A program made the position numbers and the translations under genes. Source: a virus. From it: DNA of 31,415 nucleotides. Shown piece after piece: positions 1 through 31,415 of the stretch. Within the stretch, counting starts at the first letter, position 1. Every line of letters begins with the position of its first letter. The notes under the pieces are model-generated. The model was given only the letters and a program-made list of their open reading frames with translations. It was not told the DNA's origin and ran no database searches. The stretch lies in the IMG/VR virus record IMGVR_UViG_3300017727_000080. The stretch is one strand, 5' to 3'.

Positions 1-123
1 GGTGTATTTAAACATAGATCAGAAACAAGCGAAACAGTAAGTAAGAACGAAGTAGATTATTTAGTAGATAAAGCTCGTGAATTTATGGAATATTATTCGA
101 GACGTTTCATTGATTTTATGTCA
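1..123. repeat. Terminal redundancy, left copy (identical to 31293-31415)
   Basis: Direct reading: ggtgtatttaaacatagatcag...cattgattttatgtca occurs at both ends of the window, 123/123 nt. The repeat lies inside an open reading frame. Confidence 0.9.
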
Positions 124-216
124 TTTAATCAATCAGATTATCCCGAATACACAAGTAATACAAATGACGACATTTATCCTGACTATGATGCATTATTTAA
201 TGGCTGGGTATTATGA
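1..216 (+). CDS. 3' part of the gene that starts at 30996 (head-tail adaptor-like protein, split by the window boundary)
   Basis: Frame 1 is open from base 1 to TGA at 214-216. It is in phase with the ORF 30996-31415 through the 123-nt overlap. The joined product is 170 aa (MATALFINRTDLVRN...DALFNGWVL). Confidence 0.6.
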   Translation, partial: GVFKHRSETSETVSKNEVDYLVDKAREFMEYYSRRFIDFMSFNQSDYPEYTSNTNDDIYPDYDALFNGWVL

Positions 217-291
217 GATATAAACCAAAACAAAAAAATATAGAAAAACTGAAAACGTTTTTAAAGAAACAAGAAATTAAAAATAAAAAAT

Positions 292-3200
292 ATGGCAAGT
301 CTATTTAACACAAGAATATCAGATACTTATTCAGGTTTAATCAAAACTATTGATAATGCTGCTTTAACTTCAAGTTTAAAAGAGCTAACAGACGGTACAG
401 GATTAGCAAGTGGGGTATTTATGAACACAGCAGGAGATTTTAAAGTTACTGCTATATTAGAATTTGGCTCTTTAAAAGATACAGGCGAAAATATAATTAT
501 AAGCAAGTTTGTAGATGCTGCAGATGGCGTTTTAAACAACGATAACGATACCTCTATGCCAACGACTGCTGCTATTATAGATTATGTACAAGGTCACGTT
601 ACATTGCAAGATTTAGACTTTGAAGGAGATACTGGTAATGGTTCTGTAGATTTAGATAGCCAATTATTAGACATTGCTGGAACTGCAAACGAAATAACAA
701 CAGTAGCATTAAATCAAAAACTTACTATTTCTTTAAATTCAAGTGGTGTTGTTTTACCTAATGGTTCAACTGCAACTACACAAAGTGCTGGAGATAATTC
801 TACAAAAATAGCTACAACATCTTATGTAGATACTTTAGATGCTGCGTCTGATTTAGACTTTAGTGGAGATAGTGGAACAGGAGATGTAAACCTAAATACT
901 CAAACATTTGCAATAACAGGAACAACTAACCAAATAACAACTGCAGCTTCGGGTCAAGGATTAAGTTTAAGTTTACCTGCAACAGTACATAGAGACTTAC
1001 AAGGAAACGTAACGGGTAACGTTACAGGAGACTTAACAGGTAATGTAACTGCAGCATCTGTATTAGCTAATGGTGTTACTGCAACAACACAAGCATCAAG
1101 TGACGATTCAACAAAAGTAGCGACAACTGCTTATGTAAAAGGTTTAAACAATGCAAGTGATTTAGATTTTACAACTGATTCAGGAAGTGGTGCAGTAGTT
1201 TTAAATTCAGAAACGTTTAGTGTTTTAGGAACAACTAATGAAATAGAAACATCAGGTTCTGGTCAAGCAGTAACAATAGGTTTACCAAGTACAGTAAATG
1301 TTAATGTAACTGGTAATCTTACAGGAAATGTTACTGGAAACGTGACAGGGAGTGTTACTGGAAATGTAACTGGAGATTTAACAGGAAACGCAGATACAGC
1401 TACTGCTTGGGAAACTGCAAGGGATTTATCTTTAACAGGTCAAGCAACTGGTACTATTTCAAGTGTAGACGGAACAGGAAATGTAAGTGGTGCAGTAACG
1501 TTAGACAATAATTCAGTAACAAGTAAAGTATTAACAGGATTAACTTCTCCTTCTGCAAGTTCTGTTTTAGCAACAGATACAATAGTTGAAGGTTTTGGAA
1601 AACTACAATCACAAGTAAACGGATTAGCAGGTGGATTAAGATTTATGGGAGATTGGAATGCAACGACTAATTCTCCAGTATTAAGTTCTGGGGGTGGAGA
1701 AGCTGCAAACGGAACAACAACTTCAACAACAGCAAATAAATTAATAGATAGTTCGGCAAGTTTTACAAGTACAGTAACGGTAGGAGATCAAGTAGTAAAT
1801 CAAGTAGACGGACAAACTGCATTAGTTTCAAACGTAGATAGTGATACAACACTTTCTTTAAGTGCAGACATAATGTTAACAGGAGAAGCCTATACAATAG
1901 ACAATAGTCCTTTTATAACACAAGGTCATTATTATGTTGTAAGTGTTGGAGGTACTACTACATTAAATGGTATATCTAACTGGACTGTAGGAGACTGGGT
2001 TATAGCTGGTGCAAACAATCAATGGACTAAATTAGATCATTCACAAGTAGACGGAACAGGAACAACAGGTAACTTAACTAAATGGTCAGCAACACAAGTA
2101 ATAGCAGATTCAATAGTTTCAGAATCAGGAACAGCAATTACAGTAGATGGTTCTTTGGCAACAAATAGTTTTTTAAGTTCAACAGGTAACTTTGCAGTAA
2201 ATACAGATAAATTTACAATAGCTGCTTCAAGTGGAAATACTGCCTTTACAGGAGATTTAGCAATAAACACAAATAAGTTTACAGTAAATGCTACAAGTGG
2301 AAATACTTTAGTTGCAGGAGATGTAACTTTGCCAAGTGGCTATTTAAATGTTACAACTGATGGAAGTGTAGCTTATGGTTTAATAATTAATTCAGCAGAC
2401 CAATCACATTCAAGAATAAGAATAAATAATACAGGTAGTGGAGGTAATGCGTGGAGTATAATGTCAGGAACTTCTGGAGTTAGTAATGATGGTTTTGCAA
2501 TTAGAAATGAAACTACAACAACTACTGCATTACAATTTACAAATACTGGAGCAGCAACTTTTGCAGGAAATTTAACAGTAGGAAGAAATATAGATTTATC
2601 AAGTACAGATTACTCTTATATTCAAGGTACTCATACAGGGGCTTCTGATGGCGAATATGTTATGAGAACTTTTGGATATGGAGATTCTACTTTTTATGGT
2701 TCTTTTGATATATTAAGACACGATACTGATGATGGTGAATTAAGATTAAGACAACGTATTGCGGGTACTGCAACTGACGTTTTATCAATAGTAGATGGAA
2801 ACTCAACTTTTGCAGGAGATGTAATTCAAAGTGGTGCTTCTAAAAGTTTGAAGTATTGGAGGAGGTTATGGACTGATGCTAATAATGATTGGGGTTTAAA
2901 TAATAATGCAGGTTCAGGTGTAATTTCTGTATCAGGTATGGGCACACCTTCTACAAGTATTACATCTTTTGCAGGTTTAATAGATGCAGGAGGTAGAATT
3001 AAGTTAAGCGGAGGAAATACAGACCAATATTTTGTTGAGGGTGCAAGGAATGGTATAGGTGTAACATATAGGGTATATGATAATGCAAACAATATTTATA
3101 ACGATGCATATAGTAGTTATGTTGTAAGGGTTAATCAACTTGGTGGAAGTGGCGGTGGTTTTTTCTTTTCTGGTGGAGACTTTAATTTAACAACTACAAA

Positions 3201-4425
3201 TGTTCATATTAATGGTGGAACAAACTATAATGATAAAAGTAATCTTAATTTGTCTAATGGTAGGACTGTAATACAGTCTGATATTGTTGATGGAACAGCA
3301 AATGGCGATACATCTTTAAGTTTCCAAACTCGTAAAAATGGTGGTACTGCAACAGCTATGTTTATTGATGAGTTTAGAAACGTAGGAATAGGAACTGATG
3401 ACCCTAATTCTACTTTAAGTTTAGAAAACAGCCAATCTACTGCTGCTAATAATACTACAACTGGTTCAATATTTGAAGCTGCAAGTCCTAATTCAGGAAT
3501 ATTTATGCGTAACAGAGGAGCTTCAGCAGGAATTGGTGGTTCAAATTATTCTACACAATTATTTACAGATTCAGGAGCAGGTAATTTCGAAATTTATAAT
3601 ATTGCTTCAACTTCTGACCTTGTTTTTGGCACAAATGCAACAGAAAAATTGCGTATAGAATCAAGTGGGCGTATAAAAGTACCAGGAGTAAATTATGACC
3701 CTACAAGTGCAGGAGGTAATGATACAGGAGGTTTATTTTTAGTTGGAGATACTTTAGGAGACGGTAATTTTACCGCAGGAATTGGGTTTGCTATGGGAAC
3801 AGGTACGGCTACTATATCTGGTTATCAAAATGGTACTGACTCAGATAGAATTGGTTTATCGTTTCACACTCACGGTTCTGGAACAGGAAGTGCAGCTGCA
3901 AATGAATCTATGCGTATTACAAGTGGGGGGGATTTTATATTTAATACAGGTTCTACATCTACACAAACATATCCAACTCAAGGGTCAAATCAAGTCCACG
4001 CTTCAGGTTCTACTTATTTTTCAATAGGACACATTACAGGTTCTTCAAGTGGAAATTTATATATAGGTTTTGGATATAATGGGGGTGCTATTGGTTCTAT
4101 AACACAAAACGGAACAACAGGAGTTGCATATAACACATCTTCTGATTACAGATTAAAAGAAGATTTACAGGACTTTGCAGGATTAGATATGGTTTCTAAA
4201 ATACCTGTTTATGACTTTAAATGGAAAACAGATGAAAGCAGAAGTTATGGAGTTATGGCTCACGAACTTCAAGAAATTCTACCTTTAGCAGTAACAGGAG
4301 AAAAAGATGCAGAAAAAATGCAGTCTGTGGATTATTCTAAAATAGTTCCTTTATTAGTAAAATCAATACAAGAACTAACAGCAAAAGTAGACAAATTGGA
4401 ACAAGAATGTAAATGTAAAAATTAG
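292..4425 (+). CDS. Tail fibre / receptor-binding protein with C-terminal intramolecular chaperone (peptidase S74) domain
   Basis: 1377 aa. Three tandem modules each start DLDF(E/S/T)xD(T/S)G, at nt 610, 850 and 1159, and each ends in a (D)xSTK(I/V)ATT(S/A)YV motif. There are GNVTG pentapeptide runs. The C-terminus NTSSDYRLKEDL...VYDFKWK...GVMAHELQEILP...VDYSKIVPLLVKSIQELTAKVDKLE fits the S-D-x-R-x-K autoproteolytic chaperone signature (about nt 4138-4422). Confidence 0.85.
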   Translation: MASLFNTRISDTYSGLIKTIDNAALTSSLKELTDGTGLASGVFMNTAGDFKVTAILEFGSLKDTGENIIISKFVDAADGVLNNDNDTSMPTTAAIIDYVQGHVTLQDLDFEGDTGNGSVDLDSQLLDIAGTANEITTVALNQKLTISLNSSGVVLPNGSTATTQSAGDNSTKIATTSYVDTLDAASDLDFSGDSGTGDVNLNTQTFAITGTTNQITTAASGQGLSLSLPATVHRDLQGNVTGNVTGDLTGNVTAASVLANGVTATTQASSDDSTKVATTAYVKGLNNASDLDFTTDSGSGAVVLNSETFSVLGTTNEIETSGSGQAVTIGLPSTVNVNVTGNLTGNVTGNVTGSVTGNVTGDLTGNADTATAWETARDLSLTGQATGTISSVDGTGNVSGAVTLDNNSVTSKVLTGLTSPSASSVLATDTIVEGFGKLQSQVNGLAGGLRFMGDWNATTNSPVLSSGGGEAANGTTTSTTANKLIDSSASFTSTVTVGDQVVNQVDGQTALVSNVDSDTTLSLSADIMLTGEAYTIDNSPFITQGHYYVVSVGGTTTLNGISNWTVGDWVIAGANNQWTKLDHSQVDGTGTTGNLTKWSATQVIADSIVSESGTAITVDGSLATNSFLSSTGNFAVNTDKFTIAASSGNTAFTGDLAINTNKFTVNATSGNTLVAGDVTLPSGYLNVTTDGSVAYGLIINSADQSHSRIRINNTGSGGNAWSIMSGTSGVSNDGFAIRNETTTTTALQFTNTGAATFAGNLTVGRNIDLSSTDYSYIQGTHTGASDGEYVMRTFGYGDSTFYGSFDILRHDTDDGELRLRQRIAGTATDVLSIVDGNSTFAGDVIQSGASKSLKYWRRLWTDANNDWGLNNNAGSGVISVSGMGTPSTSITSFAGLIDAGGRIKLSGGNTDQYFVEGARNGIGVTYRVYDNANNIYNDAYSSYVVRVNQLGGSGGGFFFSGGDFNLTTTNVHINGGTNYNDKSNLNLSNGRTVIQSDIVDGTANGDTSLSFQTRKNGGTATAMFIDEFRNVGIGTDDPNSTLSLENSQSTAANNTTTGSIFEAASPNSGIFMRNRGASAGIGGSNYSTQLFTDSGAGNFEIYNIASTSDLVFGTNATEKLRIESSGRIKVPGVNYDPTSAGGNDTGGLFLVGDTLGDGNFTAGIGFAMGTGTATISGYQNGTDSDRIGLSFHTHGSGTGSAAANESMRITSGGDFIFNTGSTSTQTYPTQGSNQVHASGSTYFSIGHITGSSSGNLYIGFGYNGGAIGSITQNGTTGVAYNTSSDYRLKEDLQDFAGLDMVSKIPVYDFKWKTDESRSYGVMAHELQEILPLAVTGEKDAEKMQSVDYSKIVPLLVKSIQELTAKVDKLEQECKCKN

Positions 4426-4456
4426 TATATTTGAATTTAATCATAAATTTAATAAA

Positions 4457-4690
4457 ATGTCAAAAATTACAAAAGAAGAATTAAAAGAATTACAAGAACA
4501 ACAAGGTAAGCTAAATGCTATTAAGCACGACATAGGATTGTTAAGTACACAAATCCATAGCTTAAACCATATGTACGCTAATGAAATTTCTAAACAAGAA
4601 GAATTAAAGAAATCATTAGAAGAAAAATATGGTAAAATAAACATAGACCTAAAGGATGGGTCATATGAAGAAATCAAAGAAGATAAATAA
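4457..4690 (+). CDS. Hypothetical coiled-coil protein (77 aa)
   Basis: ORF-track entry on the gene strand, tightly packed. Charged heptad-like sequence (EELKELQEQQGKLN...). No family recognised. Confidence 0.55.
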   Translation: MSKITKEELKELQEQQGKLNAIKHDIGLLSTQIHSLNHMYANEISKQEELKKSLEEKYGKINIDLKDGSYEEIKEDK

Positions 4691-4860
4691 TGAGTTTACA
4701 GGATATGAAATTGTATGCAATTAATTTTTTAGCTTTCACGTTGAGTTTCACAAATATTGATATGGTGTTAAAAATAATACTACTTACAGTTACAATCCTG
4801 TACACAACTCACAAATGGTATTTAATGTATGAAGAAAATAAGCGAAAACATAAGCTATAA
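4690..4860 (+). CDS. Small membrane protein, holin-like (56 aa; not in the ORF track)
   Basis: ATG at 4690 overlaps the upstream TAA. Product: MSLQDMKLYAINFLAFTLSFTNIDMVLKIILLTVTILYTTHKWYLMYEENKRKHKL. It has two hydrophobic segments and a charged C-tail. It overlaps the start of the endolysin gene. Confidence 0.4.
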   Translation: MSLQDMKLYAINFLAFTLSFTNIDMVLKIILLTVTILYTTHKWYLMYEENKRKHKL

Positions 4861-5302
4861 GGAAGCAGTACGTTCCGAAACAGCAAAACGTTTAGGTATA
4901 TCAAATAAACCTAAAAAAGAACATATTGAAAATATGGAGTTAATAGCAGAAAAAATCTTTCAGCCATTAAGAGAATGGGTAGATCATCCTATAAGAATTA
5001 ACAGCTTTTATAGATCAGAAGAATTAAATTCAAGAATTGGTGGTGCTATTTCATCTGCTCATAAAGACGGTTTAGCTATTGATTTAGATTCTTTAGGTAA
5101 CAAAACTAATTTAGAAATGCTACACTACATAAAAGACAATCTTGACTTTGATATTTTAATTAATGAATATCCTAATGAAGAAGGCGAACCTAAATGGATT
5201 CACGTTAGTTGGAATAAAAAGAAAAACAGAAAACAAGTTTTAGAAATAAAACGCAAAGGCAGATACTACACTTATACAGGCGAATGTAAAAGCTGTAAAT
5301 GA
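4829..5302 (+). CDS. Endolysin, peptidase M15 family (zinc cell-wall peptidase)
   Basis: 157 aa. INSFYRSEELN...GGAISSAHKDGLAIDLD...WIHVSW reproduces the SxHxxGxAxD plus distal His zinc-ligand arrangement of M15 (VanY / T5-endolysin-like) peptidases. Confidence 0.75.
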   Translation: MKKISENISYKEAVRSETAKRLGISNKPKKEHIENMELIAEKIFQPLREWVDHPIRINSFYRSEELNSRIGGAISSAHKDGLAIDLDSLGNKTNLEMLHYIKDNLDFDILINEYPNEEGEPKWIHVSWNKKKNRKQVLEIKRKGRYYTYTGECKSCK

Positions 5303-5460
5303 AAAAAGTAGAATTTGCTATAATTGAAAGATTTGCTCTTGGCATATTAATTGGTTTTAGTTATTTGCCAGAAGATGAGCATACTGACTTTACAGAGTTA
5401 AACATTTATGTAGTATTTATAGTATTACATTTTAAATTTTATAATAATGCCGATACCTAA
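5299..5460 (+). CDS. Small hydrophobic protein (53 aa; not in the ORF track)
   Basis: ATG at 5299 forms an ATGA overlap with the endolysin stop. Product: MKKVEFAIIERFALGILIGFSYLPEDEHTDFTELNIYVVFIVLHFKFYNNADT, with two short hydrophobic stretches. It overlaps the next start. Confidence 0.35.
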   Translation: MKKVEFAIIERFALGILIGFSYLPEDEHTDFTELNIYVVFIVLHFKFYNNADT

Positions 5461-5884
5461 AAAAAAGCAAGGAGAACAACAAAAGAATTTTATGATGCGT
5501 TGTGTTCCAGAACTTATGAAATACCACGATAAAGACCAAGCAATAGCAATGTGTTATGATGCTTTTAAGGGTTCGGTAGAATTAGAATCATATAATGACT
5601 ACCCACAAGGTGCAGTAAACAACGCTAAACGTGCTTTAAAATGGGTAGAAAAAAATGGATGGGGTTCTTGTGGAGAAGCAACAGGAAAAAAAAGAGCATC
5701 ACAAATAGCAAAAAAACAAAACATAACAAGAGATACTATAGCAAGAATGGCATCATTTAAAAGACATCAACAACATAAAGATGTACCATACACAGAAGGG
5801 TGTGGGGGTCTTATGTGGGATGCTTGGGGTGGTTCTGCTGGTATTAACTGGGCAATAAACAAACTCAAACAAATAGACAAATAA
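5447..5884 (+). CDS. Conserved phage protein of unknown function
   Basis: 145 aa. Motifs NNAKRALKW...GKKRASQIAKKQNITRDTIARMASFKRH...WDAWGGSAG resemble a domain I recall near capsid-morphogenesis genes in other phages. No function is known to me. Confidence 0.55.
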   Translation: MPIPKKKQGEQQKNFMMRCVPELMKYHDKDQAIAMCYDAFKGSVELESYNDYPQGAVNNAKRALKWVEKNGWGSCGEATGKKRASQIAKKQNITRDTIARMASFKRHQQHKDVPYTEGCGGLMWDAWGGSAGINWAINKLKQIDK

Positions 5885-6193
5885 ATGGCAACAAAGATTA
5901 GTGAAGATACTAACGTACAATTAGATTTAAAAACTATTGCAATGATTGTAGGAGGTGCAGTATCTCTTGCAAGTATGTGGTTTACATTACAAGGCGAAAT
6001 ATCTGATTTACAAAATAAGATAGATTCTTTTAGTGGAGATGAATTTGTACAAAGAATGGAGTTTCAGCTTAAAGACGAATTAATACGTTCTAACGTTATA
6101 CAAATAGATAACCTCACAAAAAATTTAAAAGAGGATATACAAGAAAATAAAGAATCAATTAAAGATTTAGAAATTAAAGTATTTAGAAGATGA
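5885..6193 (+). CDS. N-terminally anchored coiled-coil membrane protein (i-spanin-like topology)
   Basis: 102 aa. Single TM segment (TIAMIVGGAVSLASMWFTL) followed by a charged helical region. ATGA overlap with the next ORF, which carries a signal peptide. Confidence 0.45.
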   Translation: MATKISEDTNVQLDLKTIAMIVGGAVSLASMWFTLQGEISDLQNKIDSFSGDEFVQRMEFQLKDELIRSNVIQIDNLTKNLKEDIQENKESIKDLEIKVFRR

Positions 6194-6510
6194 AACATTT
6201 ACTATATGTTCTTTTTGTATTATTGGTGTGTTCTTTAAATGCACAAGAAACAACCGTTCTACAAATTAATGCAAAATGGAATTATAAAAACAATTATGAT
6301 TTATCAAGCATAAAAAATGCTGTAATTAAATTTAGTTATTTAAAAGACCAACCAGCAGACATAAGAAAAAACATAACAGCAGTTCCAGTAATTGCTATAA
6401 TAGATAAAAATGGTAAAGTTAGAATGCAGTATGTAGCTGACCTATCATTTAAAATACAAGCTACAAAACAACAAATACAAGAAACAGTTAACATTATATC
6501 AAAAGAATAA
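6190..6510 (+). CDS. Secreted or lipoprotein candidate with a degenerate thioredoxin-like fold (o-spanin position)
   Basis: 106 aa. N-terminal signal sequence MKHLLYVLFVLLVCSLNAQ. The body, VLQINAKWNYKN...AVPVIAIIDKNGKV, follows the thioredoxin-fold pattern but has WNYKN where WCxxC would be. Confidence 0.4.
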   Translation: MKHLLYVLFVLLVCSLNAQETTVLQINAKWNYKNNYDLSSIKNAVIKFSYLKDQPADIRKNITAVPVIAIIDKNGKVRMQYVADLSFKIQATKQQIQETVNIISKE

Positions 6511-6512
6511 TT

Positions 6513-6650
6513 ATGGAATTTATAAAACATCTTTTTGGTTTATGTGGCGAAAGTCATCTAAACATTTTTACAATAATAATAACACTAATTATATTAAAAA
6601 TAAGTTATGAAAAATATTTTAGCAAAACTATTTGGAGGAGCAGGAGGTAG
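6513..6650 (+). CDS. Possible 45-aa membrane miniprotein (not in the ORF track)
   Basis: ATG 3 nt after the upstream stop. Product: MEFIKHLFGLCGESHLNIFTIIITLIILKISYEKYFSKTIWRSRR, with one hydrophobic segment. It overlaps the 6607 ORF by 44 nt. Confidence 0.25.
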   Translation: MEFIKHLFGLCGESHLNIFTIIITLIILKISYEKYFSKTIWRSRR

Positions 6651-7014
6651 TATAGCAGAAAAAATATCTGGTATTATAGACAAACATACTTTTAGTAAAG
6701 TTGAAAAAGCTCAATTTGAAAAAGAGATGGAGGAGATATTTATAAAAGCTGAACTTGATTTAGAAAAAGAAATAACAAATCGTCACGCTGCAGATATGGC
6801 TTCTGATAGTTTCTTGTCAAAGAATATACGCCCTATGCTTACTATATTTTCTTTAGTTCTATATACTCTATTTGCTTTAATAGACGGTAACATAGGAGAA
6901 TTTAACATAGCTAATCAGTATGTAGACTTGCTTGGTCAGATAGTTATAATGAGTTTAGGGTTTTACTTTACATCAAGAGGTATAGAAAAAACAGCAAAGA
7001 TCATTAAGAAATAA
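6607..7014 (+). CDS. Holin candidate, GTA_holin_3TM-like
   Basis: 135 aa. The N-terminus LFGGAGGSIAEKISGIIDK, the helical EKEME...NRHAADMASDSFLSKNIRP segment, the hydrophobic segments and the terminal SRGIEKTAK follow the layout I recall for the 'holin of 3TMs for gene-transfer release' family. Confidence 0.55.
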   Translation: MKNILAKLFGGAGGSIAEKISGIIDKHTFSKVEKAQFEKEMEEIFIKAELDLEKEITNRHAADMASDSFLSKNIRPMLTIFSLVLYTLFALIDGNIGEFNIANQYVDLLGQIVIMSLGFYFTSRGIEKTAKIIKK

Positions 7015-7148
7015 TGGCTAAAGGAATTAATATAAACACATATAAGAGCAAATCAAAGAAGCGTAAAGGAATACACGCTAAAAGTAAAATGAGTGCCTTA
7101 AAAAGCTCTAAAAACTATTTTAAGAAATATAAAGGTCAAGGTAAATAA
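7014..7148 (+). CDS. Very basic 44-aa protein (not in the ORF track)
   Basis: ATG overlaps the upstream TAA (TAATG). Product: MAKGININTYKSKSKKRKGIHAKSKMSALKSSKNYFKKYKGQGK, about 36% K/R. It is the last ORF before the large non-coding gap. Confidence 0.35.
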   Translation: MAKGININTYKSKSKKRKGIHAKSKMSALKSSKNYFKKYKGQGK

Positions 7149-7156
7149 TATTTTTA

Positions 7157-7164
7157 TATATTTG
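7157..7164 (+). promoter_or_regulatory. TAnnTTTG box (Bacteroidota -7-type promoter element)
   Basis: TATATTTG is an exact match to the TAnnTTTG consensus. It lies at the start of the 7149-7302 intergenic gap. I saw no clear -33 TTTG. Confidence 0.3.
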
Positions 7165-7249
7165 TTTGGCTTATAGCAAAACTTGCACAACCTAATAAAG
7201 ATGGACGGTGCTTGGAACAGGTAATTAAATTATTTCTTTTTTGTAGGCT

Positions 7250-7295
7250 TTTTTCTTTCTTTTTCTTTTTGTCCTTTTTCTTTTTCTTTCTTTTT
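7250..7295. repeat. Perfect homopyrimidine/homopurine mirror repeat (21-nt arms, 4-nt spacer): H-DNA motif
   Basis: The left arm, 7250-7270, read backwards equals the right arm, 7275-7295, read forwards (TTTTTCTTTTTCTTTCTTTTT). The spacer is gtcc. Bases 7248-7295 are 47/48 pyrimidines on the + strand. Confidence 0.95.
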
Positions 7296-7302
7296 AGTTA
7301 TT

Positions 7303-7425
7303 ATGAATTGTATAAAATGTAAATACAAAATGCTATATTTAGGTAGTAATCAAAATGGTTATTATTACTTGTGTAGTAAATGCAATAACGTTATACCTAC
7401 AAATGAAAAAATTAACAAGAAGTAA
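7303..7425 (+). CDS. Zinc-ribbon miniprotein, CxxC-N17-CxxC (40 aa; not in the ORF track)
   Basis: Product: MNCIKCKYKMLYLGSNQNGYYYLCSKCNNVIPTNEKINKK. It has the same Cys spacing and 11/27 identities with the 33-aa ORF at 17169-17270. It is the first ORF after the intergenic gap. Confidence 0.5.
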   Translation: MNCIKCKYKMLYLGSNQNGYYYLCSKCNNVIPTNEKINKK

Positions 7426-7792
7426 ACTAATTAAAAAACTTGACAAAGTATTTAGTTTATATATTAGACAACGTTATGCTAAAAACGAAATAGCTCAATG
7501 CTTTACTTGTGGCAAAAAAAATCATTGGAAAAAATTACAATGTGGTCATTTTCAAAGTCGTAAATATTATTCTACTCGTTGGGATAAAATAAATTGTCAA
7601 GTACAATGTGCAAAATGCAATGTCTTTAATTATGGAGAATCTTATGTGTTTGGTAAAAATCTTGATATGGAATTTGGAGAAGGGTGTGCTGAATCACTTT
7701 ATTTAAAAGCAAAACAAATAACTAAATTCTCCACACCTGAAATTCACGAGTTAATAAATCGTTATAATATGTTAATAAAAGAGTTAAACTAA
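7403..7792 (+). CDS. ninG: NinG/Rap-like recombination protein
   Basis: CFTCGKKNHWKKLQCGHFQSRKYYSTRWDKINCQVQCAKCNVFNYGE matches the Cys/His pattern of the lambda NinG family. I prefer the internal ATG at 7403 (MKKLTRSKL...) to the track start at 7355. The upstream 48 nt overlap the zinc-ribbon ORF and encode an implausible hydrophobic leader. Confidence 0.7.
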   Translation: MKKLTRSKLIKKLDKVFSLYIRQRYAKNEIAQCFTCGKKNHWKKLQCGHFQSRKYYSTRWDKINCQVQCAKCNVFNYGESYVFGKNLDMEFGEGCAESLYLKAKQITKFSTPEIHELINRYNMLIKELN

Positions 7793-7846
7793 TTTTTATA
7801 TTTATAGTGTTCTGTTACATTTGTCTTGTATAAAAGAGGGTTAATT

Positions 7847-7877
7847 TATTTTAGCCCTTTTTTTTTGCTTATTTATT
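7847..7877 (+). terminator. Rho-independent terminator candidate
   Basis: Stem AGGGTTAA / TTAGCCCT (7 of 8 pairs), 6-nt loop, followed by a T run of nine. Confidence 0.55.
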
Positions 7878-7897
7878 AAAAAAATTGTTTATATTTA
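7864..7897 (+). promoter_or_regulatory. Candidate host-type early promoter (TTTG ... TATATTTA)
   Basis: TTTG at 7864-7867 and TATATTTA at 7890-7897, with a 22-nt spacer, lie about 23 nt upstream of ATG 7920. The same TATATTTA box recurs at 7797-7804 and 9062-9069. Confidence 0.3.
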
Positions 7898-7919
7898 TAA
7901 TTCATTTAAAATTATATAT

Positions 7920-8108
7920 ATGACTAAAAACAGAACCATACCCTATGAACAACACTATGTTCAGGTAGGATTTTACCAAAACTTTATTAAAAACAAAGAA
8001 CAAGAAATCAAAAAGTTAAAAAAGAACAATGATTTACTTGAACAAGAAAATGAAGTTTTAAAAGCTAAACTCGAAGTTGAACATTCTAATAACTTAATGA
8101 GATTATGA
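7920..8108 (+). CDS. Hypothetical coiled-coil protein (62 aa)
   Basis: ORF-track entry with an ATGA overlap to the next gene. Leucine-zipper-like C-terminal half. Confidence 0.5.
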   Translation: MTKNRTIPYEQHYVQVGFYQNFIKNKEQEIKKLKKNNDLLEQENEVLKAKLEVEHSNNLMRL

Positions 8109-8533
8109 ACAAAGAAAAATTAGCAGAACTTTATCACAAGTACGAGTTATCTAAAGATGACTTTTTTAAACATCAACATTACACAATAATTACAAGACAA
8201 GGAATCGACAAGATTCAAGCTATAGAACAAATCTCTATAGACTATGAAGTAATTAAATGTGAAACTAACTTTGCAGTATTTAAAGCAATAGCCACAAAAA
8301 ACAATAAAAAGATTATAACTTTTGGTTCTGCTTTAAAAGGTGCATCGTATAACGAAGGTAATTGTCAAAGCTGGTATGTCGCTGAAATGGCAGAAAAAAG
8401 AGCTATGTCAAGAGCTGTACTAAAACTAACAGGGTTTTATGAACTTGGAGTTTTTGGAGAAGATGAATCAGATTCTTTCAAAAAGAAAACTACAAAAGAA
8501 GAATTAATAAATAAAATTAAAAACAATGGCTGA
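8105..8533 (+). CDS. Hypothetical protein; possible minimal Rad52/Sak-like annealing protein
   Basis: 142 aa. Beta-rich centre followed by AEMAEKRAMSRAVLKLTGFYELGVFGEDE, which resembles the helix plus G-x-G tail of Rad52-type single-strand annealing proteins. It sits in a recombination gene context. The assignment is weak. Confidence 0.3.
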   Translation: MNKEKLAELYHKYELSKDDFFKHQHYTIITRQGIDKIQAIEQISIDYEVIKCETNFAVFKAIATKNNKKIITFGSALKGASYNEGNCQSWYVAEMAEKRAMSRAVLKLTGFYELGVFGEDESDSFKKKTTKEELINKIKNNG

Positions 8534-8699
8534 CAAAATATATAAAGAAAAAGATCATCATCCATTTGAGAATCAAATATTTAATCACTATAGAAAACAA
8601 GCTAAAGAAATAAATGAAGCTATAGTTTTATTAACGGAACATAACTATACAGTTATTGACCATCAAGGAAAATGGATTACAAAAGAAAACATTAATTAA
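8526..8699 (+). CDS. Hypothetical 57-aa protein (not in the ORF track)
   Basis: ATG at 8526 overlaps the end of the upstream gene. Product: MADKIYKEKDHHPFENQIFNHYRKQAKEINEAIVLLTEHNYTVIDHQGKWITKENIN. It fills an otherwise 178-nt gap. Confidence 0.45.
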   Translation: MADKIYKEKDHHPFENQIFNHYRKQAKEINEAIVLLTEHNYTVIDHQGKWITKENIN

Positions 8700-8711
8700 A
8701 ATCAATAAATT

Positions 8712-9005
8712 ATGAGTGCAATTATCAATGCGAGTATTAGGGTAGATAAATTACCTAAAGAAAAATTTATCAAAGGTAAAGATGGTGCAGTTTATTATAA
8801 CTTAACCATTTCAGTAAATGACGATACAAGATACGGTAACAACGTGGCTTTAATGGATTCTCAAACAAAAGAAGAAAGAGATGCCAAAGTACAAAGAAAC
8901 TATCTTGGTAACGGTAAAGTAGTATGGACTAACGACATTATTAAGTTAGCTGCAAGAGAACAAGAGAATACTACAGCTCCAGTATCTAATGATCTACCAT
9001 TTTAA
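8712..9005 (+). CDS. Hypothetical protein; possible ssDNA-binding protein
   Basis: 97 aa. IRVDKLPKEKFIKGKDGAVYYNLTISVNDDTRYGNNVAL...YLGNGKVVW is OB-fold-like in character. It is located next to recombination genes. I cannot assign it firmly to a family. Confidence 0.3.
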   Translation: MSAIINASIRVDKLPKEKFIKGKDGAVYYNLTISVNDDTRYGNNVALMDSQTKEERDAKVQRNYLGNGKVVWTNDIIKLAAREQENTTAPVSNDLPF

Positions 9006-9032
9006 GAAAACAAAATAAAATTTATTTTTTTG

Positions 9033-9060
9033 AAGGGGTTTTAAACGACCCCTTTTTTTT
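9033..9060 (+). terminator. Rho-independent terminator
   Basis: AAGGGGT-tttaaacg-ACCCCTT hairpin followed by a T run of eight, directly after the 8712-9005 ORF. Confidence 0.7.
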
Positions 9061-9074
9061 ATATATTTATATAA

Positions 9075-9917
9075 ATGCAATTAAGATTAGACGAACAACA
9101 AACAGTACAATATCTTGCAATGCAATCAATAGAAGAAGATTGTACAATAGATGTAAATGAAAAATTAGAATATCCTCCAGTAGCATTGTCTTTTGGAGAA
9201 ACATTAATAAAAGGAAGAAATAAAGATATGCTTTTACCAATACCCTTAGGAACTTATGGGAACTTTAGTTTTATACAAGCTCCTCCAAAGACTAAAAAGA
9301 CATTCTTTATATCATTACTTGCATCAGTTTACTTATCAGACCAAAATCATTTCGGAGGTAATTTAAAAGGACATAGACAAGGCAAAGAGTTAATACACAT
9401 AGATACAGAACAAGGTCGGTGGCATTGTCAAAGAGTATTTAAAAGAATTGCTGAAATGGCGGGAACATCAGACAACTACTTGACTTATGGTTTAAGAACT
9501 ATTGGTTATAAAGACAGAATTGAATTTATAGATTATTGTTTAGAACATAAAGCTAAAAATGCTGGTTTACTTATTGTAGATGGTATTGCAGACTTATGTG
9601 CAGACGTTAATAACATTGAAGAATCTAATGCTTGTGTTCAAAGACTTATGGAATGGTCATCTAAATATAACATACATATTATGTGCGTGATACATTCTAA
9701 CTTTGGAAGTGATAAACCTACAGGTCATCTTGGAAGTTTTTTAGAAAAAAAAGCAGAACTACAAATACAATTAGAAGCAAACACAGTTAATAAAGAATGG
9801 ATAACAGTTAAATGCAAAAGAAGCAGAGGTTATGCGTTTGAGACATTTAGTTTTAAGGTAAATGAAATGGAACTACCTGAAATCATTGGGGATTTATATG
9901 ACCCTTTGGAAAACTAA
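9075..9917 (+). CDS. RecA-fold ATPase (DnaB-C-terminal / RepA / AAA_25-like replicative helicase candidate)
   Basis: 280 aa. P-loop-like QAPPKTKKTFF, which is atypical (A-x4-K-K-T). HIDTEQG. Walker B LLIVDGIADL. IMCVIHSNFGSDKPTGHLGS resembles the sensor region of RepA/DnaB-type ATPases. Confidence 0.55.
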   Translation: MQLRLDEQQTVQYLAMQSIEEDCTIDVNEKLEYPPVALSFGETLIKGRNKDMLLPIPLGTYGNFSFIQAPPKTKKTFFISLLASVYLSDQNHFGGNLKGHRQGKELIHIDTEQGRWHCQRVFKRIAEMAGTSDNYLTYGLRTIGYKDRIEFIDYCLEHKAKNAGLLIVDGIADLCADVNNIEESNACVQRLMEWSSKYNIHIMCVIHSNFGSDKPTGHLGSFLEKKAELQIQLEANTVNKEWITVKCKRSRGYAFETFSFKVNEMELPEIIGDLYDPLEN

Positions 9918-9920
9918 ATT

Positions 9921-10400
9921 ATGAAAAACTACTTATCGGACATCTATAAAAAGCATCAAGTATGGATTGACATTGTTTGCTCCTTTGGCTGTAACAAAGA
10001 AACAGCAGAAGATATTACACAAGAAATGTACATTAAAATTCAAAAAAGAATAAACAAAGGATTAGATATTGATTTTGGAGATGACTATAATTATTACTAT
10101 ATTTTTAAAACATTAAAATCTTTGTTCCTTGATTTAAAACGCAAAGAAGCTAAAGTCAATACGTTATCTATAGACAATATGAGGGATTTTTTAGCAGACT
10201 TTGATGCAGCTAATTATGAAGAAGTCTATGCTACAATACAAAATGAACTAAACAATATGTATTGGTATGATAAAAAGATATTTGAGATCATAGAAGGTGG
10301 CGAAAGTATAGCCCAGCTTTCAAGAAAGTCTGGCATACCTTACTACTCACTTTATAATACTTATAAGAAAGTAAAAGAAAAACTAAAAAAATTATTATGA
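9921..10400 (+). CDS. Sigma-70 family (ECF-like, two-domain) sigma factor candidate
   Basis: 159 aa. Region-2-like NKETAEDITQEMYIKIQKRI. C-terminal region-4-like HTH: IFEIIEGGESIAQLSRKSGIPYYSLYNTYKKVKEKLKKLL. Confidence 0.55.
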   Translation: MKNYLSDIYKKHQVWIDIVCSFGCNKETAEDITQEMYIKIQKRINKGLDIDFGDDYNYYYIFKTLKSLFLDLKRKEAKVNTLSIDNMRDFLADFDAANYEEVYATIQNELNNMYWYDKKIFEIIEGGESIAQLSRKSGIPYYSLYNTYKKVKEKLKKLL

Positions 10401-10828
10401 ATAGTAATGAAGTTTTTTATAATGATTTGAAAATAGGGAAATATTATGAAAAAATAATATTAGAAAAAATTAAAATTAAATATCCAAAAGCATACATACA
10501 GAAAGGATACTGTAAAGACTGGGATATATTCATTCCTGAACTTAATTTTGGAGTTGAAGTTAAATCAGATAAAAAAAGTTTACATACAGGCAACATAGTC
10601 ATAGAAATACAATTTAATAATAAACCATCTGCTTTGTCAACAACTAAATCTAAATACTGGGTAATATATGACGGACTTAAATATAATTGGTTTCTTGTAG
10701 ATAACATAAAAAAATGTATTAAAGAAAATAATTTATATTATCGTGAGTTTATAGGCAGAGGAGATACGCATTATAAAAAAGCATATTTAATAAAAAAAAC
10801 ATTATTATATAAATATAAAACTATATGA
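10397..10828 (+). CDS. PD-(D/E)xK nuclease-fold protein
   Basis: 143 aa. KDWDIFIPELNFGVEVKSD gives a D...E-x-K arrangement preceded by a conserved-looking E (YYEKIILE). Confidence 0.45.
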   Translation: MNSNEVFYNDLKIGKYYEKIILEKIKIKYPKAYIQKGYCKDWDIFIPELNFGVEVKSDKKSLHTGNIVIEIQFNNKPSALSTTKSKYWVIYDGLKYNWFLVDNIKKCIKENNLYYREFIGRGDTHYKKAYLIKKTLLYKYKTI

Positions 10829-10971
10829 GACTTGGAGACATAGTATTCTACATCACAAAATATACAGGCATCAAATGGCTTGTAGACAAATATCATAGCT
10901 ATATGGGAACTGAATGTAATTGCGACAAAAGACGTAAAGACTGGAATGAAATAAAAATAAAAAGATGGTAA
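10825..10971 (+). CDS. Hypothetical 48-aa protein (not in the ORF track)
   Basis: ATGA overlap with the upstream gene. The stop overlaps the next ATG (ATGGTAA). Product: MRLGDIVFYITKYTGIKWLVDKYHSYMGTECNCDKRRKDWNEIKIKRW. Confidence 0.45.
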   Translation: MRLGDIVFYITKYTGIKWLVDKYHSYMGTECNCDKRRKDWNEIKIKRW

Positions 10972-11174
10972 AATTTAATAAATATGATTTCAAAGACTGG
11001 GAAAAATTTAGGCTTTCAAAAAAATCAACTATTAGTCGTGAAGAATTTAAAATGGTATGTCAGTTCCACGCAACCTATTACGATCATAAATACTTCGAAC
11101 CTTGTACCTGTAACCCCAAACTAATAAATAAATGGATTAGTGAATTAAATATTGTTTGGAACAATGGGAATTGA
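10965..11174 (+). CDS. Hypothetical protein (69 aa)
   Basis: ORF-track entry on the gene strand, overlapping both neighbours. Contains C-x-H...PCTC. Confidence 0.5.
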   Translation: MVKFNKYDFKDWEKFRLSKKSTISREEFKMVCQFHATYYDHKYFEPCTCNPKLINKWISELNIVWNNGN

Positions 11175-11583
11175 AACAATAAAGAAGTTTGAAAAAGTAT
11201 TAGTTGCTTTCTTAAATATGGATGGCTGGGATTTAGAATGGACTGGAGATGGTTTTAAACATTATGACGCTTGTGGATTCACACCTAAAGGAAATCCTTG
11301 TGTTATAGAAATGAAATTTAGAAACAAATACTATGAAGAAAAAATGTTAGAAAAATATAAATATGATGCATTAATGAAAATGGATAAAAAAGTGGTCAAG
11401 CTATATTTCGTTAATGACCCTAAAGGTAATTATCTATACTGGTTAAATGCATTAGAACTTCCAGAACCAGTAGATATGTACTGTCCTGATACTACACTAT
11501 GGACTAAAAAAAGATTACTTAAACCTGTTTACTTACTCAAAGAAAATCAAGCCACAAGAATTAATCTTAACGAACCTTATTAA
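11164..11583 (+). CDS. Hypothetical protein, second PD-(D/E)xK-like candidate
   Basis: The track start at 11152 is a TTG; the first ATG is at 11164 (MGIETIKKF...). HYDACGFTPKGNPCVIEMKFR gives a D...E-x-K pattern. Confidence 0.4.
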   Translation: MGIETIKKFEKVLVAFLNMDGWDLEWTGDGFKHYDACGFTPKGNPCVIEMKFRNKYYEEKMLEKYKYDALMKMDKKVVKLYFVNDPKGNYLYWLNALELPEPVDMYCPDTTLWTKKRLLKPVYLLKENQATRINLNEPY

Positions 11584-11622
11584 ATATTTTGTTTATATCG
11601 TTTAATTAAGTATTTTTATTAA

Positions 11623-12336
11623 ATGATATTGTTAATAGACGCAGACAGCTTAATTTTCGCAAGTTGTTACAGAACAAGAAATGAAGAAAACCAAGACCCT
11701 TACTATAGAGACATAGAAGATTCTATTGTAAAGTTTGATGAACAGTTTATGAAGATTGTAAATGATCTTGAAGAAAAATACGAAATAGACAAAGTGATTA
11801 CATTTAATGGAAGCAAAGGAAACTTTAGAAAAATACTAACACCAGTATATAAAGCAAACAGAAAAAAACAAGAGTTACCTCCATTACTACACGATATGCA
11901 CCAATACGTTAAAGATACATACGACAGTAAATTTGTATATGGATTAGAAACTGATGATCTTGTAGCTAAATACTGGCAAACACTATCAAATGAATTTGGA
12001 AGGGATAATGTAATGATTGTAAGCATAGACAAGGATTATAAACAATTCCCTTGTTTAATGTATAACTATCACTATAAACATAGAGTAGTATTAGACATAA
12101 GTGAACAGGAAGCATTATACAACTTTTATGAACAAATGATAGTAGGAGATACAGCAGACAACGTAAACTACTTTAAAGGTAAAGGTAAAAAGTTTGCAGA
12201 AAAATATTTTCAAGATTGCAAAAGTAAATATCAATACACTAAAAGACTATACGAATTATTTAAACAAGAATACAAAGGTAAGGCAAGACAGAAATACGCA
12301 GAATGTTATAACCTATTAAAATTAAGAAATGATTAA
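11623..12336 (+). CDS. 5'-3' exonuclease / flap endonuclease (PIN-like, Pol I N-terminal type)
   Basis: 237 aa. ILLIDADSLIF, GLETDDLVAKYW, MIVSIDKDYKQF and IVGDTADNV correspond to the acidic metal-binding motifs of FEN/T5-D15-type exonucleases. Confidence 0.7.
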   Translation: MILLIDADSLIFASCYRTRNEENQDPYYRDIEDSIVKFDEQFMKIVNDLEEKYEIDKVITFNGSKGNFRKILTPVYKANRKKQELPPLLHDMHQYVKDTYDSKFVYGLETDDLVAKYWQTLSNEFGRDNVMIVSIDKDYKQFPCLMYNYHYKHRVVLDISEQEALYNFYEQMIVGDTADNVNYFKGKGKKFAEKYFQDCKSKYQYTKRLYELFKQEYKGKARQKYAECYNLLKLRND

Positions 12337-12859
12337 AGAAAACAAATGGTTTGTTCAAAACGAGATAGCAGAAAAAGTAATAGAACTATCAGGTATTAAT
12401 ATTTTTGAAAGATCAAGAAAAAGAGAAGTAGTAGAAATGAGATCGTTATTCTTCTACATATTAAAAAACAAATTAGATATGGGATTGACTGAAATGTCAA
12501 GATACTTTGAAGATAGTGCTTCAAGTATAAACCACGCTACTATTATATGGGCATTAAAAAACTATGAACTATATAAGTCTACAAATAAAAGAATACAAGA
12601 AATAGAAGAAATGATTATTCTAAAAACTTCTATGAATATAAAAGGAATAAACAGGGAAACTTATTTAGAACTTAAATGTAAAGAACTTGAAGCAGAAATA
12701 GAAAGACTAAATACAAAACCAAATGAATCTAAAATAATAGACTTAATAAATCAAGTTCCAAAAGCAAGAGAAGGAGAATTTATTACAAGAATTGAATTAA
12801 TGATTAAGGGGTGGGAATGGCAGTATAGAGATAGCACAACAGCTTATGCAGGGGAATAA
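12329..12859 (+). CDS. DnaA domain-IV-like helix-turn-helix protein
   Basis: 176 aa. RKREVVEMRSLFFYILKNKLDMGLTEMSRYFEDSASSINHATIIWALKNYE parallels the DnaA C-terminal DNA-binding domain pattern (R..i...R.iamYl.....S...IG..f...HsTV). Confidence 0.5.
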   Translation: MIKENKWFVQNEIAEKVIELSGINIFERSRKREVVEMRSLFFYILKNKLDMGLTEMSRYFEDSASSINHATIIWALKNYELYKSTNKRIQEIEEMIILKTSMNIKGINRETYLELKCKELEAEIERLNTKPNESKIIDLINQVPKAREGEFITRIELMIKGWEWQYRDSTTAYAGE

Positions 12860-13058
12860 ACTAAAAGAACAATCCTTATTAAAAGTTCAATCTAAAATAT
12901 GGGAACAAAAAAGATTGATAAAAGAATTAGAAGATGACATTGAAAAAGATAATGACATTGAATTTGAAATAGTAGAATTACAATTTAACAATGCTATTAA
13001 TCAATTAGAGATATACGAATACATAAAAAAAGCAATACAGAACTATGAAAATATATAA
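12846..13058 (+). CDS. Hypothetical coiled-coil protein (70 aa)
   Basis: ORF-track entry that overlaps both neighbours on the gene strand. Confidence 0.45.
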   Translation: MQGNKLKEQSLLKVQSKIWEQKRLIKELEDDIEKDNDIEFEIVELQFNNAINQLEIYEYIKKAIQNYENI

Positions 13059-14538
13059 CCAAGATTGTTTATATAAACTCAAAGAGTTAGATGACAGTTC
13101 AGTAGATAGTATTGTTACTGACCCTCCTTATGGTTTATCTTTTATGGGCAAGAAATGGGATTATGATGTTCCAAGTGTAGAAATTTGGGTAGAGTGTTTA
13201 AGAGTTCTAAAACCAGGTGGACATCTTTTAGCGTTTGCAGGTTCAAGAACTTATCATAGAATGGCAGTTAGAATTGAAGATGCAGGGTTTGAAATTAGAG
13301 ATCAGATAATGTGGGTTTATGGTAGTGGGTTTCCTAAATCACACAACATAGGTAAAGCAGTAGATAAACAAGGTGGCAATTTACTTGGTAAAGAAGTTGC
13401 TGACCTTGTAAAGAAAAAAAGATTAGAAATAGGTTTATCTACTATACAATTAGCTGAACTTGGTAAATTTTATGGAAAAACAAATCACGGAGGCTCTGTA
13501 TCTAATTGGGAAACTGGTAGGGGTCGTATAACACCAGAACAATTTAATAAACTTATAGAAATATTAAATTTAGAAAACAATCCTATTATTGAAACTAAAC
13601 GAGAAGTTATTGGCAAACAAACAAACGATGACAATTTTAGATTTTATTCTTCAGGTCGTTATCAATGGAATACAGAAGGACAAAAAAGAAAAGAAAGTAT
13701 AGACATAACAAAAGGCAATTCAGAATGGGAAGGCTGGGGAACTGCACTCAAACCTGCACACGAACCTATTGTTATGGCAAGAAAACCTTTTAAAGGAACA
13801 GTAGTTAATAATGTATTAGAATGGGGAACTGGTGGAATAAACATAGATGCGAGTAGAATAGGTACAGAAAAGCTAACTAATAAAGGTATGTCATCATTAG
13901 GTGTTATGCACGATGATAATTGGAAATCAAAAAAAGTTGAAAACGAAGTAGAAGGCAGATTTCCTGCAAACATAATCTTTGATGAAGAAGCAGGTGAAAT
14001 CCTTGATGAACAAAGTGGAATATCAAAGAGTGGCAAATCAAGAGGTTTAACTCCAACAAAAGCGAGAAGTTGGAAAAATAGTAGTATTCAAGGAATAAAT
14101 AGAATAGATCACGATGACAAAGGTGGAGCTTCACGTTTCTTCTATTGCCCTAAAACTTCAAAGAAAGATAGAAATGAAGGGTTAGATGAGTTTGAAACAA
14201 AACAAACTGTAGGAGGTGGAGGTGGAATTGGTAATTATGAAAATGATGTAAATTCTTCAAGTGGCAAGTACGGTAGTGAAAAAGCACCGAGTAAGAATAA
14301 TCATCCAACTGTAAAACCAACTGATTTAATGTTATATCTTATTAGGTTAGTAACTCCTGAAAGAGGAACAACACTTGATCCTTTTATGGGTTCTGGTTCA
14401 ACAGGCAAAGCTGCAGTAAGAGGTGGGTTTGATTTTATAGGTATTGAAAGAGAAAAAGAATATATTGAAATAGCAAAAGCAAGAATTAAATATGAACAAG
14501 AAAAACAAAAACCTGATTCACAAATAAAATTATTTTAA
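13045..14538 (+). CDS. DNA methyltransferase (N6-adenine / N4-cytosine, beta class) with internal HTH-like insertion
   Basis: 497 aa. N-terminal IVTDPPYG (motif IV). C-terminal NHPTVKP and LDPFMGSGSTGKAA (motif I). Between them is LSTIQLAELGKFYGKTNHGGSVSNWETGRGRITPEQFNKLIEIL, which resembles an XRE-type HTH. Confidence 0.85.
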   Translation: MKIYNQDCLYKLKELDDSSVDSIVTDPPYGLSFMGKKWDYDVPSVEIWVECLRVLKPGGHLLAFAGSRTYHRMAVRIEDAGFEIRDQIMWVYGSGFPKSHNIGKAVDKQGGNLLGKEVADLVKKKRLEIGLSTIQLAELGKFYGKTNHGGSVSNWETGRGRITPEQFNKLIEILNLENNPIIETKREVIGKQTNDDNFRFYSSGRYQWNTEGQKRKESIDITKGNSEWEGWGTALKPAHEPIVMARKPFKGTVVNNVLEWGTGGINIDASRIGTEKLTNKGMSSLGVMHDDNWKSKKVENEVEGRFPANIIFDEEAGEILDEQSGISKSGKSRGLTPTKARSWKNSSIQGINRIDHDDKGGASRFFYCPKTSKKDRNEGLDEFETKQTVGGGGGIGNYENDVNSSSGKYGSEKAPSKNNHPTVKPTDLMLYLIRLVTPERGTTLDPFMGSGSTGKAAVRGGFDFIGIEREKEYIEIAKARIKYEQEKQKPDSQIKLF

Positions 14539-14540
14539 TT

Positions 14541-14876
14541 ATGACTAAACACGAATTTGAAGAAACAAAAAAATATCTATTGGACATTTGTCAACAAATA
14601 ATGGATGTAAAACAACCTGAATACACACAAAAGAATTTAGATATACTACACAACTTTAAATGTTCTGCTGAATTTATAGGCATAGAACCTATGGAGGTAT
14701 GGGCTGTATTTTTTAATAAACACATACAATCAATACTTGCACACGCTGGAGACCCTACTATGCATCAAGCAGAACCATTAGAAACAAGATATGCAGATGC
14801 TATTAACTATTTATTATTAGGCTTTAGCTTATTACAAGACAGACCAAAAAAAGACATCATTTCAGGAACAGAATGA
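14541..14876 (+). CDS. Hypothetical helical protein between the two methyltransferases
   Basis: 111 aa with an ATGA overlap to the second methyltransferase gene. There is only weak resemblance to all-alpha DUF1599/MazG-like domains (K..EY...W....NKH......D.INYLLLGFSL). Confidence 0.45.
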   Translation: MTKHEFEETKKYLLDICQQIMDVKQPEYTQKNLDILHNFKCSAEFIGIEPMEVWAVFFNKHIQSILAHAGDPTMHQAEPLETRYADAINYLLLGFSLLQDRPKKDIISGTE

Positions 14877-15634
14877 TATACAATGAAGATTGTTTAGTAG
14901 CTATGAAAGAAATACCTGATTATAGTATAGATGCTATTATAACAGACCCTCCTTATGGAACTACAGATTGTAAGTGGGATAGTGTAATAGACTTTGAGTT
15001 AATGTGGGAACAACTTAATAGAATTATAAAACCAAATGGTGCAACAGTTTTATTTGGAAGTGAGCCTTTTAGTTCTGCTTTGAGAATGAGTAATATTAAG
15101 AATTATAAGTATGATTGGATATGGATTAAAAACAGACCTACAGGAACTATGTTGGCAAAAAGACAACCTATGAGAAATGTAGAGAATATTTTAGTTTTCT
15201 ATAAATCACAACCAAAATATAATAGGCAAATGATAAAAAGAACACCAGAAGAATTTAAAAAATCTTATAGGAAAAATAATTCTGAATCTAAAAATGGCGA
15301 ACAAATGACATACAGAAAAACCCCTTTAATAAGACAAAGCAAAGATAGGCAATGGTATAAACCTCCAATTCAAACTTTATATTATAATTCTGATTCAAAA
15401 AGGAATGGTAAAAGTCATCCAACACAAAAACCAGTTGCATTAATGGAATATCTAATAAAAACATACACTAACGAAAACGAAACTGTATTAGATTTTACAA
15501 TGGGTTCTGGAACTACAGGCGTGGCTTGTTTAAATACAAATAGAAAATTTATAGGAATTGAAAATAACAAAGAATACTTTGAAGCTGCAGTAAAAAGAAT
15601 ACAACAACATAAGGCACAAAAAAGATTATTTTAA
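14873..15634 (+). CDS. DNA methyltransferase (N6-adenine / N4-cytosine, beta class)
   Basis: 253 aa. IITDPPYG, SHPTQKP and LDFTMGSGTTGVA motifs in beta-class order. Confidence 0.85.
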   Translation: MIYNEDCLVAMKEIPDYSIDAIITDPPYGTTDCKWDSVIDFELMWEQLNRIIKPNGATVLFGSEPFSSALRMSNIKNYKYDWIWIKNRPTGTMLAKRQPMRNVENILVFYKSQPKYNRQMIKRTPEEFKKSYRKNNSESKNGEQMTYRKTPLIRQSKDRQWYKPPIQTLYYNSDSKRNGKSHPTQKPVALMEYLIKTYTNENETVLDFTMGSGTTGVACLNTNRKFIGIENNKEYFEAAVKRIQQHKAQKRLF

Positions 15635-15659
15635 AATAAGTTAAAAATTACGTTATATA
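15633..15659 (+). promoter_or_regulatory. Phage-specific promoter-like element, copy A (AAAAT-N12-ACGTTATATA)
   Basis: AAAAT at 15633-15637 and exact ACGTTATATA at 15650-15659. Intergenic, 36 nt upstream of the GTG at 15696. Confidence 0.55.
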
Positions 15660-15694
15660 GATATATAGAATTAATTAATTAATATTTTATTAAT

Positions 15695-15703
15695 TGTGGA
15701 TAA
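15695..15703 (-). promoter_or_regulatory. Consensus DnaA box (TTATCCACA on the - strand)
   Basis: The + strand reads TGTGGATAA, a perfect 9-mer. It follows a roughly 60-nt stretch that is almost entirely A/T (15635-15694). A single occurrence could be chance. Confidence 0.3.
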
Positions 15704-15968
15704 TAGAAAAAACAATGGAGGACATTCGACAAAAGGCTTTGCAGGGAGACCTAAAAAAGCAGACGAACTAAAGCTGATTGAAAAACTTGATGCCTTAATA
15801 GATAATGATGAAGTAATTAAAACTTTAGGTAAACAAATACTAAAAGGAGACAGTAGAGCTATGAATCTATATTTCGGTTATAGATATGGCAAACCTAAAG
15901 AATCTGTAGACATATCTTCAAGTGATGGCTTTAATGTAAACTTTAGAGACCTAATCAAATTTAAGTGA
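15696..15968 (+). CDS. Putative terminase small subunit
   Basis: 90 aa, GTG start. Basic N-terminus NGGHSTKGFAGRPKK. GTGA overlap with the large terminase gene. Assigned mainly by position. Confidence 0.4.
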   Translation: MDNRKNNGGHSTKGFAGRPKKADELKLIEKLDALIDNDEVIKTLGKQILKGDSRAMNLYFGYRYGKPKESVDISSSDGFNVNFRDLIKFK

Positions 15969-17167
15969 TTGAAATAAATAAAAAGTATGCTCCTATTGCT
16001 GAATCAGACGGGAGGTACTTTATTGTAACTGGAGGACGTGGGTCTGGTAAATCATTCTCCATAAATCTCTTATTAGTTCTTTTAACTTATGAAGCTGGGC
16101 ATACTATACTGTTTACTCGTTACACTTTATCTTCTACTTATATTTCTATTATTCCTGAATTTATTGAAAAACTTGAATTGCTTAAAATCTTTGATGACTT
16201 TTATATCACAAAAGATGAAATAAGAAATAAGCGTTCTGGGAGCAAGATAATCTTTAAGGGTATCAAAACATCAAGTGGAGATCAAACAGCTAATCTAAAG
16301 TCATTACAAGGGGTTACAACCTTTGTATTAGACGAGGCAGAAGAACTTACTAATGAAGATACATTTGACAAGATAGATTTATCAGTCAGACAACAAGGCA
16401 AACATAATAGAGTGATACTAATACTAAATCCTACAACTAAAGAACATTGGATATATAAAAGATTCTTTGAAGATAAAGGAATACAAGAAAGTGTAAACAC
16501 TTCAAAAGATAATGTTACCTATATACATACAACTTATTTAGACAATCTTCAAAACCTTTCAGAAAGTTACATAAACCAAATAGACAACATAAAGAAACGC
16601 AGACCACAAAAGTATAAACATCAAATGCTTGGTGGCTGGTTAAATAAAGCAGAAGGCGTAATATTTACCAACTGGTCAATAGGAGAATTTAAAAAAGTAG
16701 GTATAAGCGTTTTTGGTCAAGACTTTGGAATGAATGACCCAAACACATTAATAGAAACTAATATAGATACTGCTAATAAGATTATTTATTTAAAAGAATG
16801 TTTTTACTTGCCTAAACTAACAACAAGCGAAATAGCACGTTTAAATATGAAACACGCAGTAGACAATCTAATAGTAGGCGATTCAGCAGAAAAAAGATTA
16901 ATCTATGAATTAAAACAGAAATGTAATATAGTAGCTTCAATAAAAGGAGCTGGTTCTATTACTTATGGAATATCATTATTACAGGACTATGATTTAATAG
17001 TAGACGAACAAAGTATTAATTTAATAAAAGAACTTAACAACTACAGTTGGCTTGAGAAGAAATCTAAAACACCAATAGACAAATGGAATCATTGTTTAGA
17101 TGCAATTAGATATGCAGTAAGTTACCAACTACAAAATCCTAACAGGGGTAAATATTATATACAATGA
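15965..17167 (+). CDS. terL: Terminase large subunit (PBSX/XtmB, Terminase_3-like)
   Basis: 400 aa. Walker A IVTGGRGSGKSFS, Walker B TTFVLDEAEE and a C-terminal nuclease region (FGQDFGMNDP...DAIRYA). Confidence 0.85.
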   Translation: MIEINKKYAPIAESDGRYFIVTGGRGSGKSFSINLLLVLLTYEAGHTILFTRYTLSSTYISIIPEFIEKLELLKIFDDFYITKDEIRNKRSGSKIIFKGIKTSSGDQTANLKSLQGVTTFVLDEAEELTNEDTFDKIDLSVRQQGKHNRVILILNPTTKEHWIYKRFFEDKGIQESVNTSKDNVTYIHTTYLDNLQNLSESYINQIDNIKKRRPQKYKHQMLGGWLNKAEGVIFTNWSIGEFKKVGISVFGQDFGMNDPNTLIETNIDTANKIIYLKECFYLPKLTTSEIARLNMKHAVDNLIVGDSAEKRLIYELKQKCNIVASIKGAGSITYGISLLQDYDLIVDEQSINLIKELNNYSWLEKKSKTPIDKWNHCLDAIRYAVSYQLQNPNRGKYYIQ

Positions 17168-17168
17168 T

Positions 17169-17270
17169 ATGGAATGTAAAAAATGTAAACAGACAATGAC
17201 AATATATTCAGGTAAAGACAATAAGGACTACTACTACTGTAGGGAGTGTGATATTATAGAGTTTGAATAA
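17169..17270 (+). CDS. Zinc-ribbon miniprotein, paralog of 7303-7425 (33 aa; not in the ORF track)
   Basis: Product: MECKKCKQTMTIYSGKDNKDYYYCRECDIIEFE. Same CxxC-N17-CxxC spacing, with shared K5, K7, M10, N18 and YY. It starts 2 nt after the terL stop. Confidence 0.5.
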   Translation: MECKKCKQTMTIYSGKDNKDYYYCRECDIIEFE

Positions 17271-17312
17271 ACTTTATTAACAAGTTTGTTATTTATTTTG
17301 TATATTGCATAT

Positions 17313-17429
17313 ATGATATACGATATACCAAATTTTACAGACAAACAACTTCAAGGAGAACTTAGGTCAACTATCAAATATGCTCAAGCATTATTAGAGG
17401 AGATTGATAAAAGGGAAAAAGAGAAGTAA
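17313..17429 (+). CDS. Possible 38-aa helical miniprotein
   Basis: Product: MIYDIPNFTDKQLQGELRSTIKYAQALLEEIDKREKEK. Preceded by an AT-rich promoter-like stretch (ttattttgtatattgcatat). Confidence 0.3.
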   Translation: MIYDIPNFTDKQLQGELRSTIKYAQALLEEIDKREKEK

Positions 17430-17519
17430 AATAAGTTATTAAATATTTTGTTAATTAAACAAATAGTTATATATTGCAGTATAATTGCAATGAAGCAGTT
17501 ATATAAACAAACATAACAA

Positions 17520-17687
17520 ATGACAATAAATAAAATAACAATCGAAGATAAGTTTAAACTTATAAACATAGAAGCAACATTAAAAATGTTGTTAGTACAT
17601 TCAGACCTGCCTAAATATCAGAAAGACTGGGTGGCAGAATCTTATAAAAACATTTTAGATTTTAAACATCAAAACGATATATTATGA
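17520..17687 (+). CDS. Hypothetical 55-aa protein (not in the ORF track)
   Basis: Product: MTINKITIEDKFKLINIEATLKMLLVHSDLPKYQKDWVAESYKNILDFKHQNDIL. ATGA overlap with the next small ORF. Confidence 0.45.
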   Translation: MTINKITIEDKFKLINIEATLKMLLVHSDLPKYQKDWVAESYKNILDFKHQNDIL

Positions 17688-17812
17688 AAAAAAGACAGTA
17701 TAGATCAAATCAAGGGCGTAATCCTAAAAGGGAAGAAGCTATGTTTAATGCAATCAAAGTAGCATTTGTATTATTAGTTATTGCTACTATTGTAAATTTA
17801 ATTTTATTATAA
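17684..17812 (+). CDS. 42-aa tail-anchored membrane miniprotein (not in the ORF track)
   Basis: Product: MKKRQYRSNQGRNPKREEAMFNAIKVAFVLLVIATIVNLILL. Basic N-terminus and C-terminal TM segment. Coupled to both neighbours (ATGA, TAATG). Confidence 0.45.
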   Translation: MKKRQYRSNQGRNPKREEAMFNAIKVAFVLLVIATIVNLILL

Positions 17813-17985
17813 TGAAATACTATTACGAAGATAACGGAAACAGAAGATATTACATTGCAAAGAAAATATCTAAAAAACAAAACAAAGAAACATTTTTAAA
17901 AATTGCAGGTTATGCAGCTATTGGCTGGGCAGTATTTTATATTGCATTGTTTTTTTTCTTACATTTGTTAGAAATGGCAGTATGA
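17812..17985 (+). CDS. 57-aa membrane miniprotein (not in the ORF track)
   Basis: Product: MKYYYEDNGNRRYYIAKKISKKQNKETFLKIAGYAAIGWAVFYIALFFFLHLLEMAV. C-terminal TM segment. ATGA overlap with the 17982 ORF. Confidence 0.45.
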   Translation: MKYYYEDNGNRRYYIAKKISKKQNKETFLKIAGYAAIGWAVFYIALFFFLHLLEMAV

Positions 17986-18257
17986 GAAACAAAATACAGA
18001 ACATACAAGATTTAGAATACAGCAACAATCAAATATTAATTGGAGAATTAATTAAAAAGTGGTTAAAGGCAAAACCTAAAAACAAAGAGATTCTAAAATT
18101 AAGAGATGCGTTTATTGATAATTCAATTTATGTTGCAGGTTTACAGAATGATCTTACAGCTTCTAAAATGGCTAATAGTGAATATAGAGAAAGAATGAAT
18201 GAAGCCTTGTATGATTTAGAATTAATAAAAGAAGAAAATAAATATTATAGTGAGTGA
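17982..18257 (+). CDS. Hypothetical protein (91 aa)
   Basis: ORF-track entry. It is the last member of the coupled small-gene chain and is followed by a terminator. Confidence 0.5.
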   Translation: MRNKIQNIQDLEYSNNQILIGELIKKWLKAKPKNKEILKLRDAFIDNSIYVAGLQNDLTASKMANSEYRERMNEALYDLELIKEENKYYSE

Positions 18258-18283
18258 CTATATAATTGAGTTGTTTTGTTTGG

Positions 18284-18317
18284 AAAAAGGGTGTTAGAAA
18301 TAGCACCTTTTTTTTTA
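18284..18317 (+). terminator. Rho-independent terminator candidate
   Basis: AAAGGGTG / CACCTTT stem (one G-U pair), 10-nt loop, then a long T run. Confidence 0.55.
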
Positions 18318-18321
18318 TACT

Positions 18322-18348
18322 AAAATCCTACTTTAATTACGTTATATA
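18322..18348 (+). promoter_or_regulatory. Phage-specific promoter-like element, copy B
   Basis: AAAAT at 18322-18326, N12, ACGTTATATA at 18339-18348. ATG at 18352 is only 3 nt downstream. Confidence 0.55.
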
Positions 18349-18351
18349 AGT

Positions 18352-19002
18352 ATGAAAGCTAATATAAACGTTCCTAACGAACTTAATGAGATTACACTAA
18401 AGCAATATCAAAGGTTCTTAAAAGCTCAAGACAAAGCAAAGGATAATAACTTCATACAGACTAAAATGATTGAGATATTTTGTAGGGTAAAACCTCAAGA
18501 TGCTCTTAACATAAGATTGTCAGATGCAGAACGTATCACAAGAATAATATCAGATATGTTTGAACAGAAGCCTGATTTAGTACAGTCCTTCTGGCTTAAC
18601 AATGTAGAGTATGGTTTTGTTCCTGATCTTGATGAAATTACATTAGGAGAATATATTGACCTTGATACTTATATGGGAGACTGGGATAATATAGAAATAG
18701 CAATGAATGTATTATACAGACCTATCAAACAGAAACTTGGAAACAAGTATTTAATAGAGGACTATGACCCCGATAAAAAGGACAGAATTACTACAATGCC
18801 TATGGATGCTGTATTCGGTTCTATACTTTTTTTTTATCGTTTAGGGATAGAATTATCGAAAACTATGATGAATTATTTGGAGAACAAGGAGGAGAAACAA
18901 CTTCTGGACGTGCTGGATTTGCAAAAAAGTGGGGATGGTATTCGAGCCTTTACGGACTCGCTGGAGGAGATATTACAAGATTTGAAGATATCACAAAATT
19001 AG
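18352..19002 (+). CDS. Structural-module protein, tail-assembly-chaperone-like (zero-frame product)
   Basis: 216 aa, first gene after promoter copy B. It contains the T9 run at 18827-18835. The -1 frame is open across its 3' end. The chaperone assignment is inferred from the frameshift architecture, not from recognised homology. Confidence 0.5.
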   Translation: MKANINVPNELNEITLKQYQRFLKAQDKAKDNNFIQTKMIEIFCRVKPQDALNIRLSDAERITRIISDMFEQKPDLVQSFWLNNVEYGFVPDLDEITLGEYIDLDTYMGDWDNIEIAMNVLYRPIKQKLGNKYLIEDYDPDKKDRITTMPMDAVFGSILFFYRLGIELSKTMMNYLENKEEKQLLDVLDLQKSGDGIRAFTDSLEEILQDLKISQN

Positions 19003-19088
19003 AAATGCATAAGTGTTTAATGATGTTAGCATTTATGAAAGATAAAAACGAATTAGAATCGAAACAAATAAAAAGTAAGTTTAAATGA
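18777..19088 (+). other. Open -1 frame overlapping the 3' end of the 18352 ORF and filling the downstream gap; putative -1 frameshift extension
   Basis: 104 stop-free codons in the -1 frame. The heptamer T_TTT_TTT at 18828-18834 is in canonical phase. The frame ends with TGA at 19086-19088, overlapping ATG 19085 (ATGA). The predicted tail is ...FLSFRDRIIENYDELFGEQGGETTSGRAGFAKKWGWYSSLYGLAGGDITRFEDITKLEMHKCLMMLAFMKDKNELESKQIKSKFK. Confidence 0.45.
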
Positions 19089-19555
19089 GCCAACAAGGAA
19101 TAAGGGGATTTTACCAATTAACTGAAACAATAAAAGACCAGCTTTTAGCTGACATAAATTGTAATACAGTAACTACAGGAGACCTATATGATGTTAACCT
19201 TAACAAGCAAGACATATTCCCTCTTGCTCACATTATAGTCAACAACGTAACACAAGAAGAACAAACACTTACGTTTAACATAAGCATTCTTGCAATGGAT
19301 ATTGTAGATCAATCTAAATTACCAACAGAAGATAGATTTATAGGAAACAATAATGAACAAGATATACTTAACACACAATTAGCAGTATTAAATAAAGTAA
19401 TACAAGTTTTAAGAATGGGTACTTTATACAAAGACCAGTATCAATTAGATAGTCCAGTAAATTGTGAACCATTTTATGATAGGTTTGAAAACCAATTAGC
19501 TGGGTGGACTGCAACAATGGATATTATAATTTATAACGATATAAGAATCTGTTAA
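19085..19555 (+). CDS. Virion neck/tail completion protein candidate
   Basis: 156 aa, in the structural module. Function assigned only by position and general character. Confidence 0.4.
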   Translation: MSQQGIRGFYQLTETIKDQLLADINCNTVTTGDLYDVNLNKQDIFPLAHIIVNNVTQEEQTLTFNISILAMDIVDQSKLPTEDRFIGNNNEQDILNTQLAVLNKVIQVLRMGTLYKDQYQLDSPVNCEPFYDRFENQLAGWTATMDIIIYNDIRIC

Positions 19556-20088
19556 TGAACTTTGAAAATATAAATAAGGCATTAAAAGATTTTGGAAATT
19601 ATGTAGTCCAACAGTCAAGAACAAATTTGACAAAAGGTAACCATAACGCATCTAAAGAATTATATAACTCAATTACCTATACACTTGATGAAGAAGAAAA
19701 AGGTTTTATTATAAACTTTTTAATGGAAGAATACGGTGCATATCAAGATCAAGGTGTTAAAGGTGTTAAATCTAATTATATTGTAAATAAGAAGTCTCCT
19801 TTTTCATATAAGAGAAGTAGCAACTTAATAGGTCTTGAAAAAAAAACAGGAGTGTTTTCAAAATTTGCAAGGCGTGTTGGTCTACAGCCAAGAGATAAAA
19901 AAGGAAGATATGGTTCTTATGAAACAATGGGGTACATTCTTGCAAATAGTATAAAAAATAAAGGTATAAAAGCAAGTATGTTTTTTACTAAACCATTTGA
20001 AGCAGCTTTTAAAAGACTGCCACAAGAATTAGTAAACGACTTTATATTAGATATAGAAAAAGGAATAATATTAGGAACAAAAAAATAA
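19555..20088 (+). CDS. HK97 gp10-like tail completion protein candidate
   Basis: 177 aa. KELYNSITYTLDEEEKGFIINFLMEEYGAYQDQGVKG resembles the L(R/Y).SI...g....v....YA..vE.G core of the gp10 family. Confidence 0.4.
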   Translation: MNFENINKALKDFGNYVVQQSRTNLTKGNHNASKELYNSITYTLDEEEKGFIINFLMEEYGAYQDQGVKGVKSNYIVNKKSPFSYKRSSNLIGLEKKTGVFSKFARRVGLQPRDKKGRYGSYETMGYILANSIKNKGIKASMFFTKPFEAAFKRLPQELVNDFILDIEKGIILGTKK

Positions 20089-20091
20089 ACA

Positions 20092-21093
20092 ATGGCAGCA
20101 ATAGCATTAAGAAGTCCACAATATAAATCAGCAACAGCAGGAACAGGAGCTAATTCTGCTAAACTAACTATTAGTATTGATGGAACTATACAATATACAT
20201 TAGTAAAAGGTACAACGGCAGGAGCTACTATGCTTTGGGAAATAGCAGAACTTTGTAGAGATTATATAAGCATAAGTTTTGATGGTACTTATAATGCTTC
20301 ATCAGCAGATACTTTAACCATTATTTCTACCTTAACTTCACACGCATCAACAGACGGAACAGGTACTGCATTAACGACTTCATCAATAACAGACAAAGGC
20401 TATGATGCTTATGGTACATTTATGGAGGGTTCAAATCCTGTTGTTCCTTTTGGTTCACGCCCTACTTGGCTTGTAAGTCCTGACCCTAACGGTACTACAA
20501 ACAATGAATATTACATTTATGTTCCTAATAATACAGCTGGATATGTACCTTATATATCAACAGGAGAAGCGTTAGTATATAATAGTTTTGGTGCAACTGC
20601 AACAGAATTAACAGGAACACCAGCAGGAACTAAAATGAATATAAACAGAGTTGATTGCACAAAATATGGAGATGGTCATAAAGTTACATTTGTAAATAAA
20701 TTTGGCGCATTACAAGACCTTTGGTTTTTCTTAAAATCAGTAGATACAACAACAAAAAAACAAGAGCAATTTCAAAGAAATATTGTAACATCAACTGGTA
20801 GTTATAGTGTTAATACACATACTAAACAAGACTATAATACAGTAGCAAATACAAGCGTAACATTGAGTAGTGGGTATTATCCTGAATGGGCTAATCAATG
20901 GTTTGAACAATTATTATTGTCAGAGCAAGTATGGATTACAAGACCAAAAGAAACTGACCCAACTACTGATGAAGTAATACCTGTAAATGTTAGAAAAAAT
21001 AGTATGGTTAAAAAGACTTCACTAAACGACAAACTAATAGATTACACATTTGATTTTGATATGTCATTTGATTACATAAACAACATTAGATAA
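20092..21093 (+). CDS. Virion structural (tail) protein, function unassigned
   Basis: 333 aa, T/S/G-rich. TAATG overlap with the 792-aa ORF. Confidence 0.55.
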   Translation: MAAIALRSPQYKSATAGTGANSAKLTISIDGTIQYTLVKGTTAGATMLWEIAELCRDYISISFDGTYNASSADTLTIISTLTSHASTDGTGTALTTSSITDKGYDAYGTFMEGSNPVVPFGSRPTWLVSPDPNGTTNNEYYIYVPNNTAGYVPYISTGEALVYNSFGATATELTGTPAGTKMNINRVDCTKYGDGHKVTFVNKFGALQDLWFFLKSVDTTTKKQEQFQRNIVTSTGSYSVNTHTKQDYNTVANTSVTLSSGYYPEWANQWFEQLLLSEQVWITRPKETDPTTDEVIPVNVRKNSMVKKTSLNDKLIDYTFDFDMSFDYINNIR

Positions 21094-23471
21094 TGCAGAA
21101 ACTACAACTATATATTAGTGATGAAAGAATTGATCTATTTAAAGATGAACAGGTTTCGTTTAATCAATCAATACAAAACATTAAAGACCCTGCAAAGATA
21201 TTTACTGAATTTACTCAAACCTTTACAGTTCCAGCTTCTAAAACCAATAATAAAATATTCAAGCATTATTACAACTTTAATATAACTGGAGGTTTTGATG
21301 CAAGAAACAAAGTAGATGCAAAAATAGAATTAAACAATGTAGCTTTTAAACAAGGTTATATAAGACTTGATGGTGTAGACTTAAAACTAAATAAAGCGTA
21401 TGCCTATCGTATTACATTCTTTGGAGAAACAGTAAACATAAAAGACATATTAGGAGATGATAAACTTGGTGCATTAAGTGATTTAGACCAATATAATTTG
21501 AACTATGATGCAACAAATGTAAAAGCAAAATTACAAAATACAAGTGATGCTATATTATGTCCTTTAATAACATCAGGAGCAAGTGGAACAACATCAAGAT
21601 TATATTATGATTCACAAACACACGGTACTGACAATGGTAATTTATATTGGCATACAGGAGGAGGTACTAATTCCAATGGTGTTTACTGGAAGGACTTAAA
21701 ATATGCTATAAGATTATATGAAATAATAGAAGCTATTACAGTTAATTATCCTTCATTAGTTTTCACAGATGACTTTTTTAGTACAAGTAATGCAGAGTTC
21801 TACAATCTACATATGTGGTTACATAGAAAAAAAGGGTTAGTGCAACCTGCTGACCAAGTTACTACATTCCCTACTTTAGTAGATACATTCCCTTTGTCTA
21901 CAATTAACTTTAAAACTACTAACGTAACTGGTTCTGGTATAATAATTAATCAAGGTTATTTACCTACTATACTACAACAACTAACTATACAAACCTCATC
22001 AACAGAACCCTATGATGTAATTATAAATCGTAATGGTACAGTATGGGCATCATTCACACAACAAACAGGTAATAATACTTACGACCCTGCAGATATGGGC
22101 TTTATGGATGCTGCTATCTTTACAGTTATAATAAGAGTAAGTGCTAATATAACCTTCTCAAAAATAGAATGGGATTTTGCAGGTTTTGCAGATGGCTCGG
22201 GGTGGAATGATACATACGATACAGGTTCGTTTGGCGCTACTGCTACACTTCAATTTATAATTACTGAACAAATACCTGATATGAAAATATTAGACTTTCT
22301 TACAGGTTTATTTAAGATGTTTAATTTAACAGCTTATTATGTTAGTGATGCACAAGATACAGACTTTGGCAAGATCAAAGTACAGAAATTAGATGATTTT
22401 TATACAGCAGGAACAAGTTATGATATAAGCGAATATGTAGATACAAATACAGGTCAAGTAAATGTAGCTTTGCCATATAGAGAAATAGAGTTTGCTTACG
22501 AGGGAACAGGAACATTATTAGCTTTACAATATGAACAACTACAAGGTAAACGTTGGGGAGCTGAACAGTTTACAGGTAATGCAACAATAGGTAATAATTT
22601 TGATGCTCCTAATCCTGTTTACAAAGTAACACTACCTTTTGAACACTTACAATACGAAAGGTTAGTAGACCAAAATACTACACTATCTGCACCTAACAAT
22701 GAGACAACGATACAATGGGGATATTTTGTAGATGACAACCTTGAAGCATTTTTTGGTAAACCATTAATTTTTTATCCTATTAGACAAACTGGTTCTGGAA
22801 CAACACCAATATCATTTCAAGATGACTTATCAGGAACACATACTAAATTAGAAGATTACTACATACCAAGCAATAGTTTAAGTTTAAGTTCTTCAACAAG
22901 TACAAAAAACATAAACTTTTATTTAGAAATTAATGAATATAGTTTAGAAACAGATTTTACAGGAACATTATTTGAAGAAAACTATTTAACATACATACAA
23001 GACATATTTAATAGTAAAAGAAGATTAACAAAATTAAAAGCCTATTTACCATTAAAGATTATTTATAAGTTAAATATGAATGATAGGGTAGTTATTAATA
23101 ATCAGAGTTATAATATAAACAATATGACTACTAATTTAATAACAGGAGAAAGTTCAATGGAATTACTTAACAATAATTATATTGGAAATGTATCAGGAAA
23201 CTTTAGAGTGTTGACAGACGTATATCATAACACAAGTACACCTGTTTATTATAATTATTACTACTCAAGTCAAATAGGAGCTGCACAAAATTTATCTGTT
23301 GGAGATGTTATATACACAGATACAGCATTAACAACAACATTAGCAGCAGATACATATTATCAAGTTGGTTCAAGCGAAACAACAACAAGATGTACAGATA
23401 GTTCATATCTTATGAGTATGACAGTAAATTCATCAGGAGTTATAACAAACATATTATGTGGTCAACCTTAA
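21093..23471 (+). CDS. Large virion structural (tail tip / baseplate-like) protein
   Basis: 792 aa, by size and position in the tail module. No catalytic motifs recognised. Confidence 0.55.
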   Translation: MQKLQLYISDERIDLFKDEQVSFNQSIQNIKDPAKIFTEFTQTFTVPASKTNNKIFKHYYNFNITGGFDARNKVDAKIELNNVAFKQGYIRLDGVDLKLNKAYAYRITFFGETVNIKDILGDDKLGALSDLDQYNLNYDATNVKAKLQNTSDAILCPLITSGASGTTSRLYYDSQTHGTDNGNLYWHTGGGTNSNGVYWKDLKYAIRLYEIIEAITVNYPSLVFTDDFFSTSNAEFYNLHMWLHRKKGLVQPADQVTTFPTLVDTFPLSTINFKTTNVTGSGIIINQGYLPTILQQLTIQTSSTEPYDVIINRNGTVWASFTQQTGNNTYDPADMGFMDAAIFTVIIRVSANITFSKIEWDFAGFADGSGWNDTYDTGSFGATATLQFIITEQIPDMKILDFLTGLFKMFNLTAYYVSDAQDTDFGKIKVQKLDDFYTAGTSYDISEYVDTNTGQVNVALPYREIEFAYEGTGTLLALQYEQLQGKRWGAEQFTGNATIGNNFDAPNPVYKVTLPFEHLQYERLVDQNTTLSAPNNETTIQWGYFVDDNLEAFFGKPLIFYPIRQTGSGTTPISFQDDLSGTHTKLEDYYIPSNSLSLSSSTSTKNINFYLEINEYSLETDFTGTLFEENYLTYIQDIFNSKRRLTKLKAYLPLKIIYKLNMNDRVVINNQSYNINNMTTNLITGESSMELLNNNYIGNVSGNFRVLTDVYHNTSTPVYYNYYYSSQIGAAQNLSVGDVIYTDTALTTTLAADTYYQVGSSETTTRCTDSSYLMSMTVNSSGVITNILCGQP

Positions 23472-23475
23472 AATT

Positions 23476-23622
23476 ATGATAAAAAATATATTAGAGCTAT
23501 TAAAGATCGTAGACGGAGAAACAGAAACAATTAGAATTGCACAAGGCAAATATAAAATAGCTGAAACTTTTAAAGAAGGATTTAAACAAATAAAAAGAGA
23601 AATAAAATGGCAGAAAAAATAG
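23476..23622 (+). CDS. Possible 48-aa protein (not in the ORF track)
   Basis: Product: MIKNILELLKIVDGETETIRIAQGKYKIAETFKEGFKQIKREIKWQKK. It starts 5 nt after the upstream stop and overlaps the 23607 start. Confidence 0.35.
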   Translation: MIKNILELLKIVDGETETIRIAQGKYKIAETFKEGFKQIKREIKWQKK

Positions 23623-25364
23623 AAGTACAATTATTAGTCGACACTAAAACTTCGGAAAAAAATGTTGAAAATCTGAACAAGGATTTAAAAGAAACAAGTT
23701 CTGACATATCTTCTATTGAAAATGCAGCAGACAAAGCTACTGGAGGTATGGTATCTGGTTTTAAGGGAGCAGCATCAGGTTTAAAAGGTGTTACAAAAGG
23801 ATTTAAAACAGTAGGTGGTGCAATAAAAGCTTCTGGTTTAGGTCTACTTGTTATAACAATTACTGCATTAACTGCTGCTTTTACAAGATCAGAAGAAGGG
23901 CAAAATAAGTTCGCTAAAATAATGGGTGTTCTTGGAGCAGTTACAGATGTATTTGCTGATAAAATTGCAGATTTAGGAGAATTAATCATAGATATTTTTA
24001 CAAAACCAAGTAAAGTATTAGAAGATTTTTCTAATTCTATACAAATCTTTGTAATGGATAAAGTAGATAAAGTAATAAAAGGAATGGGTCTTTTAGGTAC
24101 TGCAATAACTAAAGCGTTTTCTGGAGATTTTAAAGGGGCGTTAGAAGATGCAGGCAGTGGATTTGTAGAATTAAACAGGGGATTAAATCCTGCCGTAATA
24201 CTTACTGAATCATTAGTCAAGTCTACAAAAGAACTAACAAAAGAATTAGTAGAAGAAGGAAAAAAAGCTGGAGAAATTGCTGATATGAGGGCAAAGGCTG
24301 ACAAAGTAGAAAGACAATTACAAATAGATAGGGCTAAAGCAGATAGAGATAGAGCAGAACTTTTAGAACAGGCTGTTAATAAAGAGAAATTTAGTGTTGA
24401 AGAAAGAATATCATTTTTAGAAGAAGCGGGTAAATTAGAAGAAGAAATTACTAATAAAGAAATAGCTGCTGCAAAATTAAGATTAGATGCTAAAATTGCT
24501 GAAAATGCTTTAGGTAAATCAAATAAAGCAGATTTAGATGAAGAAGCAGCATTAAAAGCACAATTAATACAATTAGAAACAGCAAGGCTTACTAAACAAA
24601 AAGAAGTTACAAGTCAAACTATTGCTTTAAAAGCAGAAGAAGCAGCAGCATTAAAAGCTATTGAAGATCAAAAGAAAGCAGATGAAGAAGAAGCTAAATT
24701 ATTAGCTGATGAAGAAGCAGCAGCAAAAAAATTAAAACAAGAAGAAGCAGATAAAGCAGAAATTGAAAGAAAACAAAAACTTGCTGATGAAGAAAAAGCA
24801 ATAGAAGAACAAAAGAGAGCACAACAAGAAGAAACGTTTAACAATGCAGTTGCATTAGCAGGTGCAGAAACAAAACTTGGGAAAATGTTGTTGTTAGCTA
24901 AACAACTTTTATTAGCTAAAGAATTTGTATTAAACGCAAAAGCTCAAATAGCAAATGCTAAAAAAGCAGTAGGAGATGCTGTGGTTAGTGGTGCAGAATC
25001 AAGTACAGAAGTAGCAGGGTCGGTAGCAAAAGCTGCAAACACATCACCCCCTCCATTTAATATTCCTTTTATATTAACGGCATTAGCAACTGGAGCAAGT
25101 GTAATGAGTGCAGTAAATGCTGCAATTAGTTCTACTAAAAGTGCTGCAGCAAGAATTGGAGGAGGAGGAGGAGGCAGTATGCCTACGTCTCCATCTATTA
25201 CTCCAGTAGCACCACCTGCATTTAATGTAGTAGGTCAAGGAGGTACAAGTCAATTAGCAGATGCTATAAGTAATCAAGCACCAATGAGAGCATACGTTGT
25301 AAGTAATGATGTAACAACTGCACAAGGGCTTGAAAGAAATATTGTAGAAGGAGCAACAATATAA
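23607..25364 (+). CDS. Tape-measure-like protein
   Basis: 585 aa. Hydrophobic segments (GLGLLVITITALTAAF; PFILTALATGASVMSAV), a long A/E/K-rich coiled coil and a Gly run (GGGGGS) near the C-terminus. Confidence 0.55.
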   Translation: MAEKIEVQLLVDTKTSEKNVENLNKDLKETSSDISSIENAADKATGGMVSGFKGAASGLKGVTKGFKTVGGAIKASGLGLLVITITALTAAFTRSEEGQNKFAKIMGVLGAVTDVFADKIADLGELIIDIFTKPSKVLEDFSNSIQIFVMDKVDKVIKGMGLLGTAITKAFSGDFKGALEDAGSGFVELNRGLNPAVILTESLVKSTKELTKELVEEGKKAGEIADMRAKADKVERQLQIDRAKADRDRAELLEQAVNKEKFSVEERISFLEEAGKLEEEITNKEIAAAKLRLDAKIAENALGKSNKADLDEEAALKAQLIQLETARLTKQKEVTSQTIALKAEEAAALKAIEDQKKADEEEAKLLADEEAAAKKLKQEEADKAEIERKQKLADEEKAIEEQKRAQQEETFNNAVALAGAETKLGKMLLLAKQLLLAKEFVLNAKAQIANAKKAVGDAVVSGAESSTEVAGSVAKAANTSPPPFNIPFILTALATGASVMSAVNAAISSTKSAAARIGGGGGGSMPTSPSITPVAPPAFNVVGQGGTSQLADAISNQAPMRAYVVSNDVTTAQGLERNIVEGATI

Positions 25365-25368
25365 ATGC

Positions 25369-25395
25369 AAAATTTTTAATTAATAACGTTATATA
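25369..25395 (+). promoter_or_regulatory. Phage-specific promoter-like element, copy C
   Basis: AAAAT at 25369-25373, N12, ACGTTATATA at 25386-25395. ATG at 25400 is 4 nt downstream. It shares 28 of 33 positions with copy D. Confidence 0.55.
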
Positions 25396-25399
25396 AAAT

Positions 25400-25999
25400 A
25401 TGAAGATAGTTGAATTGATACTTGACGAAAATCAAGAAGAATCTGGAATCGAAGCAATATCCATAGTTGAAAGTCCTGCCATTGAAGAAGATTTTATTGC
25501 TTTAAAAAGTAATGAAATTAAACTTGCAGAAATAGATAAAGAAAAAAAGATATTAATGGGAGCTTTGTTAATACCAAACAAACCTATATATCGAAATAAT
25601 GGAGAAGATGAATATTATATATACTTCTCTAAAGATACGGTATTGAAAGCATCCCAAATGTATTTGACAAAAGGTAATCAAAACAATTCTACATTAGAAC
25701 ACCAACATTCATTAAGTGGTTTAAGTTTAGTAGAATCTTGGCTTGTTGAAGATGAAGTACACGACAAGTCCAGAAAGTATGGAATGAATGTACCTGTAGG
25801 AACTTGGATGGGAGCTGTAAAAGTCAACAATGATGAAGTCTGGAATGACTATGTAAAAACAGGTAAAGTTAAAGGGTTTTCTATAGAAGGCTACTTTGCA
25901 GATAAAATGGAACGACCTAAAGATTCCGTTGGTTTATCAGAAGATAAAGAAGCTAATGATCTTATAGAAAAAATAAAAGATATTTTAACTAATGCCTAA
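25400..25999 (+). CDS. Prohead protease, XkdF-like
   Basis: 199 aa. IEAISIVESPAIE, ALLIPNKPIYR, LEHQ, SWLVED, GTWMGAVKVNNDEVWNDYVKTGKVKGFSIEG follow the XkdF-type putative phage serine protease pattern. It lies upstream of the scaffold and capsid genes. Confidence 0.7.
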   Translation: MKIVELILDENQEESGIEAISIVESPAIEEDFIALKSNEIKLAEIDKEKKILMGALLIPNKPIYRNNGEDEYYIYFSKDTVLKASQMYLTKGNQNNSTLEHQHSLSGLSLVESWLVEDEVHDKSRKYGMNVPVGTWMGAVKVNNDEVWNDYVKTGKVKGFSIEGYFADKMERPKDSVGLSEDKEANDLIEKIKDILTNA

Positions 26000-26141
26000 A
26001 AAAACATTTTTTCCAAGTTATACAAGTCCTAAAGGTTCAAGACGTGCTTGTTTATGTAAAGACAAAAATACTTATTCAAGAAAATGTTGTGATGGCTCTT
26101 TATGGGCACAAGGCATAGGAGTTATATCAAGAACAATATGA
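25992..26141 (+). CDS. Cys-rich basic 49-aa peptide (not in the ORF track)
   Basis: Product: MPKKTFFPSYTSPKGSRRACLCKDKNTYSRKCCDGSLWAQGIGVISRTI. The ATG overlaps the end of the protease gene. It fills the gap before promoter copy D. Confidence 0.4.
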   Translation: MPKKTFFPSYTSPKGSRRACLCKDKNTYSRKCCDGSLWAQGIGVISRTI

Positions 26142-26147
26142 AAATGC

Positions 26148-26174
26148 AAAAAAATTAATTAACCACGTTATATA
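26148..26174 (+). promoter_or_regulatory. Phage-specific promoter-like element, copy D
   Basis: AAAAA at 26148-26152, N12, ACGTTATATA at 26165-26174. ATG at 26182 is 7 nt downstream. Confidence 0.5.
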
Positions 26175-26181
26175 TATAATT

Positions 26182-26841
26182 ATGAAATCAACTGAAATGT
26201 TAAACCAAATCAAGACGCTTCTAAATATAGAAGTTAAACTTGAAGAACAAAAACTTGAGAACGGTACTCGTGTAGAAGCAGAATCGTTTGAAAAAGGTAA
26301 AGAGATATTTATTCTTACAGATGACGAAAAAGTTGCTATGCCAGTAGGAGAATACCTACTTGAAGATGGCAGACTTATAGTTGTTGCAGAAGAAGGAATT
26401 ATTGATGACGTTAGAGAAGTATCTGACGAAGTTCCACAAAAGGAAGAAGAATCTAAAGATGAAACCGAAGATTTAGAGTACAAAGACAAAGAAGAAAAAA
26501 TGGATGAAGAAGCTGATGTACAAGACTGGGAAGGTATGGAAAAAAGAATTAAAAATCTTGAAGATGCTATTGCTGATCTTAAATCTAAAGTTGGAGAAAA
26601 AAATATGGAAGAAGAAGTTGAAATGGAAGAAGAAGTTTCAAGACAACCTAAATCAAGAACAGTTAAAGAAGAATTTAACGAAGAAGTAAACGAGCAATTA
26701 AAGGAAGAATTATCACAACCTGCTGCTGCTCCAATTAAACATAATCCTGAATCAGGAAACGCAAAAAAAGAACATTTTAGAATTTCGCCAAATAGAAAGC
26801 CATCTACAATGGACTATATATTAAATCAATTAAATAAATAA
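26182..26841 (+). CDS. Scaffolding protein
   Basis: 219 aa, highly acidic (E/D/K-rich) and helical. It sits immediately upstream of the major capsid gene and downstream of the protease. Confidence 0.65.
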   Translation: MKSTEMLNQIKTLLNIEVKLEEQKLENGTRVEAESFEKGKEIFILTDDEKVAMPVGEYLLEDGRLIVVAEEGIIDDVREVSDEVPQKEEESKDETEDLEYKDKEEKMDEEADVQDWEGMEKRIKNLEDAIADLKSKVGEKNMEEEVEMEEEVSRQPKSRTVKEEFNEEVNEQLKEELSQPAAAPIKHNPESGNAKKEHFRISPNRKPSTMDYILNQLNK

Positions 26842-26853
26842 AAATAAATAATT

Positions 26854-27822
26854 ATGCCACAACCAACTATTACTACTACTTATGCTGGAGAATTTGCAGG
26901 TAAGTACATTGCTGCTGCTCTTTTGAGTGGTAACACATTAAGTCAGGGTGCTATCGAAATTAAGCCTAACATTAAGTTCAAAGAAGTTATGAAAAAAGTT
27001 GTTACTTCTGGTTTAATTACTGATGACTCTTGTGACTTCACATCTGCTGGAACTGTAACACTTACTGAAAGAATTATACAGCCAACAGAATTTCAAGTTA
27101 ACCTTGAATTATGTAAAACACCTTTTGAATCAGACTGGGGAGCTGTATCTATGGGCTATTCAGCTTTTGATAATTTACCTCCTGATTTTTCGAGTTTCTT
27201 AATAGCTCACGTTGCAGAACAAGTATCTGCTAATACAGAAAGCAATATCTGGCAAGGGAATCTTGGAGGTGCACAAGCTGGAGAATTTGACGGATTCACA
27301 ACTTTAGCTACTGCTGATGCAGACGTAATTGATGTTGCCGCTGTAGGTGGTGGTGTTAATTCTGGAAACGTAATTGCAGAACTTGGAAAAATCGTTGATG
27401 CAATTCCATCTACTTTATATGGTAAAGATGATTTACACATCTACGTTTCACAAAACATTGCTAAAGCCTATGTAAGAGCTTTAGGTGGATATGCTGCTAT
27501 AACTAACGTTGCAGGAACTGAAAATGTAGGTTCTGTAGGAGCAAATGGTATTGACAACAGAGGTACACTATGGTATGCTGGAGGAGAAAATCTTTCTATT
27601 GACGGTGTAAAAATCTTTGTTGCTAATGGTTTACCAAACAATTATGCAATGGCTGCTCAAAGAAGTAACCTTTACTTTGGAACTGGATTAATGTCTGACT
27701 ACAATCTTGTAAAATTGATTGATATGGCAGATATTGACGGAAGTAAAAACGTAAGAGTAATTATGAGATTTACTGCTGGAGTACAGTACGGAATAGGGTC
27801 TGAAATAGTACTTTATTCTTAA
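26854..27822 (+). CDS. Major capsid protein (HK97-fold type)
   Basis: 322 aa. Its position after the protease and scaffold, its size and composition, and the strong terminator that follows all fit a major capsid protein. Confidence 0.8.
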   Translation: MPQPTITTTYAGEFAGKYIAAALLSGNTLSQGAIEIKPNIKFKEVMKKVVTSGLITDDSCDFTSAGTVTLTERIIQPTEFQVNLELCKTPFESDWGAVSMGYSAFDNLPPDFSSFLIAHVAEQVSANTESNIWQGNLGGAQAGEFDGFTTLATADADVIDVAAVGGGVNSGNVIAELGKIVDAIPSTLYGKDDLHIYVSQNIAKAYVRALGGYAAITNVAGTENVGSVGANGIDNRGTLWYAGGENLSIDGVKIFVANGLPNNYAMAAQRSNLYFGTGLMSDYNLVKLIDMADIDGSKNVRVIMRFTAGVQYGIGSEIVLYS

Positions 27823-27843
27823 TAAATTAAATTAACCAAAAAT

Positions 27844-27882
27844 AAAGGGTAGGTGGGTATATGCTTACTTACCCTTTTTTTT
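27844..27882 (+). terminator. Rho-independent terminator
   Basis: AAAGGGTAGGT / ACTTACCCTTT stem (one G-U pair), 12-nt loop, T run of eight. Confidence 0.7.
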
Positions 27883-27901
27883 ATAAAATAAAATATAAAC
27901 T

Positions 27902-28429
27902 ATGGCTTGTACATTAAACACAGGGAGAAAATTACCTTGTAAAAGTGCCTTCGGTGGCATAAAAACAGTTTGGTTTGGAGATTTCGGAGGTATTACTGGT
28001 GTAACTGTAGATTCTACTACAAAACAAGTAACAACTATCGCAGGAACACAACCTGACTGGTATCAATTTGATGTAAAGGGTAATTCTTCACTTGAAACTA
28101 CTGTAACAAGTTCAAGAGAAAATGGAACTACTTTTTATACTCAAACATTAAATTTAACACTAACATTCCTTGATGCTAAAACACAAGCTGAATTGCAAGA
28201 AATAGCTAAAGCAAGACCTTATGTTTGTGTTGAAGATTACTACGGAAATCAATTCTTATGTGGACTTGAAAACGGAATGGAGTTTGTTTCAGGAACAGTA
28301 GTTTCTGGAGCTGCTGCAGGAGATTTATCAGGATTCACTTTAGTAATGGAAGGTCAAGAAGAATTAGCTCCTTACTTTTTAGATTCAGGATTGATTGTTG
28401 CAAACGCAGCACAAATAGTACCTAACTAA
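27902..28429 (+). CDS. Tail-tube-like major virion protein candidate
   Basis: 175 aa, beta-rich. It is bracketed by two strong terminators, which suggests an abundant product. The general pattern resembles siphophage tail-tube proteins, but I cannot name a specific family. Confidence 0.45.
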   Translation: MACTLNTGRKLPCKSAFGGIKTVWFGDFGGITGVTVDSTTKQVTTIAGTQPDWYQFDVKGNSSLETTVTSSRENGTTFYTQTLNLTLTFLDAKTQAELQEIAKARPYVCVEDYYGNQFLCGLENGMEFVSGTVVSGAAAGDLSGFTLVMEGQEELAPYFLDSGLIVANAAQIVPN

Positions 28430-28450
28430 TATTTATTGATATTAAATTAA

Positions 28451-28477
28451 GAGCATCCTTCGGGGTGCTTTTTTTTT
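28451..28477 (+). terminator. Rho-independent terminator
   Basis: GAGCATCC-ttcg-GGGTGCTT hairpin with a UUCG-type tetraloop, followed by a T run. Confidence 0.75.
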
Positions 28478-28493
28478 GCTTTAACATTTTCAC

Positions 28494-28520
28494 AAAATAA
28501 CTTATTTATTACGTTATATA
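28494..28520 (+). promoter_or_regulatory. Phage-specific promoter-like element, copy E
   Basis: AAAAT at 28494-28498, N12, ACGTTATATA at 28511-28520. ATG at 28525 is 4 nt downstream. Confidence 0.55.
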
Positions 28521-28524
28521 TAAA

Positions 28525-28953
28525 ATGATTGTATTAAAGACCACAGCTTCGGCTCAAAACTTTGAAGTTATCCCAAGAGTATATGGGGATGAATTTACTT
28601 TATCAATAAGAGACGATAGTACAAACAACATACAAACATATCAGGTAACTAATGCCACAACAACTGGTAATTATTTAACGTTTAGTCAAGCATTTAGTCC
28701 TGTTTTAGTTGAAGGTCATTTTTACGATTTAGAATTATATACAGACCCAAATTTTTGGAATACTAATTATTTTTTATGGGAAGTTTATAATGAATTTTGG
28801 AATGTAGATACAACAAACATTGTAGATATATTTAAAGACAAGATTTTCTGTACAGACCAAGAAATAGATCAAATGGATAATTTATACTATAACATCAATC
28901 AAGGTCAATACATAACAGACAATTCTTATAATAATGATTACATTGTAATATGA
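28525..28953 (+). CDS. Hypothetical structural-module protein (142 aa)
   Basis: ORF-track entry. First gene after promoter copy E, with an ATGA overlap to the portal gene. Confidence 0.5.
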   Translation: MIVLKTTASAQNFEVIPRVYGDEFTLSIRDDSTNNIQTYQVTNATTTGNYLTFSQAFSPVLVEGHFYDLELYTDPNFWNTNYFLWEVYNEFWNVDTTNIVDIFKDKIFCTDQEIDQMDNLYYNINQGQYITDNSYNNDYIVI

Positions 28954-30989
28954 AAAATAGAAAAAGAAATAGTTTAGGTCAATTTGTTAAAGAATCTAAA
29001 TCCGAAATTAGTTTTGTTAATTTAAGTACCTATACAAGTCCAGAAGTGACAGAAGTTCCAAACCAAGAATGGGTAGGTTATGGGGATGATAACAATTACT
29101 TTCAATTTTTAATAGACAGATACAATGGAAGTCCAACAAATAATGCTTGTATAAATGGTATAAGTCAACAAATTTATGGTAAAGGTTTGGGAGCTACAGA
29201 TTCAAACAGAAAACCAGAGCAGTATGCAGAAATGATTACATTATTTAAAAAAGATATTGTAAGAAAACTATGTTATGATCTAAAACTAATGGGTCAATGT
29301 GCAATGCAAATAATTTATTCTAAAGACAGAACTAAAATTGCTCAAATAGAACATATGCCTATTGAAACATTAAGGGCAGAAAAATGTAATGAAGATGGAG
29401 ATATACCAGCATACTATTATTTTAAAGATTGGTCAAAATTAAAGCCAAGTGATAAACCATTAAGAATACCAGCTTATGGAATGTCAAAAGAAAACATTGA
29501 AATATATTACATAAAACCATATAAATCTGGCTTTTACTATTATGCACCTGTAGATTATCAAGGTGGAATACAATATGCAGAGCTTGAGGAGGAGATCAGT
29601 AACTATCATTTAAACAATATAATGAATGGTTTAAGTCCTTCAATGCTTATAAATTTCAATAACGGAACACCTAATCCACAAGAAAGAGAACTAATAGAGC
29701 AACGTATTGCACAAAAGTTTAGTGGAACAAGTAATGCAGGTAAATTTATATTATCATTTAACGACAATAAAGAAGCACAAGCAGAAATAACACCTGTTCA
29801 ATTATCAGATGCTCACAATCAATACCAATTTTTAAGTGACGAATCACAAAGTAAAGTATTAGTAGCTCATAGGGTAGTAAGTCCTATGCTTTTAGGTATA
29901 AAAGACAATACAGGTCTTGGAAACAATGCAGATGAAATAAAGACTGCATCTTTACTTATGGATAACACGGTTATAAGACCGTTTCAGGAACTTTTAATAG
30001 ACTGCTTTGATAATATACTTGCTTACAACAATATAGCCTTAAACCTCTACTTTATTACGTTACAGCCACTAGAATTTACTGATGTTGACAGAAGCGTACA
30101 AACAGATGAAGAAATAGAAGAAGAAACTGGAATTAAAATGTCTACTGATCTTAAAGAAATAGACGGATTAGAGGTTTACGAAACTAAAGAAGAAGCAGAA
30201 AGACAAGCTGAAAAAATGGGGTGTTCTGGTCATCACGAACACAAAGAAGGGGATAAGGTTTGGTATATGCCTTGTGAATCACACGATGAAATAGATTTAA
30301 AAAAACCTTGTCAGGCTGGATATGAACAATACGGAATGAAAGTTAAGAACGGTAGATTAGTGCCTAATTGTATTCCTATTAAAATGTCAAGTGAACTTGG
30401 GGAAGTTATTTTAGAAAATTTAAAAGGCGAAGTAATAAATGACGAATGGGAACTTGTAGATGAATTACAAGAAGGTTCTGACATAAGCAATGAGGACTGG
30501 GCTAATATATGTATTGATGAAAAAAAGAGTTTGTTTCAACAATTAAAAGATGAAATTACTGCTAAACCTGATGGCTTTAGTTATTTAGATTCTAAAAACT
30601 ATAAGATTAGATATAAGTATGTAGTAGGTTCTAAAAAACCAAGTAATTCAACAAGAGATTTTTGTGAAAATATGATGCGTTTATCTAAATCAGGCATTGT
30701 ATATAGATTAGAAGATATTGACAAAGCAACAAGAGAAGGAGTTAATAAAGAATTAGGACATAAAGGTAGACCTTACGATTTATTCAAATTTAAAGGTGGA
30801 ATTTATTGTAGACATAAATGGATGCGACAATTATATCGTTTAAAGAAAAACACAAAACCATCTAAAGATTTAAGTGATTACAAGAAAACAAGAACGATAC
30901 CTAAAACTTATATTAAGAATCCAAGAGGAACTAAACAATCACAAATAGCACCAGTTAATATGCCTAATCAAGGAGCATACCCAAAATAG
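28950..30989 (+). CDS. Portal protein fused to a MuF/SPP1-gp7-like C-terminal domain
   Basis: 679 aa. The N-terminal ~370 aa are portal-like by size and position. An acidic linker follows, then a Cys/His motif MGCSGHHEHKEGDKVWYMPCESH. The C-terminus STRDFCENMMRLSKSGIVYRLEDID...GHKGRPYDLFKFKGGIYCRHKW resembles minor-head (MuF-type) proteins. Confidence 0.6.
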   Translation: MKNRKRNSLGQFVKESKSEISFVNLSTYTSPEVTEVPNQEWVGYGDDNNYFQFLIDRYNGSPTNNACINGISQQIYGKGLGATDSNRKPEQYAEMITLFKKDIVRKLCYDLKLMGQCAMQIIYSKDRTKIAQIEHMPIETLRAEKCNEDGDIPAYYYFKDWSKLKPSDKPLRIPAYGMSKENIEIYYIKPYKSGFYYYAPVDYQGGIQYAELEEEISNYHLNNIMNGLSPSMLINFNNGTPNPQERELIEQRIAQKFSGTSNAGKFILSFNDNKEAQAEITPVQLSDAHNQYQFLSDESQSKVLVAHRVVSPMLLGIKDNTGLGNNADEIKTASLLMDNTVIRPFQELLIDCFDNILAYNNIALNLYFITLQPLEFTDVDRSVQTDEEIEEETGIKMSTDLKEIDGLEVYETKEEAERQAEKMGCSGHHEHKEGDKVWYMPCESHDEIDLKKPCQAGYEQYGMKVKNGRLVPNCIPIKMSSELGEVILENLKGEVINDEWELVDELQEGSDISNEDWANICIDEKKSLFQQLKDEITAKPDGFSYLDSKNYKIRYKYVVGSKKPSNSTRDFCENMMRLSKSGIVYRLEDIDKATREGVNKELGHKGRPYDLFKFKGGIYCRHKWMRQLYRLKKNTKPSKDLSDYKKTRTIPKTYIKNPRGTKQSQIAPVNMPNQGAYPK

Positions 30990-30995
30990 AAAATT

Positions 30996-31415
30996 ATGGC
31001 AACAGCATTATTTATAAATAGAACCGATTTAGTTAGAAATTCCATAATAGATGGCAACGTAGATACTGATAAATTTATACAGTTTATTAAGATAGCTCAA
31101 GAAATAGATATACAAAACTATACGGGTACAGACTTATATAATAAAATATCTACATTAATTGCTAATGGAGAAATTGATGACGTAGCTAATGCTAAATATA
31201 AAACATTACTTAACACATATTTACAACCAATGTTGATCTGGGCAGCTCAAGTATATTATATTCCATTTGCAAGTTATGCTATAAAAAATGGTGGTGTATT
31301 TAAACATAGATCAGAAACAAGCGAAACAGTAAGTAAGAACGAAGTAGATTATTTAGTAGATAAAGCTCGTGAATTTATGGAATATTATTCGAGACGTTTC
31401 ATTGATTTTATGTCA
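30996..31415 (+). CDS. Head-tail adaptor-like protein, 5' part (continues at 1-216 through the wrap; not in the ORF track)
   Basis: ATG at 30996, open to the window end (140 codons). NVDTDKFIQFIKIAQEIDIQNYTGTDLYNKI resembles the gp6-type head-tail connector pattern. Confidence 0.5.
   Translation, partial: MATALFINRTDLVRNSIIDGNVDTDKFIQFIKIAQEIDIQNYTGTDLYNKISTLIANGEIDDVANAKYKTLLNTYLQPMLIWAAQVYYIPFASYAIKNGGVFKHRSETSETVSKNEVDYLVDKAREFMEYYSRRFIDFMS
31293..31415. repeat. Terminal redundancy, right copy (identical to 1-123)
   Basis: See 1-123. Confidence 0.9.

What the first reader, a model, noticed from the sequence alone, without database searches (positions are those of the whole stretch)
7250..7295. 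Perfect 21+21 nt homopyrimidine mirror repeat (H-DNA/triplex motif) in the main intergenic gap, 8 nt upstream of the first early gene
TTTTTCTTTCTTTTTCTTTTT-gtcc-TTTTTCTTTTTCTTTCTTTTT is an exact mirror repeat, not an inverted repeat. It lies within a 48-nt tract that is 47/48 pyrimidine on the coding strand. Homopurine-homopyrimidine mirror repeats are the classical requirement for intramolecular triplex (H-DNA) formation under negative supercoiling.

It lies in the largest non-coding region (7149-7302), at the boundary between the end of the late/lysis genes and the start of the early genes. That boundary is a natural place for a replication origin, a packaging or recombination signal, or a transcription barrier.

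At the RNA level the same tract would be a long U/C-rich leader ending just before ATG 7303. This would suit S1-dependent, Shine-Dalgarno-independent translation initiation.
Basis: seen in the sequence. Interest (0 to 1): 0.62.

Follow-up and report, generated by a model that had tools for sequence, protein, structure and literature searches.

The report
Selected triplex-type mirror repeat in phages
A perfectly mirror-symmetric run of T's and C's between the late and early genes of a marine flavobacterial phage stays mirror-symmetric in dozens of related phages through matching changes on both arms. That is the signature of a three-stranded (H-DNA-type) helix, and the run always follows a promoter and a small folded RNA, so it is a real functional element whose job is still untested.

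Summary
7250-7270 / GTCC / 7275-7295 is an exact 21+21 pyrimidine mirror repeat. The next-best mirror in the window has 10-nt arms, and the longest in 100 simulations had 13.

In 62 distinct related elements from IMG/VR phages, 29 arm pairs with 24 T-block patterns keep mirror symmetry through compensatory changes:
- 97% mirror identity.
- 79 of 94 non-T columns matched, against about 10% when partners are shuffled.
- No signal as a direct repeat or in slid registers.

No purine partner exists elsewhere in five phage genomes, so the partner is the complementary strand. This is an H-DNA-type triplex constraint.

New findings:
- The tract is the 3' module of an autonomous cassette: Bacteroidetes -7 box (7157-7164), a pseudoknotted RNA-like domain with strong covariation (7169-7224), a short third T/C tract that also mirrors arm 1 (7233-7242), then the arms.
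- The cassette is inverted in place in one clade, so it is not simply a translation leader.

Function is inferred, not shown. I favour a transcription-coupled triplex (H-loop) serving as a replication or recombination start; a terminator/insulator role is the main rival.

The scan has noted comparable symmetric H-motifs on other DNA.

The parts
7157..7164 (+). Bacteroidetes sigma-A type -7 box TATATTTG (consensus TAnnTTTG); predicted start of transcription about 7169
   Evidence: Sequence. A TAnnTTT[GA] box lies within 70 nt upstream of the conserved AACTT motif in 55 of 62 distinct elements. The consensus and its position (-12 to -5) are from PMC9723704. Transcription itself is inferred, not shown.
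7169..7224 (+). Conserved RNA-like domain. It has a mini-hairpin GCT-TAT-AGC (7169-7177), invariant AAACTT (7179-7184), helix P2 GCAC/GTGC (7185-7188 with 7208-7211) and invariant TTGGAACAGGTAA (7212-7224). In other clades a longer P1 hairpin plus pseudoknot replaces the mini-hairpin.
   Evidence: Covariation: 99.4% of cells paired, 35 cells changed on both sides, score 0.553 against 0.200 in shuffles (0/500). Covariance model R1 hits 7169-7224. G-U wobbles fall on the + strand (sequences). No Rfam family matches.
7233..7242 (+). Third pyrimidine tract Y0 (TTTCTTTTTT), a perfect 10-nt mirror of the outer part of arm 1 (7249-7258)
   Evidence: 10+10 mirror 7233-7242 / 7249-7258 with a 6-nt spacer. 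Across 47 distinct elements its first T block equals the outer block of arm 1 in 40 (shuffle mean 17.5, maximum 27). The first two blocks are equal in 27 (shuffle mean 7.1, maximum 15).
7243..7248 (+). G-containing linker GTAGGC. In most other clades this is a run of 3-7 G.
   Evidence: a G run of 3 or more lies within 12 nt upstream of arm 1 in 36 of 62 elements.
7250..7270 (+). Arm 1 of the homopyrimidine mirror repeat (T5 C T3 C T5 C T5; T7249 extends the outer block to T6)
7271..7274 (+). Non-symmetric loop GTCC
   Evidence: Loops of 3-6 nt occur in nearly all elements: GTCC 26, ACTC 8, GGTTAC 8 and others.
7275..7295 (+). Arm 2, the exact reverse of arm 1; followed by A+T-rich sequence and ATG 7303
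7017..7148 (+). Gene for a 43-aa very basic protein (ends ...KKYKGQGK*), last gene of the late block, abutting the cassette. Possibly linked to it, possibly only a neighbour.
   Evidence: A ...GQG..* gene end lies next to the element in 30 of 62 cases: 21 upstream on the same strand and 9 downstream and convergent. No Pfam or PHROG family matches.

Best explanation
The 21+21 mirror repeat is a selected H-motif. Its two T/C arms must both be able to pair with one purine strand, one by Watson-Crick pairs and the other by parallel Hoogsteen T.A*T and C+.G*C triplets. The only purine strand that co-varies with the arms is the complementary DNA strand at the same site.

The repeat is the 3' module of an autonomous, single-copy cassette in roughly 31-kb marine Flavobacteriia siphophages. 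The cassette order is: host-type promoter, about 55-90 nt of pseudoknotted RNA, short tract Y0, G-rich linker, arm 1, 3-6 nt loop, arm 2.

Proposed mechanism (inferred):
1. RNA polymerase starting at about 7169 transcribes the tract with the T/C strand as non-template strand.
2. Behind or within the bubble the freed arm-2 strand folds back onto the arm-1 duplex (the H-y3 form). Negative supercoiling in the wake helps. A+T-rich DNA on the arm-2 side also helps, as does a G/C clamp on the arm-1 side in most clades.
3. This stalls or ends transcription on a very weak rU:dA hybrid.
4. It leaves the purine template strand of arm 2 unpaired or hybridised to the U-rich RNA end (an 'H-loop').
5. I propose that this three-stranded site at the late/early boundary is where the phage starts DNA replication or recombination-dependent replication, as an RNA primer or an entry site for its SSB, annealase or helicase.

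My own odds:
- Triplex-type pairing is the selected property: about 0.8.
- It acts together with transcription of the cassette: about 0.6.
- The replication/recombination-start role: about 0.3.

The confidence given for this entry (0.45) is for the statement as a whole, weighted towards its first two parts.
For: Shown:
- The mirror is exact and far beyond chance for the window.
- A sample anchored only on the upstream RNA motif gave 62 distinct elements. Nearly all have perfect mirror arms of 18-27 nt.
- Among 29 distinct arm pairs (24 block patterns), mirror identity is 97.1%. Non-T columns match in 79 of 94 cases, against a mean of 9.6% (maximum 21.6%) in 2000 partner shuffles. The direct-repeat reading gives 16/165, and slid registers give 0-3 of about 170.
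- The same result with the pair-counting tool after complementing arm 2 in silico: 97.3% of cells 'paired', 17 of 18 positions changed on both sides, 79 double-change cells against 15.6 +/- 3.1 (0/500).
- The C's are always isolated: 0 CC dinucleotides in 2572 arm nucleotides. From my own knowledge this is the arrangement most favourable for C+ triplets.
- A non-symmetric loop of 3-6 nt is kept, as a fold-back needs.
- There is no purine partner elsewhere in the window or in four further phage records, three of them 99-100% complete.
- A second, independent mirror relation links Y0 and arm 1.
- The promoter box and the covarying RNA fold lie directly upstream.
- The cassette is inverted in place between the same neighbours in the L199 clade, and is antisense or divergent in L352, L159, L311 and L363.
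- No iteron cluster or other origin-like repeat is found in the early region. PHROGs and Pfam scans of the main ORFs of at least 90 aa found no DNA polymerase or primase. They found only an AAA_25 protein, a weak DnaA_C-like HTH, an SSB-like protein, an exonuclease and NinG.

From the literature (PMC11667243):
- H-DNA needs homopurine/homopyrimidine mirror repeats.
- Negative supercoiling behind RNA polymerase promotes it.
- A triplex of the non-template strand with the upstream duplex traps RNA polymerase.
- An H-y triplex forms at neutral pH when the pyrimidine strand is the non-template strand.
- H-loops exist.
Against: - No physical evidence of a triplex, of the transcript, of an R-loop or of replication initiation was available.
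- RNA:DNA hybrids with a homopyrimidine RNA are the weakest kind (PMC11667243), so an R-loop primer is not the obvious expectation.
- In the window only 7 nt separate arm 2 from ATG 7303. Transcription must therefore read through at least part of the time for the early genes to be expressed.
- Mirrored purines (G in both arms of L336, A in both arms of L339/L321) do not give known favourable triplets.
- Y0 often has G or A where arm 1 has C.
- L047 keeps the RNA domain but lacks the mirror tract, and some NinG-bearing relatives lack the whole cassette within the DNA fetched around NinG (up to about 3 kb on each side). The cassette is therefore not indispensable for this phage type.
- The phage has a possible DnaA_C-like DNA-binding protein, which could point to a conventional protein-recognised origin elsewhere.
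Confidence: 0.45

Rival explanations
1. Triplex-based transcription stop. The H-motif is the terminator (or leaky attenuator) and 3'-end former of a small phage RNA whose functional part is the pseudoknotted domain. It also serves as an insulator that keeps late-operon transcription out of the early block. It has no role in replication.
For: - The element sits exactly between the last late gene and the early block, in either orientation.
- In the L199 clade arm 2 ends about 10 nt from the stop codon of a convergent gene, and there is no hairpin terminator for either transcript.
- In L047, which lacks the mirror tract, the RNA domain is followed by a weak hairpin plus T run and a G6/C6 hairpin, as if a conventional stop replaced it.
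- A non-template-strand triplex traps RNA polymerase (PMC11667243).
- The long rU:dA hybrid resembles the U tract of intrinsic terminators (own knowledge).
Against: - In the window and its close relatives the early genes start 7-45 nt after arm 2 with no room for another promoter. An efficient stop would silence them.
- The model does not explain why a phage would keep an elaborate mirror structure plus Y0 and a G run instead of an ordinary hairpin terminator.
- No RNA data are available.
Confidence: 0.25
2. RNA-level clamp. The transcript's two U/C arms fold around a purine-rich single strand in trans (host or phage RNA or ssDNA) as a U.A-U triple helix, like an ENE clamp. Alternatively the transcript binds the phage duplex as a third strand. 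The DNA itself never forms H-DNA.
For: - The tract is always on the RNA-like strand, downstream of a conserved promoter and a folded RNA domain.
- Mirror symmetry is also exactly the condition for a pyrimidine transcript to act as Hoogsteen strand on its own gene (inference).
- From my recollection of the literature (Roberts and Crothers 1992, which PMC11667243 cites in another connection), RNA third strands on DNA purine strands are stable.
Against: - Block patterns differ widely between related phages, so a trans target would have to co-vary. Yet no matching purine tract exists in the window or in four other phage records except the element's own opposite strand.
- A linear third-strand mode needs no loop, but a non-symmetric loop of 3-6 nt is always kept.
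- There is no A-rich partner within the cassette.
Confidence: 0.12
3. The tract is a long unstructured U/C-rich 5' leader that recruits ribosomal protein S1 for Shine-Dalgarno-independent translation of the first early gene.
For: - In the window the tract ends 7 nt before ATG 7303.
- In WIN-type relatives an ORF starts 7-45 nt downstream.
- The tract is predicted to be unpaired as RNA.
Against: - S1 binding does not require mirror symmetry, so it cannot explain the compensatory changes.
- The cassette is inverted or stands without a downstream ORF in the L199 clade, L352 and L159.
- Bacteroidetes initiation uses A-rich, unstructured leaders, not U-rich ones (PMC6847099).
Confidence: 0.04
4. 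Protein-recognition site. The tract is bound, as DNA or RNA, by a phage protein such as the adjacent 43-aa basic protein, terminase, or the DnaA_C-like or AAA_25 proteins. The symmetry reflects the protein's binding mode.
For: - The small basic protein gene abuts the element in 30 of 62 cases and follows it through the inversion.
- The invariant motifs AAACTT and TTGGNNCAGNTAA could be protein contacts.
Against: - Two-fold symmetric proteins select inverted or direct repeats, not mirror repeats (established structural logic).
- The arm sequences are free to vary as long as they stay mirrored, unlike a sequence-specific site.
- 32 of 62 elements have no such neighbouring gene.
- In a DTR-classed complete relative the element is about 10 kb from the record's ends, which speaks against a packaging end.
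Confidence: 0.05
5. Neutral low-complexity DNA. The tract is a (T5C)n-like microsatellite whose symmetry is accidental or a by-product of slippage.
For: - Tandem Repeats Finder calls a CTTTTT period.
- In the human genome long mirror repeats derive from tandem-repeat expansion (PMC12214015).
- For the single window sequence the mirror block order has a 1 in 4 chance (enumeration described in the observation check).
Against: - 24 different non-periodic block patterns are all mirrored, with 79 compensatory cells against 15.6 expected.
- The non-symmetric loop is kept.
- No known mutational process copies a change to the mirror position.
- The position next to a conserved promoter and RNA fold is fixed across very divergent phages.
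Confidence: 0.01

Closest known systems
H-DNA-forming H-motifs (homopurine/homopyrimidine mirror repeats such as (GA)n, (GAA)n of FXN, and the c-MYC promoter element; review PMC11667243)
   Same: One strand is all pyrimidine. The mirror symmetry is exact around a short loop. Arms are about 20 nt. The pyrimidine strand is the non-template strand of a transcribed region, the arrangement reported to form H-y triplexes and trap RNA polymerase.
   Different: It is not a tandem repeat: the T-block patterns are aperiodic, whereas long human mirror repeats derive from tandem-repeat expansion (PMC12214015). It is T-rich with isolated C's. It is single copy. It is kept symmetric by compensatory changes across a phage lineage. 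It is physically coupled to a promoter, a folded RNA domain and a third mirrored tract. Triplex formation is not shown here.
R-loop/primer origins: ColE1 RNA II, phage T4 ori(uvsY)/oriF, mitochondrial LSP-CSBII (own knowledge; mitochondrial R-loop reviewed in PMC6582354)
   Same: A promoter is followed by a structured transcript, a G run on the non-template strand and an easily unwound A+T-rich stretch. The element sits in the main control region, and its orientation relative to neighbouring genes does not matter.
   Different: The RNA over the tract would be pyrimidine-rich, which gives weak hybrids. Stabilisation would have to come from Hoogsteen pairing. No priming, RNase H site or origin activity has been shown. 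This is a resemblance in layout, not membership.
Intrastrand triplex repeats of prokaryotes (BoxC / PIT / ITxF motifs; Holder et al. 2015, PMC4666352)
   Same: These are conserved triplex-compatible motifs in bacterial and phage DNA with co-varying tracts.
   Different: Those carry the purine tract and both pyrimidine tracts on one strand, so a single strand can fold into a triplex, and they are multi-copy dispersed repeats. Here all three tracts on the strand are pyrimidine, no purine tract lies on the same strand, and the element is single copy.
RNA triple helices of the ENE type (PAN, MALAT1) (own knowledge)
   Same: Two U-rich strands in antiparallel arrangement could clamp a purine strand by U.A-U triples.
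   Different: There is no A-rich partner in cis or anywhere in the phage genomes. Only a 3-6 nt loop, with no stem, lies between the arms.
Earlier notes of this scan on other DNA: mirror pyrimidine repeat at the end of a CPZ-55-type E. coli prophage (e1-073405), and mirror purine/pyrimidine arms between divergent promoters of a ~100-kb phage, read as origin-like (e1-1983068)
   Same: They are phage or prophage non-coding H-motifs reported to stay symmetric through matching changes. One lies next to strong promoters.
   Different: The sequences and hosts are unrelated, and no attached RNA domain was reported. I did not re-test those notes.

Membership tests
H-motif (sequence capable of H-DNA) | Homopurine/homopyrimidine strand asymmetry over the whole repeat | tested here: met
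   47/48 pyrimidine in 7248-7295. Non-pyrimidine bases are 26 of 2572 arm nucleotides across 62 elements.
H-motif (sequence capable of H-DNA) | Mirror (not inverted, not direct) symmetry of the two halves around a short spacer | tested here: met
   Exact 21+21 around GTCC. The symmetry is conserved with compensatory changes. Direct-repeat and slid readings fail.
H-motif (sequence capable of H-DNA) | Arms long enough for a stable triplex (about 15 nt or more) | tested here: met
   Arms are 18-27 nt in all 62 elements.
H-motif (sequence capable of H-DNA) | Actual supercoil-dependent transition to a triplex (nuclease or chemical hyper-reactivity, 2D gels) | not testable with these tools
   Needs bench work on supercoiled DNA.
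R-loop/primer-type replication origin (ColE1, T4 ori, mtDNA) | A promoter whose transcript runs into the origin | tested here: inconclusive
R-loop/primer-type replication origin (ColE1, T4 ori, mtDNA) | A persistent RNA-DNA hybrid and DNA synthesis starting at its 3' end | not testable with these tools
   Would need RNase H / S9.6 assays and mapping of nascent strands.
Intrastrand triplex repeats (BoxC/PIT/ITxF) | Purine tract and two matching pyrimidine tracts (or the converse) on the same strand | tested here: not met
   There is no purine tract on the + strand near the element or anywhere in the window. All three tracts are pyrimidine.
Intrastrand triplex repeats (BoxC/PIT/ITxF) | Multi-copy dispersed repeat family within a genome | tested here: not met
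   There is a single copy in the window and in four other phage records. Two copies occur in one bacterial single-cell genome.
Known RNA families (Rfam 15) | Match to a curated covariance model at gathering score | tested here: not met
   Only two chance-level hits (E 1.4 and 3.3, far below gathering) in 6800-7600.

The most novel reading that the evidence does not exclude
The cassette is a new kind of phage replication origin. In it a pseudoknotted primer RNA locks onto the purine template strand not by an ordinary R-loop but as a triple helix. One U/C arm pairs by Watson-Crick pairs and the mirrored arm (RNA, or the displaced DNA strand) pairs by Hoogsteen pairs. The short Y0 tract acts as an early, transient third strand. 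This would be the first natural system in which Hoogsteen pairing is documented by sequence covariation and used to make a primer.
Probability: 0.2. Interest if true: 0.9.

Novelty: new variant of a known kind. Interest (0 to 1): 0.72.

Why it matters
Whether H-DNA-type triplexes are used by living systems, rather than merely tolerated as sources of instability, is an old open question. Almost all evidence comes from expandable tandem repeats in eukaryotes.

Here a non-repetitive H-motif is kept mirror-symmetric by dozens of compensatory changes in a large group of ocean phages. It does so twice within one element, and it is welded to a promoter and a covarying RNA fold.

That is evolutionary evidence for selection on Hoogsteen-type pairing, comparable to the covariation used to prove RNA helices. 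Natural single and double mutants are already in hand: L005 against L336, and the window against L019.

The question therefore becomes directly testable with plasmids, in vitro transcription and, if a host is found, phage genetics. The work also defines an RNA motif with no match in Rfam 15 for Bacteroidota phages.

Tried and rejected
1. BLAST of the region and of the cassette against 50,697 deposited phage genomes found no relative with the element. Distant hits to Flavobacterium and Tenacibaculum phages lie in a neighbouring gene only. The one Flavobacterium phage region I fetched has no long T/C tract.
2. A pattern anchored on the inner arms alone was too unspecific, giving mostly Lys-rich coding DNA on the other strand. 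It still served as a negative control: the outer blocks were mirrored only in true elements.
3. A pattern scan of bacterial genomes and of 401 genomes of one class found only one single-cell Bacteroidetes genome with true copies. The element is therefore not a host housekeeping RNA.
4. Pairing of the loop with the G-rich linker is rejected. GGAC/GTCC looked promising, but L331 and L411 share the linker and differ in the loop.
5. A trans purine partner is rejected.
6. MAFFT misaligned the full element, so the covariance model was built from the 5' domain only. Its weaker hits in pattern-only loci were coding-region noise.
7. The gene-neighbourhood analysis only showed that most carriers belong to one phage group: holin, M15 lysin, sigma factor, SSB-like protein, AAA_25, NinG.
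8. No iterons were found elsewhere in the early region.
Full report
**What is there.** Positions 7250-7270 (TTTTTCTTTCTTTTTCTTTTT), 7271-7274 (GTCC) and 7275-7295 (TTTTTCTTTTTCTTTCTTTTT) form an exact mirror repeat. The stretch 7248-7295 is 47/48 pyrimidine, and ATG 7303 follows after 7 nt. It is by far the longest mirror in the window: arms of 21 nt against 10 for the next best, and against a maximum of 13 in 100 simulations.

The arms are built of T blocks separated by single C's. Because of that, the mirror order of the blocks alone has a chance of 1 in 4 (my enumeration of the block orders). The single sequence therefore proves little, and the decisive evidence is comparative.

**Context.**
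- The window is a complete phage genome of about 31.3 kb with a 123-nt terminal overlap. All genes lie on one strand.
- The gene order is: tail fibre, M15 endolysin and holin (4829-7014), a 43-aa basic protein (7017-7148), the gap, a 40-aa CxxC miniprotein and NinG (7303-7792). After these come an SSB-like protein, an AAA_25 protein, a sigma factor, an exonuclease, a weak DnaA_C-like HTH protein, methyltransferases, terminase and structural genes.
- The only distant relatives among deposited phages infect Flavobacterium and Tenacibaculum.
- The gap is 154 nt. It is one of the larger gaps but not strictly the largest.

**The mirror symmetry is under selection.** NinG relatives in IMG/VR (80 loci, 98-55% protein identity) mostly carry a T/C tract upstream. 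The block patterns of the two arms change together. For example, the window has 5,3,5,5 | 5,5,3,5, while L019 has 5,3,3,5 | 5,3,3,5.

To avoid conditioning on the arms, I sampled again with a pattern that uses only the conserved upstream motif. This gave 62 distinct true elements. Almost all have perfect mirror arms of 18-27 nt around a non-symmetric loop of 3-6 nt. One striking case is L352: TCTTTTTCTTCTTTTCTCTTTG ccg GTTTCTCTTTTCTTCTTTTTCT.

Over 29 distinct arm pairs (24 block patterns):
- Mirror identity is 97.1%.
- 79 of 94 columns holding a non-T base match, against 9.6% on average (maximum 21.6%) when partners are shuffled.
- Reading the arms as direct repeats gives 16/165. Sliding the register gives 0-3 of about 170.

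I repeated the count with the pair-counting tool after complementing arm 2 in silico, so that mirror identity reads as a base pair:
- 97.3% of cells are 'paired'.
- 17 of 18 positions changed on both sides.
- There are 79 double-change cells against 15.6 +/- 3.1 in shuffles (0 of 500).
- Nothing appears in slid registers.

Relatedness of the sequences inflates such numbers. Even so, two dozen different aperiodic patterns cannot be inherited symmetry.

**Why this points to a triplex.** Two segments of one strand that must be the reverse of each other end up base-for-base opposite when the strand folds back. T opposite T and C opposite C is not a duplex. It is what is needed if both segments pair with one purine strand, one antiparallel by Watson-Crick pairs and one parallel by Hoogsteen pairs.

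Protein dimers select inverted or direct repeats, and no mutational process copies a change to the mirror position. Other features fit a fold-back:
- The C's are never adjacent: 0 CC dinucleotides in 2572 arm nucleotides.
- A short non-symmetric loop is always kept.

The purine partner must co-vary with every phage's pattern. No such tract exists elsewhere in the window. Nor does it exist in four other phage records, three of them 99-100% complete, except on the element's own opposite strand. The partner is therefore the complementary DNA strand, which is the definition of an H-motif (PMC11667243).

Unlike the long mirror repeats of the human genome, which come from tandem-repeat expansion (PMC12214015), this one is aperiodic.

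**The tract is part of a larger cassette.** Directly upstream lies a conserved Bacteroidetes sigma-A -7 box (TATATTTG 7157-7164).
- A TAnnTTT[GA] box is present in 55 of 62 elements.
- The consensus lies at -12 to -5 according to PMC9723704. This puts the transcription start near 7169.

An RNA-like domain follows. It has invariant AAACTT and TTGGNNCAGNTAA motifs flanking a helix P2 that changes by compensatory substitutions: GCAC/GTGC, CAGC/GCTG, CAAT/ATTG, GCAA/TTGC and others. In most clades there is also a hairpin P1 whose loop pairs with the segment just 5' of AAACTT (GTAA/TTAC, GCAA/TTGC, GTAG/CTAC, GCAG/CTGC, GAAC/GTTC). On 17 sequences:
- 99.4% of cells pair.
- 35 cells are changed on both sides.
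- The covariation score is 0.553 against 0.200 in shuffles (0 of 500).
- G-U wobbles fall on the + strand.

Rfam has nothing like it.

Between this domain and arm 1 lie a short T/C tract Y0 and a G-containing linker, which is a run of 3-7 G in 36 of 62 elements. Y0 is itself a mirror of the outer part of arm 1. In the window this is 10+10 exact, 7233-7242 against 7249-7258. In 47 elements the first block agrees in 40 (shuffles 17.5, maximum 27), and the first two blocks agree in 27 (shuffles 7.1, maximum 15).

So the element holds two mirror relations that share arm 1. The RNA domain and the tract go together in 62 of 63 cases. The exception is L047.

**Orientation and distribution.**
- In the L199-type clade the whole cassette lies between the same neighbours (small basic protein gene on one side, endolysin/ERF/SSB/AAA_25 block on the other) but is inverted. 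Its promoter points back at the late genes.
- In L352 it is antisense to all neighbours. In L159, L311 and L363 it sits in divergent regions.
- It is therefore an autonomous unit tied to the late/early boundary, not a leader for the first early gene.
- It is single copy per phage.
- It is about 10 kb from the record's ends in a DTR-classed complete relative, which argues against a packaging end.
- It is missing within the fetched DNA (up to about 3 kb each side of NinG) in some NinG-bearing relatives.
- In bacterial genomes I found it only in one single-cell Bacteroidetes genome. That genome has two copies in non-phage-looking surroundings.

**How it most likely works.**

Shown:
- The sequence constraint (mirror covariation, twice).
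- The RNA-fold covariation.
- The promoter box.
- The fixed strand relation: the pyrimidine strand is always the non-template strand.
- The independence of the cassette's orientation from its neighbours.

Inferred: polymerase starting near 7169 transcribes through Y0, arm 1 and arm 2. The freed non-template arm-2 strand folds back on the arm-1 duplex as an H-y3 triplex. Three things favour this: negative supercoiling behind the polymerase, the A+T-rich flank on the arm-2 side, and the G/C clamp on the arm-1 side.

The review PMC11667243 documents several relevant points:
- Such non-template-strand triplexes trap RNA polymerase.
- H-y triplexes form at neutral pH in this orientation.
- The unpaired purine half can hold the transcript as an 'H-loop'.

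I favour the view that this three-stranded site is the phage's start point for replication or recombination-dependent replication:
- The layout (promoter, structured RNA, G run, unwinding-prone stretch) recalls ColE1, T4 and mitochondrial primer origins.
- No other origin-like repeat was found.
- The PHROGs and Pfam scans of the main ORFs detected no polymerase or primase.

The main rival is a triplex-based terminator/insulator and 3'-end former for a small RNA. That reading fits the convergent arrangement in the L199 clade and the hairpins that replace the tract in L047. It sits badly with early genes starting 7 nt behind the tract in the window.

**What remains unexplained.**
- Purines are mirrored in both arms (G in L336, with single-arm G variants L005, L014 and L023; A in L339/L321). 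These are not known favourable triplets.
- Y0 often has G or A where arm 1 has C.
- The role of the invariant RNA motifs is unknown, as is the role of the small basic protein gene next to the element in 30 of 62 cases.

**Comparison and novelty.** As a sequence it meets every testable criterion of an H-motif. It fails the criteria of the intrastrand triplex repeats (BoxC/PIT/ITxF, PMC4666352), which carry the purine tract on the same strand and are multi-copy. It has no ENE-like A-rich partner.

I file it as a new variant of a known kind: a non-repetitive, evolutionarily maintained H-motif fused to a promoter and a structured RNA that has no Rfam match.

Earlier notes of this scan report comparable symmetric H-motifs at a CPZ-55-type prophage end and between divergent promoters of a ~100-kb phage. 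Two notes describe relatives of the present element in other windows. I did not re-test those, apart from seeing the A14/A15-type variant myself in L017 and L288.

Noticed in passing
window 7233-7258: Second perfect mirror: TTTCTTTTTT | GTAGGC | TTTTTTCTTT. The short upstream tract co-varies in block lengths with the outer part of arm 1 across relatives, often with G or A where arm 1 has C. Its role is unknown; it could be a competing or early third strand.
   Followed up: partly
window 7017-7148: A 43-aa very basic protein (MAKGINI...KKRKGIHAKSK...KKYKGQGK) with no family match. Its gene abuts the cassette in about half of the elements and stays next to it when the cassette is inverted (convergent in the L199 clade).
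   Followed up: partly
L047 1700-1880: A relative that keeps the promoter and RNA domain but has no mirror tract. Instead it carries TTCTTTGAAAAAAGAAAATATTTTC and a G6/C6 hairpin between two TATATTAGCTAA promoter-like boxes.
   Followed up: partly
G002 (single-cell Bacteroidetes genome AG-891-I06): C1:1223-1400 and C10:18230-18388 (L453, L552, L561): Two copies of the full cassette (arms 5,4,3,6 | 6,3,4,4) in a bacterial genome. They lie in surroundings without recognisable phage genes: surface proteins, an oxidoreductase, a NucS_C/PDDEXK + MrcB_N protein and a beta-lactamase-like gene. They could be a remnant, a small mobile element or a host copy.
   Followed up: partly
L336, L005/L014/L023, L339/L321 (arms): Purines occur at mirrored positions in both arms (G-G in L336, A-A in L339/L321). 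Single-arm G variants look like intermediates. Standard pyrimidine-motif triplets do not explain this.
   Followed up: no
L017 / L288 (relative of the window): Arm 2 is degenerated to T15 C T14 while arm 1 is intact. This may be a decayed element or a homopolymer assembly artefact. The same variant was noted by another reader of this scan.
   Followed up: no
window 1-123 and 31293-31415: The first and last 123 nt are identical, so the window is a complete, circularly assembled genome of about 31.3 kb.
   Followed up: yes
window 9075-9917 and 12329-12859: An AAA_25 (RecA/RepA-like) protein (E 1e-8) and a protein with a weak DnaA C-terminal HTH match (E 2e-6, below cutoff). These are possible replication proteins of a phage in which the scans found no polymerase or primase.
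   Followed up: no
L383, L342, L331 (spacer between CAGNTAA and Y0): The spacer often contains ATTGAA / TTTGAA, which could pair with the 5' strand of P2 (TTCAATAG/CTATTGAA is 8 bp in L383). This hints at an alternative helix, but I did not test it for covariation.
   Followed up: no
L004, L030, L039, L311 (contig ends): Several metagenome contigs begin or end within about 100 nt of the tract. The likely cause is assembly breaking at the low-complexity run. A real DNA end cannot be excluded without reads.
   Followed up: no

What the first reader, a model, noticed from the sequence alone, without database searches (positions are those of the whole stretch)
15633..28520. Five intergenic copies of a bipartite AAAAT-N12-ACGTTATATA element define the late transcription units
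The exact 10-mer ACGTTATATA occurs five times: 15650, 18339, 25386, 26165 and 28511. I found no copy on the minus strand. Every copy is intergenic and on the gene strand.

Four copies have AAAAT exactly 12 nt upstream; copy D has AAAAA there. This gives a sigma70-like geometry, CAAAAT-N16-TATATA, with an invariant ACGT extension. Copies C and D share 28 of 33 positions (AAATGCAAAA...TTAATTAA..ACGTTATATA). Copies B and E lie directly after terminators.

Each copy heads a recognisable module: terminase, tail, protease, scaffold/capsid, and portal-to-fibre. The element does not resemble the host-type TTTG/TAnnTTTG promoter. It therefore looks like a phage-specific late promoter class. Only partial matches occur inside genes (6093, 7388, 10161).
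Basis: seen in the sequence. Interest (0 to 1): 0.78.

Follow-up and report, generated by a model that had tools for sequence, protein, structure and literature searches.

The report
Phage sigma-factor late promoters abutting start codons
Five copies of a two-part DNA signal in this marine flavobacterial phage are very probably late-gene promoters read by a small sigma factor the phage itself encodes, and they sit so close to the start codons that the late messages probably have no leader.

Summary
ACGTTATATA occurs five times, all on the + strand and all intergenic (0.11 expected). Each copy has AAAAT or AAAAA exactly 12 nt upstream. The next-best matches to the two-part consensus have 3-4 mismatches and all lie inside genes.

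The window is a complete 31,292-bp phage genome related to Nonlabens phages P12024S/L.

The element is conserved upstream of the same late genes in dozens of uncultured relatives, down to about 50% protein identity. It keeps its register: fixed upstream CAAAAT, and ATG usually 12-13 nt after the C of CGT.

P12024S has the textbook ECF form, AAAC-N16/17-CGTTAATATA-N2-ATG, before seven late genes.

The phage encodes a 159-aa protein (9921-10400) whose predicted fold matches ECF sigma factors. P12024S has a homologue.

Best reading: these are late promoters dependent on a phage-encoded ECF-type sigma. CGT, not TATATA, anchors the -10 element. Four of the five probably give leaderless mRNAs. Terminators directly upstream of copies B and E argue against an RNA-level role.

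No transcription start site has been mapped.

This is a new member of a known kind (phage sigma plus late promoters). The promoter-AUG fusion is the most novel untested feature.

The parts
15632..15659 (+). Late promoter copy A (TAAAAT-N12-ACGTTATATA). It lies 36 nt upstream of the GTG of a 90-aa gene that overlaps the start of the large terminase gene. It is the only copy with a leader.
   Evidence: 1 mismatch to the two-part consensus; terminase assignment
18321..18348 (+). Late promoter copy B (TAAAAT-N12-ACGTTATATA). The ATG at 18352 starts 3 nt after the motif. Its -35-like part begins a few nt after the terminator T-run.
   Evidence: conserved upstream of the orthologue in more than 30 relatives
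25368..25395 (+). Late promoter copy C (CAAAAT-N12-ACGTTATATA). The ATG of the XkdF-type prohead protease gene at 25400 starts 4 nt after the motif.
26147..26174 (+). Late promoter copy D (CAAAAA-N12-ACGTTATATA). The ATG at 26182 (acidic scaffold-like protein, followed by the capsid-like gene 26854-27822) starts 7 nt after the motif.
28493..28520 (+). Late promoter copy E (CAAAAT-N12-ACGTTATATA). The ATG at 28525 starts 4 nt after the motif. This unit runs through the portal gene (28950-30989), across the circular junction, into the tail fibre and lysis genes.
9921..10400 (+). Gene for a 159-aa ECF-type sigma factor, the proposed reader of the five promoters. It lies in the early/replication half and has no copy of the motif upstream.
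   Evidence: Weak but consistent sequence hits to ECF sigmas; AF2 model with pLDDT 79.8; the top ~25 Foldseek PDB hits are nearly all ECF sigmas; homologue gp33 in Nonlabens phage P12024S
18282..18316 (+). Intrinsic terminator ending the terminase-side unit, directly upstream of promoter B.
   Evidence: dG -15.7 kcal/mol, z -4.66, followed by a T9 run; a hairpin plus T-run is conserved in relatives
28449..28481 (+). Intrinsic terminator directly upstream of promoter E.
   Evidence: dG -15.1 kcal/mol, z -4.44
27844..27885 (+). Intrinsic terminator after the capsid-like gene. No promoter copy follows it, so gene 27902-28429 probably depends on read-through.
   Evidence: dG -21.4 kcal/mol

Best explanation
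**What the five elements are.** They are late promoters used by host RNA polymerase core carrying a phage-encoded ECF-type (group 4) sigma factor, the product of ORF 9921-10400.

**Proposed sequence of events.**
1. The sigma gene sits in the early/replication half of the genome. It is presumably transcribed from host-type promoters (inferred).
2. Its sigma-4 domain reads the conserved (T/C)AAAAT box.
3. Its sigma-2 domain reads and melts the CGTTATA part of ACGTTATATA (inferred from ECF promoter rules).
4. With C of CGT at about -12, transcription would start at or within a few nt of the A of the ATG. That ATG lies 12-16 nt downstream in four of the five copies.
5. The tail, protease, scaffold/capsid and portal-to-lysis units would therefore be made as leaderless or near-leaderless mRNAs.
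6. The terminase unit (copy A, GTG start) would keep a leader of about 33 nt.

**Shown.**
- The motif, its statistics and its strand and position bias.
- Its conservation in register across relatives.
- The terminators upstream of B and E.
- The ECF fold of the protein.

**Inferred.**
- That this sigma reads this motif.
- The start site and the leaderless nature of the mRNAs.
- The timing of expression.
For: **1. The motif is real and specific.** Five hits against 0.11 expected, all + strand and intergenic. There is a clean gap between the five sites (0-1 mismatch) and everything else (3 or more mismatches).

**2. Conservation in relatives.**
- The exact 10-mer is present in 53 of 80 related IMG/VR loci. 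That is about 130 copies, and all but 2 are on the gene strand.
- In 106 unique instances the upstream box is nearly invariant: A-16 in 106/106, A-15 in 105/106, A-17 in 97/106, C-18 in 61/106.
- It precedes the orthologues of genes 18352, 25400, 26182 and 28525 down to about 50% protein identity.

**3. Fixed distance to the start codon.** Of 142 unique CGTTATATA contexts, an ORF-opening ATG starts 12 nt after the C in 63, 13 nt in 30, and 14-16 nt in 25.

**4. The cultured relative.** Nonlabens phage P12024S has AAAC-N16/17-CGTTA nine times against 0.95 expected. Seven of these precede + strand late genes, and six of them have the ATG exactly 12 nt after the C. AAC in the -35 and CGT in the -10, with 14-17 bp spacers, is the published ECF promoter pattern (PMC5758882).

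**5. A cognate factor exists.**
- ORF 9921-10400 hits almost only ECF sigma models, across its full length: SigZ 9e-5, TIGR02937 1e-4.
- Its AF2 model (pLDDT 79.8) retrieves ECF sigmas almost exclusively among the top ~25 PDB matches. These include Mtb SigE/SigL/SigH, AlgU, SigW and E. coli sigmaE, at probability 0.99-1.0.
- P12024S gp33 is a 27%-identical homologue, annotated with Sigma70 region 2.
- 1837 homologue clusters exist in metagenomes, many on 28-33 kb contigs.

**6. Terminators.** Strong hairpins end a few nt to about 11 nt before the upstream box of B and E. The downstream genes therefore need a promoter inside the ~35-45 nt that the motif occupies.

**7. Specificity to this phage group.** 94 of 119 IMG/VR stretches with the exact two-part pattern, and all 18 multi-copy stretches, encode relatives of this phage.

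**8. Suggestive co-variation.** Sigmas with the region-2 motif [LIM]F[LI]DLKRKE go with CGTTATATA. The L041-type sigma (IYLNTHKKE) goes with (G)TTTATATAT, which lacks the C.
Against: - No transcription start site, expression timing or binding data exist for this phage or any relative.
- The sigma assignment rests on fold and on sub-threshold sequence scores. Pfam Sigma70_r2 scores 15.9 bits against a cutoff of 24, TIGR02937 21.8 against 42.9, and the PDB profile search has a best E-value of 0.24.
- The window's upstream box is CAAAAT, not the canonical AAC. Its distance to CGT (13-15 nt, depending on register) is at the short end for ECF promoters.
- Some subclades keep CAAAAT and a TATA core at the same register but lack CGT (ACTATATA, TTATATAT). 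TATA may therefore matter as much as CGT.
- The sigma/promoter co-variation could simply reflect shared ancestry.
- Host flavobacterial mRNAs are mostly leadered (87% have more than 10 nt; PMC6847099). Efficient leaderless translation in this host is assumed, not known.
- Copy D (16 nt) and copy A (46 nt from C to the start codon) do not fit a strict leaderless rule.
Confidence: 0.72

Rival explanations
1. The motif is the binding site of a phage late activator, or the target of a hijacked host alternative sigma. It works with host holoenzyme, and the 159-aa sigma-like protein has another role.
For: - Sequence scores of the 159-aa protein stay below all curated sigma cutoffs.
- Many phages drive late operons with activators rather than sigmas (own knowledge: RinA/ArpU, lambda Q, P2 Ogr).
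- Flavobacteria carry many ECF sigmas with AAC/CGT-type promoters (general ECF pattern, PMC5758882).
Against: - No host-type -7 element (TAnnTTTG) accompanies any copy.
- The two-box geometry with fixed spacing is that of a sigma-read promoter.
- A sigma-fold protein is conserved in every sufficiently complete relative, including the distant cultured one that carries the analogous motif.
- In a scan of bacterial genomes the pattern gives only single, scattered hits across unrelated phyla. That is what chance would give, and it shows no host regulon.
Confidence: 0.12
2. This is a sigma70-like promoter with -35 CAAAAT, a 16-nt spacer and -10 TATATA. ACGT is an upstream extension, and the promoter is read by a primary-type sigma.
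For: - A TATA core at the same register is the one feature shared by all subclades, including those without CGT.
- The 16-nt spacing resembles sigma70 promoters.
Against: - TATATA ends 3 nt before the ATG in most copies. With a -12..-7 hexamer, transcription would start inside or after the start codon.
- CAAAAT does not resemble TTGACA or the Bacteroidota TTTG.
- The host primary sigma reads TAHHTTTG at -12..-5 (PMC6847099).
- The sigma70 consensus scan finds no more promoter-like sites than shuffles do, and does not single out these sites.
- The cultured relative shows AAC-N16/17-CGT.
Confidence: 0.06
3. The element acts in RNA, as a translational operator, ribosome-loading signal or processing site placed just before the AUG of late genes.
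For: - The motif keeps a very constrained distance to the ATG.
- Bacteroidota lack Shine-Dalgarno pairing and use A-rich Kozak-like contexts (PMC6847099).
Against: - Copies B and E lie directly behind strong terminators. The element would rarely be transcribed from upstream, and there is no room for another promoter.
- The conserved CAAAAT box at a fixed 12-nt spacing is typical of DNA recognition.
- Copy A and its orthologues keep the motif but sit 31-42 nt from the start codon.
Confidence: 0.05

Closest known systems
phiEco32 gp36 sigma factor and its middle/late promoters (E. coli podophage)
   Same: A small, divergent two-domain phage sigma redirects host RNAP core to phage middle/late promoters. 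These carry a phage-specific -10-region consensus and need a -35 contact (PMC12276001). The logic is the same: early genes by host sigma, late genes by phage sigma.
   Different: - The host phylum differs (Bacteroidota), as does the motif: AATGTA centred at -11.5 in phiEco32, CAAAAT-N13-CGTTATATA here.
- phiEco32 needs the co-factor gp79, and no counterpart was identified here.
- No promoter-start codon fusion was seen in the passages of that paper read here.
- Nothing here has been tested experimentally.
Bacterial ECF (group 4) sigma promoters, e.g. B. subtilis sigmaW TGAAAC-N16-CGTA
   Same: - CGT at the start of the -10 element.
- An A-rich/AAC-type -35 box.
- Near-invariant sites and a spacer in or near the 14-17 bp range (PMC5758882).
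- The sigma has the ECF two-domain fold.
- The cultured relative has the textbook AAAC-N16/17-CGTTA.
   Different: - The sigma is phage-encoded.
- No anti-sigma gene or autoregulatory promoter was seen.
- The window's -35 box is CAAAAT rather than AAC.
- The -10 continues into a long conserved TTATATA.
- The promoter abuts the start codon.
Bacteroidota primary-sigma promoters (-33 TTTG / -7 TAnnTTTG)
   Same: Same host lineage and an AT-rich context. Such elements occur in this genome's early-side intergenic regions (4426, 7157, 7816).
   Different: None of the five elements contains TAnnTTTG or TTTG at the right places. Host transcripts are mostly leadered, with a mean leader of 33 nt (PMC6847099).
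T4 gp55 and SPO1 gp34 late promoters (own knowledge)
   Same: A phage-encoded sigma-family protein reads a short AT-rich late consensus (TATAAATA in T4) found before structural genes.
   Different: T4 late promoters have no -35 element and need the sliding clamp and gp33. Here a -35-like box at fixed spacing is strongly conserved, and the sigma has both sigma-2 and sigma-4 domains.

Membership tests
ECF (group 4) sigma-70 family factor (for ORF 9921-10400) | Two-domain sigma-2 plus sigma-4 architecture of about 160-200 aa, without regions 1.1 and 3 | tested here: met
   The AF2 model has nine helices and pLDDT 79.8. Foldseek PDB hits 1-25 are nearly all ECF sigmas, aligned over 157-182 columns at probability 0.99-1.0.
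ECF (group 4) sigma-70 family factor (for ORF 9921-10400) | Sequence match to curated sigma models above their thresholds (Pfam Sigma70_r2/r4, TIGR02937) | tested here: not met
   Sigma70_r2 scores 15.9 bits against a cutoff of 24. TIGR02937 scores 21.8 against 42.9 and SigZ 22.5 against 212. The PDB profile search gives Mtb SigE at E=0.24 as its best hit. The hits are consistent in kind but all below threshold.
ECF (group 4) sigma-70 family factor (for ORF 9921-10400) | Binds RNAP core and confers promoter-specific initiation | not testable with these tools
   Needs in vitro transcription or genetics.
ECF-type promoter | CGT-type -10 element | tested here: met
   CGT is invariant in the five copies and dominant in relatives. 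CGTTATATA accounts for 170 of the hits to a relaxed AAA-spacer-CGT[TA]A pattern. P12024S has CGTTA.
ECF-type promoter | AAC motif in the -35 element, 14-17 bp from the -10 | tested here: inconclusive
   The window family has (T/C)AAAAT, ending 13 nt before CGT. There is no AAC, although C-AAA is conserved. P12024S has AAAC-N16/17-CGT, which fully meets the criterion.
ECF-type promoter | Transcription starts a few nt downstream of the -10 element, dependent on the cognate sigma | not testable with these tools
   No 5'-end data. Only the geometry is available: the ATG lies 12-13 nt after the C.
Phage late promoter class read by a phage-encoded sigma | Consensus confined to late (structural, packaging, lysis) transcription units, on the coding strand, in intergenic positions | tested here: met
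   All five copies lie between 15.6 and 28.5 kb, ahead of the terminase, tail-side, protease, scaffold/capsid and portal units. None is in the replication half.
Phage late promoter class read by a phage-encoded sigma | Conserved at equivalent positions in related phages that carry the sigma | tested here: met
Phage late promoter class read by a phage-encoded sigma | Late temporal expression dependent on the phage sigma | not testable with these tools
   No transcriptomic data are held for this group (literature searches).
Bacteroidota primary-sigma promoter | -7 element TAnnTTTG (TAHHTTTG) with the TSS 4-5 nt downstream | tested here: not met
   No TAnnTTTG overlaps any of the five elements. 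Intergenic TAnnTTTG occurs only at 4426, 7157 and 7816.
   TATATA ends 3-4 nt before the ATG in B, C and E, and in most relatives. CAAAAT is unlike TTGACA. The sigma70 consensus scan shows no enrichment (93 sites against 90.6 expected) and does not pick these sites.
Leaderless mRNA | The 5' end of the transcript is at, or within a few nt of, an AUG start codon | not testable with these tools
   Only the geometry supports it: C of CGT to A of ATG is 12-13 nt in 93 of 142 contexts and 12 nt in six P12024S promoters. The one copy with a GTG start is also the one with a long leader.

The most novel reading that the evidence does not exclude
In a large, globally distributed group of marine Flavobacteriia phages, the whole late regulon may be built from compact modules of about 44 nt. 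In each module an ECF-sigma promoter is fused in fixed register to the AUG. Late mRNAs would then be obligatorily leaderless, in a host phylum whose own mRNAs are mostly leadered and lack Shine-Dalgarno pairing. That would couple a phage sigma switch to a switch in translation-initiation mode, giving late phage messages a distinct route to the ribosome.
Probability: 0.45. Interest if true: 0.7.

Novelty: new member of a known kind. Interest (0 to 1): 0.55.

Why it matters
- **Understudied group.** Transcription control in phages of marine Bacteroidota is essentially unstudied. The literature searches found no paper on promoters of this group.
- **Immediate use.** The finding gives a concrete promoter consensus and a candidate cognate sigma for an abundant uncultured lineage: 1837 sigma homologue clusters, many on complete ~30-kb contigs. 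That allows late operons to be annotated directly from sequence.
- **Testable now.** A cultured model, Nonlabens phage P12024S, has the same design.
- **If the leaderless prediction holds.** It would be a clear case of a phage regulon using leaderless translation in a Shine-Dalgarno-independent host. It would also supply a compact orthogonal sigma/promoter pair for Bacteroidota genetics.

Tried and rejected
- **Nucleotide search against cultured phages.** No match. Only protein-level relatives exist, Nonlabens P12024S/L at 31-33% identity.
- **tblastn of the sigma against cultured phages.** No match for the window's protein. The P12024S homologue finds only the Nonlabens phages. No further cultured systems are available.
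- **Sigma70-type promoter scan.** No enrichment, 93 sites against 90.6 expected. Not informative for this organism.
- **Scan of bacterial and archaeal genomes for the two-part pattern.**
  - Only single hits, scattered over unrelated phyla, as chance would give.
  - This yields no host regulon and no clear prophage.
  - A few hits lie on small Flavobacteriia MAG contigs that may be mis-binned phage. These were not followed up.
- **Profile search of the sigma alignment against PDB sequences.** Best hit Mtb SigE at E=0.24. Too weak alone, and superseded by the fold comparison.
- **Sigma/promoter co-variation.** Only 24 loci held both a sigma and the gene-B promoter. The trend is consistent with sigma specificity but cannot be separated from shared ancestry, so it is reported as suggestive only.
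- **k-mer enrichment in relatives lacking the 10-mer.** No clear alternative motif emerged. Orthologue-anchored upstream alignments were needed to see the variants.
- **Rejected without further work.** Packaging site, replication origin or methylation target: five dispersed, strand-specific copies next to start codons fit none of these.

Full report
**1. The observation**

The 10-mer ACGTTATATA occurs exactly five times (15650, 18339, 25386, 26165, 28511). All copies are on the + strand. Dinucleotide-preserving shuffles give 0.11 on average and never more than one.

All five copies lie in intergenic gaps ahead of + strand ORFs. AAAAT (AAAAA in copy D) lies exactly 12 nt upstream in every copy. 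The joint pattern AAAW-N13-CGTTATATA gives 5 hits against 0.02 expected.

One-mismatch versions of the 10-mer inside genes occur at about the chance rate. When the 16 specified positions of the two-part consensus are scored together, the five copies have 0-1 mismatch and every other site has at least 3. The genome therefore holds exactly five sites.

**2. Context**

The first 123 nt of the window are repeated at its end. It is therefore a closed assembly of a 31,292-bp genome. G+C is about 30%, CpG is depleted (observed/expected 0.47), and every gene is on one strand.

Gene content splits into two halves:

| Half | Genes |
|---|---|
| Replication/early (about 7.1-15.6 kb) | NinG-like nuclease, AAA ATPase, 5'-3' exonuclease, DnaA-type HTH protein, two DNA methyltransferases |
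| Late (15.6 kb, across the junction, to about 7.0 kb) | large terminase, tail-side genes, XkdF-type protease, scaffold-like and capsid-like proteins, portal, 1377-aa tail fibre, endolysin, holin |

There is no nucleotide match to any cultured phage. The nearest cultured relatives are the Nonlabens (Persicivirga) siphophages P12024S/L, at 31-33% protein identity. This is an uncultured marine Flavobacteriia phage.

**3.

In copies B, C, D and E the 10-mer ends only 3, 4, 7 and 4 nt before the ATG of the next gene. Copy A is 36 nt before a GTG.

Copies B and E sit directly behind strong intrinsic terminators (dG -15.7 and -15.1 kcal/mol, z about -4.5). The T-run ends a few nt to about 11 nt before the upstream box. 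Whatever transcribes genes 18352 and 28525 must therefore start inside the ~35-45 nt between terminator and start codon, much of which the element occupies.

**4. Relatives**

Eighty IMG/VR loci encoding homologues of the 792-aa protein were fetched.

- *Copy number and strand.* The exact 10-mer is present in 53 of them. There are about 130 copies, and all but two are on the gene strand.
- *Upstream box.* Over 106 unique instances it is almost invariant: C-18 in 61, A-17 in 97, A-16 in 106, A-15 in 105, A-14 in 86, T-13 in 66 (A of ACGT counted as position 0). An ATG peak appears at +13.
- *Orthologous positions.* Orthologue-anchored upstream alignments show the element before the counterparts of genes 18352, 25400, 26182 and 28525, down to about 50% protein identity. 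Most have the form CGTTATATA-N3-ATG. For the first and last of these genes, a terminator-like T-run lies just upstream.
- *Distance to the start codon.* Of 142 unique CGTTATATA contexts, an ORF-opening ATG begins 12 nt after the C in 63, 13 nt in 30, and 14-16 nt in 25. In 128 of the 142, AAA sits at the fixed upstream register.
- *Specificity.* In a scan of all IMG/VR, 94 of 119 stretches with the exact two-part pattern encode relatives of this phage. All 18 multi-copy stretches do.
- *Bacterial genomes.* The pattern gives only scattered single hits, as chance would.

**5. The cultured relative**

P12024S lacks the exact 10-mer. It has AAAC-N16/17-CGTTA nine times against 0.95 expected. Seven of these are upstream of + strand late genes, in the form AAAAC-N17-CGTTAATATA-N2-ATG.

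- The C of CGT is again exactly 12 nt before the A of the ATG in six of them.
- This holds even though the box itself is one base longer than in the window.
- AAC in the -35 and CGT in the -10, with 14-17 bp spacers, is the published signature of ECF sigma promoters. An example is sigmaW, TGAAAC-N16-CGTA (PMC5758882).

**6. A cognate factor**

ORF 9921-10400 (159 aa) gives weak but one-sided sequence hits.

- Pfam Sigma70_r2: E=0.012.
- NCBIfam: 12 of 13 hits are ECF sigmas, including full-length matches to SigZ (9e-5) and TIGR02937 sigma70-ECF (1e-4). All are below the curated cutoffs.
- PHROGs: an RNA polymerase sigma factor family at E=0.003.
- PDB profile search with a 20-sequence alignment: Mtb SigE at only E=0.24.
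- AlphaFold2 model from the same alignment: pLDDT 79.8.
- Foldseek against the PDB: almost exclusively ECF sigmas among the top ~25 hits, aligned over nearly the full length at probability 0.99-1.0. They include Mtb SigE, SigL and SigH, P. aeruginosa AlgU, B. subtilis SigW, E. coli sigmaE, BldN and CnrH.

The protein has 1837 homologue clusters in metagenomes. Many lie on 28-33 kb contigs, and JGI labels some as 'sigma24'. P12024S gp33 has the same length, is annotated with Sigma70 region 2, and is a 27%-identical homologue.

The gene lies in the early half. No copy of the motif precedes it.

**7. Interpretation**

The most economical reading has three parts:
- The five elements are late promoters read by host RNAP core carrying this phage ECF-type sigma.
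- The (T/C)AAAAT box is the sigma-4 target.
- CGTTATA is the sigma-2 target.

TATATA ends 3 nt before the ATG, so a -12..-7 hexamer would place the start site inside or beyond the start codon. If instead C of CGT sits at about -12, as expected for ECF promoters (own knowledge of ECF promoter geometry, not tested here), the +1 position falls on the A of the ATG.

The near-constant 12-13 nt between CGT and ATG holds across genes, across diverged relatives, and across the one-base-longer P12024S box. That is what a leaderless design would demand. It is hard to explain otherwise for a DNA element.

The one copy with a non-AUG start (A, GTG) is also the one with a long leader. That agrees with the known preference of leaderless translation for AUG (own knowledge).

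Host F. johnsoniae transcripts are mostly leadered: 87% have more than 10 nt, with a mean of 33 nt. They use a different -7 element, TAHHTTTG at -12..-5 (PMC6847099). The late phage units would therefore differ from host genes in both promoter and initiation mode.

**8. Variation and co-variation**

Some subclades keep CAAAAT and a TATA core in the same register but change the 5' part of the -10 box:
- ACTATATA-N5-ATG
- CGATATATA
- (G)TTTATATAT(T/A)

Sigmas with the region-2 motif [LIM]F[LI]DLKRKE accompany CGTTATATA. The L041-type sigma (IYLNTHKKE; 41% identical, with a nearly unchanged putative sigma-4 recognition helix) accompanies boxes without the C, while CAAAAT is retained. This fits sigma-2 reading the CGT. 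It rests on few independent lineages, so it is only suggestive.

**9. Rivals**

- *An activator site, or a hijacked host alternative sigma.* This cannot be excluded without biochemistry. It is less economical, given the conserved sigma-fold gene and the absence of any host-type core element.
- *An RNA-level operator.* This is disfavoured for three reasons. Terminators lie just upstream of B and E. The second box sits at fixed spacing, as in DNA recognition. Copy A and its orthologues keep the motif 31-42 nt from the start codon.

**10. Comparison with known systems and novelty**

The closest experimentally studied analogue is phiEco32. Its divergent sigma gp36 directs RNAP to middle/late promoters with an AATGTA box centred at -11.5 and a required -35 contact, helped by gp79 (PMC12276001). 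T4 gp55 and SPO1 gp34 are looser analogues (own knowledge).

Literature searches found nothing on promoters or sigma factors of this phage group.

The finding is therefore a new member of a known kind: a phage-encoded sigma plus its late promoters. It occurs in an unstudied and abundant marine lineage. The fixed promoter-AUG register, implying a leaderless late regulon, is its most novel feature and is untested.

No transcription start, timing or binding data exist. That is the main limit on confidence.

Noticed in passing
window 1-123 and 31293-31415: The first 123 nt are repeated exactly at the end. The window is therefore a closed (circular or terminally redundant) assembly of a 31,292-bp genome. 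A 170-aa ORF starting at 30996 runs across the junction.
   Followed up: yes
window 7015-7354: This 340-nt intergenic region lies at the boundary between the lysis genes and the early genes. It holds a host-type TATATTTG element at 7157 and a pyrimidine-only tract of about 65 nt (about 7232-7296, TTTCTTTTTTGTAGGCTTTTTTCTTTCTTTTTCTTTTTGTCC...). It could be an early control or origin-like region.
   Followed up: no
window 9032-9077: A terminator hairpin (dG -12.4 kcal/mol) is followed by TATATTTA, a near-match to the host -7 element TAHHTTTG, only 5 nt before the ATG at 9075. That ATG opens the operon containing the sigma gene. This host-type promoter may also give a near-leaderless mRNA.
   Followed up: partly
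window 15660-15695; loci L018, L046, L052, L063, L055 upstream of the gene-A orthologue: In relatives, the leader between promoter copy A and the small gene before the terminase contains a conserved palindrome, TTGA(T/A)TAA(A/T)CAA. The window has GAATTAATTAATTAAT at that place. This may be an operator or RNA element specific to the packaging unit.
   Followed up: no
window 25992-26141: A 49-aa Cys-rich ORF (…CLCKDKNTYSRKCCDGSLWAQGIGVISRTI) overlaps the protease stop codon and ends just before promoter D. Its 3' coding sequence appears conserved upstream of promoter D in relatives.
   Followed up: no
window 27844-27901: A strong terminator (dG -21.4 kcal/mol) follows the capsid-like gene, and no promoter copy comes after it. 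Gene 27902-28429 presumably depends on read-through, which is a likely way of setting the capsid-to-accessory-protein ratio.
   Followed up: partly
loci L051, L062, L037, L071; L064, L068; L041-L044, L049; L030, L031, L038, L039, L073: Subclades of the phage group carry variant boxes in the same register before the same genes: ACTATATA-N5-ATG, CGATATATA-N3-ATG and (G)TTTATATAT(T/A). A quite different motif, TTGTTTAT(A/T)AAAAAA-N5-ATG, also occurs. This hints at several sigma/promoter specificities within one phage family.
   Followed up: partly
window 13045-14538 and 14873-15634: Two N6/N4 DNA methyltransferase genes lie just upstream of promoter A. The genome is CpG-depleted (observed/expected 0.47), and ACGT occurs 61 times against about 84 expected. 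Whether the ACGT inside the promoters is methylated is unknown.
   Followed up: no
window 7816-7870: A host-type -7 element (TACATTTG at 7816) is followed within about 25 nt by a weak hairpin and a T9 run, before gene 7920. It might be a short transcript or an attenuator, but the fold is not significant.
   Followed up: partly
loci L344, L351, L291 (genome contigs): Single copies of the two-part motif lie on small contigs binned as Polaribacter (5.4 kb), Flavobacteriales (29.4 kb) and Lacinutrix MAGs. These may be mis-binned phage genomes and could hint at the host.
   Followed up: no

What the first reader, a model, noticed from the sequence alone, without database searches (positions are those of the whole stretch)
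18777..19088. T9 slippery run and a 104-codon open -1 frame ending in an ATGA overlap: programmed -1 frameshift, transcriptional slippage or a homopolymer error
ORF 18352-19002 contains a T9 run at 18827-18835. In the zero frame it reads CTT TTT TTT TAT, so the heptamer T_TTT_TTT at 18828-18834 is in canonical -1 slippery phase.

The -1 frame has no stop from 18777 to 19088. This is unusual for AT-rich DNA. It gives 56 codons of dual coding and then covers the otherwise unexplained 82-nt gap at 19003-19084. It terminates with TGA overlapping the next gene's ATG (ATGA), which is the coupling signature used throughout this genome.

The shifted tail (...ENYDELFGEQGGETTSGRAGFAKKWGWYSSLYGLAGGDITRFEDITKLEMHKCLMMLAFMKDK...) looks like genuine protein sequence. 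The result would be two products of 216 and about 245 aa sharing 161 N-terminal residues, reminiscent of tail-assembly-chaperone G/GT pairs. Unlike those pairs, this gene is not adjacent to the tape-measure gene and the overlap is unusually long.
Basis: seen in the sequence. Interest (0 to 1): 0.72.

Follow-up and report, generated by a model that had tools for sequence, protein, structure and literature searches.

The report
Conserved T-run recoding in phage gene
A run of nine T's inside a virion-assembly gene of a marine flavobacterial phage is a deeply conserved signal, not a sequencing error, that lets one gene make two proteins with different tails, and current annotation misses it in thousands of ocean phages.

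Summary
ORF 18352-19002 carries T9 at 18827-18835, and the -1 frame is open from 18777 to 19088, ending in ATGA with the next gene.

It is not an error. I found 229 further distinct relatives that also need the -1 shift, at 28-100% amino-acid identity. They include two cultured Nonlabens phages and a Flagellimonas isolate genome. All but one have T9-T11 at the same site with the C-terminal part in the -1 frame.

Both frames stay open and conserved through a roughly 55-codon overlap (chance 0.0004-0.02 per lineage). In most relatives the -1 frame has no start codon of its own before or near the run. More distant relatives encode the 245-aa form as a single ORF, so the long form is the ancestral protein.

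This is programmed recoding giving a 216-aa and a 245-aa product. I favour RNA-polymerase slippage adding one U, because the run is never shorter than nine whatever its codon phase and no RNA structure is conserved. A -1 ribosomal frameshift gives the same protein and cannot be excluded.

The protein has no annotated relative. A role like a tail assembly chaperone rests only on analogy and elimination.

The parts
18352..19002 (+). Zero-frame ORF giving the short product (216 aa). Residues 1-161 form the shared N-terminal domain and residues 162-216 form an alternative tail.
   Evidence: ORF listing. It matches PHROG 32199, function unknown. 216-aa homologues occur on up to 45 contigs per cluster. 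In the AF2 model the N domain has pLDDT above 90 and the tail 44-55.
18827..18835 (+). T9 tract, the recoding site. Either the polymerase adds one U or the ribosome shifts -1 on U_UUU_UUU.
   Evidence: Sequence. In viral contigs 204 of 205 distinct relatives that need the -1 shift have T9, T10 or T11 at this site, and all 24 genome or MAG loci have T9 or T10. The run sits in three different codon phases but is never shorter than 9.
18834..19088 (+). -1-frame segment decoded after the shift: 84 codons plus TGA. It is the C-terminal domain of the 245-aa long product (LSFRDRIIENYDELFG...KWGWY...KQIKSKFK).
   Evidence: Translation. It is conserved as protein in the alignment of in-frame relatives. 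AF2 predicts three helices with pLDDT 73-83. Full-length single-ORF structural relatives exist in BFVD. PHROG 38404 covers this part.
18836..19002 (+). Dual-coding overlap of about 55 codons, read in both the zero frame and the -1 frame.
   Evidence: Variation at the wobble positions of both frames is suppressed. Re-encoding simulation gives P 0.0004-0.021 for the zero frame staying open and 0.0004-0.079 for the reverse. Tail motifs of both frames are conserved across clades.
18842..18844 (+). TAG in the third (+1) frame, inside the conserved TTTAGG. It would end any product from an mRNA with one U too few at 163 aa.
   Evidence: The third frame closes within 0-3 codons of the run in 204 of 205 relatives. 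A T8 variant contig encodes exactly this 163-aa protein, ending ...LFFIV (P0001).
19085..19555 (+). Downstream gene (156 aa). Its ATG overlaps the long form's TGA as ATGA, so only ribosomes in the -1 frame terminate on its start codon.
   Evidence: The ATGA junction is present in 162 of 205 relatives. Effective coupling is an inference.
18283..18316 (+). Hairpin (GGTG...CACC) followed by T9 just upstream of the gene. It looks like a terminator, which would make the gene the first of a new transcription unit. This assignment is tentative.
   Evidence: Sequence. The simple terminator scan did not call it because the stem is too short.

Best explanation
Gene 18352-19088 is expressed by programmed recoding at the T9 tract.

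Standard decoding gives a 216-aa protein. A fraction of expression events reads the sequence after the tract one base back and gives a 245-aa protein. The two share residues 1-161. The long form carries the ancestral three-helix C-terminal domain. The short form carries a different 55-residue tail encoded in the overlapping frame.

The mechanism I think most likely is transcriptional slippage. The host RNA polymerase slips on the nine A's of the template, where the U:A hybrid is weak and about as long as the whole RNA-DNA hybrid. It adds one untemplated U. The resulting U10 mRNAs carry one continuous 245-codon ORF that ends on the start codon of the next gene. mRNAs with one U too few are closed at once by the conserved third-frame TAG.

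Shown here:
- the conservation of the tract;
- the conservation of both frames;
- the location of the frame change at the tract.

Inferred:
- that the change happens at the RNA-polymerase level;
- the ratio of the two products;
- the protein's role in virion assembly.
For: **The tract is real and conserved.**
- The same T9 with the same flanks occurs in Nonlabens phage P12024L at about 30% protein identity. There the annotation shows two 'hypothetical proteins', gp40 and gp41, in the 0 and -1 frames.
- Among 208 distinct genes from viral contigs, 205 need the -1 shift. Of these, 109 have T9, 94 have T10, 1 has T11 and 1 has a broken run.
- All 24 loci from bacterial genomes and MAGs also need the shift and have T9 or T10. 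One is the isolate Flagellimonas onchidii XY-359.

**The run length is held, not a heptamer.**
- The tract occurs in codon phases 0, 1 and 2. Different flanking codons supply its end T's, for example AGT TTT TTT TTT CAT and ATG TTT TTT TTT CTG. Its length is still never below 9.
- Nine is the length at which selection against slippage-prone A/T runs becomes evident in many bacterial genomes (PMC1088944).
- Nine is also the length used by Thermus thermophilus dnaX (a run of nine A's). Shigella flexneri mxiE uses a run of U's in the same way.

**No ribosomal stimulator was found.**
- RNAalifold on 26 diverse sites finds no consensus pair.
- The single-sequence fold is no better than shuffled sequence, z = +0.5.

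**A neighbouring run serves as a control.**
- The A9 run two genes downstream is broken by synonymous changes in close relatives.

**The shift is pinned to the tract.**
- -1-frame stops lie as close as 1-2 codons upstream of the run.
- 198 of 215 distinct sites have no ATG, GTG or TTG in the -1 frame upstream of the run's end.
- Where the tract is not followed directly by the in-frame GTG (Val) codon of the T10 clade, the first possible start lies mostly 50-69 codons downstream.

**Both products are under selection.**
- Searches show this.

**U tracts matter to the host polymerase.**
- Every other T8-T9 tract in this genome follows a hairpin, as a terminator U-tract does. This one lacks a hairpin.
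Against: - No RNA or protein data were available. A -1 ribosomal shift on the in-phase U_UUU_UUU gives exactly the same 245-aa sequence.
- Every T of the run can also be explained without invoking run length. The heptamer accounts for seven, and hydrophobic residues required in one frame or the other account for the two at the ends. The 'never shorter than 9' argument is therefore suggestive, not decisive.
- Phage frameshifts such as lambda G/GT work at low efficiency without known stimulators. The absence of RNA structure does not exclude ribosomal shifting.
- Slippage by Bacteroidota RNA polymerase on T9 has not, to my knowledge, been measured.
- Polymerase slippage would also make U8 and U11 mRNAs and hence truncated protein, which looks wasteful.
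Confidence: 0.5

Rival explanations
1. Programmed -1 ribosomal frameshifting. [quoted passage not shown] This gives the same 245-aa product from unaltered mRNA, as in lambda G/GT or P2 E/E+E'.
For: - An in-phase slippery heptamer is present in every relative.
- The three synonymous sites inside the heptamer are invariant.
- The -1 ORF lacks its own initiation codon.
- Conserved -1 frameshifts in phage morphogenesis genes are well established, and the lambda site works at a low level (PMC5009743).
- The long form's stop overlaps the next start codon, which fits translational control.
Against: - Seven T's would be enough, yet 228 of 229 relatives keep at least 9, in three codon phases.
- No downstream structure is conserved.
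- Upstream Shine-Dalgarno stimulation is unlikely in Flavobacteriia, which make little use of SD sequences (background knowledge).
- A T9-T10 tract is expected to make bacterial RNA polymerase slip in any case. A purely ribosomal mechanism would have to coexist with heterogeneous mRNA.
Confidence: 0.35
2. An ancient frameshift lesion that slippage merely rescues. A one-base loss in a T tract split an ancestral single-ORF gene. Only the rescued 245-aa protein matters, and the 216-aa product is a tolerated by-product with no function of its own.
For: - More distant structural relatives of 240-268 aa align over the full length as single ORFs, with TM 0.7-0.77. The long form is therefore ancestral.
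- The zero-frame tail is predicted with low confidence, pLDDT 44-55.
- Selection maintaining old frameshifts in homopolymers is documented in endosymbionts (cited in PMC3711429).
Against: - The zero frame stays open for 50-63 codons in all 205 viral-contig relatives that need the shift, in DNA where off-frame stops occur at about 0.1 per codon.
- Given the -1 protein and this phage's codon usage, the zero frame would stay open with P of only 0.0004-0.021 per lineage, across 11 deep lineages.
- The end of the tail (...SL.EIL..LKIS.N) and often the position of its stop are conserved.
- Wobble positions of both frames show suppressed variation.
- The in-frame variants whose DNA was examined are singletons, and the fused protein clusters sit on 1-2 contigs each. 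No fused variant appears among the IMG/VR loci recovered by homology, so reverting to one ORF is apparently not favoured.
Confidence: 0.1
3. Sequencing or assembly error, or DNA-level phase variation. The true or alternating genomic state is T10, and the gene is a plain 245-codon ORF.
For: - In-frame versions exist in public assemblies. A T11 occurs in a TARA scaffold whose sister contigs have T10.
- T11 and an extra indel occur in two contigs whose names give 3.3x and 6.2x coverage.
- Other run-length variants exist: 'FF' variants consistent with T8, and a T8 variant of this very phage type.
- 34 of the 120 best protein hits are fused forms.
Against: - The identical T9 allele recurs in 8 assemblies from different samples at 100% protein identity.
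- None of the IMG/VR loci recovered by homology is fused, and all 24 genome loci need the shift.
- Fused clusters sit on 1-2 contigs each, whereas short-form clusters sit on up to 45. Full query coverage pushes fused forms up the hit list.
- An error cannot explain a conserved open zero-frame tail.
- A phase-variable locus should show both states as the consensus at appreciable frequency.
Confidence: 0.03
4. Two separate genes. The conserved C-terminal segment is translated on its own from an internal start in the -1 frame, as the Nonlabens gp41 annotation or the 27-aa ORF from ATG 19005 would suggest.
For: - RefSeq annotates P12024L gp41 as a separate 55-aa CDS.
- Flavobacterium phage 6H has a stand-alone 52-aa -1-frame ORF, with a stop blocking the -1 frame right after its short T6 run.
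Against: - In the window, the first ATG, GTG or TTG in the -1 frame is at 19005, 76 codons into the open frame. It lies downstream of the most conserved motifs, FFLSFR and KWGWY.
- 198 of 215 relatives have no start codon upstream of the run's end.
- N and C parts form one fold in single-ORF relatives, and the AF2 model runs one helix (151-176) across the junction.
Confidence: 0.02

Closest known systems
Shigella flexneri mxiE (and spa13): transcriptional slippage on a run of U's or A's joins two overlapping ORFs
   Same: - A homopolymer tract inside the coding sequence.
- The second ORF lies in the -1 frame.
- One untemplated nucleotide restores a longer product.
- The extension ends at or over the start of the next gene and affects its expression (PMC1088944; PMC5009743).
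   Different: - That case is a bacterial regulator and secretion-system genes on a plasmid, not a phage assembly gene.
- No long, conserved dual-coding overlap with a second functional tail is described there.
- Slippage there is measured. Here it is inferred.
Lambda G/GT and P2 E/E+E' tail assembly chaperones (conserved -1 ribosomal frameshift, Xu, Hendrix and Duda 2004)
   Same: - One phage morphogenesis gene gives two proteins with a common N-terminal part and a -1-frame extension.
- The arrangement is conserved far beyond detectable sequence similarity.
- P2 uses a T-rich heptamer (T_TTT_TTG, from memory).
- The window has no other chaperone candidate next to its tape-measure-like gene.
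   Different: - This gene lies 4.5 kb upstream of the tape-measure-like gene, with four genes between, and follows the terminase region.
- The shift is 55 codons before the zero-frame stop, not a few codons.
- The short form has its own conserved tail.
- Distant relatives are single ORFs.
- There is no Pfam Phage_TAC hit, and only weak fold matches to annotated chaperones (E 0.1-0.6, TM about 0.3).
Thermus thermophilus dnaX (A9 transcriptional slippage) versus E. coli dnaX (-1 ribosomal frameshift)
   Same: - A nine-base homopolymer inside a gene gives two products with distinct C-termini.
- Off-frame mRNAs meet a stop close to the run.
- It shows that the same outcome can be reached at either level of expression.
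   Different: - In dnaX the non-standard product is the shorter one and has only a few novel residues.
- Here the non-standard product is longer and ancestral, and the standard product carries a 55-residue overprinted tail.
Ancient homopolymer frameshifts maintained by selection in insect endosymbionts (Buchnera, Blochmannia)
   Same: A gene is interrupted at an A/T tract, and the full-length protein is recovered by polymerase infidelity. The frameshift persists over long evolutionary time (cited).
   Different: Those are rescue of otherwise broken genes in decaying genomes. Here the zero-frame continuation is itself kept open and conserved, which points to two useful products.

Membership tests
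Programmed transcriptional slippage site | Homopolymeric A or T run of about 9 or more inside a coding sequence | tested here: met
   T9 at 18827-18835. It is the only T9 inside an ORF in the genome.
Programmed transcriptional slippage site | The run and its length are conserved among homologues despite available synonymous alternatives | tested here: met
   T9, T10 or T11 in 204 of 205 viral loci and in all 24 genome loci, in three codon phases. A control A9 run nearby decays in close relatives.
Programmed transcriptional slippage site | Inserting or deleting nucleotides in the run restores a longer conserved ORF | tested here: met
   One added T gives a 245-codon ORF that is homologous over its full length to single-ORF relatives.
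Programmed transcriptional slippage site | The mRNA population varies in run length more than the DNA does | not testable with these tools
   No read-level RNA or DNA data were available.
Programmed -1 ribosomal frameshift site | X_XXY_YYZ heptamer in phase with the zero frame | tested here: met
   T_TTT_TTT at 18828-18834. This is automatic for any run of 9 or more, so it does not discriminate.
Programmed -1 ribosomal frameshift site | Overlapping -1 ORF that is conserved and has no initiation codon of its own | tested here: met
Programmed -1 ribosomal frameshift site | Stimulatory element: downstream hairpin or pseudoknot, or upstream SD-like sequence | tested here: not met
   No consensus pairs in 26 diverse sites. 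Fold z = +0.5. Such elements are not obligatory for low-level phage frameshifts, so this lowers the claim but does not exclude it.
Programmed -1 ribosomal frameshift site | Trans-frame protein made from mRNA of unaltered sequence | not testable with these tools
   Needs mass spectrometry together with cDNA sequencing.
Tail assembly chaperone pair (G/GT type) | Gene located between the major tail protein gene and the tape-measure gene | tested here: not met
   The tape-measure-like gene is at 23607-25364. Genes of 156, 177, 333 and 792 aa lie between. In P12024L the gene directly follows the large terminase gene.
Tail assembly chaperone pair (G/GT type) | Frameshift close to the 3' end of the short ORF, so that the long form is the short form plus an extension | tested here: not met
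   The shift is at codon 161 of 216. The two forms have alternative tails of 55 and 84 residues.
Tail assembly chaperone pair (G/GT type) | Sequence or fold similarity to known chaperone families | tested here: not met
   No Pfam hit. PHROG 32199 has unknown function. PDB Foldseek gives nothing below E = 1, and the PDB profile search gives nothing. BFVD gives only weak matches to annotated chaperones (E 0.13-0.57).
Tail assembly chaperone pair (G/GT type) | Binds the tape-measure and tail-tube proteins, is absent from virions, and the short form is in large excess | not testable with these tools
   Requires biochemistry and proteomics.

The most novel reading that the evidence does not exclude
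A very large family of marine Bacteroidota phages relies on obligatory RNA-polymerase slippage at a T9-T10 tract in a virion-assembly gene.

The arrangement would have begun as a one-base loss in an ancestral single-ORF gene. That loss was captured rather than repaired. The ancestral C-terminal domain became reachable only through slippage. The zero-frame read-through was overprinted on the same DNA and evolved into a new, selected 55-residue tail.

One gene would then yield a fixed ratio of two, or with the truncated form three, assembly proteins. This would be the first widespread case of programmed transcriptional slippage in phage structural genes, and a dated example of de novo birth of coding sequence by overprinting.
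Probability: 0.4. Interest if true: 0.78.

Novelty: new variant of a known kind. Interest (0 to 1): 0.66.

Why it matters
**Annotation.** Gene callers split or truncate this gene everywhere. RefSeq lists gp40 and gp41 of the Nonlabens phages as two hypothetical proteins, and most database entries are the 216-aa form. The family is very large: 3,517 clusters at 50% identity with E up to 0.001, and more than 600 IMG/VR stretches for a single search pattern. The true long protein is therefore missing from most ocean-virome catalogues.

**Recoding biology.** The site has several unusual features together:
- a homopolymer of at least 9 bases held across relatives down to about 28% identity;
- a 55-codon overlap in which both frames are under selection;
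- no accessory RNA structure;
- natural in-frame and truncated variants.

**Tractability.** The question 'polymerase or ribosome?' is directly testable. Cultured systems exist: P12024S and P12024L on Nonlabens (Persicivirga) sp. IMCC12024, and a phage-like gene block in Flagellimonas onchidii XY-359. Paired ocean metagenomes and metatranscriptomes exist for the uncultured types.

**Phage assembly.** It points to a ratio-controlled assembly factor in siphovirus-like flavobacterial phages that show no recognisable chaperone gene next to the tape-measure gene.

Tried and rejected
**Searches that found nothing useful**
- DNA-level search of the phage collection with 18200-19600: no match. Only protein-level search found relatives.
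- Pfam on the short form, the long form and nine diverse relatives: nothing above noise.
- PHROGs: families 32199 and 38404 only, both of unknown function.
- Foldseek against PDB with a good model (pLDDT 83.6): no match below E = 1.
- Profile search against PDB sequences: nothing. The 333-aa and 792-aa neighbours also gave nothing.
- tblastn with the Nonlabens long form at E up to 10: no further cultured phages.
- Literature searches for a prior description of this site or family: nothing found.
- The Kang et al. 2012 genome note (PMC3421731) is not held, so the morphology of P12024S and P12024L could not be checked.

**Ideas tested and dropped**
- A downstream stimulatory RNA structure: none conserved.
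- A second slippage site at the A9 run 19838-19846: not conserved.
- The T tract as an internal terminator: it has no preceding hairpin, unlike the other T8-T9 tracts.
- Reading the fused 245-aa database proteins as evidence that the gene is normally one ORF: the three whose DNA I examined are singleton contigs carrying one extra T or a second indel. Two of them have contig names giving 3.3x and 6.2x coverage.
- Small terminase as the function: a 90-aa ORF overlapping the start of the large terminase gene is the better candidate, and the gene's position relative to terminase is not conserved (phage 6H).

**Other**
I repeated it with A1.
Full report
**1. The observation**

The window holds an ATG-to-TAA ORF at 18352-19002 (216 aa). 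It contains T9 at 18827-18835, read CTT TTT TTT TAT in the zero frame.

The -1 frame has no stop from 18777 to the TGA at 19086-19088. That TGA shares ATGA with the start codon of the next gene at 19085.

A -1 shift in the tract, or one extra U in the mRNA, gives a 245-aa protein that shares residues 1-161 with the 216-aa one.

In this phage's own genes, off-frame stops occur at 0.10-0.11 per codon. A 104-codon open off-frame therefore has a chance of about 4e-6 per position.

Composition predicts 0.3 T9 runs in the window. Four exist, and the other three each follow a G+C-rich hairpin like terminator U-tracts.

The window has a 123-bp terminal direct repeat, so it is a complete genome of about 31.3 kb.

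**2. It is not an error**

tblastn with the conceptual long protein found the cultured Nonlabens (Persicivirga) phages P12024L and P12024S at about 30% identity. The match comes in two pieces over two annotated 'hypothetical proteins', gp40 (175 aa) and gp41 (55 aa, in the -1 frame).

Their DNA reads gcatacTTTTTTTTTatcatttaggga against tctatacTTTTTTTTTatcgtttaggga in the window.

I then collected loci from IMG/VR with four queries. I also looked up three contigs that encode fused proteins and one that encodes an odd short form.

| Set | Result |
|---|---|
| Distinct genes from viral contigs | 208 |
| Need the -1 shift | 205 |
| T9 / T10 / T11 / broken run (T6CTT) | 109 / 94 / 1 / 1 |
| Loci from the species-representative genome collection | 24 analysable, all T9 or T10, all -1 |

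- The broken run is a singleton contig that I picked because its protein lacked the Phe pair.
- The genome loci are mostly Flavobacteriales and other Bacteroidota MAGs, plus the isolate Flagellimonas onchidii XY-359.
- Eight assemblies from different samples carry the window's exact protein with T9.

**3. The in-frame database proteins**

Thirty-four of the 120 best protein hits are about 245-aa single ORFs at 53-62% identity. I examined the DNA of three.

- One TARA scaffold has T11 where its IMG/VR sisters have T10.
- Two are from one assembly whose contig names give 3.3x and 6.2x coverage. One has T11. The other has T9 plus a second indel in an A run.

Other run-length variants also exist.

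- Two fused proteins have 'FF' instead of 'FFF', which is consistent with T8.
- A 163-aa protein ending ...LFFIV is the T8 version of the window's own type, stopped by the third-frame TAG.

Fused clusters sit on one or two contigs each, whereas short-form clusters sit on up to 45. Fused forms rank high only because they cover the whole query. I read them as rare run-length variants or homopolymer errors. They also confirm that the -1 sequence is real protein.

**4. Both frames are under selection**

- The long form's C-terminal 84 residues align well across relatives, with the motifs FFL.FR, Y.ELFG, KWGWY, GDI.RFE.ITKL..H.C and K.E.E..QIK.KFK.
- The zero-frame tail is also conserved, with LG.(E/D)LS..M.YLE, LQK(S/N)G.GI and SL.EIL..LKIS.N. 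Its stop is often at the same position, and it runs 50-63 codons in all 205 loci.
- Some of this is forced by the other frame. For example, NGDGI lies under KWGWY.
- Re-encoding the -1 protein with this phage's codon usage leaves the zero frame open in only 0.04-2.1% of trials. This holds in each of 11 deep lineages. The reverse test gives 0.04-7.9%.
- Nucleotide diversity by codon position behaves as dual coding predicts.

| Region | Wobble-position diversity, T10 clade | T9 clade |
|---|---|---|
| N-terminal single-coding part | 0.52 | 0.35 |
| -1-only part | 0.36 | 0.16 |
| Overlap (wobble positions of the two frames) | 0.24-0.27 | 0.13-0.14 |

In the overlap the wobble positions of both frames are suppressed.

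**5. The frame change happens at the tract**

- The -1 frame is closed as near as 1-2 codons upstream of the run in many loci. Its open stretch upstream varies from 1 to 21 codons.
- 198 of 215 distinct sites have no ATG, GTG or TTG in the -1 frame before the end of the run.
- Where the tract is not followed directly by the in-frame GTG (Val) codon of the T10 clade, the next possible start lies mostly 50-69 codons downstream.
- In the window the first possible start is ATG 19005, after the best-conserved motifs.
- Independent initiation is therefore excluded for most relatives.

**6. Polymerase or ribosome**

Both routes give the same protein (...L F F L S F R...).

For the ribosome:
- An in-phase U_UUU_UUU is always present.
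- Phage assembly genes are the classic home of conserved -1 shifts.

However, any run of nine or more contains that heptamer, so the phase says nothing.

For the polymerase:
- The run occurs in all three codon phases, with different neighbouring codons supplying its end T's. Examples are CTT TTT TTT TAT, TTT TTT TTT TAT, ATG TTT TTT TTT CTG and AGT TTT TTT TTT CAT. It is never shorter than nine in 228 of 229 relatives.
- Nine is the length at which selection against slippage-prone runs appears in many bacterial genomes, and it is the length used by Thermus dnaX. Shigella mxiE uses a run of U's in the same way.
- No RNA structure is conserved around the site.
- The third frame is closed within 0-3 codons by the TAG in the conserved TTTAGG. 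This limits what U8 or U11 mRNAs could produce.
- A neighbouring A9 run, which is not under such selection, is broken by synonymous changes in close relatives.

None of this is decisive. Each T can also be explained by the heptamer plus hydrophobic residues in one frame or the other. I put polymerase slippage at about 0.5 and ribosomal frameshifting at about 0.35, and both may contribute.

**7. What the protein is**

- AlphaFold2 on an alignment of 32 long forms gives pLDDT 83.6 and pTM 0.78.
- The model has a mixed alpha/beta N domain (1-150), a long helix (151-176) that runs straight across the recoding site, a disordered linker, and three C-terminal helices.
- The short form keeps the N domain (pLDDT above 90). 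Its own tail is predicted only as low-confidence helix.
- Nothing in the PDB resembles the model.
- In BFVD, many uncharacterised proteins of uncultured tailed phages, 240-268 aa long, align over the full length with TM 0.7-0.77 at 17-23% identity.
- The long form is therefore the ancestral fold, encoded elsewhere as one ORF. The zero-frame tail is a later overprint.
- The only named BFVD matches are three weak hits to annotated tail assembly proteins (E 0.13-0.57, TM about 0.3).

**8. Genomic context**

1. Tail fibre
2. Replication and DNA methylase genes
3. Large terminase (15965-17167)
4. Small ORFs
5. This gene
6. Genes of 156, 177, 333 and 792 aa
7. A 585-aa coiled-coil, glycine-rich protein that looks like a tape measure
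8. Prohead protease, scaffold-like protein and capsid-like protein
9. Portal

Further points:
- The Nonlabens homologue of the 177-aa protein has a sub-threshold match to HK97 gp10-like tail components.
- In P12024L and in the Flagellimonas locus the gene directly follows the large terminase gene.
- In the distant structural relative Flavobacterium phage 6H, the gene follows a 320-aa protein that I take to be the capsid protein (position only). It precedes small genes I take for neck components and, further on, an 1198-aa tape-measure-like protein.
- No ORF resembling a chaperone lies immediately upstream of the tape-measure-like gene in the window or in 6H.
- The protein is therefore a virion-assembly factor. 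A role analogous to a tail assembly chaperone is plausible by elimination, at perhaps 0.4. The tested membership criteria are not met, so I do not file it as one.

**9. Comparison and novelty**

In mechanism the nearest precedents are mxiE/spa13 and Thermus dnaX. In biology the nearest are lambda G/GT and P2 E/E+E'. In evolution the nearest are the homopolymer frameshifts maintained in endosymbionts.

What differs here:
- a phage assembly gene with a T tract of nine or more held across thousands of lineages;
- a long overlap with two selected tails;
- a demonstrable single-ORF ancestor;
- a position away from the tape-measure gene.

I found no description of it in the searchable literature. 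The cultured representatives are annotated as two unrelated hypothetical proteins. I classify it as a new variant of a known kind.

**10. Caveats**

- There are no RNA, read-level or protein data.
- The loci are related by descent, so the counts are not independent events.
- The morphology of the cultured relatives could not be checked because the paper is not held.
- The ratio of the products, and whether the short form has a function of its own, are inferred from conservation only.

Noticed in passing
window 1-123 and 31293-31415: The first and last 123 bases are identical. The window is therefore a complete, circularly closed or terminally redundant genome of about 31.3 kb.
   Followed up: partly
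window 7858-7866, 9053-9060, 18308-18316, 27875-27882, 28469-28477: Every other T8-T9 tract in the genome follows a G+C-rich hairpin, for example GAGCATCCTTCGGGGTGC-T9. They look like intrinsic terminators between gene blocks. The simple scan did not call the one at 18308.
   Followed up: partly
window 19838-19846: An A9 run lies inside the 177-aa gene (GAA AAA AAA, residues EKK). Close relatives break it with synonymous changes (GAG AAA AAA or GAA AAA AAG) and more distant ones lack it. It is a chance run and serves as a negative control for the T9.
   Followed up: yes
window 18923-18929: GCA AAA AAG in the -1 (long-form) frame is an in-phase A_AAA_AAG, the classic bacterial slippery heptamer. 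It is common but not universal among relatives, where AKK is often replaced by SRK or GRK. One contig (name gives 6.2x coverage) has an indel near the corresponding position.
   Followed up: partly
L083 4473-4483; L084; proteins P0001, P0054, P0118: Run-length variants occur in public assemblies. T11 gives in-frame 245-aa ORFs, 'FF' variants are consistent with T8, and a T8 version of the window's own type gives a 163-aa protein ending at the third-frame TAG. Whether these are real population variants or homopolymer errors is unknown.
   Followed up: partly
L170 960-985: A single 3.4-kb JGI contig has the tract interrupted (GTTTTTTCTTAC) while both frames remain intact and conserved. It is the only relative without a run of at least 9, and it also lacks an in-phase heptamer.
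   Followed up: partly
L169 (Flavobacterium phage 6H, KC959568) 10044-10927, minus strand: The 191-aa ORF is a distant structural relative. It is followed by a 52-aa ORF in the -1 frame that ends in ATGA with the next gene. The T run is only T6 and a TAG blocks the -1 frame right after it. Its PHROG profile (25418) is 293 positions long, so relatives of 6H appear to have the gene unsplit.
   Followed up: partly
L263 (Flagellimonas onchidii XY-359, NZ_SRXX01000003.1, about 10.3-23.1 kb): An isolate bacterial genome carries the block large terminase, this gene (T9, -1 arrangement), then genes of 149, 169, 342 and 780 aa inside a 320-kb scaffold. It is probably a prophage or phage-derived element and could serve as an experimental system.
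   Followed up: partly
window 23607-25364 and 25400-30989: The module order is unusual. The tape-measure-like gene is followed directly by prohead protease, scaffold-like and capsid-like genes. The portal gene comes last, far from the large terminase gene.
   Followed up: no
window 13045-14538, 14873-15634; L083 105-899; L168 16409-18674: The window encodes two N6/N4 DNA methylases. Relatives carry a Tet/JBP-type 2OG-Fe dioxygenase. P12024L also has a glucosyltransferase and a methyltransferase, which suggests DNA hypermodification in this phage group.
   Followed up: no
window 15696-15968: A 90-aa ORF with a GTG start overlaps the start of the large terminase gene. It has no family match and is a candidate small terminase.
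   Followed up: no
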